From assembly GCA_001724265.1 (NCBI GenBank), contig MEDY01000155.1, forward strand, positions 1 through 60,797: 60,797 nt of DNA, read 5' to 3'. A program made the position numbers and the translations under genes. Each line of letters begins with the position of its first letter. Within the stretch, counting starts at the first letter, position 1. A model generated the notes under the pieces. That model ran no database searches. It was not told where the DNA came from and worked only from the letters and a program-made list of their open reading frames with translations. This document shows positions 1 to 60,797 of this stretch, in pieces. The DNA comes from Rhizaria sp. SCN 62-66. Lineage: Eukaryota.

Positions 1-2666
1 AACGTCTCTCGCGCGAGCGCAAACGCGTGCGCGGGAACCATAACGGTCTCGAGCAAGTGCGCCGTCGACAGCCGCGCCGCGGGCTCGCTCAGCGCGCGCT
101 CCGCGGCGACCGCGGCCTCGGCGTCGGCCAGCGAGGGCCACAGAGGCGGCGCGGCGCGGTCCGCGGCCGCCATCGCGGCAACCGCGGCGGGCCGCAGCAG
201 CACAGTCGACGCGTCCAGAGTGACCACCGCACCGCACGCGACGCTTCCGGCCACGGCACGCGCGGCTGCAGCCAGCGGGGCGCAGTCTGGGCCTGCAGTG
301 GGGCGCTCTAAGTGGCCGCTGTTGAGGAGAGTGGATAAAAGAAGGCACGCGGCCCGGGCAGCAACGGCGCCGCCGACGGAGTGGCCGACAAAGACCACAC
401 GCGTCGGGGACTGCTGCTGCTGTTGCTACTGCGGCTGCGGCTTGTTATGCTCCGGCTGTTGTGAGGACAGCGCCGAGACGACTGTGAGCACAACCGCGAG
501 CACGTCGCGAGCCAGCGCCTCGGTGCCCAGCGCCGCCACCACGGGCTCCGGCGCGGGCGCGCGCGTGACGGCCACCGCGGCGGCGACGGGGCAGCGGTGT
601 TCGCCGCAGCCGCACTCGCACTCACAGTCGCACGCGCAAGGGCAGGCCGCACAGGCCGCGTTGCTGTTGCTGCTGCGGTTCACGTCCGCAGCGCGCCCCG
701 CGCCAAGTCCGGACCCGCAGCGGCACTAACACTCGCACGGAGGGCGGTCCGCGCTCGCCCGCCGCCGCTGCCGTGTCTGCACAGCAGCAGAAGCAGCAGC
801 GTGAGCAACAGCCGCGCCGGAAAAGGCGCCACCACTACTCTCACCGCCGGTTCTGCTACTACGGTCATCATCGCCGTCGTCGTCATCAGACTGCGGCGGC
901 GGCGGTGGCGCGATAACACCCCCGGCGCGCGCGCGCTGCCGCTGCCACCGCGCGCTCTCCGGACAGCGCGACTGACCGTGGGCGCGCAGGTCCACCGCGA
1001 GCAACCCCAGCGCCGGCCGCGGGGGGTAACTGTGAGCGGGCGCGGGGCAACCGTGGGCAGCGCTGGCGGCGTTTGAGTACGGCGGAATCGGTGACATAGC
1101 AGAGATCGAGGGCATTAGCGCTGTTGATGGAGGCACAGGTAGCGAGCTTGCAGTTGCAGATGTGACAAGCAAATGCTGCTGAGATTGCTGCTGAAGCATA
1201 TGCTGCATTTTCAGAAACTGCTACTGTTGCTAATGTTGCTGCAGCAGTTGCTACTTTTGGGACGCCGCAAACGCGGTGGCGGTGGCGTACCCGGCCGCCG
1301 CCGCCGCGGCCGCCGCGGAGGGCGCGAGGGTAGAGAACCGCGCCCACGGCGGCGGCAATGCGGCAGAATTACTCTCTGACAGCTGTGACGACTGCGATGA
1401 CTGCGACGTTCGACCGAGCCCCGGTGTGAATCCCTGCGTCGACCCCGGTGCCGGCGGCCCGTACGCGCGCGCGTGCTCCGGCGCACCGGGCTGGTGCTTG
1501 TCGCCAATCGCGGCGCGACCGTGGCCGTCGGCACTGCTGCTGTGTGGAACGGGCGGCATGACGGTGAACCCGGCGCGGAACGACGTCAGCGGGGCAGGAC
1601 GCTTCAGAAAACCTGACCGCGCGCTCCCGACCACACCCACCCCCACCCCCGCGCCCGCGTTCACGTCTGCGTTTGTGCCTGCTCGAGAGCTCGACGCAGA
1701 AGCAGATGTCTCTGTCTCGCTTGTACTCGGATTAGCATTGAACATAGGGACAAGAGGACGCACTGACGCCGCAAAGCCACCAGTCCGCTGTGGGTGCAGT
1801 TGCTGCTGACGTTGCGCTGACATGGATGTCGCCGCGGCCACTGCGACATCAGCCGCGGGCGCCGTCGCGTGCGCCGCGAGCGCCGCGGCGTGCGCGCGCG
1901 CGTTGGCCAGCGGCTGCAGCTGCGGCGGCAGCAGCCTGTCGAGCGTCTGCGCCAGCGCCGCGAAGGACGACGCGGCGCACGACACGCCATGCACAAACAC
2001 CAGCAGCGTCGACGGCAAAGGCAGAGGCAGAGGCGGCGTTGACTGCAGAGGCAGCGGAGCTGCAGGGCTCGCGCCAGAGCTCATGCCAGAGCTCACGCTA
2101 GAGCTAGGGCTCAAGTGCGAGATCGAGTTCGAGTTTGAGTTACGGTCAGAGTTCGCGCTTGTAGGAGCAATGGCAAGCGACTGTGAGCACGCGCTGCCGC
2201 CGCCGCCGGTGAGGGCGCTGGCGGGCAGCAGGGGCAGGCCGGCGGTGTAAATGCGGAACACGGTCTCGGTGGTCGCGTCGTCCGCGTCGCAGACGTCAGC
2301 GGTGCCCGTCGCGCATGACGCCGAGCCCGTGGCAGAGGCGGCGGCCTGAGATGACGTCGCTGATGGAGTCGCTGTCGGTGTTGCCGATGGTGTTGATGTG
2401 AGCGGTCGCTGTGGGGGAATCGGGAGGTCGTACGCAGCGTCAAATCCCGGGATGGGGCGCAGTGTGTGTGCCGGGTGCGAGTGTCCGATGCCATAGGCGC
2501 CCATCTGGCCTCCTGTAACCGCCGCGGAAGCCGGTGCCAGCGCCGACCGTGAGACCCTCCCTGACAGGCCGAGGTGCAGAGTCGCGACGGAGGGTCCGCT
2601 GAGAGGCTGCAGCAGCGTGGGAACAACCACACCGTGCACGCGGCACGTGGGCAGCGCGGGCTGCAT
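1..2666 (-). CDS. Alpha/beta hydrolase, protein phosphatase methylesterase 1 (PME-1/PPME1)-like; 3' end runs off the window; contains 5 in-frame TAG codons
   Basis: Track ORFs 1251..2666, 726..1208 and 426..683 and the unlisted frame below 425 share one reading frame, broken only by TAG at 1251-53, 1230-32, 1221-23, 726-28 and 426-28. Hydrolase motifs lie in the right order across the breaks: LLVFVHG (~1985-2005), LLAVDLRAHGQS (~970-1005), nucleophile elbow VFVGHSVGGAVA (GHSVGG 369-386), then VVTLDA. The frame stays open to the window edge. Confidence 0.8.
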
Positions 2667-2980
2667 CGGTTGCAGAGGCGCTGAGTGTGTAGAACAGGTG
2701 GATAGGCTCTCGATACGGTCTAGGTCGAGCAGGTCTTTCGGGGTTCTGGATGTGGTGGGGGTAGAGGAACAAGTTCAATCGGTAGTCTGTGTCCGTCACT
2801 GCGCATAAAATTAATGGGAATAGAGACATGTATGCGCAAACTATATTGTATAGTAATTATAATTCAAAATGTTATCGTTTGTCTCACTTTGATTCATCTT
2901 TGATCTTCTCCACTTTGCTTCGTCGCGCACCCGACCACCACACCTATGCAGCAGCAGCTCCCGCACCTGTCCGCTGCAGC

Positions 2981-5900
2981 ATGAACCTAGTTCTGCTCGG
3001 AATCGCCGCGCTGCTGTTCCTCCTCGGCATCCTCAACGAATTCGGTGACGCCTTCGCCAATGCCGACGACTTGCCCGACGATGCCGCCGACGCACACTCA
3101 CAGTCTGCAAATGCGCAGTCTTCGGGCGCTGCGTCACAGTCGCAGTGCTCTGACGGCTCGTGCCGCAAGCCCCACTCGGCGCGTCGCGGCCCCGTGATGC
3201 GTCTGTTCCACACCTTCAAACACTACCTCGTGAACACATCCAACCCGCTGCTGCAGATGCTCTTCTCGCTCATCGTGCACGGTGGCTTCGGCGTCTACTT
3301 CGTCCAGGGCTACCAGTTCCTGCCTGCCCACTCGTTCCACCGATACTCGTCACCCGTCGTCTTCGGCGCCTGCCTTGTCTCGTTCTTTGCCGCGTCCTTT
3401 ACCGCGCCCGGCAAAGTCACCCGCCCCGCGCTCGCCGCGCGCGCCGTCGCCGTCCTCGACCTCGAGCTTAAGCAAAGCGGGAAGGTGACAACCTGCGCTG
3501 ACAACTCTGCCGCCGCCCCGCCGCCGCCGCTGCTATCTGACGCGTCGTTTGACGGCGCTCTGAGCCACCCTGGTCTGCTCTGCGCGCCGTGTGGCGGTCT
3601 GCCGCGGCCGCCGGGGTCTAAGCACTGCCACCTGTGCGCGCACTGCGTGCCGAGCTTCGACCACCACTGCGTGTGGATCAACGCCTGCGTCGGCGCGCGC
3701 AACCGGCGCTTCTTCCTGGCCTTTCTCTTCACGCACGCGCTGCTCACCACCTACGGCTCCTACGTTATGGAGTGCGTGTTCCGCGAGATCTATGCCCACC
3801 ATGGCCTCGCCACGGCGACCTACGCGCACCCCACGACCGGCGCCGCGACTCCGCTGACGGCGTGGACTGTGACGCGCTTCTTCGCGCAGGCGTACCCGGC
3901 GCTGTGGGCGCTGTGCATCCTTATTCACGTCATGGGCGTTGTCGTTGCGCTCTTCGCGGGCTTCCACGGCTATCTGCTGCTCACTGGCCGGACAACGCAC
4001 GGCGACATCGTAGCGCACCGGGCCGAGCAGTGGGGCAAGGCTGAGGCCGTGCGCCGCGACGATGCCGCCGCTGTGGTTGCTGCCGCCGCGGACGCCGCGA
4101 TGGACGACGCTAGCGGCGGCAGTGAAGGTAACAGCAAGCAGTCTAAGTCACAGTCTGAGTCCGAAGTGAAACAGATTGATGCGAGTAAGCGTGCGGCCGC
4201 TGAGGCTGATCTCAAGGCGATTGCGAACGACGTCGAGTGGATGGGCGGTGTGGTCGGCAAGCTCGTCGAGTCGCTTGCTGCCGCGCAGGCCGAAGCTAAG
4301 GCCAAGGCGAAGCTTGCACGCAGCGAGAGCCAGAGTCGGAGTAAGGGCGCAGACGCGGAGACTGAAACGGCGAGCGTCAGCGTCGCAAACGACGACAGCG
4401 ACAATAACGATGACGATGGTGATGACGGCGCTGACGTCGACACTGGTGATGCTGCTGGTGCGCCTGCAGCGAGTGACAGTGTTGTGCGCGACCGCCGTCC
4501 GACCGCTAAGAGCAACGTCAAAGCTACTGCGGCCACCAAGGCCAAGACCAAGGCCGACAAATCAGTGTCTACTCCTTATGCGACTGCTGTGTCCACTGAG
4601 GAAGGCAAGAACGGGTGCGCCGTGCCCGGTTGGTCGGCATCCCCCTGGCCGCTAGCTCAGTCACCCGCGGCGCTGTCTAAGTACCCCTTAGCCGTGGCGC
4701 TGATTGAGAAGCTTGCCCGGGCCCCCATGGATATAGCCGCCGCCCGCCCCCGCTCCCGCCCCCTCACTATGGGGGGCGCCACCGTGAAGCCTGCTGTCGC
4801 GGCGACGGTGAGCCTGGCAGAGGCTGCTGCCGCCGGTTGTGTGCCCGGGGCCGCCGAGCTCTCACCGCTGCCCGCCTCGCCCACAGTCGTGCCCACGGTC
4901 TCCCCCGTGCCCACAGTCACTGCGATTGGAGCGAACACGAAGCTGCAGATTGGGACCGAGAGTGCTCTGTGTACGCAGACCGAGAGCGCTTTGTTCGCCG
5001 GTGCAGACTGGCCGACTCTGTTGCAGCAGCCCTCGATCGCGTTCCTGACGCACCTGCTGCCCACAGTCGTCGCCGCTGACCTGGACTCCGCTCCCGCTGT
5101 TCCTGCTGAGTCAGCAACTACTGATGAGTCAGCAGCCGCGCAGACCGGGATTCCGATCGCGGTGTACTCGCGGTTGCTGCTGGCGTCTTCGGCGGCCGCG
5201 GTGGCCACTCTGGCCGGCACGCCCGTCAAGCCCGAGCTCGACCTCGACGTGCTCTCTCTGCCCATCGCGAACAACAACAGCAACAGCAGCAGTCGTGGTA
5301 AGGGTGAGGATGTGAGTGTGAATAACAAGATCAAGGCTTTGCTGTGCACAGTCCCCGTGTCCGTGAATACTCATGCTAGTATGCATGGTTCATCTGGTAC
5401 ATCTGACCCCACAGGTACTACGTGTACCACTGGTGCGCTGTCTGCGCGCGCCACCGCGCTGGTCATCGCGGCGTGCAACCTCGACTGGTCCATCCTCTAC
5501 GACAACGACGATGTCGACTGTGATGGCAGTCAGAACAAGAACGCGGAAGAGGACTGTATGAGCCCCGAGAACCAGCTGCGCGCTGCCGCCGCGTTCGCCG
5601 TTGCCGCCGCGGCCGAGCTGCTGTGGGGCGAGCAGGCCTGGGCGCGCTACACGCAGAGTTGCAGCAACAGCAACAGCAAGAGCGTTGAATCCAAGTCCGC
5701 CGAGGGCGAGACTGAGACCGATGCTGAGGCTGCGAACGAGGCTGAGGCTGAGACTGCGGCGACCGTGGTCGTGGCTGGGGTGACCGTGAGCACGGCCGCC
5801 GCGGCCGTTGCTGCCCGCGCGCGCCAGTGCTTGTCGTACCCTTTCTCGGTCGTTCCCGCCGCGGCCTGCGCGCGCGCTGCCCGCGACCCCGCTCTCGCGC

Positions 5901-6088
5901 CCGCTGCGGCGGCGCGGCGGTGGCCGCAGTCTGTGCTGCCCGTGCTGCTGCGGCCGTGGGACTACTGGGCCGAGGCCGTGGGCTGCGCCGGCCGCGCGCT
6001 GGGCCATCCGGGCGACGAGGGCGTCGTCGCCAACGTGCGCCGCGGCTGGGGCGGCGGCGCGCTCGCCGAGCTCTGGCCAGAGTTCTGA
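2981..6088 (+). CDS. DHHC palmitoyl acyltransferase (ZDHHC4/Swf1-like) with a long low-complexity C-terminal region
   Basis: Cys-rich domain CAPCGGLPRPPGSKHCHLCAHCVPSFDHHCVWINACVGARNRRFF flanked by hydrophobic helices. Start placed at the first in-frame ATG (2981), which precedes a hydrophobic N-terminus. TGA stop. Confidence 0.92.
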   Translation: MNLVLLGIAALLFLLGILNEFGDAFANADDLPDDAADAHSQSANAQSSGAASQSQCSDGSCRKPHSARRGPVMRLFHTFKHYLVNTSNPLLQMLFSLIVHGGFGVYFVQGYQFLPAHSFHRYSSPVVFGACLVSFFAASFTAPGKVTRPALAARAVAVLDLELKQSGKVTTCADNSAAAPPPPLLSDASFDGALSHPGLLCAPCGGLPRPPGSKHCHLCAHCVPSFDHHCVWINACVGARNRRFFLAFLFTHALLTTYGSYVMECVFREIYAHHGLATATYAHPTTGAATPLTAWTVTRFFAQAYPALWALCILIHVMGVVVALFAGFHGYLLLTGRTTHGDIVAHRAEQWGKAEAVRRDDAAAVVAAAADAAMDDASGGSEGNSKQSKSQSESEVKQIDASKRAAAEADLKAIANDVEWMGGVVGKLVESLAAAQAEAKAKAKLARSESQSRSKGADAETETASVSVANDDSDNNDDDGDDGADVDTGDAAGAPAASDSVVRDRRPTAKSNVKATAATKAKTKADKSVSTPYATAVSTEEGKNGCAVPGWSASPWPLAQSPAALSKYPLAVALIEKLARAPMDIAAARPRSRPLTMGGATVKPAVAATVSLAEAAAAGCVPGAAELSPLPASPTVVPTVSPVPTVTAIGANTKLQIGTESALCTQTESALFAGADWPTLLQQPSIAFLTHLLPTVVAADLDSAPAVPAESATTDESAAAQTGIPIAVYSRLLLASSAAAVATLAGTPVKPELDLDVLSLPIANNNSNSSSRGKGEDVSVNNKIKALLCTVPVSVNTHASMHGSSGTSDPTGTTCTTGALSARATALVIAACNLDWSILYDNDDVDCDGSQNKNAEEDCMSPENQLRAAAAFAVAAAAELLWGEQAWARYTQSCSNSNSKSVESKSAEGETETDAEAANEAEAETAATVVVAGVTVSTAAAAVAARARQCLSYPFSVVPAAACARAARDPALAPAAAARRWPQSVLPVLLRPWDYWAEAVGCAGRALGHPGDEGVVANVRRGWGGGALAELWPEF

Positions 6089-6285
6089 GCGGGGAAACGA
6101 TAAATTATCATGAACAAAACTATGTATTGGTGTGCTTCTTTGGTGTCGTATGTAAGTAAGTTAAGTATCTTATCAAAGAGGAAACACGGTGAATTCTAGG
6201 TATATTTTTTGAAGGTAGCAACTTTGAGTGGCAAAATATGAGTAATACAGACAATGGCCAATTTCACCTCTCACGCGATCTGGGC

Positions 6286-8256
6286 TTACGCAGGTGCTCC
6301 AGCTTGGTAGCCACGCGCAGCAGAGGCAGCTGCAGCGTAGTAGGCGGCGGCAGCAGCGGCGGCGCGTGCGCCCGCGTACTGATTGAAGTACCGGCTCTGA
6401 GCGCGCTGTTCGCTAGAGTAGCTGTAGCTGTAGCTGTGGCTGTGGCTATGCTCGTAGCTACGGCTTTGACTGTTGCTACCGTTGTCGTTATCGCCCTCAT
6501 TAGACGCCGATTTAGAGCGGTCATGTGCAGACGCAGAGCCCGATTCCGTGTCGGCATCAGTGTCGCAGCCCATACTTGCACTACCATTGCGACGGTGAGC
6601 AGAATACGCCTGATGACTGTGGGTGGTCAACGAGTAGAAACACGTCGCCAGGGTCGCCGCCACGCCCACAGTCACGACGTCGGCGAGCGACAGCACAGCG
6701 GCACCGGGGCCTACCTGCCCCGCCGCAGTGGCAGCCAAAGCAGCCTTAGTCGGGGCCAACGCAGCAACTGCCGCGGCTGCACAAAGGCTGAGAGAACCAG
6801 TTGCTTGCGCAATGGCGCCTGCAGCGGGGGCAAACGCGGTCCAGAAGCGCCGCCCACAGTCACTCTTTGTAATCGTGTGCTCGCGGTCATTCTGAGTGGT
6901 CTGCTCACGTAACAGGTTAAAGCGCGCAGGAAACGCGGCCGCCAGGAGCACTGCAAGAGTTATAGTTGCAAACACACTAAGCGTCAGGCCAGCAAGAACG
7001 GCGTGGGGATCCGCACTGCCTGCAGACACTGTCGCAGCGCTGCTGTTGCTCGTATTCACGCCTGCAAAGACCATTCTGGTGGCAAACCCAACCGCGGGCG
7101 CGGCAGCAGCGGTAACCGCAACAGTCGCAAACAGAAGCACAACGGCCTGCTGTGCGAGCGCGAACGCCGTCTCCGCGAGCGCTGCGGCGGCTGTGACGGC
7201 CAGCGCGGCCGCGGCGGGCACGGTGAGCTCTGCAAGCGCCGCGGACGGGGCGAACAGCAGCGGCAAATTGGCGTCGACGCGCACGCGCGCCAGGAACGCG
7301 CCCACCGTGGCGGTCATCGTCTTCGCACGGGCGCTCCTGTACGTGATCGCGGCGAGCGCAGATGATAGCAGCGAGGGCCCGGCGGCGGCGGCGCGCAGGA
7401 TCAGCCACGCGAGCAGGGCCTGGACGCACAGAGCACTGACAAGCCACCGCAGAGGGGCGCTGGAAAGCAAATGCAGTGCAGCAGCCGTAGGTCTTGCGGG
7501 GAAGCGCGAAACGCCCGTGGTCGCGCTTGCAGGTTGAGTATCAACACCTGTGTTGTAGCTCTGAGACCACTCGTCGCTCGAATTATTGTTGGTGTCTTTT
7601 GTAGTGAATGAAGACACTGTGAATCGTAAGGGTTGACCAAACAACGGCTGCACTTGCTGCGGCAATGGCAACGCTGTGCTATTCAACACAAATGAGCTCG
7701 TGCGCTCTGCCCCGCAGCCCTCACAGTCAGTTGCACGTGCGGCAGGACGAGAGCCTAAGCTTGAGCCGGTAGCGTCCGCATGCAAGAGCGCCTCAAGAGC
7801 GGGACAAGGGGGGTCTACAACAGCGCCATTACTTGAAGGCAGTCTTGTTGCGTAAGGCGTTGTGATATACATGGCGAGTGCTGCCGCGAGTGCAAAGAAC
7901 ACCAGCGACGCGCGTAGCGAGCGGAGACCCGCGACAATCGTCTTGCGTGAGACCGGGGACTGTGCAAGCCCGCTGTCGTCAACCCCTGCAGAGGAGCTTG
8001 GGTCCGACTGCGGGGTCGCGGAGGCACCTTGTCGATGTGTATGAGACTGCGAATGCGCCGATGCAGAGCCAGAGCTTGTGTTCGCGCCTGCGCGTGTGAA
8101 CGGCTCGTGGCCAGAAGCAAAGTTTGGCGTGTTATGCTCACTGCGGGTGCCGGATGCATAATGTCGGCGCGGAGTGAAGAATGACGGCGGGGGAGAGCTA
8201 AAGCCCCAGGACTGCCTGCGGTGGGGCGCGGCGCCCGAGGGGAGGTCACTGTCCAT
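6286..8256 (-). CDS. Hypothetical multi-pass membrane protein, Ala/Ser-rich
   Basis: Uninterrupted ORF of about 656 codons from ATG 8256 to TAA, bounded by AT-rich spacers, with several hydrophobic stretches. No family recognised. Confidence 0.65.
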   Translation of the reverse strand: MDSDLPSGAAPHRRQSWGFSSPPPSFFTPRRHYASGTRSEHNTPNFASGHEPFTRAGANTSSGSASAHSQSHTHRQGASATPQSDPSSSAGVDDSGLAQSPVSRKTIVAGLRSLRASLVFFALAAALAMYITTPYATRLPSSNGAVVDPPCPALEALLHADATGSSLGSRPAARATDCEGCGAERTSSFVLNSTALPLPQQVQPLFGQPLRFTVSSFTTKDTNNNSSDEWSQSYNTGVDTQPASATTGVSRFPARPTAAALHLLSSAPLRWLVSALCVQALLAWLILRAAAAGPSLLSSALAAITYRSARAKTMTATVGAFLARVRVDANLPLLFAPSAALAELTVPAAAALAVTAAAALAETAFALAQQAVVLLFATVAVTAAAAPAVGFATRMVFAGVNTSNSSAATVSAGSADPHAVLAGLTLSVFATITLAVLLAAAFPARFNLLREQTTQNDREHTITKSDCGRRFWTAFAPAAGAIAQATGSLSLCAAAAVAALAPTKAALAATAAGQVGPGAAVLSLADVVTVGVAATLATCFYSLTTHSHQAYSAHRRNGSASMGCDTDADTESGSASAHDRSKSASNEGDNDNGSNSQSRSYEHSHSHSYSYSYSSEQRAQSRYFNQYAGARAAAAAAAYYAAAASAARGYQAGAPA

Positions 8257-8712
8257 CACGCAGTCAAACGGCTTGCGCAAGGACCGACTGGTTGCGGGAG
8301 ATAAGTGCCTACTATGTAAATATAAAAAGAAATTCGGTATTAAAAAGTAAATTTAATATTTGTACAGAGTGTGACTTTAATAAACGACGACTGTATACAA
8401 AATAAACTGTGTTTGAAGTGTTGTGACAAATCTAGCCGTTGGCTGCAAACCACTTTGCTGCCATTCCTTAGCGCCGCGAACTGTACACAAAACAAGCTAG
8501 ACGTTCAAGACAAGTGAAAGGTTCAGAATTAAATTTGAATTTATTCTATGTAACAAGCGGAATTATTTCTAAATATAAACGCCATTTTATCTCTAGGTAT
8601 CATACACAGATCCAAACCCAGCTCTACCGCATGGTTGTGGACTTGGACCTTCCCTACTCGTGCTGTCAGGTCGTTGACTGTTTCAAACAGCGCAGATATT
8701 ACGGCTGATCGC

Positions 8713-9537
8713 TCACGCGTCCATCTCGGCAAAAGGGTTTGCGTGCACGGTGATCGACTCGATCTCGATGGCCTCCGTGGGGCGGTTCTTCTTGTCCACG
8801 GGAGCCTCTTCGATCAGCTCCAGGACGGAAGTGCCGTAGATGAGGCGGCCGAAGACAGAGTTGACGTTGTCCAGGTGCGGCAGCTTGTCCATCGTAATAA
8901 AAAACTAAGGCGCGCGCAGCAAAGATGAAGCAACGCGATGAAAAAGCGAACGTGAAAGATTGGGACGTGAGCGAAGCAAACAAACAAGAGGAGTTATGTC
9001 ATAGCATGGGTGAAGATCGTGGAGTCAAGAGAGCCATGCATCATGAAAGGCGACAATGAATAGTCCGCAGATATCATGTTGTGCCGTACCTGCGAGCCGT
9101 TAGTGTTGGGCCCCTTGTTGGCCATGGAGAGCACGCCGCGCGCGTTGTGGCGCAACGACTCGACGATCTCATCGTCGAAGAATGGGCCGTAGATGGACTC
9201 GCCGCCCTTGCCCGTGCCCGAAGTGTCGCCGCCCTAAAAGAAGATAGTAAAAAGCAGTAAAACAATAGCGTGGGTGAGCATATGAGCGATTATGGTGTGT
9301 ACTGAGAGACTGTGACAAGCGCAACTGATTGAGAGAGACGTTGAGCATAGAGCATTTGCGCAGACGAGCGATAGAACGTACCTGGGCAATAAATCCGCGC
9401 ATGACGCGGTGAAACTTGGTGCCGTTGTAGGCCTCACTGGCGGCAAGAGCGAGAAAGTTCTTGCAGGTGCGCGGCGCGAGGTCGCAGTAGAGCTCGAACT
9501 TCATGTCACCCTTCGATGTGTGGATGGTCACCGACAT
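8713..9537 (-). CDS. PPIL3: Peptidyl-prolyl isomerase-like 3 (cyclophilin), 3 exons
   Basis: Exons 9537-9382, 9233-9090 and 8904-8713 splice to [19 protein letters not shown]...[27 protein letters not shown]...[16 protein letters not shown]...ITVHANPFA. Both introns are GTACG...AG. TGA stop. Confidence 0.95.
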
Positions 9538-9874
9538 GTGCAAAAGGGGGCCTACAGATCGAGAGGAACAACAAGTGCAAAAGAAACATAATTATAAAAT
9601 GTAAGCGGGAAGTGATCGTTGAATATCGGCCGTTTCAAAAATATATCATTTGACGATCAAACGGGAGCACATGAGCAAGAATGAACAAACCTAACAATCG
9701 CTCCCATTTCGCTGTCCACGAACGGCTTGGTCGCTCTTGTGGTTGGCAGCAATTTTCGTCAAAAGTTCGAGATCGGTCGGCGGCTTAACCTTTTTCGGCT
9801 CGGTCAGTCTGAGACGAGACGGGCCATGGCCAAGATGGCCCTCGTGAACAAAGGTAACTTTGAGCTTAACCAGA

Positions 9875-11645
9875 ATGCGTTTCATTGCTTTCTTCATTGC
9901 CATGCTTGTTGCTGGCGTCATGTCCGAGGTCTTCTTCTCTGAGAAGTTCAACGACGGTGGTACGTCCGCTTTTATTACCGAAATACGAAACCCGCAACTC
10001 ACCCATGAGCGATGCTGACATCAGCAGTCATATCCAGCCTCAGTTCGCATGACAAACTCATGATTCAGATAGTGCCCTTCTAGTACTATAAATTTAAGTA
10101 AGTCGCTCACCAATTCTCACTTGTCCCTTCTCAATTGCTCCGTTTTTTCTGCGTCTACAGAGGCCTGGAAGTCCCGCTGGACCGTCTCGGACCACAAGAA
10201 GGACGAGGGCACCGCCGGTGTTTGGGACGTCACTCCCGGCAAGATCTACGGCGATGCCGCTGCCGAGGCCGGTCTGACCACCACCGAGGACGCTCGCTTC
10301 TACGCCATCTCTTCCCAGATGAAGGAGTTCTCCTCCGTCGGCAAGACCCTCGTTGTCCAGTTCTCCGTCAAGCACGACCAGGGCATCGACTGCGGTGGTG
10401 GCTACATCAAGATTGCCCCCGCTGGCATTGACCAGACCAAGTTTAACGGCGACTCCCCCTACAACATCATGTTCGGCCCCGACATCTGCGGCGCCACCCG
10501 CCGCATCCACGCCATCTTCAACCATGAGGGCAAGAACAAGCTCATCTCCAAGGAGGTCTCCTGCGAGACGGACAAGAACACCCACGTCTACACCCTCATC
10601 GTCAACGGCGCTGACCTGACTTACCAGATCCTCGTCGACGGCGAGAAGCGCCAGTCCGGCAACCTCGAGGACGACTGGGATTTCCTCGCCCCCAAGCAGG
10701 TCCCCAACCCCGCCATCACCAAGCCCGCCGACTGGGTCGACGAGCCCATGATGGTGGACCCCGCCGACGTCAAGCCCGCCGACTACGACGACATCCCGGC
10801 CAAGATCCCCGACCCCGACGCGTTCAAGCCCGATGACTGGGACGAGGAGCTCGACGGCGTGTGGGAGGCCCCCACCATTGCCAACCCCGCCTTCAAGGGC
10901 CCCTGGCAGCCCAAGAAGATCGCTAACCCGGCCTACAAGGGCGCCTGGGAGCAGCCCAAGATGGACAACCCCGCCTATAAGGTACGCTTACGCCGCTATA
11001 ACGCGCACGGAACGCAACAATACCACACTGCTATGATCAAGTCTCCGTGTCCTGCACACGGGAGGCCTGTTGCGCGGTGCGGATACTGTTTCTCAGATCT
11101 TGCCTTTTGTTATTGAGTTCACTTTTTTCAATGTGTATTTATATGATGATCACATATCCGTGGCATACGGTGCAACGACTTTGTCGTTTGGCTACCGCAC
11201 TTGGTGCTTACACATCTTACCTACATTCTCTGACTTTCTGCACATGAATAATCTTACTCTTAAACAAAACAACAACGCTTCGCAATCGCTCCACTGCAAT
11301 CTTGTCTATGTCCGAACTCTCCCTCTCACATATTTCTTCCCTTCCTCTTCCTCATGTTTCCCACCACCTTAGCCCGACTCCACCATCGGCCAGTACAAGT
11401 CCAACGCGCTTGTCGGCTTCGAGATCTGGCAGGTCAAGGCCGGCACCGTGTTCGACAACATCCTCATCACCGACGACGTCGAGCTGGCCGCCGCTGAGGC
11501 CGCCGAGATGGCCGCCCGCCGCGACGGCGAGCGCGCCAAGATCGCCGAGGTGGAGAAGGCCGAGGCCGACAAGGCCCGCGAGGACATCGCCAAGGACCTC
11601 GCCGACGAGCCCGCTAAGGATGCCGAGAACAAGGATGAGCTCTAA
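9875..11645 (+). CDS. CALR: Calreticulin, 3 exons
   Basis: Exons 9875-9959, 10161-10981 and 11373-11645. Signal peptide MRFIAFFIAMLVAGVMS, motifs KHDQGIDCGGGYIK and IMFGPDICG, P-domain KPADW/KPDDWD repeats, EIWQVKAGTVFDNILITDD, and terminal KDEL followed by TAA. Confidence 0.98.
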
Positions 11646-12262
11646 GCCAACCGACCTCTCAGTCTCGGCTCGACTCGCTGACGTCATTTCTGTGAGTCGT
11701 ACTCTTAAGCAAGCTGTCGTCCCTCCGTTTGTCAGCCAGTCCAGCTCACGGTCGGAGTGAGTCTGTTGTGCGAGTCTTGTAACCCTGCACTGCGCACTTG
11801 TTGGGGGCGGCGCGTGTCGCGTCGCTCTCATAAGCGCGATGTGCGTCCACTCGCTACAAACTGTCTCACTCTTGCCGTGGCGCGCTGTGCGCCGTACTGA
11901 TGGCGAGAGGAAAGAACCACTACCTTTGTCTTCTGTGTTAGCAATACTTATCACAATTGACGGCACTTGCTTCCCCCCGACAACAACAGTCGTTGTATCG
12001 CCCCCGCCGCTTTTATGATCGCGATGAGCCCGGTGGCGCGGCTAATTAGTTTCGATTTTACCTTTTGGTTGAGGCGTTTCTCTCCTAATAGTGGTGTGAA
12101 CACAATATCTGTACAAATAATACACATCGCACGCCTTTTCTGTTCTCTTCAGTGTCGTAATCTCAGTTGGTACTTGTATTAAGATTATTTCTTCAAATTA
12201 ACGTGATATTGGTGTTATTAATTGTGCTATTGTGTAAAACGAATTTCATTTACCGCCGTGTA

Positions 12263-15200
12263 TCATTGGTGCTGCTCAGGCGCAGGCTCCAAGGGCGAGT
12301 CAAAGCATTGCAGGTTCGATGCCTCGTCTCGCTTAATGCTTTGAATCGCACTACTTGTGTGACTGTGCGTGGCTGTGAGCGTGGGCGCTACACTAGGACC
12401 TGGAAGCTCCGGCAAACTGTCGTCGCGACTCAGCGACAGCGACTGAGAGGGTGACTGTGGTTGTTGGGTTCCCTGTGGGCGAGTGAGCAAGAGCTGTGAG
12501 TGTGACACAGAGTGGGAGCGCGAGAGCGAGTGCGAGTACGCGCGATTAGGGAGGCCGGGTTGCTCCTGTGAAGGCAAATGTGACTGTGACTCGGCCGGTT
12601 GGATGGGCGTCAGTATGGGTGGCTGCACTTGCGACTGCACAGCGGGCGAGTTCAGTGATGATGAGGGGCCGGGAGAGAATGGCAAGTGCAATTGTGGCAA
12701 TAGTGGCGACTGCAGTGAGGGCTGCTTATGTTGATGCTGCTGTCCATCCGTAGGCTGTTTAAGTAAAGCACAACCGTCTTCATCTTCAGCTTCAGTCAGT
12801 GGTTTCCCTGAGCTGCTATTGGCAGCTCGCTTAATCTGTCTATGCAAAGAAGACGCCGCGATGGATTTTGGCTGCAACTGCGACTGCGAAGGAGACTCTA
12901 GAGCGAGTCGTGACTCTGACTTTAGCAGCAGAGACGATGGTGACTTCCTGCAACTCCCTTGCGTCTGGGATAGCATCCGCGCTCGATCAGTGTGGTTGAT
13001 AGCTGCGCAAGTAGGGCGTTGGACATTCTCACGGTCACAGTCGCTGCCAGATGTTGTATCGACATCAGCGGCCTCATCATCGCCGTGGTCGTTACCGTCG
13101 CTCACCAGCGCAGATGGCGCTGTAGTTATCGCTCTTATGTTATTAGTTGCGCTCTCAATGGCAGTAGGCTCCACTAATTCTGAAGAAAGCCCACTACTGA
13201 GTGGGCGTGAAGTTGATGACGACTGTGGACTCACTGTTGCCGTGCTTTCGGATTGCGGCTTGCGCGATTGTGAGCATTGCGATTGCGAACGCGTTGAGTT
13301 CGGCTGTGTTGAGCGCGCGAGAGGCGACTGTACCCGACTACTGGAGGCCGAGTCAATTTTTAACTGTACACCTGAATTGCGCACACCCACATTATTAGAG
13401 GGTGGTGTCTTTGCGTTTGCTAACGCCTGCTGGGTGGAAACTAAAGCAAGTAATGCCGGTGCGGGATCTTGATTTTGCGTCTGCAATGAAGACGGCTCCG
13501 GTAAATGTAATTGTACATGAGGGCTTTGCGGCACCAGTGTCTGGGCTGCGGCGAGCGCCTGTGACCGATAATCCGTGAGATCTGGCGGTGCGACTGGCTG
13601 TGGCAGAGAATGCTGCACATGTTGCTGTAGCAGTGATGTTGGCAGCGGTACAGGCTGTGATGCAATTGAAAGCCGGGCCTGTGCCCATTGCCGCCACTCC
13701 TCCGACTGCAAGCTCAGCGTACTCAACTGCCGGTGACTACTGCGAACAAGCTCGTGTTCTTCCCAGTGATCGTCCTCGCGGTCACACTCGCCGGGATCAC
13801 AGTCTCCGTGTCCACAGTCGGCAAGGTCCTCGCCTGCGTGGTGTGAGCGCGCGCGCTCAGCCCCAGTAGCGCCACGTCGATGTTGCCGCAGACCGGGGCT
13901 TGTGCATGCCACTGCGGGCGAGCCGGGCGCTGGTAATGAGAGTGCAAATGACACGCGCTGTTGGTTGCCGACAACGTGAGGGGCATGCAGCGTAGTTACT
14001 GCCAGCTTTGGAATCGTTGCCACTATTGCTGTTTGGGCTGCAGTTGGAGTGGCATGCCGTGTGTCTATATCCTGAGTGATGGTGAAAGGTGGCTGCATCG
14101 GCATGCGCACCGGAAGCGCATCTGCTTTTGTCGCACCAGCAGGATCCACGGCACTGCAGTTGGCAACTATCTTTCTTGCATCAACGTGCTCATTGTCTGT
14201 CATGGCAAGTGATCCATCATTGGTGCTGTCAATAGAGTCGCTGTAAACTACGTCAGCCTTTGTCGCAAGGATCCTAAAAGAGCTGTCGCTGTCCGCTGAG
14301 CCAAGCTGGCTGTTGCGCAGCTTGGTCGTAACTGTGGCAAACACACCAGCTGTGCGCTGGACCTTATTGTCCTCCTCCTCTTCTTCCTCTTCTTCGCATG
14401 ACTGATGCTGAGTGGCCTTAGCTCCGTGGTTTGCAACAATCGCAGACACCACATTATCAACAGGCAAGATGTTGCCCGCTTCGGACGTTAAATCCATTGC
14501 GACTTGCGCTGCAGCAACCGACTCTGCGACAGCGAGTAACGCAGTGCGGGCCATTTCCCACACGCCGGGCATTAAGTGGCGCAGCGGTGCGCGCGCTGCG
14601 ACCTCTGCGGCCGAGAGTGGGGCTGCATTTGAACGACTGTAAGGACACTGGGAGAAGACAAGGCATGGCACCGAAGCTACACGGCTACCTGTGATTGAGT
14701 CCTTTGTCGCGGCAGTGTGCCTGCGCAGGGTCTGCTACACGTGTGTAAGTTGAGTCGTAACGGGAATAAGAGAGTCGTAGTGAGTGCCTGTGAAGCTAAG
14801 TGTCACCCCAGTCCAGTCCTTACTTGTTGTTGCTAAGTCTTTACGCTGACAGTCAGCATGGGTGTGATTAGCGGTTGGGCCCCAATGTGGGGTAAGAGCA
14901 GCATGGGCAAGAGCGCGCGCGCTCCAATGATGGGTCACAGTTGTCGGCAAGTTTAGTTGCGTTGCAAGTGTTGACTGTGCAGCGCTGTTTGAGGCTTGCA
15001 AACAACAACTTGAGCTCGCGTCACTGTGCATTGCTGCAACGTTGGGCAATAATGGAGGAAGAGGTGGCAGTGCGGGCAGCTGCGGCATGTCATGAATTAG
15101 AGTTAGGGAGACAGCACTGTTTTCTATGCTCGGGTTTTGAAGACATGAGCATGTAGGAAGCATACATGTGCAGTCGCTCCCGTAAGCTTTCATCCACTGC

Positions 15201-17398
15201 CCCCGATGCTGACTCAACAGCGCTGCGTGTTCCATTTCGGCCGCAGGACCAACACTAATTTCAGCGGCCTCTAGCCCGGCCTTAATAACAGCAGCTTGAC
15301 CCCACGGCGCCCGTCCAGCACCAACGTAACGCTGACCCCTTGCCTTCTCCGCAGCAGCCCCGGCACCAGCACTCATGACAGTAACAGCGGAAGAAGAAGG
15401 CGCACCGGAGTGATGCTGTACTTCTGTCACGCTCGCCGCGCAACCATCGCTTCTCAGAGTGGCTGAACTTGCTGTGGCCGTAACTGTCGCGAGACTTGCA
15501 ACAGAAAGCCGCCGCCAGTGCGCGGCCGCAGCCCCCGGCCCGCCTGCAACAGCGGCGTCCCATTGCCACTCTGCCCGCGCGCCCGCCAACGCATCGCTGC
15601 CGCGACGACCTGACGCGCTGCTGCTATCGTGGTTGTGGTCGTGGTCGACACTCTCACCGCGCTTACTGCGTCCTTTAAACGGACCAGTAATAACCGCAGG
15701 ATTAAGGGATGGTGGCGCGCGCAACAGTCTAATTGACGGCAGGGCAGCAGTGGTTGGAGATGGCACCCCTGGGAGCTCCTCGGCTTTATTACCTTTCTTG
15801 TTATTGCGGTTGCGGACTCTGATACGCTCGGCACTTGATCCGCTGCTACTGCTCAAAAGACTACTGTCGACATTTACCTTGCGCGTAGGCCTTATAGCTG
15901 GAACGGCAGCGGCAATAGCAACAGCCGGTGAAAGCATGCCAGTTCGGTTGCTGACATTGCTGTCGACGGCTGTGACAACCGCACTAGGCACACTGTCTCC
16001 GTTGTCATCAACTGCGTTTGCGCTAATGCCGCGATACGCTGCATGTGGAACAGCCGCAGGTAACTGTAGTGCGCAGGTAATACCGACTGCAACATCACTG
16101 TTGACTACGCTGCCCTTTTCCGCAAGTTCTGTTTTAGATGTGGCGTTTTGCTGATACTCCTGTGCTCGAGATAATTGCAGATTGCTGTCAACGGCTCCAT
16201 TGCGACTGGATCCTGGTGGCAGTGCTGCTGTTGCAAGAACGGTGCGCACACACCGCAGCGTAGTCTCAAAGTCCAGCCGACTCCAGCCTTGCTGCAACAC
16301 AGGATCGGGCGTATATTTGTGTAGAGTCAACTGTGTGCCGCACTTACACTCGTGATCAGCGCTGTTCAAGCTGCTTGAAACAGCCTGCGCATTGAGAAGA
16401 GTAAGCTTTTGGTCAGCAAGTGCCACATGTTTGGAACATGTGGTAACATGCTCGTTTTTGTTTGCATCACGTGGTTTGAACGCATACACGGTGATCTCGC
16501 ACCCGTACACGTCCGCGGCCGCCTGCAGCTCGACCTCGCCGCCCCACTCGCCCAACCGTGCCAGCTTTGCCGCGTACACCACCGGCGGCGCGGCCAAAAA
16601 CGCCTCGTACAGCTGCGGCGGCGCGAGCGCAAGCCAGTGCGCAATCGCTGTGCGCACTGCGCGGTGCGCGCGGGGAGTGCCATAGAGGGACCGAGCGAGC
16701 GCGCGGAACAGGCAGTTGCCGTCACCTTGCTCTGTCAGCAGCGAGAAACGCGCCGGAAACGGACACCGCAAAGACACTGCGTGTCTTGCTAATGAAGAGG
16801 CTAAGAACACTGATTGGGTTTGCTTCTGTGTCGCATGTGTGACGAACGATGGTGGCGGTGTGGGAGGCACGCATGGGGCTATGAGGGCCAGTCGCGCGGC
16901 TAGGAGCTTGCGCAGGTTAGTAAAGCGAGGCTGATGCGCGGGCAACAGTGGGGGCAATCCAGCGTCATCTCTGATTGAGATTGTGTCTCTGCTCGCGTTC
17001 TCGGTCGCGTTGCTGTTTTGCGTGCTGTCGGGCAGCGCGGAGTCGATGAGGCGAAGCGCGAGGGCAAGCTGGTCGTTCTGAGACAGAGAGCGCACGGCTG
17101 AAGCATATGCGCTGTCAAGTGAGGCCCGAGTATCTGCAGCCTTAATAACAAAGGTGGCACTAGAGAGATTTAAGGAGCATTGGTTACCGCAGTGAGAGAC
17201 CTGAATGGGTGAAGCACACGGAAGGAAAGGAGAACCTCGTTTGAGCACTACGTACGGGGACAATAGCGCAGGCGCTTGAGAAACTATAAGACTTTTCCTG
17301 GGCTGAACGCGCGTAGATGGACTCAATGATACGTCATCTTTTGTAAAAGGCTCGACAGTAGCCGTCGGTGAAGGTTGTTCAAGTTGGTGTGCCTGCAT
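12263..17398 (-). CDS. OTU-family deubiquitinase, about 1711 aa, with 1 in-frame TAG
   Basis: GDGNCLFRA (Cys at ~16713), WGGEVELQAAADVY, and HYDSL (His at ~14781). Track ORFs 14735..17398 and 12263..14671 are in frame and joined by LTHV-TAG-QTLRRHTAATKDSITGSRVAS with no other stop. Ends at TGA. Confidence 0.8.
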
Positions 17399-18881
17399 CT
17401 TCCTTCAGTTCGGTGATGAGCGGCACACACAAAAATGTCTCTTGAAACGCCACCCAATAAAGGATTCCTACAAAAATAGAAATTGAAATACGTTGTTAGT
17501 ATTAAAGAAAATTATTATAGCATGTCAAACAATCTTTTGACGACAGATTCAATGCAGGCAGCGTGATGATAGATCTCACATTGTTGTTTTGGTCGACTTG
17601 AACAAAGCATCAGCAACAAAAAATCGGGTTCGTATTCGAGCGAGCACATGACAACAGTCGGATCTCTAAATAAATAATAGATAATTATATTTTTAAAGTC
17701 AGAACTGCATGTTCTCAAGCTCAGCTTGTCCGTTCATGTCTATGTTTTCAAATCAGCGTCTGAGTCGCTTGAACAGCTCATATCGTGTAAGAGCTTCACA
17801 AAGACACATGTGTGTCACAAATATATGGCATTCTTTTTGTACAATCAAGTCTGCTTTTCTATGAAGAAATTTAAGTTCATTGTTGAAACTTGATTCATCT
17901 CTTTGTTGAAAGGGGTGAAGGGGCGTGAGTAATCGTAACATTAAAGCACGATGTTTTGACCCAGTATCCGGACATCGCCGATAGCGCAAAAGTCTTCAGC
18001 GAGTCAAAGAAATTGGTAAACTTGGCATTCATATACTGTTTCCGTTAACGTTGGGACCAGTTGGTGCTAGATATCGATGAAAAAGTGGGCGACGAGGTCG
18101 ACAACCTCGGTCACGGTGAGCTTCGAGATCTCTTTGACGTCGGACTCGCCAGAGTTGATGTGGACAAATTGACCTGGTTCAGTCCTTACCATGGTTATAA
18201 ATGTGTGCCTATCTATTTTTGTTTAGTTCCGCCGCTGTTTGAAACAGTATGCACTTCGTCAAACTTACCACCTTCTTGCGAGCCGCCGTTATTCGTGGTG
18301 GGAACGACAGCTACATAAGTTTAGCCGCTATAATTAGACTGGGTTTTTGTGCTATGTAGAGTATATTGGCTCGAGATAAAAGACCTCCCGACGTACGGGC
18401 TCTTCCGCTCTGATCCTACTCTTCACGTAAAGTGAATTCGCAAAGAATTTGCTCCGTACTACTGTCATTACTGTTGAGCGAGACAAACAAAGTTCAAGTT
18501 TATTTAAATGACGACCAACGGGATAGCACCCCTTATTGTCACCGTACTCATGTTAATTTGAGTATCACCCGTCGCCTCATCGTCGTCGACAACGACAACG
18601 AGCAGCGTTAAGCTTACCAGCATTAGCTCGAGTGTTAGAAGCACTAGTGCTCGCGCACTTACGCACGCGAGTGAAGTACTTGTGCCGCCGATTGTGCTTG
18701 TGGCCAATGATAAGACCGGCTGTGTTGCTGCGCTTTGTAAGAGAAAAACAGAAGCGAAAATCGTGGCGTAAAGGCATGTCATTGTAAGTGTGTACGTGAC
18801 ACTTATGCTCTCTCGGCCATCTCAAAGCGACAAGAGACTAATGCTGCGGCTTAACACACGATTGAACTGCCCACGGTTCGC

Positions 18882-19872
18882 TCAGAAGCGGAAGTTGACG
18901 TTGCCGAGTCCCTGCGCGGCCTGCTTAAACCCGCGGGGGTTGGCCCACTCCGAGTTTAGGTACGAGTCCTCGTCGGCCTCAGCGAGCCGCTTGTCCTCCT
19001 CCTGCTTCTTGTGCCACATCGCGATCATTTTCTGCTGCGTCTCGGCGTCCACCGCGGGCTCGCGCTGCGGGGGCTGTGCCGCGCGCTCGCTCGTGAGCTT
19101 CACCTTGACCAGCATCTTCTCGTTGGTCCCGACGAACTTGCTCAGCGCTGCGTCGGAGCCACGCGCGATCTTCTTACCGGCGAACCAAAGCACGGCGCCG
19201 GCGGGATCGAAGACGTCCTTGGCATGCTGCGTGCCCGCAAGCTCCTCGGCGTCGTCCAGCGCTTCGCGGACAGAGTCCCACTCGGGCAGCCCCATCGGGA
19301 AGGCCATCATGACGGCGCCGCGGCACTCTTGCAGCGCCTCACCCACCTTGGCCTCGTCGATGCCCGCGCGCGCCTGCAGCGACAGCGCGGAGGAGACGAG
19401 GCGCTCAGCGGCGTCGGCCACGCGGTCAAGCGTCTCTGCAAGCTGCTGTGAGGGCGGGGCGCCGACGCGGAGCCCGCTGGGGTCGGAGCACGTCGCAGCA
19501 GTCGGCGCGCGGCCCTTGGCGACGGCCGCGAGCTGCTCGTCGGTGAGACTGTACAAAAATAAAGGTTAAAGACAGAATAGAGGACGTCATGATCAGATAC
19601 GTGTGCCTATATCTAGAAAACCCCGCGAAGTACATATATTAAGTGGTTTTGATTTGTTATGCGGAGTAATTTGAGACGTACCCGCGCTCCTCAATGGGCT
19701 TCATAGGGCCGTAGAGGGCGAGCTCGTGAAGGCCGGCGGCGAGGCGGCGGACGCGGTTGCGGAGGTTGTGGATGCGCGCAACCTTAGCACACACCTCGTC
19801 CGCAGAGTCAGAAACCTTAACCTCGACGATGTATTCGTCGCCCATGTTGTTGGTGACCTGGAGCTTCACCAT
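18882..19872 (-). CDS. CFAP298: Cilia- and flagella-associated protein 298 (C21orf59), 2 exons, 285 aa
   Basis: Exons 19872-19682 and 19548-18882 rebuild YGPMKPIEERG|LTDEQL. Also DPSGLRVGAPP, GAVMMAFPMGLPEWD, LWFAGK, FVGTNEK, REPAVD and DEDSYLNSEWANP. TGA stop. Confidence 0.93.
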
Positions 19873-20465
19873 TTGATCAATCTGCTTGAGGGTTGCAGAA
19901 GAGTGAGACCGTCGAATAGTTAGCAAGGGAATACAGAGGCTAAATGAAACAATTTTGATGTGTTATAAAATTATTATACTTAATAGAATGATTTAACTTT
20001 ATATTTCAGTATCATGCTTCTCGTGACGGACTATATCGCTCATAGTTCATAGCCGTTACTTCGCTTTCTTGAGCCCAAGTTTGAACGGGACGCTCCAGCC
20101 CACGGTCGTCAGCATTGAAATAGTCCTGATATATACGCGAACTTTAGCTTTCATTCAACAAACGTCGAATGTACGATGTGGCACAACGTATATTTTCTTA
20201 TGAAGCAGCATACAAAAGTTGGATGTCATATCGCCGACTAGATATCTTGAGAAAACGGTGGTTGAATCAACGTTTCTGGTATGATATAACACACAATTAT
20301 GTTTTGTATGCAAAACAAGTAATACAATAGCTAAATATCGTGTATAAAACTGTGTAAAAGGGCGACGAGTCTGACTCGTTGACTATGTAAACAAAATCCT
20401 TGATCATAACAATTGGTGCTAAGTAGCGTCTGTGATTTGAGTGAGTCGATGTTGCGTCAATACGC

Positions 20466-23400
20466 TCACAGTCCATGCACAGCGCCCGGCGCTCCCGCAA
20501 TCCCCGCAACTTGCGTCCGCGGGCCCAGCGCGGGGTCCCTCAGCCTCCTCCGCTGCGCCCGCGACAGTGCCTGCGCCTGCGGCGACCGCGCGTCGGCCGC
20601 GCTGTCGCTGCTCTCGGTGTCTTCGTCGTCGTCGTCCTCCTCGAGGTCCGACTCCATGGCGGGGAGCCGCGCGCGGCAGAGCGGGCACTGCGCGCGGCGC
20701 TGCATCCAGGACCGCAGGCACGCGCGGTGGAACACGTGGTTGCACGGACACACGGCCAGCGCGAACCGCGGCAGCTGCGCCAGACGCTCATACGGGCGCA
20801 GCGCCACCGTCAACGCAACAGACCCCGCGCCAGAGCCTGCGCCTGCGCTCGACGACGAAGCCTGGGGCAACGCGGCGTCTGATACAGAGACAGTCTCGGC
20901 GGGGTCGTCCCAAAGGTCGCAGCAGCAGATGGAGCAGGGGTCCAGCTCGTCCTCCTCGGCTTCGGCCGCCACGCGCTCACGCTCACTGCGCTCAAGCTCA
21001 GCCGCAGCGGCTGCGGCGGCTGCGGTGGCCGCAGCGGTCTCGGCAGCGGTTGCAGGGCTCTTGTTCTGGCTTTCACCGTCACCGTCGAGCTTATTGTTCG
21101 CGGCGTCCGACGCGATCGCGACTGCGACGAGTCCGGCGGCCTCGCAGTCGCTGGCGCCGCTCACCCCGCCGCTGCCGTCGCCGTCGCCGTCGCGCGCGCG
21201 CCCGGCGCTGGCACCGGCCGCACCCGCAGTGGCGGGGGAGGAAGCGAGTTGGTGCGCGGCGGCGTTGCGGGGGCGCGCGCGGCGCAGCGGCCGCAGCAGC
21301 ACGCCTTCATCCTCGCCGTCACCCTTGACCTCGCCGTCGCCGTCGCCGTCACCGTCGCCGATACTGCCAGGGGTTGTGCTGTCAGCAGCGCTGGCGGATG
21401 CAGACGCGGTGATGGCGTCGTCGTCACCGCCGTCGCCGCGCGCCGCCGCCTCCGCCTCGGCGTCCTGTGGACTGAGACGGTTGTACCCGCCGCCGCGGCG
21501 CCAGTGCCACCATGACAGCGACCGCGGCAGCGACAGCGACAGACCGGCGCGCGCGCCCAGGGCCGAGGCCGCCGCCGCAGCCGCGCGCGCGGCCGCCTTG
21601 GCCCCGCCCGAGACGCCCGCGGCCAGCGCAGAGAGCGCCGTTCGCACCGGACCCGCGCCCGCGCTCGCGCTCGCGCTGCTGCCAGCGGCGGCGGCGGCGG
21701 CGGCGGCGGCGGCTGTCGCGGGGCGGCGGTGCGTGAAGGCCTTGCGCGGCACTGGGCGCGAGTACGAGTACGGCGCGCTGCTGCGGTCCGCGTCGTCGCC
21801 GCCGTCGCCGTCTTCGCCGTCCGCGCCGCCGCCGCCGCTGCCGTTGCCGTTGCTGTGCACAACGTAGACGTCGGCTTCGGTGCCGGTGACCGCCGCGAGG
21901 GTGCGCAGCACGGCCCGCAGCAGCAGCGCGGCGCAGCCCAGCGCGGCGGCGGCGACGGGCCCCGCGAGCGGCACGGCGGCGACGGCGGCGTAGGCCCAGC
22001 GCGCGCGGCGGCGGGCGCGACGCAGCAGGCGCGCGAGCGCGGGCGGGCGCTCCGCGGGGTCCCACCAGGGCCCCAGCACCAGCAGCGCCTGCAGCGCGAC
22101 AGCGGCGGTGAAGGCCGCGGTGAAGGCCGGCGCGGGTGCGAGGCCCAGCACGTTGCGCGGCTCGAAGCACACGTAGAGCACGGGCGCGGCGCGCGACAGC
22201 AGCGCGGCGGGCGCGTAGGACGGCGCGAAGAGGCGGTGCGCGTTGAGCCGCGCGCGCTTGAGTGAGAGCACCTGCGGCACCCAGTGCAGGTGCAGGAGGA
22301 GGATCACCGCGGGCGTGTGCTGCGGGAAGGCGATGCAGTAAGCGAAGAGCAGCAGGATGGCGAGGTAGATCTTGCCGTGGAAGAGGCAGAGCGCGCGCCG
22401 CAGCTCCGTCTGGCCCTCGGCGCCGGCGCCGATGTCCGCCGGCAGACGCGCGCGCCAGACGAAGACGAGCAGCTTCATCTGGCCGGCGATTAGCGTGATG
22501 AACTGGAAGACAGCGACGACAGTAAAGAGCGGCGTAAGCGCATCGAGCAGATTCCCCAGGAACATGTGCAGCAGGAAGCTCGCCGTGTCGAGCATGACCT
22601 GCAGCACGAGCGTCGGCAGCGACAGCGCCTCGAGCGCGGGCCCGCCGTCGAGCGTCAGCAGCAGCTGCTGCGAGACCGAGTACGTCTGCGCGACCACTGC
22701 GGCCGAGAGCAGGAAGCCGTAGAAAGAGGCCTCGCGGAGGAACGGCAGCAGCGTAATCTTGCTCAGCGCAAACGAGCCTGACAGCGCGCACGACTGCGGG
22801 CGCAGTAGCGCGCCGTCGTCACCGCTAACACTGCCATAACTGCTGTAGCTGGTCGAGCGAGCAGCAGTCGAGTCGCCGGTCGCAGTTGACGTCCTGCTAG
22901 CTGCTGTGCTGCGCGCTTTCTTCGTGGATGTGCTGCTCTTGCTGACGCCAGAGCTGACACCGCTGCTGCTGTGTGTACTGTTGCTGCTGGTGCGGGGCGC
23001 GTACGCGGCGACTGCGGCGGCGGCGGCGGCGTCGGCCCATGTGCCCCACTGGCGGCGGCCCATGAGCGCCACGGCGGCGCCCCAGATGAGCCCGCTGCGC
23101 TCCTGCGCCGACAGCGACGCCGCCGCGGGGGACAGCAGCAGAGACGCGGGCTGAGCGGCGGACACGGGCTGCGTGGCTCTCTCTGCTGGCTGAGACTCTG
23201 GGGTCGCGCTGGATGAGAGCGCTTGTGTTGCGAACGCAGAGCTGGCGATGGGAGCAGAGCCAGGCGCGGAACCTTCGGAGGGGCAAGCGGAAGTCAAGCC
23301 GCCTCCGGACTGGATTGGGACAAACTCTTCGTCGAACAGTCCGTCATCATGCTCGTCATCAGCACTGTACTCGTTGACGTCACTCTCACTGCCAAGTGCA

Positions 23401-26400
23401 GAAGGCTCGAACCCAGTATCGCCATAGCTCGGGACGCTAGCGCGAGCCCCGCTGTCGTCGTGGTCACTGTCGCCGTCGTCAGCAACGTCGGCGGCGTCGG
23501 CCCACAGACGCAGCGCGCCGCGCCACGCGCGCGGACTGCTGTCGGCCTCAGCTGCACCAGTCGCAGTGCTGACGGCACTGACGGCGATGTGGGGGGCCAG
23601 GGCGGACTCGAGCGCGCCACAAACTGCGGCCCGTGCGGCGGCTACAGGCGCGACGACGGCGCGCACAGTCCGTACAGCAGCAGCCATGACATTAGCGGCT
23701 GAGAACCGAGCAGAACCGCTGGGCACAGCAGAGACGGCGGGAGCAGTTTGTGACTCGGCACCGGTGGTCACGGTAGTTTCTGTTGAGAGTATCGTAAATG
23801 TCGATGAGTCAGACGCTGGAACAGAAGCAGCAGTCGTCGTGACAATAGTGGGCGTCAGGAAAGTAGATGCGCGGCGGCCTAACTTCTTAATCTGCGACGT
23901 GGCCATCGCACGCGGGAGGGTAACCGTGAGAAGCCTCCGTGCAGATGCGACAGCAGAGCTCGCAGCATCACCCGCGGCAGTCGCCGCACTGCGCACAGTC
24001 GCGGAGACGCTATTGCCGCTCTCAACAGCGCTCGCGTCCAAAACAGGCACAGACACAGAACCTGCGTATGAGTTGGAGTCGATTGCGACTGTGAGAGCGG
24101 CGGGGGCGAACTTGCCCGAGCCACCGCCGACAATTGTCTTGCCTCCGCCAACAACATTCATGTCCAGACCCGCAGCAGCACCGGAGTCAGAAGCAGTCGC
24201 AGTCCCAGCGTCGTCGCCAGCCTTAGCCTGACCACCGGCGTTGACCTTGCCGTTGGCGTTCGTGGTTGGCGAGCGCAGGCCGACGGGCGGCATGCGCCAG
24301 ACGAACCCGGCGTTGCAAGCCGTGAAGGACTGAGAGCGCGCTAGTGCGGCGGCGCGCGACGACGACGAGGGCGGCAGCGCGATGTACGCGCGCGCCCAGC
24401 GTTCCCACTCGAGGTACAGCTCGCGCACCGCCGCCGCGGTGGCCGCAGCGGGGGCCGCCGCGGGGGGGCCGCCGCCGCGGCGACCGTCTGCGGTAAGCGC
24501 GGGGTCGGCGCCAGAATCAGTACTCTTGCTGGCGTCGTTGTCGTTGTTGTTGATGTTGTTGTTGCTGCTGCTGCTCGTGCCTGTGTGCGAGTGCGCGACG
24601 GCGAGGGGCGAGGCGGGGGCCAGCATGAGGCGTGCGAGCTCAGTGGGCGGGAAAAACATCGGCGGTAGCGCATCAGTTACGGACTCGTCGTCATCACCCG
24701 TCGCCGCTGCAGTCTCGTTGGCAGGCGCGCTCTCGGTGGTGAGAGAAGCCTGTGAGCGCGTGCTGCGAGGCGGTTTGACTTCCGCGCGCAGCTGGGGGTA
24801 CCAGTCGAGCGGGCACATGCCGAGCCCCCTCGCCTCGGCGGGCAGCCCCGGGCACGTCGCCAGGGCGGCCTGGTCAGCTTCATTTGCACTCGCATCACTG
24901 ATATCTCTGACAGAACGCACAGTGCCGCGCTCGGTGCTCACGGTCACATCGCTAGCGCGCGTGTTACTCGCACCGCCACTGATATTGTTCCTCGCAGCAG
25001 CCGCAGCGGTCGCCGCCGCTGCGCGACGCCTGTTCTGCGCCGCCACGGCCTCTGCCTGCGAGGCGACCGCGCGGTGCACGGGCGCGGGGGCGAGGACGTC
25101 CCACAGCGGCGGCACGGCGACGGCCCAGCGCGCACCCGTGCCCGCAAGCGGCCGCCGCTGCGCCCACAGCGGCCGCCGCAGCCCCGCCGCGTGGCCCGGC
25201 AGCGGCGGCAGCAGCACGCGCACACTCGCACTCGCGCTCGCAGTGGCGCCCGCAGTCTCGCTCGCACTGGAGCCGGCACTGGCGCCACCGCCGGCTGCGG
25301 GGCTAGACCCGGTGGCAGCGCCAGAGGCGAGAGCGGCGGCCGCACGGACAGCGGCCTCAGCGGCCTCGGCGTCGGCGGCGGCCTCCGCAGCGGCCTCGGC
25401 GGCCATGACCTCTGCGCGGGCAATGCGCATGGCCTCGTCGGCGAGGTTCGGCTTGTCTTCCTCATCATCGTCGTCCTCGTCGTCGCCGTTGGCGCCAGTG
25501 CGATCAGTGTCGCCGGTGGGCTCGGCGCTCACGTCAGGGGCGTGGTCCGAGGCGGCGCCGTCGCGCCCTCCAGCAGCCGCCGTGCGCCAGTGACCGAGAG
25601 CCGCGGGCGCGAAGACTTGCGCGGCACTCAGCACGCCACCATCACGACCGACGCGAGCAACGTTGTTCTCGTAGGTGTTGAATGTGCGCTTCGAGACGCG
25701 CGCAGAGACCTTGGCGACCCGCGGCCGCACCAGATCGAGCGGGAAACGGGCCTCCACGAACGCCGCCTCCGCCGCTGCGGCCGCAGCCTTGGCCGCCGTC
25801 GCCGCAACCTCAGCCGCCGCCGCAGCAGCAGACGCAGACGCAGACGATGGCTCGGACTCGGACTCGGTCCCCGCCGCCGCCGCAGCTGCAGCCGCCGCCG
25901 CCGCCGCCGCATGTGCCTCTGCCTCGGCGAGCGCGGCTGCGGGCGCGGGCGGAAGCGGGGGGACGGGCTTGGTGCGTTTAGCGTCGCGCGCGAGCGGGAA
26001 GCCGTCGAGCAGCCTGCGCGCGGGCACGGGCGCGACAGCGCGCAGCACGGCGACGCCAGAGTCGGGGCGGTAGATCCCCACCACGGCCACGCGCACGTCG
26101 CCCAGCAGCGTCAGCTGCGAGACCAGAGCGGCCACCGTCGTGATGTCCGCGTCGGGCGCCAGGTCCAGCTGTGGCTGCGGCGGCGGCTGGGACGGCGGGA
26201 AGTTAGGCCGCGGCGCTGTCATAGCGGACTCTGAGGCGGACTCTATGTCGGCGCCTAAGCCAGAGTCAGAGTTTGAGTGCAACTGCGCGTGCGGCTGTGA
26301 GAAGGCTGCTGCGAGGGCGTCGTGTGACTGTGGGATGGTGACCGTGGGCATGCCGCGGATCAAAGAGGGGAACGAGAAGCTCGTGCGGGAAGAAAAAGTA

Positions 26401-27764
26401 AACGAGCTCGACTGATGTGGCTGCGAAGAAGCAGGAGGTGCAATGTTATCACCAGGACTAGAGACCGTCGTCGTCGAACTTGTACCAGCAGTCGCCGAGT
26501 CATCAACACTCAACACCTTAGCGCCAACGCTCGCAATGTCCTTCTCGCCGCTCACACTGTTGTCACTGTTGTTAGAACTCGCACCGTCACTGTTGGCCCT
26601 GGTGCCATTACTCCTACTGTTACTGTTCCTGTAGCTGCCCGTGGCAGTGGCGGCGGCACTGTCTTCCTCCTCGCCGCCATCGCCGTCGCCGTCCGCGGCG
26701 CTGGCGGGCGCGCGGAAGAGGATCTCCCCGCGCAGGAACACCACGGACCCGGCGGGCCAGAGCGGCGTAGCCACCAGGCGCGATGCTAGCTTGACGAGCA
26801 CGCGCGCCCCCGCCAGCACCGTGCTGGGCGTCGTCAGCAGCGGCATCAGCGGCGCCAGGTCGTCCTCGTCCAGCGACGAGTAGCCCGGATACACCGCAGA
26901 GCCGGAGCCAGAGTCGGAGCCAGAACTTGAGCCTGTAGAGCTGGTAAAGTCGGTGTTCGTGTCGGAAGGGTCGGAGGCCGTGTAGCTGCGGTAGACGGTG
27001 CGCTCACCGCCGGCAGCAACATCAGCGTCGCCTGTCGCCGCACGCATATTGCCGTCAGCAGCATCCGTAGAGGCAGCAGGATTGTCATCGTCGTCGCTGT
27101 CACCATTCGCGTTGCTGCGTGCGTTGGAGCCCGCGGCCGCGTCCGTGGCGGCGTCTGACGGTGGCGGCTCGGGAAACGCAAGGGAAGGCGGCAGCGGGCC
27201 GAAGTTGAACCGGCGGACCTCGGTCTGGGCCGCGGTCTTGAACTGTGACTGAGACTGCGGCAAGGGCTTGGGCAGTGTCTGTGCACGCGTGTTGTCCGCT
27301 GTCTTCGGAGTACTCGCGCTGTCTGCAACAAAGCCGGTATCTTTGCCAGCTGTGCTCGCGGTGTCCGTGTTGTCGTTACTATCCCTGCTCTCATCGGCAT
27401 CTGAGTCGAACGCGGCGATGGCCTGCGCGAGCGCGGCGCGCTTGAGGTCCGCGGCCGACAGCGAGGGCAGCCAGAGCCCACGGTACGTGCCCGATAGCGT
27501 CGACGGGTACACGTACACGGGCGGCGCCGCCTCGACCGCGGAGGCGCTGGAGAGTAGAGAGTCCAAGGGGGACGCAGTAGATGCGGCGTCCGTGGCGGCG
27601 GCGGCGGCGGCTGCGGTGGGGAGAGCCAGGCAGAGCAGGAGCGCGAGTGCAACGCGCAGGGCGGTCATGGCGGAGACCGCGTTTTGCGGTGATGCTGCGT
27701 GCGGCGCGGGGGAGCGTGAAGGCGAGACTGCAGCGGACAGAGGAGCACCGCGACGGTGAGTCAT
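20466..27764 (-). CDS. Tul1/Dsc1/FLY1-like transmembrane RING-H2 E3 ubiquitin ligase, 2432 aa, single exon
   Basis: N-terminal signal-like segment and GTYRGLW; multi-TM block (SLPTLVLQVMLD, MKLLVFVWRA, HWVPQV); C-terminal CSICC...PCNHVFHRACLRSWMQRRAQCPLCRARLP. TGA stop. The real start may be the second ATG (MTALRVAL). Confidence 0.85.
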   Translation of the reverse strand: MTHRRGAPLSAAVSPSRSPAPHAASPQNAVSAMTALRVALALLLCLALPTAAAAAAATDAASTASPLDSLLSSASAVEAAPPVYVYPSTLSGTYRGLWLPSLSAADLKRAALAQAIAAFDSDADESRDSNDNTDTASTAGKDTGFVADSASTPKTADNTRAQTLPKPLPQSQSQFKTAAQTEVRRFNFGPLPPSLAFPEPPPSDAATDAAAGSNARSNANGDSDDDDNPAASTDAADGNMRAATGDADVAAGGERTVYRSYTASDPSDTNTDFTSSTGSSSGSDSGSGSAVYPGYSSLDEDDLAPLMPLLTTPSTVLAGARVLVKLASRLVATPLWPAGSVVFLRGEILFRAPASAADGDGDGGEEEDSAAATATGSYRNSNSRSNGTRANSDGASSNNSDNSVSGEKDIASVGAKVLSVDDSATAGTSSTTTVSSPGDNIAPPASSQPHQSSSFTFSSRTSFSFPSLIRGMPTVTIPQSHDALAAAFSQPHAQLHSNSDSGLGADIESASESAMTAPRPNFPPSQPPPQPQLDLAPDADITTVAALVSQLTLLGDVRVAVVGIYRPDSGVAVLRAVAPVPARRLLDGFPLARDAKRTKPVPPLPPAPAAALAEAEAHAAAAAAAAAAAAAGTESESEPSSASASAAAAAAEVAATAAKAAAAAAEAAFVEARFPLDLVRPRVAKVSARVSKRTFNTYENNVARVGRDGGVLSAAQVFAPAALGHWRTAAAGGRDGAASDHAPDVSAEPTGDTDRTGANGDDEDDDDEEDKPNLADEAMRIARAEVMAAEAAAEAAADAEAAEAAVRAAAALASGAATGSSPAAGGGASAGSSASETAGATASASASVRVLLPPLPGHAAGLRRPLWAQRRPLAGTGARWAVAVPPLWDVLAPAPVHRAVASQAEAVAAQNRRRAAAATAAAAARNNISGGASNTRASDVTVSTERGTVRSVRDISDASANEADQAALATCPGLPAEARGLGMCPLDWYPQLRAEVKPPRSTRSQASLTTESAPANETAAATGDDDESVTDALPPMFFPPTELARLMLAPASPLAVAHSHTGTSSSSNNNINNNDNDASKSTDSGADPALTADGRRGGGPPAAAPAAATAAAVRELYLEWERWARAYIALPPSSSSRAAALARSQSFTACNAGFVWRMPPVGLRSPTTNANGKVNAGGQAKAGDDAGTATASDSGAAAGLDMNVVGGGKTIVGGGSGKFAPAALTVAIDSNSYAGSVSVPVLDASAVESGNSVSATVRSAATAAGDAASSAVASARRLLTVTLPRAMATSQIKKLGRRASTFLTPTIVTTTAASVPASDSSTFTILSTETTVTTGAESQTAPAVSAVPSGSARFSAANVMAAAVRTVRAVVAPVAAARAAVCGALESALAPHIAVSAVSTATGAAEADSSPRAWRGALRLWADAADVADDGDSDHDDSGARASVPSYGDTGFEPSALGSESDVNEYSADDEHDDGLFDEEFVPIQSGGGLTSACPSEGSAPGSAPIASSAFATQALSSSATPESQPAERATQPVSAAQPASLLLSPAAASLSAQERSGLIWGAAVALMGRRQWGTWADAAAAAAVAAYAPRTSSNSTHSSSGVSSGVSKSSTSTKKARSTAASRTSTATGDSTAARSTSYSSYGSVSGDDGALLRPQSCALSGSFALSKITLLPFLREASFYGFLLSAAVVAQTYSVSQQLLLTLDGGPALEALSLPTLVLQVMLDTASFLLHMFLGNLLDALTPLFTVVAVFQFITLIAGQMKLLVFVWRARLPADIGAGAEGQTELRRALCLFHGKIYLAILLLFAYCIAFPQHTPAVILLLHLHWVPQVLSLKRARLNAHRLFAPSYAPAALLSRAAPVLYVCFEPRNVLGLAPAPAFTAAFTAAVALQALLVLGPWWDPAERPPALARLLRRARRRARWAYAAVAAVPLAGPVAAAALGCAALLLRAVLRTLAAVTGTEADVYVVHSNGNGSGGGGADGEDGDGGDDADRSSAPYSYSRPVPRKAFTHRRPATAAAAAAAAAAGSSASASAGAGPVRTALSALAAGVSGGAKAAARAAAAAASALGARAGLSLSLPRSLSWWHWRRGGGYNRLSPQDAEAEAAARGDGGDDDAITASASASAADSTTPGSIGDGDGDGDGEVKGDGEDEGVLLRPLRRARPRNAAAHQLASSPATAGAAGASAGRARDGDGDGSGGVSGASDCEAAGLVAVAIASDAANNKLDGDGESQNKSPATAAETAAATAAAAAAAAELERSERERVAAEAEEDELDPCSICCCDLWDDPAETVSVSDAALPQASSSSAGAGSGAGSVALTVALRPYERLAQLPRFALAVCPCNHVFHRACLRSWMQRRAQCPLCRARLPAMESDLEEDDDDEDTESSDSAADARSPQAQALSRAQRRRLRDPALGPRTQVAGIAGAPGAVHGL

Positions 27765-28385
27765 GATCGTTCGACCTCGTCTCGACGAGACCGGAGTAAA
27801 GATAGACCCCTAACGGGAAGCAGTTGTGGGTACAAGCGTAGATCTAATGGGAACGGCCCAGGTGGCGGTACCTCAAGAGCGAGTCTACTTCGAGAAATTT
27901 GAATGTAGTTGCCTCAGGGCAAGGAAAACAAAGTGGTAGTCGAAGGACTGGGTCGCTTGGCAACCAGTCTGCAGAAAATGAGGAACAAAAAAGGGTAAAC
28001 AGTGTTCTGTGAGGATGCAAAATGAAAACAATAGGTTTGCCATAATGTGTGTATCTGATATAGTGCGTAATTCACTGTTGATGGACCACTGGCGGCACAT
28101 CAAAGAGTTAATGCAAGACGACCACGAGGATCGTGATGCACCTCAACCATGACAAATCCTCCTGACAAGCACGTCGCAAAACACTGTTTCATGCATAACA
28201 TCTTAAAACCAAGGCGTTTAGCATTCAAACCTGATCCGCTGATTCGTAAAGCAATGATAAACAATGTGTGTATGGATATACTGGCCCCAATGTGGCCCGC
28301 ATTGTGTAACGCGTTTACAAGTTCATATCACGCGTGACCGCATGACAGTATGTTCATTGTTCCCCTCATTATAGAACTGCAGCGT

Positions 28386-30490
28386 TCACCTCCAGGTGAA
28401 GACCATGAGCGGCTTGTCGTCGGGGCCCTTCTCGCCGCGCGGCGCGCGGACGGCGCGGCCGTACTTAAGCAGCAGTTGATCGAGGCTGAGCCCGCCGACC
28501 GCGAATTCGACCACGTACGGCCGGATCTCCTCCATCGTCCACAGCGCGCGGTACCTGCGGCGGGTGTGCAACGACAAAATCATCATGAACAGGCGCAAAT
28601 CGGAGCGAAAAAAAAAAGTGAAAATGTGAGTTGAAGGTGTGGTTTAGTTGAAGGTACGTACGTACGAGTGGTGATTGATTCAGTGAAGGAATCATCCGTC
28701 ATAGCGAAATGCATGAGATTGGATAGAGACGTACGTAAAAAGCTCCGTGAAGCGTTCCTCCGGCGTGATGCTGAGTCTGTCGATGTCGTAGAGCGTGTAC
28801 ACGTCGTCCTTGCCGTGGCCCGTGCCGCCCGTGAGGACTTTGTGCAGACGCGCCTCTGCCACGGCGCGCGCGTTGAGACACAGCGCGACGCCTTCCAGCA
28901 TCGCAGGGGTAGGGCGGATCGACGGCAGCGAGTCGGCCCATTCGCTACGAGCAGCAATGGTGAAAACAAGGGAAACAAACAGAGAAACAAGGAATGAGAT
29001 ACAGCGTCGATATCGATTGTAAGAGTTGACACTTAGCAATGAGATAGGAAGAAGAAACTTCACATTTCGGCACAACAAGATTTCACTAGAATTCCAGACT
29101 ACAAATCCAAAAAAAAATTATCACAAAATATACAACATCAATGTGAAATATAGGACAAGATGTTGTAGTTTGTTGTTCCGTACCGCATGAACTCCGCAGC
29201 GGGCATCTGCTGTCCCTCCTTCGCGGCCAGGATCTGCGCCGCGCGGTGCCGCGCAAGCTTGACCGGGCACAGCGCAATGCGCCGCGGCAGCCGCAGCGAG
29301 GGCGCAAAGGGCGCGTCGTTCTCCAGCTCTGCGCCGCCGTCGCCGTGCTCCGCGCTGGCCTGGGCGAGCAAGGGGATCAGGTCTAAGTACTGCAGTGACT
29401 CGCGCTGGACCGTCTCCCACACCGCCAGCGCGGCCTCCGCCGTCGCGCGTGCGCGCTCCGCCTCCGCAGCAGTCGCCGCAGCGTCGACGCCGGTTGCTGA
29501 GTCCGCCGCAGGAGTGACCGTGGGGGGCAGCACGGGCTTGGCGTTGAGCGCATCCGTGGCGGCGGCGTCGCGGAACTGGTACAGCACGTGTGCGGCCGTA
29601 AACATCGAGCACACGCCGTCGGAGCGGAGCTCGGAAATGACACTCTCGGGGTTGATGCGCGCGAGATCGAGCCCGCGGTGACCGACGATGAGCGTGACGT
29701 TGAGTGCGACTTCGGCTACCAGCGCAGCCGACGGACGACAGAAGGCGCCGCCGACGCGGAGCAGGGGCAGCACGCTCATTGCCGCGCGCAGATCCGCCTC
29801 AGATGCCTGCACCAGGTGGCGCAGGTCGCGCAGCGTGCGGCCTGCGATCACCGGCAGCGAGCTCGCGCTAGATCGAGCGCTAGAACTGGAGCTGGAGCTG
29901 GAAGCGTGACGAGAGCGCTTTGACGAGGACGACGACGCGAGAGAAGCGTGAGCGTTGTCATTGTCGTCGTTATCCGCGGAGAAACCAAGCATCTCGTCGA
30001 TATCTTGCGTGGTGGGACCCGTGGCGCCGGTGCGGCCCTTGGCGGCGAGCATGCGGGACTCGAGCCGCTGCAGCACCTTGTCGTGCGCGGCGGTGAAAGG
30101 CGCGAGCGGGGAGAAGAGCGTGCGCAGCGGAGCCGTGCGGGGCGGAATCGGAACCAGGTCATAGTGGCACGTCACAATGCCGGCAATTGCGTTCGAGCGG
30201 TCCGCGGGCGCGGTCGCAGCGCCGGAGGCCAAAGCGGCGGACGCGGCCGCGGCGGCCTCGGCGGTGGTCGTTTTCACTTCGGGGACTAAGAGACACGTGT
30301 TCGAGGTCTCCGTCTGGCGCAGAAGGTACGAGCTCGACGCGGTGCAAACAACGGCGTCGTGGTCGGGCTGGCCGCGGACATAGAGGACCTGGCCGGCCTT
30401 GAGGTCCGTCAGCAAGGACTCGGGAACCTCGAGCAGCAGGAGGCTGTCGATGCCGCCGTGGTCCGTGAACCGAAGCGGGGCCACAGACAT
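28386..30490 (-). CDS. DSCC1: Sister chromatid cohesion protein DCC1 (CTF18-RFC subunit), 3 exons
   Basis: Exons 30490-29184, 28944-28735 and 28554-28386 with matching phases. Motifs LLLLEVP, VRGQPDHDAVVCT, LRQTETSNTCLL, VQASEADL, PEERFTELF and WTMEEIRPY...LLLKYGR. TGA stop. Confidence 0.93.
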
Positions 30491-30803
30491 GCGCACGCTG
30501 AGCGAGAAGAAACATAATTTAAAAAATATATATGTGTAAAGAAATAGCACCCGGACAAAGTGAAAGCAGATCTATTGACGAAGAGTTGAAGTCCTGGGAG
30601 ATTGACTTTGAGTCGCATCAAGAAGGCGCGATTCGGCGAGCACGCCGACAAGGGCTGGCCACGACCCCCCTTGCTACCACTTGACCAAAGCATACTCGCA
30701 TGTGTTGACCGTTAATGGCCCCCTCGTGGTTTGCATGGAGTTAAATTGTTTATACCTGTTTCTCTTTTTAATTAAATCTTCTGCTGATCGCGTAACAGAG
30801 AGT

Positions 30804-31061
30804 ATGAGCACTGCTGCTGCTGCTGCTGCCAAACGTGCAGCGAACCTCAAGTGGGCTGTCTGCATTGCCGCAGGTGTGGGCGGCTTCCTTGCCTTCCCGT
30901 TCCTCTTTGTCGACTTCAAGAACAGCCAGCCGATGCGTGCCAGCCCTCTGTCGCCCGCGGGCGTGCGCTCCGTGCGCACGGAACTCTACACGGAGGAGTC
31001 GAAGCACGACAACGAAAATCCCTTCCGGAACCAGGTGCATCCCAAGGACCTCCCCAAGTAA
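30804..31061 (+). CDS. Small (85 aa) single-pass membrane protein
   Basis: ATG after an AT-rich spacer, strong C/G-ending codon bias, one hydrophobic helix (WAVCIAAGVGGFLAFPFLFV), TAA stop. Confidence 0.7.
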   Translation: MSTAAAAAAKRAANLKWAVCIAAGVGGFLAFPFLFVDFKNSQPMRASPLSPAGVRSVRTELYTEESKHDNENPFRNQVHPKDLPK

Positions 31062-32103
31062 ACCGCCTACACGACACAAAACCGCGTCAAAGCTTGTATA
31101 TGAACTCTATCTTACCGCATTGTGCGTCTAGTGTGAGTCGTGTGTCCAATTGACGTAGTTTAGTGAGGACGACACCCCTTTATTTAACGCTCTCCCAACA
31201 GTCACCCCACCTCTGACCCCACTGTCCAGTGGCCATATTTCGCACTGCAACTCAACATCAAGCTCTGTTGAACAGCGTAGTGGCACGGCTGCCCGTGTAG
31301 CCGGTCTACAACGTCCACCCAAGCTCGTCCGTGATCGAGTACGCGTAATTTGAGCTCCCTGGACGCAGGGTCGGACTTAAGTCCTTTTGTAAGTGCACCT
31401 AAAATGCATCTTTATGCAGATATTATTGCCATAACTTTTTCAACAGTTGTAATACATAGAGCAATCGCAACTTTCCCGCTTCCGTCAACGTCTTGTGCTT
31501 GCTACATCTTTCTTGCAGTTTTGATAATACCTTAGCCGACGACAAAGTGTTTCAGGCGTAAAAATAATGGATCGAACATTTTAAAGATTTGGGATGTACA
31601 ACTTGCAAATATGCTCAACCTAGGAAAATGAAATAATAATTAAGTATTAGAATCATTTTTATTTATTATTCTACGTATACATGTCATAAAACACACAATG
31701 ACGCACATGTACCGCGTTTCTCCAAAAAACAGCAGTCGTGACTGGGCGCCGTTGAATAGGCCAACAAAATTTCAACTTGCCTTGGTTTTCACAATATAGA
31801 AACAGAGCCCGGCGACACATAGTGAAAATAGATGCAGTTAGCCACCGTGAACTCAAACAACTTGAAAATAGGACAGAACAATCACAAGACACGCAATCAG
31901 CAAAGTACCCATGACATGACGCAACAAACTAAAGTAACACATTAGGGGAGAGTGCCACAGTGTTTCAATTTCATAACAGTACAAGCAACACTCAAAATAT
32001 CAGCAAACCAACACACAGTAAACTGAACGCTAAGAGCAGCTAGTTCAACAACAAGGGCACATACTCACTTACCACAGGTAAGAAAAGCTTACTCAAAGCT
32101 TAC

Positions 32104-35100
32104 TCACACTGTCTCTGCCTCTAAGGCGGCAGCATTGTCGCTCTCGAACTCGGTGTACTTGGTCTTCTTGCGGTACACGACGGACGAGACGCCGAAAAGC
32201 ACGGCCGCTCCAAGCACCGAGGCCGTGACGATGAGCGCGATCCACGCCGCGTCGTTGTCGGGGTTTTCCTCCTCGATGACGACGCTATTGGGGTCAGAGC
32301 CGAAGGTGACGTTGCCGGGAACGGTGACGCCGACGCCGCCCGAGCCGCCGCCACCGTGTAGCGGGGACGTGAGGTCGATGACCAGCGAGCGCAAGATCTC
32401 GGCCACCTCGAGCGCGTTAGGCCGCTCGCCCACGTTGGGATTCGGCGCCACGCGGATGGTGAAGGCGCCGTTGTCGCCGCCGATGAAGGCGATCTGCGTC
32501 AGGCGGTCGCACTGGTCCAGCGCGGCCAGCGGCGTGTATTGGCACGCCACAGTCATGATGTGCAGCTCCACGGCGGCCTTGAGTGCGGCGTCGGACAGCA
32601 GCGCGTCGGTGGCGCCGATGACGCGGAACGTCACGCGCGCGGCCTTGCGGTCCTGCCGCTGGAGCTCGGCATCGCGCTCGGCCGCTGTGGCTACCACGGT
32701 AAAGCGCGGCGAGATGGCGTCGGCGTAGGCCGCCGAAAGCGACTGCGCGCGCAGGGTGAACACGCCGAGCGTCGCCGTGTGCGGCTCGAGGAACGTCAGC
32801 GTGCCCGCGACCGAGACGGCCGTGTTGCTGGCTGGGTCCAGCACGGCGCCCGCGGTGCCCGCCGCGCCGCTGACGCCGTCGGCCGAAAGCAGCGACGCTG
32901 AGACAGAGGCTAGCGGGTCCTTGAGCCCCGTGACCATGTTGTCGGCCTCGCACGCGACGGGGAAGACCTCGTTGGCGGCGAGCAGGTACGGGGCCACGAC
33001 GAAGCGCAAGCGCGCGAGCGCCGTCAGGGGCAGTACGTCGAAGGGACCGATGCGGATCGAGTCGAGCCCAGGGTATGACACGATGAGTGCAATGCCGCTC
33101 GCGACAGTGTCGAAGATGACGTTGGTGAACTCGGCCTTGCCGGCGGCAACGGACACCACGAGCGTGCCGGCGAGCGCGGCGCCAGAGGGGGTGCCCGTCG
33201 CCGCGGGGTCGATGCTCACGGTCACCTTGCCCTTAGTCGCGGGCTTGCCGAACTGGTCCGTGAGCGCGAGCACGATGGTTGGCGCCAGCGCGACGCCTGC
33301 GATGGCAAAGTTGGGCGACTGCACGAGCGTCATCGTGACCGCCCAGCCGGCGAGGGAGAAGTTGTCGCCCGTATCGATCTTGATCAAGGCGTTGGTGGCC
33401 GAGGTGACCGTAAGCGGCTCGCCCGTCTCGTAGTCGGGCGCGGCGGGATTAGTGAACTTGTCGCACGTAACGAGCGTGATGGCGCCCACTAGGGCCGGGA
33501 TCGCGTTGACCTCCGTGGCGTCAAGAATCATCGCAATCTGACTGGCGCTCGAGTCGACGTGCGCGGCCGTGGTGGTGAAGCCGGTCGAGGGCTGCGACAC
33601 GACGCAAACCATCGTCGTGCCCACCGTTGGCGCGGGAAAGTACGCCGCCGTCGCTGGGAGCGAGATGTTAAGCCGCCCCAGCTGGGGGACGCGGTTGACG
33701 AAGCCGTCGACGTGGAACGTGACGTTGGTCGCCGCGTTGGCCGCGTAGTCGGTCAGCGTGACGAGCGCGTAAAACTCTCCCAGCACGGCCGGGTCGACCG
33801 GCGCGACCGTGGCCGTGGTCGTGCTCGACACGACGTTTTTGGTCTCGGTCACCAGTGAGAGCGTGGCGGAGGCCGTGCCCGCGGACTGCGCCAGCGGGCG
33901 CACGTTGGTCACGACTAGGTGCAGCGTGGACCGCGCGGGGATCGAGGTCGTGTCGGCAAACCAGAAGTAGGCCTCGTTGCCCAGCGTCGACACGTCAACG
34001 GCGCCCGGCGTGGCAAGCGCGACGGTGGTGTTGTCCGACACGGTGATGGTGTAGGTCGACTCGCCGCCGAAGTCGAACGTCCAGTCCGTCGGCAGCTTGA
34101 CGTAGATACCCATGAAGGTGTAGACGTTGATGGGCATGCCGCCGACATTAATGGCAAGCGTGCCGCTGGTGCCGGCGAGCGAGGGCGTGTGCTGGATCGT
34201 CTTGACGACGTCGCCGAGCTGGCCCGCCACGATGGGCGTGATGGTCGCCGACGCTGTCGCGAGCTCGTCGAACGGGCGAGGCGCCGACGAGTTGTAGGTG
34301 CTGAGAATGAACTCGACCGTGGTGCCCGGGTCCGTGGGCGTGATGGGCAGCTGAACGTCGGTGCACACAATCGACAGCACGGCCGTCTCGGGAAACGCGT
34401 CCACGCCGTCCGTGCAGTCGCGGTTGCAGATGTAGAAACTGGGGAACGTGATGATCGAGCCGCCGGCGAAGGGCATGTTGTCGGCGTAGTAAGAGCACAC
34501 GGTGGTGTCGGTGATGCCGACGGAGCCGAAGAGGCCCGGGTTGAGGCGGAACGCGCCGAAGGTGTCGGGCGAGTACATGGGCGCGACGGTGATGTTCATT
34601 GTCGAGAGCGCGCCGGGGACGGGGTTGTCCAGCTCCACCGAGGCCAGGCGCGAGCCGAAGGGGCCGAGCGTGCCGCCCACGACAGTCACCGTGTCGATCG
34701 TGTACACAGCCGGACCAGACAGCAGCACCAGCGACGCCGCCTGCAGAGGTCAAGGGAAGGGAAGCGAAGATGAGAGGACATTTGTGTGAAAAAGTGATAA
34801 ATTACGAAATTACGAGTTTCTTATTCAATGATGAGATCGTGCACATAGTTATCAAATATTTCGTTGATTTTTTGCAATTATTGAGCATTATAAAGATATT
34901 TCGCATTGTTTTCGCATTGTTTCCGTACCTGTCCGGTGGGGCTGGGATCGTAGACTGTGGGCACGGTGACGCCCGGGCAGAGGAACATGATGTCCGTGCT
35001 GCCGTCGTCGATCGCGTCGCGCAGCGTGATAGTGACGGTGAGCCCGCCGATCTTGGCCGCCGTAACTGCGTCGCCGTCGCCGGGCAGACGCGTGTTACTG

Positions 35101-36866
35101 GGCTTGAGGTATGCGTCGCAGGCAGTGGCGCTGATAGAGCCCAGTTGCCACGACGTAGGCAGCGTGAAGGAAAAGACACCACCCGCGGGGACGACAACGG
35201 GGAGCTCCATGTGGAACTCGCAGTTAGACGCGGGGGACCCGTACTCAGGTGTCGTCGAAATGATCGAAGTCGGCACGGAGCCTACAACGGTCGGCGGCCA
35301 CGACAGGTCTCCTTGCGCGACCGCGGCGCCGTCGGGGATCGTAATCTGCACCACGCTCTCCTGCTGCGGCGACGACGGCAGAACGTAGCTAGGCCCGTTG
35401 ACGTTGTTGCACGTGAGCGTGACCGTGGCGCCCGCGGCGATGGCGGTGCCCGCGTTGGCGCCGACCCAAACCGAGGAGTACATGATGTCGCTTCTGTAAG
35501 TAACTGTCGACGCCGCGCCGGTGATGTTGCAGAGCGTGGAGCCGTCGGCGGGGGTCATGAAGCCCTCTGCGAGCTGCACGCGGACGAATCCGCCCGCCGT
35601 GACGCCGCCGGCCGGAGCGGTGAAGGTCACCACGATAGTGGTACGCGCGCCGGACGCGGGCGCGCCGTCGGGGTATGAAACCACGGCGCCGGTGATGGCC
35701 GTGGCGGTGACCGGGGACACGGAGAGCGGGACGCTCGCGGCGACGGTCTTGGCCACGCCAGCCGAGTTGAAGTACTGGACGCCGACGCGCGAGTCCGTCA
35801 TGAGGCCGCGGATCACGACGCCGGTGCAGTACAGCTTGTAGTTGGCGTCGCTAAACGTGGACGCGAGGCTCTGGACGTAGGGGCTGTTCTGGCCGTACGT
35901 CAGCGCCAGTTGGAGCACGAACTGGCTCTTGACCGTGGCGACAGTGACCAAGCCCGGAGCCGCCGCGCCGGTGACCGTGGCGGACTCGGCGCAGTTCGCG
36001 GCGCTGCCGACGCAGACGGCGCAGTCGACGGCGCCCGCGGTCGGCGCCCAGCCCAGCGCGGGCGGCAGCGTGAGCGTGAGGAGGTCGCCCGGGAACATCC
36101 ACGTGCGCAGCGCGGAACCGGCCGCGTCGGCCCAGCCGCGGATCTCGAGCGCGCCCACGTCGTTGAGCGAGAGCGGACCGGGCGCGGGCACGAGCGCCCC
36201 CGCGGCGCGCGCCGTCTGGAAGGCGCCAACGGAGTAGCCCTCGTCGGCGAAGTCGGTGCCGAGCGCGATGGCGCCGAGGCTGCGGACCTCCTCGTAGACT
36301 ATGCCGCCGGCGAGGGTGATGATGGCGAAGGTGACGTTGTAGGCCGACGCGGGGTACGACGGCAGCGCAAGCCCGCGGATGAGCATCGTGGCCAAGGGCG
36401 CGGCGCCGGAGATGTAGGTCTGGATGAGCGTGATAGGCTCCGTCAGCGGGGTCGGCGCGCCGGGCTGGCCTAGCTTCGCGGGGTCGTTGATGCGGCACTC
36501 GGAGGGCGGCACGATGTCGGTGTTCTCGCCATTGCAGACGATCTTAGAAAGCGTGAGCACGGAGGAGTTAACGGTGAACTGCGTGCCCGTGGGGATGATG
36601 GTCGGGTGCAGCCAGGAGCCGGCGGGCAGGGTGATTTTGACGGCGGCGTCGTTGGAGGTCGCGGCGGGCAGGAGACCGAAGTTGAACTCCAGCGTCGTGA
36701 CGTCCGAGTTGGTCGTGATGGCCGACAAGGTCGGGGACGTAACCGACAAGGTGGAAAACGCCGAGGCCGCGGAGACCGGCTGGGGCGCCAGCGTCACGGC
36801 TGCGGTGAACAGCAGCAGCGCCACAGCGGTGGCTGCCCAGGAGAGGAGCTGGGCGGGGACACCCAT
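32104..36866 (-). CDS. Large type I cell-surface protein (about 1524 aa) with tandem beta-sandwich/Ig-like modules, 2 exons
   Basis: Exons 36866-34929 and 34740-32104 joined by a phase-0 GTACGG...CAG intron. Signal peptide, Thr/Val-rich ectodomain with recurring (T/K)LPxxW motifs, TM helix AWIALIVTASVLGAAVLFGVSSVVY, then RKKTK and a short tail. TGA stop. Confidence 0.88.
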
Positions 36867-37705
36867 GGTTCGCGCTCGGTGTCCGCAGTTCTGACAAGCT
36901 TGGGGTCGGGGCCGCGGGGAACGGGCGAGCAACAAGGGCTGCCCGTGGGAGCGCGAGTCAGGTTGAGTTCGGAAAGAAGGGCGAGTGCAGGTTAGAGTTC
37001 GAGTTGAGAGATGGCAGTTGAAATGCAGTGAGAGGGGTTTAAACGGTTCTGGTGCCGTTGTGCGGGTATACCGAACTGTCTGTAGATGTAACAATACATC
37101 GCACGTAATTACAATAAAACAAATCATCAAACATGTTTTTATGCGGCAATTACGATCAAATGAGCCACATCACAATCGTTTCTGCACCTCTCAAAGATAG
37201 TAGTCAGTGAGATTTTTCGGAACCCTCCTGCTCGGGTAACGACGGCAGTCGGCGCCACTGGGAGCTGAGTCGCATGGGCAGCGTTTTCTTTGTGCATTCT
37301 ATAGGGCGGACCTCCGTAAAGATGATCTGCAAGTAAGTGTTCATGGCAGTCCAGCTTGGTGGCAAACTGATGGTAAACTCGAATTTCCATCGAAGGTCTT
37401 CTTTGGAGCCCAATTCACGGCTTCATTCTGTTTCGCTCGTTTCGTGACGGAGCGCGCTAAGCCGCACTTTGTGAGGTTCATACGTGTCAGTTCATGAACT
37501 TTTCACATCAAACACATGATTGCGCTATTTTATATACGAAAAAACACATGGAAAACTTGGTATTGTCTCTGCTGACGCTCGTAGCATACCTTAAAAACCA
37601 AATTTACCTCGCTCATATTCTACCCTTGCTCCTCTTGCTCTCGCTCTCCCTGCGCTATGCATCGCCCCGCCGCCTTCCACCTTCTAACCAGCTTTTCAGC
37701 AGCAG

Positions 37706-38386
37706 ATGGCTTCGCAGATTAGCCGCAGCAGCACCAACCGCGGTCAGGCGCCCCAAGTCTCTGCCACCGCACGCCTCTCCATGCGCTCCGTACGTTGACC
37801 CCATAATACGAGTTTGAAGCAGGATCTCTGTTGTCTGTATCTCTTTCCCTGAAACTCATTCACTTTAACTCTGTCATATTGCTCACTGCTTCCGTTTTCT
37901 TTGCGTGCACAGACGTCGAGCAACGCCTTCAAGCGCCCGATCGAGATCAACGTGCTGATGGACTTCTCCCCCGCCGACCTCAACTCACTCACCGCCGACG
38001 AGCTCATCAGCATCTTCAAGCACTACGACCGCAAAGACGCGGGCCACCTCACAGTGCGCTCCCCCGAGCTGGAGCGCCTCGCGCGTCACGTCGTGGAGCG
38101 CATCGAGACGACGTTCACGGACGACTACACGCGCGACATGGCCAACGCGAACGAGGCGCAGATCGCGGCGGCGCTGGAGCGCGAGCGCGTGTACCTTATG
38201 CCCGGCGCCGGCAAGGACCGTGAGCGCAACGAACGCGACATGGTGCAGTACATGATCAAGGGGCTCGACCTCAACAAGGACGGCCGCATCACCACGCAGG
38301 AGTTCTCCATCGCTTGGTCAGAGTGCATGGCGAAGCTCTTCGTGTCGCGCTCCAGCAAGGGCAGCAAGGGTTGCACCATCCTCTAA
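37706..38386 (+). CDS. EF-hand calcium-binding protein with C-terminal CaaX box, 2 exons, 185 aa
   Basis: Exons 37706-37789 and 37913-38386. EF loops DRKDAGHL (degenerate) and DLNKDGRITTQE (canonical). Ends KGSKGCTIL followed by TAA. Confidence 0.88.
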
Positions 38387-41300
38387 GCACCCTCTTACCG
38401 CGACCGCTCTCGCGCTCAGCTCGCGCACTACTACCAATCACCATCTATACTTCGGCTAAGCATGGGCTTGAGGGGTCAGCCTACTACGTAACGGTTACGT
38501 ACTGACTCCCGACTCCTTGCGCCTGCCACCACAGACTGATAGCCAACAAAGTATTTTTCTATCGCTGTGGTTTCTTTTGTTTTTGTCTTTTGTTTTACGG
38601 TTCAGTTTTGTTTCGTTTTGTCATTACCACCTTTTTCTTTTCTCAAATCATCAACAATTTCGTTTTGCGTGTCTCTTTTGACTTCCGCACTTTGTCCTCG
38701 CACAGCTTTCTCACTGCTGCTGCGACTACCGCTGCTGCTGCTCTTGCCGCTGCCGCCGACAGCTGCTGACAACACCCGTCTTGGCCTCCGCCCTGTCTGT
38801 TTGCCCCGCCCCTTAATCCCTCCCCGACGATACTTCGCAACGACGACAAACAACTTCATCTTTCTGGCAACGCAATCTCTCTCTGCCTGCACTTTTTCAT
38901 TTGTTTTAAATGCCGTCGAAGACATCTGCCCACTGAGTCCGCCCGCTGTGCACTCCGAGCTCTGGCTCGTGCTGCGTCACTTGACACGGCCAACGCCCGT
39001 CAGCAACCACTGGAGACGTGTCGGCGTGGCAACTCAGTCAGGCCAGGGTTCCCACACTCTCCTCCTACCACTTCTCAGCAGTCACAATCCTCGTCACACT
39101 CCAGTCAAAGTCACACCGACTGCAGTTCGCAGTCTCCCCAATCTAAAATCCCCTCCTTTAAAAATGTATTTTCTTCTACCTAACCTACAATCCGCCCCAG
39201 CGAAGATTTCATTTCCTTCCCTCAACTGCTTTATACTGATTCCGCACTTTGCTGCGTTTTTTATTTTATTTTTTCCTGTTCATTTTTCTTGTCATCCATC
39301 AACGTTCATCATGTAAAATCAGACAGGCTGTGGCCAATGACAACGACATCGAACCTGTATGCGAACAATACAGTGACCACGGATGGTCATGATGTGTTTT
39401 TCCAGCACAACGCTTCGAAACGTCGCGCTTCATTATATTAGCCTCCGCTGTGTGAAATTTCATGCGATATAGGCGTGCGTGTACTGTCTGTCCGTGCTTA
39501 CGTGTGTTGTTTTGTGTGAACTACATGTGCGTGTGTCTTTGCACGCATGTGTGTGCAAAAATATGTCGATTAGCGCACACCTTTTTATGTGTCAGTTTCT
39601 TTTCGCGAATGTGTCAAGGTGTGTTCTGAGTCTCTTTTTATCTGCCCCGTGTGTGCTTGTGTGGCGCACGTTTGAGTTTTGTACTCTATCATTGTGAAAG
39701 CTTTGTTTGAGTTCTTTACTTTTGTTTCATATGCGTGCTCTATCTTTTTAGAGGTACTTACGCGTGTATTTTTCAACATTCACGTCACTGGTCTACACCT
39801 TTTTTCACAACAATTGCATTCGCACACTCACACATGCCATCTTTGTTGCTATGACTGTTGCTGTAAAGGACTATTTGTATTGCTCATGCTCGTCACTGTT
39901 TTTGTCTTGGTCTCTATCTTTGCCTCCGTCGTAAGATTCATCAACGTGTGATCTCTTTGTTTCTGTTTCTTAAGTCTTAACACAAGCGCCGACCCCGCTC
40001 TTGTTTCTTGAGACTATGGTGAGGATTACCACAACCACTCTACTACTCATTATGAATACTACTAAATTGGCATTGCCGCAAAACGTTAACAACACTTTGG
40101 TGACTCGTTGGTCATGACGTATTTTTTCTATGTCGTGTCTGTGTTGTGGCTTGCACCATAGCAACAAGTCTATCCAAGTTGTTTATATTTCAGACTGCGG
40201 TTTTTCGTTTTTCTTGTCATTCATTTTGTTTTCGTCTTTTTTTTTTTGTTTTTGTTTGCTTTTGACTCACTAACAAAATCAATATCACATCACATCAACA
40301 TTGCTTGCCTCTCTCTGTCAGTCTCCACTGCTGCTGTGGGCTCATTGTCGCTGCTCACAGTCAGTGGTACTTGCTCTATGTGAGTGCAGGTACGCCATGT
40401 TTGCATCCGACTTGGAATTTTACAACAACGCAGTAACACTCGCAACACACTCACTTTTAACAGTCACACAGTCACAATCACACAGTCACGCAGTCACGCA
40501 GCCCCCAGATGAGAAAAGAGACACGCGTGGATGCACTCTCACACTTCCAGCCACACACCTTCAGCAGCAGTCATCTTAACACATATATTTGCATGCTCTT
40601 TTATTTTCATTTTTATCAACTTCGCCACAGGGCGCTCGTTTTACCTCTATTGTTTCCCTTCATTTTGACTTTTGTCTCTTTATGTTTCGATCCTGCTTGT
40701 TTCGGTCTTGACTTCTCTGTCGTACTCCGTCCGTTCTCACAGTTTTCGTATTTTCATGATGCTTTCAACAATAGTCGAGGCACGCCATTGTCGTTTTGTT
40801 TTGACAGTTGATGACCACATTCTGAAGGCCAAGACAGTATCAACATACGCAGTCTTTTGGTGATATTCCTCGTTTTTATTTTTTGTCTTTCATCTTTGTT
40901 TTGTGTAATTGTTCTGTTTACTTGTTGTTTTTTTGTCCCTTTGTTTTATATTTTTGACCTGTCTATATGTTTCTATGTTCTACTGTTAATTTTTTTTTTC
41001 TTTCGCATGTCACCGCCCGCCACTGTCACGGTTGAATTGTCAACACAGCCATCAACCACACCCGCTGCCACGGTCGCTCTTGTTATAACGGCCGCGACTA
41101 TGCTCACAGGGAGGTGGTTGATGTCACTGACTGACTGTGAAGTGACGTGAGTGGACGACTGACAAATCAGCACTGTCGCGCATTTGTAACGCTCTTTACA
41201 CCATAAGCTTAACACAGTACAATACACAATTAACGTTCGTGTCTACTGGACATAAGAATAACACAAACGACAAGGCTTTGCCATCAAGTTCTCCACGTCT

Positions 41301-41834
41301 TTCATGTTATACTGGGTGAACGCGTAGTTGTGCTTGATCGTGGTGAAACCGGCTTGTGAGACAATAGTTAATGGTGATCTGCGGTTGCTGTTGTTGCATG
41401 CTATGTCATCAATATTATGGACATTCTTTCATGTAATTTCCTTTTCACACGTCTGAGGTCATTGCATTTCTAACCTAACTCGCATCTTCCTTTTCTCTGA
41501 GCTGGTCGTTACAGATTTGTGCAATTTTTTGATTTGTGGTGGAAACAAGCCAACGAGAGAATATTTTTCAGATCGATTTCCTCCGTGTATACTCGACAAA
41601 GCAAAATGTTAACCATTTAATGCATACTAGTAAAATTTTTCATAAATATTTTCCTTTTAACACTCCACATAAATTGTACTTATATGTCTTACAAACTGAC
41701 ACTTTGAAACCCATCACAAACAGTGTATCTTTCGCAACTCCAGTTCGCTCCCTACCAGAGCTGCGTGTCGCACAACGAAGCAGTAAAGACCTTACTAATC
41801 AGCTCTGCAAAGAATAACACATTTTACACCGCGT
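38387..41834. other. 3.4 kb T-rich non-coding region
   Basis: Low GC, long T runs on the plus strand, and only short ORFs that lack the codon bias of the real genes. Confidence 0.75.
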
Positions 41835-44666
41835 ATGGAGCTTACTCACGCCGTCCGCGAGGTGATTGGGTCCGTGCTGTCGCCCTCAGCTCGCGCTGCC
41901 GCGACCCAACTGGCCCGCGGCACTCGCCTCACGTCGACTGACTACGATGTCACGCGCACGGACTTCCACATTCCCCGCGCCTAGATTCTAGACATGGTCG
42001 ACATTGAGCTTCCCGCTACACCGAGCGTATCTGAGCTTGCGACACCCCACGACGACGGCGCTCTCCGCGATGCGCTGTCACGACTCGCAGCATCAGTCGA
42101 CATCGTGGGTCATCTTTATCACCGCTACCTGACTGCCGTCAAGTTTATGAAGAAGCGCCGCGAAGAGGCCGCCGAAGAGCTTGAGGCGGGTGGCTCAGAC
42201 GAGGAGGTTGTTGACACTGATATGACTAACGGCGGTGACGATGGTGATGATAGGAGCGATATCAACAACGCAGATGAGTAGCAGGAGGAAGCGAAGGACG
42301 ACAACGACGATGAGGCGGCCAACAACAGAGACACCAATGCCGCCGATGAGATCAACAACCACGAAAACGGGGACGCTGACGCCGAGCATCTGATCGACGA
42401 CGAAGACATTCCTCTGATCACCGGCACAATCGCCGAGATCAGGGAGCGCGTCAGTGCCACCGCCGCCGCTGTGCGTGAGGGCGCGAGCAACCTCAAGTAC
42501 GTTTTCCTCTGCAAGCGCGTGCTGCGCTTTCTGCGGCGCCGCTTTGAGCATTTCTACGACACGCCCGCCGCGCTCGCCGAGACGCTCGCAGCGCTGACGC
42601 CATTGCTGGGCTCGCGCGATCAGATCGACGCGACGCTGACGGCCGTGGCGGTGCGCGGCCTGGTTATCGCGGCGCCGCGCCGCCACCGCGGGCGGTTTGC
42701 GCGCGCGGCTGCGCTACCGATGTACGCAGCGCTGCTGGCTGCGCCGCTGACGAGCCCACTGCTGGTGGAAGCGCTGGCGAACTGCCTTGATTACTGCTGT
42801 ACGTACAGTGAGCGGGCCGTGTTCAAGGTTTATGCGCTCGGCAGCCCGGTTCCGGTGAGACTCCCCGTTTCTGATCATGGCGATGAGGAAGCAGCGAATG
42901 GTTCCGATGAGATCACCAACGTCAAGCTCAACGATGATGCGCAAGATCCGGAAAGTTCACAGTGCGCCTCTGACCACTCAGGCGTGGACCTGCTACCAAC
43001 GTCATTCGACAACTGCGCAGAGTTCGCGCTGTTGCGGCTGGCAGAACGTGCACTGCGCACAGTGCCATGCACGCAGAGTGCATACGGCGACATGGCCGCT
43101 GCGCTTGTGACGTGTGCTATGAAGTGTCTCGAGAACCGTCACGGCGCGTCTTACGTGGTCACGGATCTCTTTACGAGCAAGTGCATCACGGCGCACTACG
43201 CGGCGTCGCGGGTGTCCGCGCACTCGCTTGTTGTTGCGCCGTTGGTCGGGCTTGTCTGCAAGGCATTTCTCGACGATACCACCTCGTACATTGTTAACGA
43301 CGACGACGCGATGAACGCCAGCACCGATGCGAGGGCCAAGCGTGACCTATTTGTCAAACGGGCTAGCCACCGAGAGCGCTTGCAGCAAGTTATTGAGATG
43401 TCACGCGACCTGATTGGCGCTCTCGTCAACAACAACCTTGACACGGCAATGAAGCTGCCGTTTGAGAAGCCTGAGTTCAACTCTGCATTCCTGATTGACG
43501 ACTTTGATAGCGCGCTTTGGTTGCACAAGGGGCACGTAGTCGATGCGTGGCGCGCTGCCTGCGACACAGCGCTTGCGGCGGTGCGCGCCTCTGTGGGCCC
43601 GGGCGTGGCGGCGCAAATCGCCGCAGTGCGCGGCCGCGAGGAGACCAACATCCACGCATACATCAACGCCGTCCTCGCGTCTAAGAACCGGGACAGGATT
43701 TGCATTTCAGTCCCGGCCGCTCTAAGCAAACACGACCCTGTGGCGGCGCTGTCGGCTGAGGCGCTAACCGCGAACATGATGAGTCTCCTGCCGCTGCTGC
43801 CAGTGGCGCCTGCTCCGTTCTTTGAGAAGACCCTCTTCGTCCCTTGGTGCGATCTCATGACCGCGTTCGTCAAACAAGACAGCGGCGTGTCCATCGACTT
43901 TGACAACTTCATTTATCTCCTGACCACGGTGCGCCACGGCTGCGGGTTTGCGTTTCACCGCCTGCTTTCGCCGCCGGTTTACGCCGCCGGCCACCGCCTG
44001 GTGCAGCCCGTGGTCGACCTGCTGGGCCCGCTGACGTCCACACCGACGCTCAAGTGCGTCACGCGCGGCCCGCTCACTGCGCGCGACACGGCCGCGGGTG
44101 AGCGCTGGAGGGACGGCTACGCGTTGCACGAGGACGGCACGCCGCCGGTGCCGCGCGACGCCGTGTCCGCCGGCGCCGACCTGTCGCAGTCGCACCTGGA
44201 CGCGCTGCTGGCGCTGCTGCAGATCGGCGAGGTCGACACCGTTCACTGGGCTGCGTACCTGCTGATCCTGTACGTGGAGCTCGACTACTTGTTCTACACC
44301 GCGCCCGGCTGGGAGGCGACGCCGCTGCTCGCGCGCGCAGGGCTGCTGCCTGTGATGGCCGCAACGACGCGCCGCTTGGGCGGCGACGTGACGAAGATTC
44401 TCGCCGAGCTGCTCGCGAAAATGGGTCCCATCCTCTGCAATATGGCCGCAACGCGCACAAGTAGTGGCAAGGACAGCAAGGACGGCCAGCCACAGCTTCG
44501 GCCGCAGTCGCAGCTGACCGAGTTCCAGCAGCAGTGGCTGCGCGAGAACGTGGTCGCCCCGGTGCGGACGCTGTGCGTGGACCGGGCGTTCGCGGCCGCG
44601 GTGGAGGCCAAGTCGTCCGACGTGGCGTGGCGGCGGTTCGAGAGAGAGCTCCTCACCGAGCTGTGA
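41835..44666 (+). CDS. Hypothetical helical (ARM/HEAT-like) protein, 943 aa, with 2 in-frame TAG
   Basis: ATG 41835 (MELTHAVREVIG...) is in frame with track ORFs 41994..42281 and 42471..44666. The only interruptions are TAG at 41982-84 (IPRA-x-ILDM) and 42279-81 (NADE-x-QEEAKD). TGA stop. The fold is an impression from Leu/Ala amphipathic patterning. Confidence 0.72.
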
Positions 44667-44859
44667 ATCATAATCAGTATCGCAGAGTTGGTTGATTTAG
44701 ACGCGAACATGTTGAACTGTATTATTCAGTGTTCGAATACACTGGCCCGCTTATTGTACTCAAGACTATTGCCATCATCAGCATATCTTGCTATCATAAA
44801 TACACCAGCCTCATCACCTTGTTACCGGTTGCCGCCGGTGAGCCAATGCACTTACTCAC

Positions 44860-47800
44860 TCACTTAGCCTCAGCAGACGCAGCGGCCGCCACGGCCTTGG
44901 CCTTGGCCTTGGCGCGCATGGCGGCCTGCTTGGCCGCGATGGCGATGGGTGAGGCCGTGCGCGCACGCATGACCTGCTGCAACGCGACCGCGGCGGCGGC
45001 GGCGACGTTGACGGAGTCGATGAGCGGGCGCTCCAGAAGCAGGTGCTGCCGCTGCGGCAGGAGCGGCTTGATCGACGCGATCACGTGAGCGTCGCTGATC
45101 ACGTCGGCGGGCAGCCCCGAGCCTTCGGCGCCGAGCAGCAGCACGACGCCGAAGCTGCGGCTGGGCTGCGCCAGCGCCAGCGCCGCGCGGGTCTCGGGGG
45201 TCGACGCGGCCAGGATGTCCGTCGTGAACACGTTCACATCGCCGTCGTCCGCCTCACTGCCATTTTTATCACTGGCAGCGGCACTCGCAGCGGCAGTGCT
45301 GTCCGCGGAGGCCAGCGTGGCGGCCTTGCGCGCGCGCGCCGAGTCTGCGATGGCGTGGAAGTCGACGTGCTCGATGCCCACCGCGCGGCGGGCGTGCGGC
45401 GCGAGCGCGACGACGCACACGCCGCCCCAGTCGCGGCGCAGCGCGCCCGTCGCGCGGTCCACGCGGCGCGCCGTGACGTCGGCGTCGGCCGCCACGGCCG
45501 CCTGCAGCGCCGGGTCGTCGTAGGCTCGGCGCAGGGCGCGAACGAAGCCGCCCAGGTTCGACACCGAGTGGATGGGCAGCGCGTCAAGCCCACCCGAGGC
45601 GGACTTGATCGCCACAGGGCTCAGCCGCGCCGCGGGGGCGCCCTCGGGGTTGTGCAAGATGAGACCCTTGGCACCGAAGAATGCCGCAGAGCGCGCCACC
45701 GCGCCGATGTTTTCGGGGTCCTAGAGAACGAGTGATAAGCAAACAAATTGATTGGTTCGTGGTGAAGATGTGAGTTTAAGAACATAAAATTGAAAGAATG
45801 ATATCGCGAGATACACATAAGCACTACTTTGTCGAAGCCTTTTGATATTTGTTATTGCGTGAAGTGCCGTCGTACCTGGACACCGTCGGCGACGACCCAG
45901 ACATTGCGCATGCCGCAGTCGAGGCTCTCATCGTACCACACGCCCTCGGGCACCGGCGCCTCGGCCGCGGCCTTCACGATCGCCGCAATCGCGGCCTCGT
46001 CCCCGGCGGCAGCCTCAGCCACAGCAGCGGCGGTGGTGGCAGAGCGGCGGACCTGCGCGGCGGCCGCGGCGTCGGCCGCCTGCGCGCGGAGCGAGTCCTC
46101 GGTGACGGCGGCGGGCGTGCCCTGCTGCCAGAGCGCGGCGGCGACGTCGACGCCGAGCTGCGCGGGGGACAGCGCCGTGACGCGCGCGGCGCGCGCCTGC
46201 GGGTCGAGGCGCGCGCAGTCGAGCACGAGCCCGTTGTGCGGGCGTGAGTTGGAGAGGTGGTCCAGGACCGCGCGGTTGCACGGCAGCACGGGGATCCCGC
46301 GCTCCTGCGCGAAGAGGTACGCCGACCGCGCGGCCTCCAGGGCGCTGGGCGCGCGCGGGGTCGCAGAGCGCGTCAGCGACGCCAGACTCGCCACCGCGGC
46401 CGACGACAACGCCGGCAGGGCGGATGAGACAGAGTCAGTGCTTTTGCTGCTGTGCGCAGAGTCATGAGCAGAGTCATCATGGGCGGGGGCAGCGTGCTCA
46501 TCAAGGCTGGCGAGATCGTTGTCGTTGGGGTCACGCGCGTTGCCGCTGTCCGCCACACCGACGCCAGAGTCAGCGCTCTTGGCACTGAAGCTGCTCGCTT
46601 TGCCGTCGTCGTTCATGAGGCTGGAGAGACCGTGTGCCGCGCCCTCGCCGTCCGCGTCCACCATATGCGCGCCACTTTCTGCCTCAGCAACTGCGTCGCC
46701 GAGGCCGTTGAGCGACTTGCCGCCGGCCTCTGTGTCGGCGGCGGCGCGGAGGGCGCTGAGGCGGTCTGCCTGGAGGCGCTGCTCGTCGCCCAGCTCGGCC
46801 TCGACGCGCTCCAGCAGCGAGTACAGCATGAAGAGCTTGCCGTACTCGCGGCGGCGGCCGTGCACCAGCGCCGACAGCACCGCATGCGAGCCGTACACGG
46901 CCTGCCCCGCGATGCGGAAGTCGGCGTGCTGCAAAAAGGGCGGCAGCTTGCTGAAGGCCAACGCTTCCGCCTCCGCCTTAGCCTTGGCCGCCGGAGAGAG
47001 AGCGCCGGGCTTGTTGTTGCTGTTGCTGGCGGCGGCGGCCTTGTTGCTGCGGTGGACGTCAGGCGCGACGGCCGAGAGGCGCAGGAAGCGCGGGGGCGTG
47101 CCACCAGGTGCACGGATCGAGGGCAGCTCGTCACTCCCCGCGTCAAGCGCGCCCTCGGCGGCGTCAGCAACGTCGGCGTTGCTGTTGCTGTTGTTGTGGT
47201 TGCTCTCGGCGGCGTCGAGGCGGCTCTGGCGGTAGCCCGGAAGCGCGGCGGCGGGGACCCCGTCCATGCGGCGCTTGAGCCAGTTGCCCTCGGCGTCCTT
47301 GCCCGGCTGCCACGGCTCACGGTCACTAGGGCGCTGCTCACGGTCACTGATGTAGCGTGAGGGGCCGCGGCTGTCGTTGCCGCCGCGGAAGCCGCCGCCG
47401 TTGCCGCCACGATTGGCGCCGTAGCCGCCGCTGCTGTTGCTGCGGTTAGCATTGAAGCCCCTCGAGTCACGGCCACGGTCGCGGTCGCGGTGCTGGCTGT
47501 CGCGGTCGCGGGGGCCGCGGGAGTCGCGGTCGTAGCTGTCGCGGGGCGCGCCTCCCGCGCCAGAGCCGGAGCCAGAGCCGCCGCCGTTGGGGGAGAGGTA
47601 GGCGGCGGCCTCGCGGGCGCGCGGGTCGTTGCGCAAGCCGTCGTCGTTGCCATAGCTGCTGTTGTTATAGCTGTTGCTGCTGCGGGGCGTGAAGGATCCG
47701 GAGTTGCGCGTGGGGCGGCGGCTTGAGGCGCCGACGGGGATGCCGTCGCCGATGTCAGCGAAAGCACCGCCGCCGCTGCTGTTGCCGCTGTTGTTGTTGT

Positions 47801-47990
47801 GTGCGTTGGGGGGGTGGGAGCGGAGGTAGTCAGCGCCGCTGCGGGGCGCGTCCTGCGCTGCGAACTCATTGTCTGAGAAGACGCTGCGACGGCTGGAGGA
47901 GAAAGCGGCCTGGGGCACGGCCGAGACGGCGAGGGAGAGCGCCGGGAGCCCGCCGCGGCGACGCAGGAGGGCGGCCGTGGTGCGAAGCAT
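44860..47990 (-). CDS. MRM1: Mitochondrial rRNA 2'-O-methyltransferase (SpoU/SPOUT, MRM1/RlmB-like), 2 exons, about 991 aa
   Basis: Exons 47990-45876 and 45720-44860 rebuild ADGVQ|DPENIGAVARSA. Also VYGSHAVLSAL, RPHNGLVLD, LLLGAEGSGL and DSVNVAAA. The Arg-rich, acid-free N-terminus resembles a presequence. TGA stop. Confidence 0.9.
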
Positions 47991-48342
47991 GGGCACGGCT
48001 GAGAGCGACAAAAGCGGGGCGCATACAAAGGGTTATGAGAAGTTATGAGGCATTTCAAAAACAAATATTCAGTAAAAATCAAATTAATTATGGGTTCCAC
48101 ATGCTGTTGCTCGAATAACGGTCGTTGCAGCGAGACGTCGGCGCTTCCCGGAAGTGCGGTCCGCAGCTACACGCCTGTTTGACCAGTCACCACTTGACAC
48201 TCCACTCCACCACAAACGGTTACTGATTCTTCCGATAGTGAGATCTCCATAAAATAAGCGATTTTCAGGTTAAATTCGAATTATTATGTATTGCGTAGCT
48301 ATATAACGGTGATGATAACTTATTTCATGAATTCGCGCCGGT

Positions 48343-49534
48343 TTAGTGTTGGGTATCTTGTCCCGCGAGCACGGCCCTGACCTGCGCCGCCATCTCCCGC
48401 AGCTGCCACAGCGGCGGCAGCGTCTCCGCGAACGCCACCGACACGGACGCGTCGCGGAAGGCCTCGGGGCGCATTGTCCGCGCCTCGACCTCCAGCCCCG
48501 GCTCCGGTCCGTGACCTGACAGCGACTGCGACTTCGGTGATTGTGGCTTTGGTGATTGCGATTTGTCACTTGCCCGTTGCAGCACAGCGCCACTGCCCGC
48601 CTGTGCTGCACACCCCGCCTCGCCAGCTTGCGTTTGCGCCACAATCTGCAGCGTGAACCGCGCCCTGCAGCGCACAAATACCTCGTTGACCCACACGCCG
48701 CGGACACGCCCGGCCGGGATAAAGGACGTCGCCCCGTTCGCCAGCCCCCCCGTGAGGGCCGGGGGCGGGGTCACGAGGTAGGACGGCGCGTTGAGGGTGG
48801 GTGCAAGAAAAGATACGGGGTAGGTAAAGCTGTATAACGCAATACCGACGCCGTATTCGACGTACAAACGTTCTGTCACGTACACGCAAAATCACACAAC
48901 ACAAGAAGTAGGTTATAAACACCTTTAAGATAGAATTCACATGATTCTTTCCGACCAGTATGCAATATATTGAAATACATTCGTTTAGCCGTATTTTGCA
49001 CTGACACGTACCTTCAACGACGGTGTTCTTGAGCACCACCGCGCACGCCGCGATAACGACTGCCGCCGCGGCCGCGACAGCGCCGGGGTCGACCGCGGGG
49101 GCCGCAGCGAGCGCGGCGGAGACCGAGTGCAGCGTGCGCGCGTATGGGGTGTCGGTCACAGCCTGTGCGAGCGCCATGAAAAGCTTTAACGTAGCGACTG
49201 CGGTGAGTGTGGCGAGCAAGCAGAGCTTCGCGAGCTCGAGTACGACGGCGGCGGGCAGCGCCGCGGAGCACCACGGCCGACGCGGAGGGCGCCGTGAGGA
49301 GAAGAGCGCGCGGCCCGGGGCGCGCAGCAGCGTGCGAATCTGCCAGGCCGGGCGCGCGCGCGACGCCGAGATGGCGCCGCCGGTACAACTCCGGTTATCA
49401 TAGCCATGACCACTGTTGTCCTGACCACATTCATTAGAGGTGGCGCTCGTACAGGGGTTCACAAAAGCGCTATCTGCGCTAACAGCACGCGGGTGCGCAA
49501 CAGATGCGCTGCTTCGCGTTCTGGTCGCGGGCAT
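48343..49534 (-). CDS. PIGH: GPI-GlcNAc transferase subunit H (PIG-H/Gpi15), 2 exons, about 350 aa
   Basis: Exons 49534-49012 and 48872-48343. Two TM segments, then VVE|ERLYVEYGVGI, FIPAGRVRGVWVNE and VAFAETLPPLWQL, matching the PIG-H pattern. TAA stop. Confidence 0.8.
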
Positions 49535-49857
49535 CGTGACTGTGGTGATTTGGGCTGAGGGCCGGGCGCGGGGCAGCCTGGTGCAAGGGTCGGTCGTGGT
49601 GGCTCTCAGGTCTGGTTTCTTACAAAGATGCTATAGAACGTAAAAAGAGGACTTGAATTGTTTAATTAAAGTATTATATTTGAAATGGTGACGATAATTT
49701 GGGATATTAACTGCACCCATGTTAACGGACGATGTGCGGACCTTTGGTGTATTCTCTTAGCACGAGCTTTGATCTTTGCCCTCGCCAACCGTTGGGCTCT
49801 TTCCATCTGCGCTCACCCAGCTTTCCCATCGCACTCTCTCGTTCCTACACCAGATCC

Positions 49858-52386
49858 ATGTCTTCCGCCCCTCGCGGCGGCAGCTCCCGCGGCCACTTCG
49901 GCCGCGGCGGCCCCACCCGCGGCCCCACCCGCGGCGGCAGCAGCGGTGGCGGTCGCGGCGGCGGCTTCGGCTCCCGCTCCCCCCTCGCCAGCTCTGGCTC
50001 CGGCACTGCCCACGGCGGCGGTGCCAGCGGCGCGTCCCCCGGCGGCGGCGAGGACCCCGCGCGGCCGAAGTATCGCGACCGCGCGGAGGAGCGCCGCCGC
50101 GGGCTGTTTCTCGACGACGCGGGCCGCGAGCTCGACGACCCAGCGCTGCCGCACTCCAACTCACTCTACAACTCACACTCACACTCTGGCGCTGCGGGCG
50201 GCGCGCAGGCGCAGCGCGGGCGCGGGGGCGCGTACGGCGGCCACGGCGCGAGCAGTGGCGGCGACAGCGACAGCGATGAAGACATCAACGACATCGGCGG
50301 CCGCATCGACCGCATTCAGCGTTCTACCGCGAACGGCAGCATCATGACCCAGACTGCAAACGCGGGCGCTGGCGCCGCCGCACAGAGCAAGGACGACGCG
50401 AAGCCCGCTACTGACTCAGCAGTATCCGCCACGTCTGCGTCTGCGTCTGCGTTTATTCCTGCGAGCGCGGTGCACTTCCTCTCGCCTCTGACGCGGGAGA
50501 CCTACGTCGCCGCCGTGGAGCTCCCGCGCACGCTTGCGCGGGGGCTGCCGCTGCCGCTGCCGCCCTCGGCCGTCTCCGCCTCCGCCGCCGCCGCGGCCGC
50601 CGCGGCCGCGGCCGCCGCGGGGGCCGGCGCGCCGCCGCCGCAGCAACAGGACCGCTTCCTGCGCGGCCGCATGGGCTACGTCTTCGACGCCGCGCCCGTC
50701 AGCCTCGCGGGCGCCATCGGCACAAGTACGTTTATTAAAATTCGTTTATTAAAATTCATGGTTTCTTCGCGATATGCGCTTTCATACTGCAATGGTTTAT
50801 CTATAGTGTCCTCATACCAATGAACCTTTCTATGATAACGATTTTATGCCATATTTCTATTTTTTCACGACATTTAGCTCTTTTGTGTTTTGTCATCCTC
50901 TTTTCTTCTCGATGCTCTTCTTCTCGATCCCACAGTCGCCCTGCACGCGGCCGAGTCGCGCGGCGCGTTTCCCGCCTCGTTGGCGTCATACGTGCCGGCC
51001 ACGACGGTGCGCGCCCGCGAGACTGTGATGCTACACCTCGCCATGACCACGCCGGCGACGACGCATTCTACCGCATCATCACTCTCTTCTTCGTCGTCAT
51101 CATCGTCATTGTCCTCATCCTCTGCGTCGTCGTCGTCGTCGTCCCTGTTGTTGGCGAGCACGACGGCGACGGTAGCGGCGGTGGCCTCTCTGCCCGCCGC
51201 CGCCGAGGCCGCCGCGCTCGCGGGCCGCACCGCCGCCGCGGGCACCGCGCTGCTCACGGTCACCGCGGCCGCCACGCCCGCCGCCGCGGCCGCCGCGGCT
51301 GCTGCGGCGGCCTCGGCGCGCGGTGGCGGCGCGTCGCTGCTGCCTGTGTCGGCGCACGTGCCCGATGATGTCATAGCACGACTGGCTTGGGTGCTGGGCG
51401 GCAAGTCCAAGGCGCGCGCCGCAAATCTAAGTGCAAATCTAGGTCTGACTGGCGGCGCCAAGCAAGGCAGCAATGCCAAGCAGCAAAGTGCCAGCGCCAA
51501 CAGTGTCTCCAATGAGAACGCTCCTGCCGCGACTGCGAGCGCTGGTGCCGCGATGCGTGATGATGACGACATCTTTGGCGACGTGTCTTCTTATGTGCCG
51601 TCGTATCAAAGCGTTCCCGTCTCAGCTTCTGCCGCTGTCGCCGACGCATCTCAAGGCAGCAGCAGTGTCTTTGGCGACGACGACGACATGTTTGGCGGCG
51701 GATCATCATCTGCAAGCGCCAGCAGCAGCAACAGCAGCAGCCGTAGTAATAACACTACAGCAGTTGCCGCCCTCGCATCGTCTGCCAACAGCCTCTTCGG
51801 CCAGTCCACAGGGCGTTCTAGCTCTAGCGCGGTCGGTGCTAAGGAGGACGCGTACGCGCCGCTGGCCGCGCGCACGGGCTTCGGTGCCGCGCTTGCCGCG
51901 CGCCCCAAGCGCCCCTACGCTGCTGACTCAGCAAGCGCAGGCGACCGTGGGCAGGCGGACGGCGACGACGAGCAGCGCCGCCGCGGCCGCGCTGCCGGGG
52001 GCGGCGACGAGGATGATGACGATGAGTACACACTGGGCGCGATGGGCGCGCGTGTGGGCTTCGGGCGCGAGGGGTTACGCGCAATCCAGAGCCGCGCGGA
52101 CGAGGCCGACGCCGCCGACGCCAGGGCAGCCGCGCGCGCAGCCAAAAAGGGGCTGCCCGCGGCGGGCGCTGGCGACGGCAGCGACGACGAGGGCGGAAGC
52201 GGCGGCGGGCGCGGCGGCGAGGCGTATGACGAGGAGCGAGAGCGGAGGCGCAACGAGGCGCGGACCGAGAGTGACTACCAGGCCATGGCGAAGAAGTTCG
52301 GGTTTAAGGCTGTGGGCAAGAACGTCACGGACGCGGACGTAGAGAAGGGGAACAAGCGCGCGCAGATCCTCGGCATGCGCAGGTGA
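49858..52386 (+). CDS. IK: Spliceosomal protein RED (IK/Smu2), 2 exons, about 772 aa
   Basis: Exons 49858-50725 and 50936-52386. Motifs KYRDRAEERR, FLRGRMGYVFD and DDDIFGDVSSYVPS. TGA stop. Confidence 0.82.
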
Positions 52387-52690
52387 GTGCGCTCCCAGTC
52401 CATGCTTTTTTCTCCACTTTCTCGGCGCGCACGATGATTACAGCGTAGGAAGGCATATATTGCTATGACGGGTGGCATGAATGCGGCATGAGGGCCAATA
52501 CATAGTTATAAAGTTCAATTCAATCATGGACTATGTATCACAATGTTTCCTTTTTTTTTTTTTCTCAATGCGTGCGTACAACATGTAAACACACAGCAGA
52601 TCAATGGGATGGCCACGGTTAAGATTGCACAACGACGATTTGTCGTTCAGCCTTCGCGCTTCCGGTAATTCCAAAGCATACATCTCACAT

Positions 52691-53540
52691 TCAAGGGAGT
52701 GGCACCGCAGTCGCCGTGGCTGCAGCGGCTGCTGCAGTCGCAGCGGCGGCGTCGGCGGCGTTCGCGATGGCCGCCACAGAGTCGGCAGTCGCGGCCGCGA
52801 TTGCGGCGGGGGCTGCCGTGGTCGCGGTATGCACCGTCGCCCACACAAGCTGAGCAGGCGTTGTCAACAAAGCAGGATAGTGATGGTGCAAATGACACAT
52901 GGATTACAGAGAGGCAGAGTGAGCAAAATAATTACCAATGGAGTGATCGGTGAAATTACGTTTAGCAGCATTGTGATTTGACTGGTGGGACGTACGACAA
53001 AGAGCGCGAGCGCAGCGGTAAACCCTTCCGCGACGAGATCGAAGGACTCGTACTCGTCCTCGTCGACGCCGAGCACGGCCGTGTAGTGCAAGTACACCGC
53101 AAGTGTGCCCAGCAACGCGAAGGCGGCGAAGCCCAGGAAGCCCGGAACGGGCCAGAGCGCACAGAAGAGCCCCAGCAGCAGCGCGGAGAGCTGGCGGTGC
53201 CAGTAAATGACGCGCAGAAGCTCAGTCTGCGAGACGCGGGGGGCGCGGAAGTGCAGGGGTCGGCATAGGGAGAGAAGAAGGAGTAAATAGTTGTGAAGCA
53301 ATGAAGTGAGTGAGTGTGCGAATGTGAACGGCGGAGCAAATGCCAGCAAAGGGTGTGGTTGCGGCAACGAACCTTGGACCATGAGAGATTGCGGGTGAAG
53401 CAGCGCTGTAGCATCGGTACCGACGCCGCGTCGCGCAGGGCGGGCTCAGTCTCGCAGTTCCCCTTGCCGTTGCCATTGCGGCTATGGTCTCCTCGCGCGG
53501 AGCTGTCCGCAGAGACAACGGAGCCGGAAGACGTGTTCAT
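52691..53540 (-). CDS. RAB5IF: Rab5-interacting protein family (RAB5IF/OPTI), 3 exons, 185 aa
   Basis: Exons 53540-53373, 53226-52996 and 52849-52691 give WSK|TELLRVIYWHRQ...PVPGFLG...VDEDEY...EGF...LFV|LVW. TGA stop. Confidence 0.9.
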
Positions 53541-54467
53541 TCTGTGATTTGCTGACTCGTGGACCCGATAAAAACTGTGACAAGCAACATGAAACGCGGG
53601 ACATGTGAAAGAAGTGGGTCAGCGGAGACGTTGGTTGACAAGATGAAGATAGCGCGGTACAATCAAATGCAATTTTCAAATTATACCAAGCGCATGTACA
53701 GTCGTGTTCATAAGTACAACGCAAAATAACCCCGCGATTACTTCCCATGCAGATGAATCGGATCCATGAAGTGTTATAGACGCAATATGAGGCTAATTGT
53801 GGAAGATGGTTGCAGCAGAGAGTAGGATGACGCAAAATGACGAGTAATGTTTTAAGTGCCATATTTTGATCGTCAAACGAGCTATTTTTCCGATATATCA
53901 ATATAAACAGCGGGGAGTATGTTGTACTTCATTAAAACCTTGGGTACAATGTGTACAAGAGTGACATGTAGTATGTCGGCTCTGTGCGGGGGCTGAAGCT
54001 AATACACTGCTCAATTCTTCTTCTTGCGTTAGCGGCTGCAATACGCTTACAAAGCATTGCAAGACTACCATGTCGAGTGCCTCATCCTGTTGTCCACTGA
54101 CATAAATCGTTGCCACCCGTCAAGTCACGCACGACGCGACGCGGCCATTTACGATGACTAACTTTGACTATACTTTCACGCCTGGGTTGCGTTCCTGCAG
54201 CTCTTCAACTTCAACGCTATGCGACAAATAAAACCTCGCGTAGATTCTCGAAGTGTAAAAACGTGTCTTGAAACCCGGGAATTATATTACTGGCTGTTGG
54301 CCATCGAGCTGTATTAAATCAAGCTGTAGAACGGTCAAAGCGTTATGTGCTCGAGATATTTTGCTCCTACATAGCATGTCAGGTACGCTCGGCAGATTAT
54401 ATTGGTATGATGTGAGCTATATGACAAAGATTGATTCTCACGAATCGACTGATGTTGCATGTACACC

Positions 54468-54799
54468 TCACATGCGGCGCCTGAAGCCGGCGGGCACCAT
54501 AGTCACCTCACAGCATGCCTGGAAGGACTGCAACACTTCGGCGTCGAACGGCTCGTCCCCGCTGTCGCCCGCCGCTGTCACTGTGCCCGCCACGCACGAC
54601 ACCACGCGGCCGACGGGCACTACGCCGCGCAGCAGGCTCACGGGGCACGGCTTGAAGACGATGAACCACGACGTGTCATTAGGCCCAATCATAAGCTGCG
54701 GTGTGAAGGGCGTGACGCTGCGGGGGTAGAACAGCACCGTGCCGACGATATACGTCGCTGCGACATCGGCGTCAGCGCCCACAGTCGTCGTCGTCGTCG

Positions 54800-54831
<32 letters not shown>

Positions 54832-57005
54832 GGCGTCGTCGTCGTCGTCGGCGGCGGCGCGGCGTATTCGCCGTAGACGATGTCGCGCGCCGGAAGGGAG
54901 ATCTGCGCAGTGGCACAGCGGTGATCTGCCGCGATGATGGCAATGTGGCGGCCGATGGTGAGAAAAGGCAGCGACGCAGCCGTGTCCACCCCGTGGGAAA
55001 GAAGGCACGGATGCGGCATAGTGGTGCTCATGTTGGAGGTCTTCGTCGCAGCACGGAAGTGCGCAGCATTGCACGGAAGTCGCTCATCATCGAGTCGGAT
55101 GACAACCCGGAAGTCGCGTTGCTCGCGTTGCGGAACGTTAGTGATTTCCATTTTCATTATCACATCCGACGCCACGTGCTCAGCTTTCACGTTTTCAAGA
55201 GCGTATGACAGGACGCGTTCGCGCGCCCTGGCCTGAAGCAGCGACAGTGCCGCTTCAGAGGGCGCACCGTTGACTCGCACAGGGGGCGTCTGGTCATCCG
55301 ACCTCCGAGGGTAACCACTCTCTTCCAGACTGCGTGTGATGTGCGCATCGAACGCGCATTCCCAGTCGTTGTCCGGCGACGAGAACGCACGCGTGTCTGC
55401 AATAGTCTGCAGGCGCAACTCCTCCGTCGCGGCTGTGTCCGGCGCAATAACCCCCATACTCATCAGCAGTTTGCGAAGATTTGTCAGCTCGTGTAGCACG
55501 GGGCCGCCGTCGCCTTGGTGCGCGCAGGCATCGTGGCGCAGCAGCTCGAGCGCCTGCAGCCCGCGACCTGCGATGAGCTCAACCACGGCGGGATTGGGCG
55601 ACGCAACGGCGCTGTCATAAACTGCCGCGTCAGGCGAGGTGTCGCACATGATGATAAAAGAAAACAGCATTGCCAGATGACGCACAGCGAGGTCTGCACG
55701 CGTCTGTTCAAAATTAGGAGGATCGTTAGGGCCACGCTTTCGAATCGGGAAGCGCATCAGAAAAGTACAGATAAGCTTTACAGCACCAATATTACGCAGC
55801 TGGCGCGCCGCGTGCGTAGTATTCGGGGCGCTGTCGATAATGCAACCGAATAAAACCGTACAGTTGCGTTGTAACGTCATTTCCATCACAGGATGAAGGC
55901 CTTCGCGAGCATGATCATTGATGTTGCTTAGCATCCGCGTAAATCCAGGCGAGCACAAGAGCCTCTGCGCAACAGCAGGCATATGAGCGACCATCGATGC
56001 AAATACACCAATACACACGATTCCGCGATGAGCTTCTTCGATTGTGAACGTTTCGATGGGCGCCAAAAGGCGCTCAAGGCGTTCATCTGTGAAAGCGAGT
56101 GAAAAGGTGGCATCATCAAAGAGCTTCAGCAGGGTATCAAGTTGCAGCAAACTGGCTTTGCTCGAAAGTTGCAGGAACTCATCAAACTCATCACTGACGG
56201 CAAAGTCAGTAAGATCGCTGCAGCGGTGCGCATCGTCCCTTTCATCTCCACTCGTGCGCGTGAACAGAACGAGCAAGGTGTCGTAAGTCAAGCGTTGAAT
56301 GTCCCTGCTCAGCATGTGGCGCGTTTTATAGCGCCGAGCAATGCCGCAAAACAACGGGACCATGGGGGCCACAACAGCGTACGCAAGCTGGGGCGCCTTG
56401 ACGCCGTTGATGGTGGGGCTGAAGAGAAGCACAGACAGAACTTTGCTCAGTTTAAGGTGGAGGTTGAGATTGTCGCGAGTCAGCTGCTCCGGGCTAACAT
56501 ATTCCTGCACTGAACTCGCCCGTACAAACGAGGCAATGTGCGTCAGCGCGTCGAGCCGAATCTGCGTGGTGAGGACCGCATTGTTTGCAATCAGGTCAAC
56601 AATCCAGAGGAGATCTAAACACATCTTCGGGCTCATGTGAGGCGCAAGGAGAGATGCAGTCAGCGCCTCAACAGCGCCACTATCCACAAGCAAACAACAA
56701 CCGTCTTTGCACACGCCCAAGTAGTCAAACAAGGTGATGAGGTCTTTGACGCACTTCATGAAGACCTATGCATGTGGTGCATCAGTGAAGTGCAGCGACT
56801 GCACAAGCAGCGCAATGACCCCGCTCTCACGAAGCGTGAGGATGTTTTGAGTGCGGTCTAAAGACTCATCCATCAGTTTGTATGAAGAAACATGATCTGT
56901 CGTTAGAGAGGTGATACGTGCTATCGTCTCATGGACACGACGGAGAGCGCGCTTCTTAGCCGCCTGACTCTCACACTGTGCCTCCTCAGAGTTGGCCAGA
57001 GACAT
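54468..57005 (-). CDS. Helical-repeat (ARM-like) protein with a C-terminal degenerate cyclophilin-like domain, 845 aa, with 1 in-frame TAG
   Basis: ATG 57005 (MSLANSEE). Track ORFs 56766..57155 and 54468..56759 are in frame and joined by APHA-TAG-VF-MKCV. Contains ARM-like segments ESGVIALLV, DSGAVEAL and NIGAVKLI. TGA stop. Confidence 0.72.
54784..54849. repeat. (GTC)n microsatellite encoding poly-Thr on the minus strand
   Basis: About 22 near-perfect GTC units visible directly in the sequence. Confidence 0.95.
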
Positions 57006-57845
57006 ATCGTATGTTGTCACAAGATGAGGTGCAGCCGAGAGCGTAGGTAACAGCAGTATATTCACATACAGCTGCACACACGCCCAAATGAATACCTGCG
57101 AGGTTATGAAACCGTTTCTGTGTCTTCTATAAGTTACCAAATGGCAAACGCACAATGTGCGCGTTGAGGCAGGAGAGTGCGAGTGCAGTTCTTCATAAGA
57201 TATCTCAATTTTAAAAGCATTGAATTTAATAATAGCTAGAACGCCGCTTTTAAACCAACATTTTTAGCTAGTAATGCATAAATACGATGAGCCCATTGCG
57301 TAATACATGTTCGAAGATGCGCAACCAAGGGGCAATACGGTTCACCACAAAAGTTTTTTGAGCGACCATGGTGACACATAATCACGAAAAAGCTATCACA
57401 GAGAGCACCTTTAGAGCTGCTGTCAGGGCAATAATGCACTTGTTGGTCATAACGAGTTGTTACGTTTATTATGCTGCGTCATATGGTTGTCACATGTCCT
57501 AGCGCGGCATTCATCACTATATTTACGACATAGGACTACAACTTTACTAGTACTTCGACAATGACACTCAGAAATAAAGGATAAGGCTTACGATAGAAAA
57601 AGAAAAAAGAAAACAAAAGAAGGTTTTAACACAAGACAGCACGGGTGATAAAGGTCCCACTGACTTTTGGGTTTATCATGTCGTCTGATAAGAACAACCA
57701 AAACAACAACAGACGACAAACCAAACACCCGTTCTTCAGTTAACACCATAGGACTAGGAGTGGGATAACACAGGGGGAAGAATGCGTACAGATATTCTTC
57801 GTTTAGTCGCTGTTCAGAGATCAAACTTGAGTGATACTGGGCGGT

Positions 57846-60797
57846 TTACGCCTGATATTGCGCCCGCAGCAGCCGCTTGCGCGCAGTCGCCGGCGACACA
57901 GCACGACGCTCCGCCCCAGCAGCCGCGGCATTGCCGTTGGTGTTGTCGGCAGGCGCAGCAGCAGCAGCGGCGGCAGCGGCGGTGGCTGCGAGCGCGGCGC
58001 TGGCAGCGCTCGAGTAGGCCTGTCGCGCCGCGCCCAGCGCGCTCGAGCCGCCGCCATTGCTGCCGCTATAGCCGCCGTAGACACTGCCGCTGCCGGTGCG
58101 AACGTGGCCCGCACCACCGCTGCTGCCGCCGTTGAGAGCGCCGTTGCCGTTGCCGTCGCCGAGCGCGCTGTGGCTGCTGATGCTCGCGGTGGCGGTCAGG
58201 TAGCCGTTACCGTTGCCGTAGCCGCCGCCCAGCGCGCTCGGCGCAACCGCATTGAGCGCGCCGTTGCCGTTGCCATAGCCGTTGCCGTTGCCGTGTGCGT
58301 CGGCGCGCGCGGAGTAGGCGTAGCCGGTGCCGTAGTCGGCGCCAAATGGGCTCGCGCTGCTGCCGTTGACGTTGCTGCCGCTGCTGCCGTCAGTTGCGCT
58401 GTAGTTGTTGAGCCCGTGCGTGTAGCCCTGCCCCGAGCCATGACGGGGACTGCGACTGGGGCCGTGACCGTGGTTGTGGTTGACCGACGGCGGCGGCGAG
58501 AGCGCGGCGCGCGCGGCGGCCACGCGGGCCGCGCGCGGCGACACCAGAGCCAACGCAGAGGCGGATGACGAGGAGACCGGGACGGCGCCGGGCGTCGTAG
58601 GCGTCGTGGGGTAGTTGGCGTTGCCGTTGCCGTTGCCGTTGCCGCCCGCAGTACTGCCCGCGATGTGGCCGCTGGCGTTGCCGCCACTGGGAGTGCGGAC
58701 GTGTGCGCCGGCATGAGCAGCACGGGTGCTGCTGCGCTGCGGCGTGTCGGCAGCGCCGGCGTCGTAGTTGCTACCCTCATACTGAACATCGCTGCCGTTG
58801 CCGCCAGTGCTGGTGCTGTGGGTGGCGGGCGCAAACGCGGAGACTGAGGCGGCGACGGACCGCGGCACGCGTGACGGCCCGCGGGCCGAGAACGGCGCCA
58901 TCGGCACTGCGCCGTGCCGAGAGCCGCCACCCACGCCGCCACCGACGCCGTTGCTAGTGCCGTTGCCGTTGCTAAGATTGTCGCTGCCAGTGAATGCGCT
59001 GTGCCGGTCGCTGGCGCGGGCCGTCATGGGGACTCCACCGTGCGTGCCGTGCGCCGACGACGACACGCGCGCAGCGGCCGGAGTCGCGGCAGCGTTAGCA
59101 TAGGCAGCATTGACAGAAGCGTGGGCAGATGGTGTGCTGCTGACAGGGTTGTTGTGGGTGCGCGAGGGCGGCGACGCGGGGTCGAGGTTCACGCGCAGTC
59201 TGCCCGCCGCCGCGTTGCCGCCGTACACACTGTCGGACACTGCGCCGGCGCCGCTGCCTGTGGTCGCGTTCGCGGCGGCGGGGGAGGTTGGCGAGCGTCG
59301 CGGTGAGTAGATGCCGAACGCGCCACCAGTCACAGGCCCAATGTGCGCGGCCGCTGACTCGGCCTCAACAGATGCAGCAGAGGTCGCGAACGTGTCGCCG
59401 CCGTCGCTGTCCTCGTCCTCGTTCTCAGCTGCAGCAGCGCTCACAGCCGCAGCGGCCACCGTCGCAGGCCCGGTGGCCGCGCGGCCGGTGGTGGGCATGG
59501 CGGGGGGAATGTAGAGCACGCGGCCCACGGTCGCCAGAGGCTCGTGGGTCAGCATCCCGCCGAAGTCTCCGCCCACACTCGCGCTCGCGCCGAGGCCCGC
59601 GCTAGCCCTGAGGCCAGCGGCACTGAAGCCGCCCGAGGCCGCGGCGGCGACGCGGGCGTCGGCGGCGGCACGGACGGCGCGCTCGCGCGCGTCGAGCTTG
59701 TCGTAGGCAAGCCGGTCCAGGTCGATGTTCATGGCCAGCGTGCGGCGCAGGTGATCCAGCGCCGTCTGCTTCGCCGCCAGAACGGCCATGAGCTGTTCCA
59801 CGGCCGCCGCGTGCCGGCCCTCGAGCTCGCGCACGGCCGCGGCGTGCGCGCGCTCGGTCTGCGCCAGCTTGCCCTCCCACGCGCGGCGGTCCTGCAGCGC
59901 GCGCGCAAGCTCGCCGTCACGCGCCGCCTCGCTCGCGGCGGCGGTGGCGCGCTCGCGGGCGCGCGCGTCGGCCTCGGCAGAGCGCGCGGCGGCGTCATGC
60001 GCGTCGGCCAGCGCGCGCACCTCGGCCTCGTGCTGCGCGATGAGCCGTGCTAGCTCGGCCTCGTGCGCCAGCCGCTCGCGCCGCAGCTCGTCCACCGCCG
60101 CGTCGGTCTCGGCGCGGCCTTGCGCGCGCTGCGCACGCAGAGCGGCGTCCCACTCGCGTTCGCGCGCGGCCGCCGCGTCCTCGAGGGCCGCCGTCGCCGC
60201 GCGCACGCGCTCCTCGGAGTCGCCGGCCGCCGCGCGCAGGTCAGCGGCGCGCGCGGCCTCGACGGCCCGCAGCGCGCGGTCGGCCGCCGCCAGCCGGTCC
60301 TCGTACTCGAGCCGGAGGCGGCGAGCCGCGTCCTCGGCCTCGGCGCGCGCGGCGCGGGCGCGCTCGCCGGCTTGCAGCACGGCCTCGCGCGCTGCGGCGT
60401 CAGCTGCCGCGCACGCCGCGTCGGCGTCGCCCCGCTGCGCCCGCGTTGCAGCCTCGCCCTGGCGCGCAGCCGCCTCGGCCTCGGCCGCGCGCGTGTCAGC
60501 GGCGCGCAGGCGCAGCTCCAGCGCGCGGCGCTCCTCGGCAAAGCGCGCGACGGCCTCCTCAGCGGCGTCGGCAGCGGCGGCGCGGGCAGTCGCCACGCGC
60601 ACGTCGGCGTCGTGCCGCTCCTCGTCCACGGCTGCGGCGCGCTCCAGTGCCAGCGCGGCTTCACGCTCGCGCAGCGCGGCGCGCGCGTCGGCGGCGGCCG
60701 CGGCGGCCTCGGCGCGCACAGCGGCCACGCGCCCCGCCTCGGTTTCGGCCGCTGCGGCGCGCGCGGCGGCGGCCTCCTCGCGCGCCGCCGCCAGCGC
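57846..60797 (-). CDS. Coiled-coil protein with an Asn/Gly/Ser-rich disordered tail; 5' end beyond the window
   Basis: Frame open from the right edge to TAA at 57846-48. Long Ala/Glu/Arg heptad-like region followed by NG(Y) repeats. Confidence 0.8.
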   Translation of the reverse strand, partial: ALAAAREEAAAARAAAAETEAGRVAAVRAEAAAAAADARAALREREAALALERAAAVDEERHDADVRVATARAAAADAAEEAVARFAEERRALELRLRAADTRAAEAEAAARQGEAATRAQRGDADAACAAADAAAREAVLQAGERARAARAEAEDAARRLRLEYEDRLAAADRALRAVEAARAADLRAAAGDSEERVRAATAALEDAAAAREREWDAALRAQRAQGRAETDAAVDELRRERLAHEAELARLIAQHEAEVRALADAHDAAARSAEADARARERATAAASEAARDGELARALQDRRAWEGKLAQTERAHAAAVRELEGRHAAAVEQLMAVLAAKQTALDHLRRTLAMNIDLDRLAYDKLDARERAVRAAADARVAAAASGGFSAAGLRASAGLGASASVGGDFGGMLTHEPLATVGRVLYIPPAMPTTGRAATGPATVAAAAVSAAAAENEDEDSDGGDTFATSAASVEAESAAAHIGPVTGGAFGIYSPRRSPTSPAAANATTGSGAGAVSDSVYGGNAAAGRLRVNLDPASPPSRTHNNPVSSTPSAHASVNAAYANAAATPAAARVSSSAHGTHGGVPMTARASDRHSAFTGSDNLSNGNGTSNGVGGGVGGGSRHGAVPMAPFSARGPSRVPRSVAASVSAFAPATHSTSTGGNGSDVQYEGSNYDAGAADTPQRSSTRAAHAGAHVRTPSGGNASGHIAGSTAGGNGNGNGNANYPTTPTTPGAVPVSSSSASALALVSPRAARVAAARAALSPPPSVNHNHGHGPSRSPRHGSGQGYTHGLNNYSATDGSSGSNVNGSSASPFGADYGTGYAYSARADAHGNGNGYGNGNGALNAVAPSALGGGYGNGNGYLTATASISSHSALGDGNGNGALNGGSSGGAGHVRTGSGSVYGGYSGSNGGGSSALGAARQAYSSAASAALAATAAAAAAAAAPADNTNGNAAAAGAERRAVSPATARKRLLRAQYQA
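58130..58380 (-). repeat. Coding (AACGGC)n-type repeats: NGNGYG and GNGNGALN units
   Basis: Recurrent gccgttgccgtt on the plus strand; GNGNGALN occurs twice. Confidence 0.8.

Follow-up and report, generated by a model that had tools for sequence, protein, structure and literature searches.

In-Frame TAG Codons in Four Genes

The window, meaning the whole 60,797-nucleotide stretch of DNA that was analysed, belongs to an uncultured, GC-rich and flagellated eukaryote known from bioreactor and wastewater metagenomes and holds four genes whose reading frames run through the codon TAG. The first-pass annotation had reported nine such codons, and all nine were found at their positions, on the minus strand at 426, 726, 1221, 1230, 1251, 14735 and 56766 and on the plus strand at 41982 and 42279. 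The frames belong to gene A (3-2774, minus strand, 924 codons, five TAGs), gene B (12266-17404, minus strand, 1713 codons, one TAG), gene C (54471-57263, minus strand, 931 codons, one TAG) and gene D (41799-44663, plus strand, 955 codons, two TAGs). Together these amount to 4,523 codons with no TAA, no TGA and no need for a frameshift, the lack of TAA and TGA across whole open reading frames being a consequence of how such frames are defined. The parts supported by homology or by a domain are also free of in-frame TAA and TGA, while the five alternative frames of the same four stretches carry 10-72 TAA plus TGA codons each, so the earlier statement that the frames simply run on past TAG holds for all four. 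The density of TAG is low (9 per about 12,100 codons), with two of the codons crossed by homologue alignments and one by a Pfam domain. Conservation is poor in all four genes, which contain much low-complexity sequence.

Gene A (3..2774, minus strand), whose 3' end lies beyond the window, codes for a protein that resembles alpha/beta-hydrolases, has long inserts of low complexity and carries all of the first five TAGs. A Pfam Abhydrolase_6 match, which scores 27.0 bits where the cut-off is 26.3, covers residues 177-313 of a 346-residue piece and spans the TAG at 426..428 (minus strand), which is residue 205 and lies in the run CCG CAG CCG CAG TAG CAA CAG CAG CAG CAG. The part of the gene that follows this TAG begins at position 64 of the 217 in the profile and contains no ATG in roughly its first 95 codons. 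The remainder of the domain must accordingly sit upstream of the TAG. Searches of the PDB by sequence with the hydrolase part, and of Pfam with its N-terminal portion by itself, gave no match. The TAG at 726..728 (minus strand) is found in a Cys-X repeat, as CEC-TAG-CRC, and those at 1221, 1230 and 1251 (1221..1253, minus strand) share an 11-codon part of a run rich in CAA and CAG. In the interval 1063-1289, 13 CAR codons were counted in the coding frame, compared with 5 and 1 in the two alternatives. A donor-like GTACG motif occurs at 1290, 37 nt upstream of the cluster, and would permit a hypothetical in-frame intron of 228 or 261 nt around it. In bins 1-1328, cross-matches of GCC repeats raise the read depth artificially, and the joints seen there are spurious.

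Gene D (41835..44666, plus strand) encodes a lineage-restricted protein of 943 residues, has TAGs at 41982-41984 and 42279-42281 and ends in TGA. Its homologues are environmental sequences, among them P0126, P0130, P0133 and P0135. The alignment of P0126 extends over residues 3-673 and so takes in both TAGs, and another, P0135, aligns without gaps to residues 1-102 at 53% identity (E 5e-32), crossing the TAG at 41982. In protein libraries, gene D is split at its TAGs into three entries that cover residues 1-49, 54-148 and 213-943, which means that standard-code gene callers have already split the gene in public protein sets, and that the annotation of contigs from this organism needs NCBI table 15. 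Two further pieces that seemed to be relatives of gene D cut at TAG were set aside; they lie on one 69,998-base contig, one of them with a frame change, and are not evidence about TAG.

The two remaining genes have one TAG each. Gene B (12263..17404, minus strand) encodes an OTU-domain protein (OTU E 3e-9) with 889 open codons before the TAG at 14735-14737 and 823 after it, in a stretch where the other frames carry 34-72 TAA plus TGA. This TAG could instead separate two genes in the same frame, the first ATG being 53 codons downstream. Gene C (54468..57008, minus strand), an orphan helical protein, has its TAG at 56766-56768, 78 codons past the likely ATG; it is the weakest case of the four, since another ATG three codons past the TAG permits a standard-code reading in which the TAG could lie within the 5' UTR. 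Gene C also carries a poly-Thr run, and an alignment-free AlphaFold2 model of its residues 1-420 was unusable, with a mean pLDDT of 48.8.

Independent DNA and RNA Copies

An error of assembly was checked through other DNA. An independent assembly from another study, X3, is identical to the window over 306-2468 and so reproduces five of the nine TAGs, including the TAG at 426 (in its record 1) and the whole stretch of 1221..1253. The TAG at 726 is covered by X3 record 1 as well as by a second DNA contig, X5 record 9, and the TAG-bounded pieces of gene D were found on 5 and 7 contigs (JGI, Logan, ENA). The identity of X3 and the repeated occurrence of the gene D pieces on several contigs indicate that the TAGs are not assembly errors.

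Among the RNA contigs listed, one of the nine sites is covered, that at 726, by an unspliced poly(A) RNA contig (X6 record 17, 525-787) with a single difference from the window, at an unstated position. At 14735, the X7 cDNA contigs flank the TAG and none of those listed crosses it (gap 14545-14932). The calreticulin gene (9875..11645, plus strand, three exons; Pfam Calreticulin E 1.8e-69) served as the control for splicing and expression, and as the query for relatives. Its exons are joined in RNA contigs of both X6 and X7, with GT..AG introns of 201 and 391 nt, and in both data sets the depth falls to zero over two intergenic bins, 7969-8632 and 17265-18592, that are covered in the DNA runs. 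The five introns seen in the window span 148-391 nt and have a GC content of 0.44-0.48, with stops in at least two frames in all five.

Gene Ends and Tests of Chance

Seventeen gene ends in this one 61-kb window could be assigned with confidence, 12 of them TGA, five TAA and none TAG. The first-pass annotation had listed 18 ends, 12 TGA and six TAA; the absence of TAG stands, and the tally of TAA falls by one on recounting. The count leaves out two TGA ends: that of RED1 at 50821, where an intron was probably read through, and that of ORF 48566-49756, which is itself doubtful. The calreticulin gene is of particular value here, as its TAA (11643..11645, plus strand) comes directly after a C-terminal KDEL, marking TAA as a genuine terminator. 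The base 3' of the true stops is G in nine of the 17 listed ORF ends.

If the four genes were pseudogenes collecting random nonsense codons, the probability that all nine would be TAG is 0.001-0.005, in agreement with the argument made earlier that decay would also have brought TAA, TGA and indels, none of which is found in frame. The probability of finding no TAG among 17 ends is 0.02 if TAG had a 20% share of stops and 0.06 if it had 15%; according to excerpts of one survey, TAG usage rises with GC3 across eukaryotes (PMC9348620). In addition, 4.4 in-frame TAAs would be expected if TAA:TAG tracked CAA:CAG, and none was observed (P = 0.013). Two simpler tests were uninformative, as off-frames stay open in GC-rich DNA: a naive comparison of ORF flanks by stop type did not tell TAG from TGA, and a log-odds scan of codon usage failed to distinguish TAA, TAG and TGA, being further hampered by the spread of GC3 among the genes (0.53 to 0.90). 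No tRNA gene was found in the window by ARAGORN, with and without introns, or by Rfam.

The Meaning of UAG

The explanation that best accounts for these observations, with a probability of about 0.6, is that UAG stands for an amino acid, most likely glutamine, and that UAA and UGA are the only terminators, which is the pattern of NCBI table 15. It is probably a real reassignment of UAG by itself, a code of a known kind in a lineage that may be new. The core of the first-pass proposal, sense UAG with UAA and UGA as stops, is thus supported within the window by the homologue alignments, the Pfam domain, the 17 ends without TAG and the KDEL-TAA of calreticulin.

The choice of amino acid is drawn from codon context. 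Four of the nine TAGs are within CAG/CAA runs and six have CAA or CAG as the next codon, and glutamine, already suggested as probable, is on this basis plausible and the likely meaning of UAG. All nine sites lie outside strongly conserved columns, and the alignments offer a single informative position: at the TAG at 41982, P0126 has Q, P0135 (the closest homologue) has E and P0130 has T, a set that would suit Q or E but none of L, Y and W. By analogy with other eukaryotes in which UAG has been reassigned, a tRNA-Gln(CUA), whose anticodon differs from CUG by a single base, would read UAG and not UAA, and the grip of eRF1 on UAG would be lost or weakened; for Iotanema, a T32G change in eRF1 is reported. 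New TAGs could then arise freely from CAG by a C-to-T change, an origin that would explain the clustering of TAG in CAG/CAA runs and in genes with a weaker GC3 bias.

It is unlikely, though it deserves to be weighed, that UAG is a sense codon for a different amino acid, such as Glu or Leu, and that the TAGs in glutamine runs merely record their descent from CAG. The closest homologue has E at the TAG at 41982 and another has T, the TAG at 42279 is in an acidic run (DE-TAG-QEE), and with UAG as L the protein of gene A would show a natural pattern rich in Q and L; moreover, other lineages are documented with UAG=Leu, UAG=Glu or UAG=Ser, as excerpts of PMC11687900 and PMC5304391 relate. Against this, the three TAGs in 11 codons of a CAR run, together with the PQPQ-TAG-QQQQQ in the same gene, are most simply taken as synonymous CAG-to-TAG changes, and the Q/E/T column and the acidic site disfavour L, Y and W.

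Possible Rivals: Leaky Termination and the Standard Code

The main rival to a reassignment of UAG alone is a leaky, context-dependent UAG, in which eRF1 would still end some genes at this codon while a tRNA-Gln reads through it in a favourable context, as part of a context-dependent code or of an intermediate stage of reassignment. The first-pass annotation missed that CAA or CAG, and hence C, follows directly 3' of six of the nine TAGs. This UAG-CAR setting, classic for leaky stops, differs from the G prevailing after the listed ORF ends and keeps the rival alive. In yeast, stops flanked by glutamine codons in Q-rich mRNAs show 2-8% readthrough with glutamine inserted, according to excerpts of PMC13192750, and the sample of gene ends here is small (n=17). 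Nevertheless, TAG stands at none of the gene ends assigned in the window. Readthrough would have to succeed five times in gene A and twice in gene D, where one of the sites is codon 50, so that at a few percent for each TAG almost no full-length protein would be made from either gene. The TAGs at 726, 41982 and 56766, furthermore, lack the CAR context completely. A leaky UAG was judged quite improbable.

Under the standard code, the TAGs would have to sit in introns that went unrecognised, in a 5' UTR, in the gap between neighbouring genes of one frame, or in pseudogenes undergoing decay. This reading can draw on the poor conservation of the affected genes, on the two-gene or UTR readings of genes B and C, on generic in-frame GT..YAG introns that can be drawn around all nine TAGs and on the GTACG upstream of the three-TAG cluster, but it is very unlikely given that homology and a Pfam domain continue in frame across TAGs, that the surroundings of the TAGs are exon-like and CAR-periodic, unlike the five introns, that GTACG donors are missing upstream of six of the nine, that the RNA contig over 726 is unspliced, that frameshifts are absent and that the chance of nine TAGs is at most 0.005.

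Comparison with Known Codes

UAA and UAG are almost always reassigned together, and cases of UAG alone are few, as described in parts of PMC11687900 and PMC5304391. The same excerpts agree with the earlier remark that UAG=Gln with UAA as a stop is rare but known, in Iotanema spirale and in ciliates, and it is with these users of table 15 that the window shares UAG alone in frame, genes ended by UAA and UGA, and a likely glutamine (PMC5304391, PMC11687900). The users of this code include Iotanema spirale (Fornicata), Protocruzia tuzeti and two phyllopharyngean ciliate lineages. In contrast to them, the DNA studied here is 61% GC, is found on contigs of up to 172 kb and has spliceosomal introns of 148-391 nt, and it also encodes an rRNA methyltransferase of MRM1-like type whose N-terminus resembles a mitochondrial presequence. 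Fornicates have no organelle genome and phyllopharyngeans have AT-rich gene-sized chromosomes, and the traits found here fit neither, in line with the poor fit to both groups noted at first sight.

The rhizarian exLh, where UAG is Leu and UAA and UGA are stops, also represents a UAG-only change outside the ciliates, but the context here favours Gln or Glu over Leu, and exLh has 384 in-frame UAGs in 71 genes according to excerpts of PMC5304391, which is far denser than in this window. The change from stop to glutamine, presumably through a mutated tRNA-Gln, is shared with the table 6 code (UAR=Gln) of many ciliates, diplomonads, oxymonads, ulvophytes and Amoeboaphelidium; unlike in that code, TAA terminates here, as the KDEL-TAA and the lack of in-frame TAA against 4.4 expected make plain. 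The ambiguous codes of Condylostoma and Blastocrithidia are set apart by the absence of TAG at the 17 gene ends, a sample too small to speak against rare use. In context there is a likeness to QXQ or UAG-CAR readthrough in organisms with the standard code, with CAA/CAG after six TAGs and four in Q-rich runs. Programmed readthrough, however, involves a single leaky stop and a minor isoform, while here there are five and two TAGs per gene with an essential domain beyond; likewise, the 2-8% given for yeast QXQ readthrough (PMC13192750, in part) applies to each site, and a gene of this window has up to five.

A more specific scenario, doubtful as it stands, is an independent UAG-only origin, still at an early stage, in a GC-rich, mitochondriate and flagellated lineage of wastewater and bioreactors in which eRF1 continues to compete for UAG. 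Such competition is suggested by the rarity of TAG, its restriction to Q runs and to genes whose bias is weak, and the preference for C or CAR on its 3' side. If true, the early stage would be an intermediate between readthrough driven by Gln codons and full reassignment, and the change would have arisen against GC pressure and not under AT bias. A UAG-only case in a GC-rich, intron-bearing non-ciliate would be a further independent data point on the uncoupling of UAA and UAG, and the low density of TAG with its CAR-biased context could show how an early stage appears.

The Organism and Its Relatives

None of the papers listed by literature searches concerned UAG reassignment in a wastewater eukaryote. 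A pattern scan of metagenome contigs for gene D found nothing, the patterns picked being of low complexity, and scans of genome contigs and viral contigs found nothing either. When all proteins of the window were compared by tblastn with 55 loci, calreticulin alone was matched. Similarly, a scan of metagenome contigs with the protein P0011 returned calreticulin contigs only, among which the short L050 and L051 are identical to the window at 8246-10441. The nearest relatives of the calreticulin are 65-79% identical and all environmental, and the best named match is that of the rhizarian Lapot gusevi, at 62%, a figure that implies no phylogenetic placement. In addition, the CFAP298 family was confirmed by an atlas look-up.

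UAG as a probable sense codon

Reassignment of UAG alone is the best reading of the window, and the probability that UAG serves as a dedicated sense codon is put at about 0.77. All nine in-frame TAGs claimed by the first-pass annotation are present where it had placed them: five in gene A, which is alpha/beta-hydrolase-like (3-2774, minus strand, 924 codons), one each in the OTU-domain gene B (12266-17404, minus strand, 1713 codons) and the orphan, helical gene C (54471-57263, minus strand, 931 codons), and two in the lineage-restricted gene D (41799-44663, plus strand, 955 codons). As was also claimed, the four frames contain no TAA, TGA or frameshift; over the same stretches, TAA and TGA number 10-72 in the remaining five frames. 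In-frame TAG is absent from seven other long genes, which together make up 7,588 codons. Additional TAGs shortly upstream of other ORFs either precede the first ATG or coincide with 3' splice sites and are therefore non-coding. TAG is limited to genes of weaker GC3 bias with more CAA (CAA:CAG 68:140); the seven TAG-free genes are strongly GC3-biased (27:157).

The 17 confident gene ends, from which two further TGA ORF ends were excluded as doubtful, comprise 12 TGA, 5 TAA and no TAG; an earlier count of 18 had 12 TGA and six TAA, and its absence of TAG stands. Calreticulin terminates in KDEL-TAA, both in the window and in the mRNA contig of a relative, and since this retrieval signal has to be C-terminal, TAA is a true stop, as had been proposed. 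If TAA were reassigned along with TAG, the CAA:CAG ratio would predict 4.4 in-frame TAAs, and none was seen (P=0.013). TAG usage as a stop rises with GC3 across eukaryotes (PMC9348620), and assuming a 20% TAG share, the probability of finding none in 17 ends is 0.02.

The best case for translation of TAG, judged by homology, is gene D. HMMER, run in full against 1.84 billion cluster representatives, returned 11 matches. Three are the window's own gene D stored as separate ORFs (residues 1-49, 54-148 and 213-943), with the breaks at its two TAGs, and the others are environmental homologues. The alignment to one of these (P0126, 725 aa) spans residues 3-673 and both TAGs, and another (P0135) aligns without gaps to residues 1-102 across TAG 41982 (53% identity, E 5e-32), so that protein-level conservation continues in frame through that codon. 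The matches to gene D (41835-44666) number only 11 and are all environmental, several on 70-160 kb contigs, and the gene could serve as a lineage marker.

In gene A, the piece 3-1040 matches Pfam Abhydrolase_6 over residues 177-313 (27.0 bits, cut-off 26.3), and TAG 426, residue 205, falls inside the match; the part downstream of this TAG enters the profile at position 64 of 217 and is ATG-free for about 95 codons. Homologues and a Pfam domain span TAGs, and together with the gene ends they support, within the window, the original claim of UAG as sense and UAA and UGA as stops. All five gene A TAGs lie in low-complexity inserts between the stretches LLVFVHG, LLAVDLRAHGQS and VVFVGHSVGG, which we take to be alpha/beta-hydrolase motifs in their usual order. 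One insert carries alternating Cys-X repeats at 570-740 (CEC-TAG-CRCG ... CPCACDCECECGCG). Support in genes B and C is weaker: the next ATG in gene B is 53 codons past TAG 14735, and ORF length alone leaves room for two genes in the same frame, while in gene C an ATG three codons past TAG 56766 permits a 5' UTR reading. The gene C poly-Thr run is encoded by a (GTC)x22 repeat (54784-54850, minus strand), which probably swamped word-based homology searches with this gene.

Alternative explanations

The main rival holds that UAG is ambiguous or transitional and is read through in a leaky context. CAA or CAG directly follows 6/9 TAGs and precedes 2/9, an excess that is the classic leaky context, and the gene ends are a sample of only 17. 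For stops in Q-rich yeast mRNAs that have Gln codons as neighbours, readthrough with Gln amounts to 2-8% (PMC13192750). At such rates, however, the five sites of gene A, or the codon-50 site of gene D, would yield no useful protein, and the context is absent at three TAGs, so efficient UAG decoding is more likely.

Any of the TAGs can be enclosed in a generic in-frame GT..YAG intron, and at the cluster 1221-1253 a GTACG donor at 1290 would give a candidate intron of 228 or 261 nt. Candidates with the GTACG donor are confined to this three-TAG cluster, where CAA/CAG codons number 13 in the coding frame and 5 and 1 in the other two, a periodicity that would oppose an intron. Spliced calreticulin is present in runs X6 (poly(A)) and X7 (cDNA), which have zero depth in intergenic bins 7969-8632 and 17265-18592, where DNA runs have depth; they are therefore largely RNA. 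An X6 contig (525-787) runs unjointed over TAG 726, as would be expected if TAG is kept in mRNA, but its one difference may lie at the TAG; TAG 14735 is flanked by X7 contigs, none crossing it among those listed. Random nonsense mutation in pseudogenes would produce nine TAGs and nothing else with a probability of 0.001-0.005, and the frames lack frameshifts.

Assembly error, which the first-pass annotation had raised against itself, is rejected: an independent DNA assembly from another study (X3) is identical over 306-2468 and so reproduces five of the nine TAGs, and a further DNA run (X5) covers TAG 726. Among contigs of JGI, Logan and ENA, 5 and 7 carry the ORF pieces bounded by the gene D TAGs.

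The likely amino acid at UAG

Four TAGs lie within CAG/CAA runs (PQPQ-TAG-QQQQQ and QK-TAG-QLLQQH-TAG-QQ-TAG-Q). Only one column is informative: at TAG 41982 three homologues have Q, E and T, which fits Q or E but none of L, Y and W. An acidic run surrounds TAG 42279. Gln is the common denominator. If TAG is sense it quite probably specifies Gln, and taken outright the assignment to Gln is somewhat probable. The earlier "probably Gln" is plausible from the runs and the column, but the Q runs may just record the origin of TAG from CAG.

UAG as Gln with UAA still a stop is described in Iotanema spirale, Protocruzia tuzeti and two phyllopharyngean lineages. Some ciliates and one rhizarian are reported to read UAG as Leu, and Scotinosphaera as Ser (PMC11687900, PMC5304391). 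The mechanism proposed in known cases combines a tRNA(CUA), one mutation off tRNA-Gln(CUG), with changes in eRF1, T32G in Iotanema being one example (PMC5304391). No report of such a code from any wastewater eukaryote was found in the portions of the literature searched. A UAG-only code is of a kind already known, possibly in a new lineage. The organism's GC, intron sizes, large contigs and the presequence-like MRM1-like enzyme are, we presume, a mismatch with fornicates and phyllopharyngeans.

Gene content and source organism

Both strands of the 60,797 bases (61% GC) bear eukaryotic nuclear genes of ordinary types: DHHC palmitoyltransferase, OTU protease, DUF2921/RING E3 ligase, calreticulin, Dcc1, MRM1-like SpoU methyltransferase, RED-like protein, CFAP298, EF-hand protein, EMC6 and cyclophilin. 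CFAP298 implies cilia or flagella. No tRNA genes or Rfam matches were found in the window. Five introns were found (8905-9089, 9234-9381, 9959-10160, 10980-11372 and 45721-45875; 185, 148, 201, 391 and 155 nt), all starting with GTACG, an unusually uniform 5' splice-site consensus; GC is 0.44-0.48 in the four measured, three end in TAG, and two, in calreticulin, are confirmed by RNA contigs from two runs. The 155-nt phase-0 intron interrupts the conserved DGVQ|DPENIGA motif of the MRM1-like gene (44860-48032), whose product is extended by about 570 residues ahead of the substrate-binding domain and has an Arg-rich, mitochondrial presequence-like N-terminus with zero acidic residues. The region 38400-41800 (about 3.4 kb) is AT-richer, lacks Pfam matches and ORFs longer than 257 codons, and forms a gene desert, whereas the contig is compact elsewhere.

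Several studies have yielded near-identical DNA, in metagenomes of bioreactors, wastewater, activated sludge and microbial fuel cells, and the source is therefore an uncultured eukaryote whose sequence was assembled from metagenomes. The closest calreticulins are all environmental (65-79% identity); the best named matches, Lapot gusevi (62%) and Colponema vietnamica (59%), give no placement. X6 also contains contigs of a related organism, and relatives therefore occur together in activated sludge: its CFAP298 (18961-19307) has 37 differences in 347 nt, nearly all of those listed spaced by multiples of 3, and its calreticulin (10541-10981) has 19 in 441 nt.

What the first reader, a model, noticed from the sequence alone, without database searches (positions are those of the whole stretch)
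369..2005. PME-1-like hydrolase needs five TAGs decoded, and their poly-Gln context points to Gln
Seen: the HG motif, the DLRAHG motif and the catalytic GHSVGG lie in one frame separated only by TAGs. Contexts are SQK-x-QLLQQH-x-QQ-x-QFLKMQH and KPQPQ-x-QQQQQS, where TAG alternates with CAG/CAA like a synonymous Gln codon. Stopping at the first TAG would remove the nucleophile Ser. Caveat: a GTACGC at 1290 (minus) could in principle be a donor removing three TAGs, but no such donor lies next to 726 or 426. The contexts CEC-x-CRC here and ADE-x-QEE at 42279 would also fit Glu.
Basis: partly seen in the sequence, partly recalled or inferred. Interest (0 to 1): 0.88.

Follow-up and report, generated by a model that had tools for sequence, protein, structure and literature searches.

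The report
In-frame TAG codons in a eukaryotic hydrolase gene
A gene for an esterase-like enzyme in an uncultured, GC-rich wastewater eukaryote is interrupted only by five TAG "stop" codons that stay in its RNA, which suggests this organism reads TAG as an amino acid, probably glutamine, though that is not yet proven.

Summary
The minus-strand ORF 3..2666 has exactly five in-frame TAGs and no TAA or TGA. The motifs LLVFVHG, DLRAHG and GHSVGG lie in one frame.

The TAGs are not assembly errors:
- A DNA contig from another study is identical over 306-2468.
- Gene calls from other assemblies break at the same sites.

Evidence that TAG is translated:
- Contigs from a polyA RNA library run colinear through 4 of the 5 TAGs and through the GTACGC at 1290.
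- A 44%-identical relative has one ORF across the TAG at 426-428, with a loop of equal length.
- P0003 must also read a TAG to reach its conserved block.
- Of 19 ORF ends, 14 use TGA, 5 TAA and none TAG.

My reading (0.62) is that TAG is a sense codon here while TAA and TGA terminate.

Weak points:
- Gln is favoured only by context. Aligned residues in relatives are uninformative.
- No tRNA or eRF1 was available.
- "PME-1-like" rests mainly on structure matches of the relative.

The parts
3..2666 (-). Reading frame of the hydrolase-like gene (P0001, 888 codons inside the window). It runs off the window start and continues for 215 more residues in P0126.
1251..1253 (-). In-frame TAG 1 (residue 472), followed by CAA
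   Evidence: Inside RNA-library contig 1089-1325, 0 differences.
1230..1232 (-). In-frame TAG 2 (residue 479), followed by CAA
1221..1223 (-). In-frame TAG 3 (residue 482), followed by CAG
726..728 (-). In-frame TAG 4 (residue 647), followed by TGC, in a Cys-rich stretch
   Evidence: Inside RNA-library contig 525-787, 1 difference at 753.
426..428 (-). In-frame TAG 5 (residue 747), followed by CAA. It sits in the loop between a conserved helix and the nucleophile strand.
   Evidence: No listed RNA contig bridges it.
1986..2006 (-). LLVFVHG, the putative oxyanion-hole strand (HG motif). Not confirmed by any profile.
975..998 (-). AVDLRAHG, a typical alpha/beta-hydrolase strand-4 motif
   Evidence: Weak match to the same motif of esterase 4rnc_A (E 0.42).
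369..389 (-). VGHSVGG nucleophile elbow (catalytic Ser)
207..224 (-). VTLDAS, a candidate catalytic Asp conserved in relative P0127. The assignment is inferred.
1285..1290 (-). GTACGC, which matches the organism's donor consensus. It is the start of the rival intron (in-frame acceptors at 1147 or 1063; best-looking acceptor at 1121 shifts the frame).
   Evidence: Bridged unspliced by RNA-library contigs 1089-1325 and 850-1102.
1091..1260 (-). The only low-GC stretch of the gene (0.43-0.52). It holds TAGs 1-3.
42279..42281 (+). In-frame TAG in a second gene (P0003, residue 161 of the printed frame), followed by CAG. It lies between every possible ATG and the conserved block.
41982..41984 (+). 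In-frame TAG in P0003 (residue 62), followed by ATT. Whether this part is coding is not certain.
14735..14737 (-). A single TAG joining an 889-codon ORF (with an OTU domain) to an 823-codon ORF in the same frame, followed by CAG

Best explanation
The window is nuclear DNA of an uncultured, GC-rich, intron-containing eukaryote from wastewater or bioreactor communities. The finding is a real, transcribed gene for a very diverged alpha/beta-hydrolase, at least 1,103 residues long, probably a PME-1-type methylesterase swollen by low-complexity insertions.

Its five UAGs are not spliced out and do not end translation. [quoted passage not shown] This is the same kind of UAG-only change described for Iotanema spirale and the rhizarian exLh.

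Most likely mechanism (inferred, not shown): a tRNA with anticodon CUA, most probably a tRNA-Gln derivative, competes with an eRF1 that has weakened UAG recognition. The codon is rare (8 in about 13,600 codons). It is found mostly before a C (UAG-CAR), the context in which termination is least efficient. That suggests decoding is still in competition with release, and that UAG is tolerated mainly in weakly constrained, low-complexity parts of long proteins.

Shown: the frame, the sequence, RNA-library contigs that carry UAG, homology across one UAG, and no UAG terminators in the window.

Inferred: translation itself, the amino acid, the tRNA and the eRF1 change.
For: (1) One frame, five TAGs, no TAA/TGA and no frameshift over 888 codons in the window, plus 215 more residues in P0126 that end in a His motif.

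(2) Identical sequence in DNA run X3 of another study (306-2468, 0 differences). Gene calls from ENA, JGI and Logan contigs break at the same TAGs: both members of the P0124 cluster end at residue 471, and P0125 occurs on 4 contigs.

(3) PolyA RNA-library run X6 has three whole contigs colinear with the DNA: 525-787, 850-1102 and 1089-1325, with 1, 0 and 0 differences. They bridge 4 of 5 TAGs, the GTACGC at 1290 and all three candidate acceptors. In the same run a contig on calreticulin stops exactly at the last exon base, 10981.

(4) The only relative found among 1.84 billion representatives is P0127 (E 7.6e-9, 44% identity). It aligns as one stretch, query residues 703-881, across the TAG at residue 747, with no gap in the loop. 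The 48 residues upstream of the TAG match on their own (E 4e-4). The first ATG after that TAG lies downstream of the catalytic Ser.

(5) In P0003 a block that is invariant with relative P0137 (53% identity) lies upstream of the first ATG after the TAG at 42279.

(6) Of 19 ORF ends, 14 use TGA, 5 TAA and 0 TAG. In 15 of 19 the next 150 nt fall to GC 0.47 or less, and the next in-frame stop comes after a median of 12 codons. After the eight in-frame TAGs the frame stays free of TAA/TGA for 141 to 893 codons, at GC 0.49-0.75.

(7) In-frame TAGs are followed by C in 6 of 8 cases and by G in 0 of 8. Terminators are followed by G in 11 of 19 and by C in 2 of 19 (Fisher P 0.002 and 0.008).

(8) For Gln: the likelihood of the +-1 neighbours is highest for Q, about 2 log10 units above the next residue. 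This holds when the model is trained without the three TAG-bearing genes.
Against: - TAG is very rare and unevenly spread. 5 of the 8 are in this one gene, 15 of 18 coding segments have none, and the contrast between the target and the rest has Fisher P 0.0009. A settled Gln codon would be expected in the 2,432-codon RING gene too.
- TAGs 1-3 lie in the only low-GC stretch of the gene, right behind a perfect GTACGC donor.
- The RNA evidence is Logan contigs at depth 2.5-3.1 from a library that may hold DNA or unspliced RNA. The TAG at 426-428 is not bridged by any listed RNA piece.
- There is no tRNA in the window, and no genome, tRNA-CUA or eRF1 could be examined.
- No TAG sits at a conserved alignment column. 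The aligned residues in relatives are G and D, so neither translation nor Gln is demonstrated.
- The 'no TAG terminator' count is partly circular. Under the standard code two ORFs (this one and the OTU ORF) would end in TAG.
- The joined OTU ORF has no RNA cover at its TAG and shows 10 of 11 strain differences as non-synonymous.
Confidence: 0.62

Rival explanations
1. Standard code plus splicing. An intron starting at the GTACGC at 1290 removes the three clustered TAGs. In-frame versions are 1290..1147 (144 nt) or 1290..1063 (228 nt). The other two TAGs would be removed by unrecognised short or non-consensus introns.
For: - The organism has introns, and all 6 I could define start with GTACG.
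- The cluster lies in the gene's only low-GC stretch, 0.43-0.52, close to intron GC of 0.36-0.48.
- Three of the intron acceptors are TAG, so a TAG near an exon start is common here.
Against: - RNA-library contigs 1089-1325 and 850-1102 are colinear across the donor and all three candidate acceptors.
- GTACG is also frequent inside uninterrupted ORFs: 11 in 19.2 kb of six ORFs, and 3 in this gene.
- The candidate introns have GC 0.51-0.54 and 12-14 pyrimidines in the 20 nt before the AG, against 14-17 in real introns. The best-looking acceptor (1121) shifts the frame into a TGA at about 885 (and my reading).
- No GTACG lies near 728 or 428.
- The loop holding the TAG at 428 has the same length as in the relative.
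Confidence: 0.12
2. Standard code with leaky termination. UAG is still a stop, but in the UAG-CAR context it is read through by a near-cognate tRNA. Full-length hydrolase would then be a minor product, or the TAGs would tune its level.
For: - 6 of 8 in-frame TAGs are followed by CAA or CAG, far above the 8% seen after real Gln codons.
- UAG-CAR is the classical readthrough context of plant viruses and yeast (my recall, not checked in a paper here).
- TAG is rare and concentrated in a few genes.
Against: - Five successive leaky stops would leave almost no full-length protein unless each is read nearly fully, which amounts to reassignment.
- No ORF end with a UTR-like drop in GC uses TAG (0 of 19). 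This is unexpected if TAG were still a normal terminator in a genome where TAA ends 5 of 19.
Confidence: 0.12
3. The gene is a decaying pseudogene, or a truncated 471-residue product, in an organism with the standard code. The TAGs are CAG-to-TAG nonsense mutations in Gln-rich stretches.
For: - TAG is the commonest single-step nonsense outcome for this codon composition (52-63%), so five of five TAG has P 0.04-0.10.
- The gene carries 5 of the window's 8 in-frame TAGs.
- Its codon-usage signal is weak in places.
- Close variants (P0129-P0132) are called only from residue 87 of P0126 onward, so they may carry a further break.
Against: - There is no frameshift and no TAA/TGA in at least 1,103 codons.
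- The Ser elbow, the candidate Asp and the C-terminal His motif are intact and conserved with P0127.
- The same TAGs occur in assemblies from several studies and years.
- It is present in a polyA RNA library.
- It does not explain the TAG in P0003.
- By inference from usual indel-to-substitution ratios, five nonsense hits without one frameshift is very unlikely.
Confidence: 0.07
4. TAG is a sense codon but not Gln. Candidates are Leu (as in the rhizarian exLh), Glu (as in peritrich ciliates and Blastocrithidia), Trp or Tyr.
For: - No TAG lies at a conserved column.
- With Leu, the cluster would read as a Leu/Gln-rich helix-like stretch.
- ADE-x-QEE aligns to an acidic run (D) in P0137.
- The excess of Q after TAG may reflect a nucleotide context and not identity.
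Against: - The neighbour likelihood ranks Q first. L is about 2.2-2.8 log10 units lower and E is not among the best eight.
- CAG to TAG is a single transition, and 2 of the 8 TAGs sit inside runs of CAG/CAA.
Confidence: 0.2

Closest known systems
UAG-only reassignment in Iotanema spirale (UAG = Gln; UAA and UGA stops), Panek et al. 2017, PMC5304391 (abstract and passages read)
   Same: - In-frame UAG in coding sequence.
- UAG never seen as a terminator, while UAA and UGA are.
- UAG is a minor codon (about 8% of Gln codons there; 1.8% here if it is Gln).
   Different: - There the meaning was derived from 204 in-frame UAGs in 126 genes at conserved positions. Here there are 8 TAGs in 3 genes and none at a conserved column.
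- That organism ends most genes in UAA (104 of 119). Here TGA dominates (14 of 19).
- This genome is GC-rich, has GTACG introns and is of unknown lineage.
Rhizarian exLh (Sainouroidea), UAG = Leu, same paper
   Same: UAG alone is reassigned, with UAA and UGA kept as stops. It is an uncultured protist known from sequence data only.
   Different: The amino acid there is Leu. Here context favours Gln over Leu by about 2-3 log10 units, which is weak evidence. No relationship between the organisms was tested.
UAG reassignments in phyllopharyngean ciliates (PMC11687900) and the ciliate with UAA and UAG decoded differently (PMC10553269). Both seen only as search listings and abstract starts.
   Same: UAG decoupled from UAA.
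   Different: I recall ciliate genomes as AT-rich, with tiny introns and gene-sized chromosomes in that group. This window is 50-73% GC with 130-390 nt introns.
Programmed UAG-CAR readthrough (tobacco mosaic virus type; recalled, not checked here)
   Same: UAG followed by CAA/CAG in 6 of 8 cases.
   Different: Readthrough normally involves a single stop with a minor extended product. It does not involve five stops inside a catalytic domain.
Protein phosphatase methylesterase 1 (PME-1/PPME1), alpha/beta hydrolase
   Same: - The order HG, DLRxHG, GHSxGG, Asp, C-terminal His.
- The structure model of relative P0127 has PME-1 clusters in 5 of its 10 nearest rows, with TM 0.60-0.65.
   Different: - About 330 and 190 residues of low-complexity insertion lie between the motifs.
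- There is no significant sequence match to solved PME-1 (E 0.075-0.75).
- The target's own fragment gives only generic alpha/beta-hydrolase neighbours.

Membership tests
UAG-only stop-to-sense nuclear code (Iotanema/exLh type) | In-frame UAG inside coding sequence supported by homology, in more than one gene | tested here: met
   Homology to P0127 runs ungapped across the TAG at 426-428. The conserved block of P0003, shared with P0137, lies upstream of the first ATG after the TAG at 42279. That is only 2 well-supported sites in 2 genes; 6 further TAGs are less certain.
UAG-only stop-to-sense nuclear code (Iotanema/exLh type) | UAG not used as a terminator; UAA and UGA used | tested here: met
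   19 ORF ends: TGA 14, TAA 5, TAG 0. This covers the window only, and some ends may not be last exons.
UAG-only stop-to-sense nuclear code (Iotanema/exLh type) | UAG present in mature mRNA (not spliced, not edited) | tested here: inconclusive
   4 of 5 TAGs lie in colinear contigs of a polyA RNA library with no base change at the TAGs. Depth is low, these are contigs and not reads, and DNA or pre-mRNA carry-over is not excluded.
UAG-only stop-to-sense nuclear code (Iotanema/exLh type) | UAG aligns with one amino acid at conserved columns of orthologues | tested here: inconclusive
   The aligned residues are G (P0127) and D (P0137), in low-complexity stretches. The context likelihood favours Q.
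UAG-only stop-to-sense nuclear code (Iotanema/exLh type) | tRNA with anticodon CUA; altered eRF1 | not testable with these tools
   No genome is held. There are no tRNAs or other Rfam families in the window. Both scans of metagenome contigs found nothing.
PME-1 (protein phosphatase methylesterase 1) | Alpha/beta-hydrolase fold with a GxSxG nucleophile elbow | tested here: met
   GHSVGG is present. Lipase_3 scores 22.8 bits against a cut-off of 22 on the last 189 residues. Abhydrolase_6 scores 23.2 bits, below its cut-off of 26.3. Atlas feature scores to alpha/beta-hydrolase clusters are 0.94-0.96.
PME-1 (protein phosphatase methylesterase 1) | Significant sequence similarity to known PME-1 | tested here: not met
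   The whole protein has no PDB hit at E <= 1. The profile of A2 hits PME-1 chains at E 0.075, 0.34 and 0.75, at the elbow only and behind fungal lipases.
PME-1 (protein phosphatase methylesterase 1) | Fold closest to PME-1, including its lid | tested here: inconclusive
   For relative P0127, 5 of the 10 nearest structure rows are PME-1 clusters, TM 0.60-0.65. The target's own fragment P0126 has TM 0.38-0.48 to generic hydrolases. My AlphaFold2 model was unusable, with mean pLDDT 32.5.
PME-1 (protein phosphatase methylesterase 1) | Catalytic Ser-Asp-His triad complete | tested here: inconclusive
   Ser is in GHSVGG. A conserved LDA(S/T) and a C-terminal GSHW/AGHW motif are shared with P0127. 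Assigning these as the triad rests on my recall of PME-1.

The most novel reading that the evidence does not exclude
An undescribed eukaryotic lineage, common in wastewater reactors, is caught midway through a UAG-only codon reassignment. UAG has already vanished as a terminator. It is decoded as Gln only where a 3' C (UAG-CAR) weakens eRF1, and so it is tolerated only in weakly constrained parts of long proteins. That would be a natural 'ambiguous intermediate' stage of stop-codon capture in a GC-rich nuclear genome.
Probability: 0.22. Interest if true: 0.85.

Novelty: new member of a known kind. Interest (0 to 1): 0.66.

Why it matters
Nuclear codes in which UAG changes meaning while UAA stays a stop are known from only a handful of lineages (PMC5304391; ciliate cases in PMC11687900 and PMC10553269).

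A further, independent case would matter for three reasons:
- It would sit in a GC-rich, intron-bearing protist that recurs in wastewater metagenomes over ten years, adding a data point on how stop codons are captured.
- The rarity of the codon and its C/CAR context would make the competition between suppressor tRNA and eRF1 directly testable.
- Standard gene callers cut this organism's proteins into pieces, as with P0124, P0125 and P0126. Its gene content in public catalogues is therefore fragmented.

My two literature searches for such an organism listed no paper that describes it. These were listings and abstracts only, and supplements are closed.

Tried and rejected
Searches that returned nothing:
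- Word-index homology search with residues 205-888: no hit. The 8000 scored candidates were probably swamped by low-complexity words.
- Two scans of metagenome contigs for orthologous DNA, with P0001 and then alignment A2: 591 and 596 pattern matches, none confirmed. The DNA of relatives P0127, P0137 and P0129-P0132 could therefore not be read.
- phmmer of the whole protein against the PDB: 0 hits. The HG segment alone gave only chance hits to prostasin.
- tRNA and Rfam scans of the window: 0 matches each.

Analyses that did not discriminate:
- AlphaFold2 on alignment A2: mean pLDDT 32.5, so no fold search was run.
- Codon-usage frame profile trained on 7,504 codons. Frame 0 is best over most of the gene, but not around the TAG cluster or around residue 630-646, and not at residues 70-100 either. 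It is too noisy in low-complexity sequence to separate exon from intron.
- Strain differences, scored as synonymous or not. In the target 2 of 6 are synonymous, and 4 of the 6 lie near contig ends in low-complexity sequence. In the OTU ORF 1 of 11 is synonymous. This says nothing clear about the frame.
- GTACGC as a significant signal by itself: it occurs 28 times on both strands of the window.
- Close variants that might carry a sense codon at a TAG site: none. Both cluster members of the N-terminal piece end at residue 471.

Smaller points:
- X10 (RNA) laid only short pieces of 22-29 letters, so it is no evidence either way. X6 has no cover at 14017-15184, so nothing can be said about the OTU TAG in RNA.
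- A possible intron GTAAGG(14823)..TAG(14735) in the OTU ORF is 89 nt and would shift the frame into a stop after 16 codons, leaving the 823-codon ORF unexplained.
- The intron coordinates I gave to one search were off by one base for four of the six introns, so its GC and pyrimidine counts are approximate.

Tools not available:
- The look-up of encoding contigs is announced as closed and was not called.
- No whole genome is held.
Full report
**What is there.** On the minus strand an ATG at 2666 opens a frame that runs to the first bases of the window, 888 codons. It contains five TAGs, at 1253-1251, 1232-1230, 1223-1221, 728-726 and 428-426, and no TAA or TGA. Under the standard code the same stretch falls into separate ORFs.
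- LLVFVHG at 1986-2006
- AVDLRAHG at 975-998
- VGHSVGG at 369-389

The contexts it quoted are exact. The gene is cut by the window edge. A protein called from a longer public contig (P0126) starts just after the last TAG, overlaps residues 757-888 at 100% identity, and goes on for 215 residues to a C-terminal His motif. The frame is therefore at least 1,103 codons long with TAG as its only interruption.

**The sequence is real and stable.** The window recurs in bioreactor and wastewater runs from 2015 to 2025, in 5 studies. A DNA contig of run X3, from a different study than the likely source, is identical over 306-2468. An exhaustive HMMER scan of 1.84 billion representatives returned four proteins. 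Three are this gene's own pieces as cut by standard-code gene callers: residues 55-471, 487-646 and 757 onward. Their clusters come from ENA, JGI and Logan assemblies. Both members of the N-terminal cluster end at residue 471, that is, at the first TAG.

**The organism.** The window encodes eukaryotic proteins: DHHC palmitoyltransferase, a RING/DUF2921 E3 ligase, an OTU protease, Dcc1, calreticulin ending in KDEL, a SpoU methyltransferase and a cyclophilin. Coding parts have 60-73% GC and spacers 35-50%.

It has introns, contrary to the first impression given by its long ORFs. I could define six from homology breaks:
- two in calreticulin (9960-10160 and 10982-11372)
- one in the SpoU gene (45721-45875, minus strand)
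- two in the cyclophilin gene (9234-9381 and 8905-9089, minus strand)
- one at 19549-19681 (minus strand)

All six start with GTACG. They are 133-391 nt long with GC of about 0.36-0.48, and they end in a pyrimidine tract plus TAG or CAG. The lineage could not be named. Calreticulin's nearest named relatives are only about 50-55% identical. The closest hits (65-79%) are unnamed environmental proteins that read through the same intron donor.

**The intron rival.** GG|GTACGC at 1290 fits the donor consensus, and the three clustered TAGs lie in the only low-GC stretch of the gene (1091-1260, GC 0.43-0.52).

Against it:
- GTACG is common inside uninterrupted ORFs: 11 in 19.2 kb of six ORFs, and three in this gene.
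- The in-frame acceptors (1147, 1063) have weak pyrimidine tracts, and the best-looking one (1121) shifts the frame.
- The polyA RNA library X6 holds three whole contigs that are colinear with the DNA: 525-787, 850-1102 and 1089-1325. Together they cross the donor, all three acceptors and four of the five TAGs, with no base change at the TAGs.
- A contig of the same run on calreticulin ends exactly at the last exon base, 10981, with 33 further letters that do not fit the intron.

The limits of this evidence are plain. These are contigs at depth 2.5-3.1. The library may hold DNA or pre-mRNA. The TAG at 426-428 is not bridged by any listed RNA piece.

**Homology across a TAG.** The only relative found is P0127 (313 aa, 44% identity, E 7.6e-9, on a 20-kb JGI contig). 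It matches residues 703-881 as one stretch. In the alignment, the helix before the last TAG and the nucleophile strand after it are both conserved. The loop that holds the TAG has exactly the same length as in the relative, where it is an ordinary open frame. The 48 residues upstream of the TAG match on their own (E 4e-4). The first ATG after this TAG lies beyond the catalytic Ser. A working enzyme therefore needs the TAG to be read.

**Other genes.**
- P0003 (41835-44663): a block invariant with relative P0137 (53% identity) lies upstream of the first ATG that follows the TAG at 42279. The purine-rich sequence around it has no GTACG and no pyrimidine tract.
- OTU gene: a single TAG at 14737-14735 joins an 889-codon ORF and an 823-codon ORF in one frame. 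This case is weaker, because there is no RNA cover and the protein is poorly constrained.
- The other TAGs in extended ORFs lie in AT-rich upstream sequence or are intron acceptors.

**Terminators and context.** Nineteen ORF ends use TGA (14) or TAA (5), and none uses TAG. After them the next in-frame stop comes after a median of 12 codons, and GC drops to 0.47 or less in 15 of 19. After the eight in-frame TAGs the frame stays free of TAA/TGA for 141 to 893 codons, at GC 0.49-0.75. The count is partly circular, because under the standard code two ORFs would 'end' in TAG. Even so, no end that looks like a gene end uses TAG.

The contexts differ between the two classes:

| Following base | In-frame TAGs (n = 8) | Terminators (n = 19) |
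|---|---|---|
| C | 6 | 2 |
| G | 0 | 11 |

Fisher P is 0.002 for C and 0.008 for G.

**Which amino acid.** TAG would make up 1.8% of Gln codons (8 against 342 CAG and 97 CAA). A likelihood built from the +-1 neighbours ranks Q first by about 2 log10 units. This holds when the three TAG-bearing genes are left out of the training.

However, the codon after TAG is CAA or CAG in 6 of 8 cases, while only 8% of real Q codons are followed by Q, and Q precedes TAG in only 2 of 8. This asymmetry points to a nucleotide context (C at +4) as much as to Gln. The aligned residues in relatives are G and D, in low-complexity runs. I hold Gln as the most likely meaning, at about 0.6 given that TAG is sense. 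It is not demonstrated.

**Pseudogene rival.** For this codon composition 52-63% of single-step nonsense changes give TAG, so five of five has P 0.04-0.10. That alone does not exclude decay. Several points speak against it:
- No frameshift and no TAA/TGA over at least 1,103 codons.
- An intact Ser elbow and C-terminal His motif, both shared with P0127.
- The same TAGs in several assemblies.
- Presence in the RNA library.
- The independent case in P0003.

Two points weigh the other way. The TAGs are concentrated in this gene (5 of 54 Gln-like codons against 3 of 393 elsewhere, P 0.0009). Close variants are called only from residue 87 of P0126 onward. Both could mean that the gene is under weak constraint.

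**What the protein is.**
- Pfam sees only the nucleophile elbow. Abhydrolase_6 scores 23.2 bits, under its cut-off of 26.3. Lipase_3 scores 22.8 bits against a cut-off of 22 on the last 189 residues.
- The PDB gives nothing for the whole protein.
- A three-sequence profile hits fungal lipases (E 0.005) ahead of PME-1 chains (E 0.075-0.75), all at the elbow.
- My AlphaFold2 model failed.
- The ESM Atlas holds its own model of relative P0127 (pTM 0.76). Five of its ten nearest structure rows are PME-1 clusters from animals, fungi and plants, with TM 0.60-0.65.
- The target's own C-terminal piece gives only generic alpha/beta-hydrolase neighbours.

So 'alpha/beta hydrolase' is supported. 'PME-1-like' is a reasonable lead through the relative.

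**Comparison with what is known.** Panek et al. 2017 (PMC5304391; abstract and passages read) described UAG-only reassignment in Iotanema spirale (Gln) and the rhizarian exLh (Leu). They predicted tRNAs with anticodon CUA and noted eRF1 changes. In I. spirale UAG is about 8% of Gln codons and never a terminator in 119 complete transcripts. Later ciliate cases were seen only as listings. Two searches aimed at such an organism listed no description of a GC-rich wastewater protist with this code. Supplements are closed, so tables there could not be checked.

**Verdict.** The likeliest reading is a new member of the known UAG-only class, but it rests on 8 codons in one 61-kb window. The whole-genome tests listed under next steps would settle it.

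Noticed in passing
9960-10160, 10982-11372 (+); 45721-45875, 9234-9381, 8905-9089, 19549-19681 (-): All six introns that could be defined from homology breaks start with GTACG (GTACGT, C, A, T, G, T). They are 133-391 nt long and AT-rich. Four of the six end in TAG and two in CAG. This is an unusually strict donor for a spliceosomal intron set.
   Followed up: partly
eight in-frame TAGs (see parts) against 19 terminators: In-frame TAGs are followed by C in 6 of 8 cases, and by CAA/CAG in those same 6. TGA/TAA terminators are followed by G in 11 of 19 and by C in 2 of 19. The two classes of codon sit in opposite +4 contexts.
   Followed up: partly
12266-17404 (-): An OTU-domain ORF of 889 codons and an 823-codon ORF are joined in frame by one TAG (14737-14735). 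10 of 11 differences to a second strain (run X4) are non-synonymous, so this is a very fast-evolving or weakly constrained protein.
   Followed up: partly
41835-44663 (+): P0003 is a roughly 940-residue protein with no Pfam family. It has one 53%-identical environmental relative (P0137) sharing long invariant blocks. Function unknown.
   Followed up: partly
9870-11645 (+): Calreticulin gene in three exons, ending in KDEL plus TAA. Four environmental relatives (65-79% identical) are miscalled through the same intron donor (..YKVR..), so a whole clade shares this intron position.
   Followed up: partly
10541-10981: The RNA library X6 holds a calreticulin contig with 19 differences in 441 bases. 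This suggests a second, related strain or species in the same sludge.
   Followed up: no
beyond window base 1 (protein P0126 against P0129-P0132): Close variants (90-95% identical) of the hydrolase C-terminus are called only from residue 87 of P0126, so they may carry another in-frame stop or a frameshift there. They also have Q where this strain has W in the His motif (GSHW/GSHQ).
   Followed up: no
48776-49075 (-) and 54471-56765 (-): A low-GC stretch inside the ORF 48569-49630 looks like an in-frame intron read through. The ORF 54471-56765 contains a run of about 20 threonines.
   Followed up: no
1293-1317, 5270-5292, 5657-5662, 6343-6364: GCC/CAG-type low-complexity stretches attract many foreign contigs in the read laying (depth spikes, false joints and loose ends). 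Depth and joints there are not usable.
   Followed up: yes
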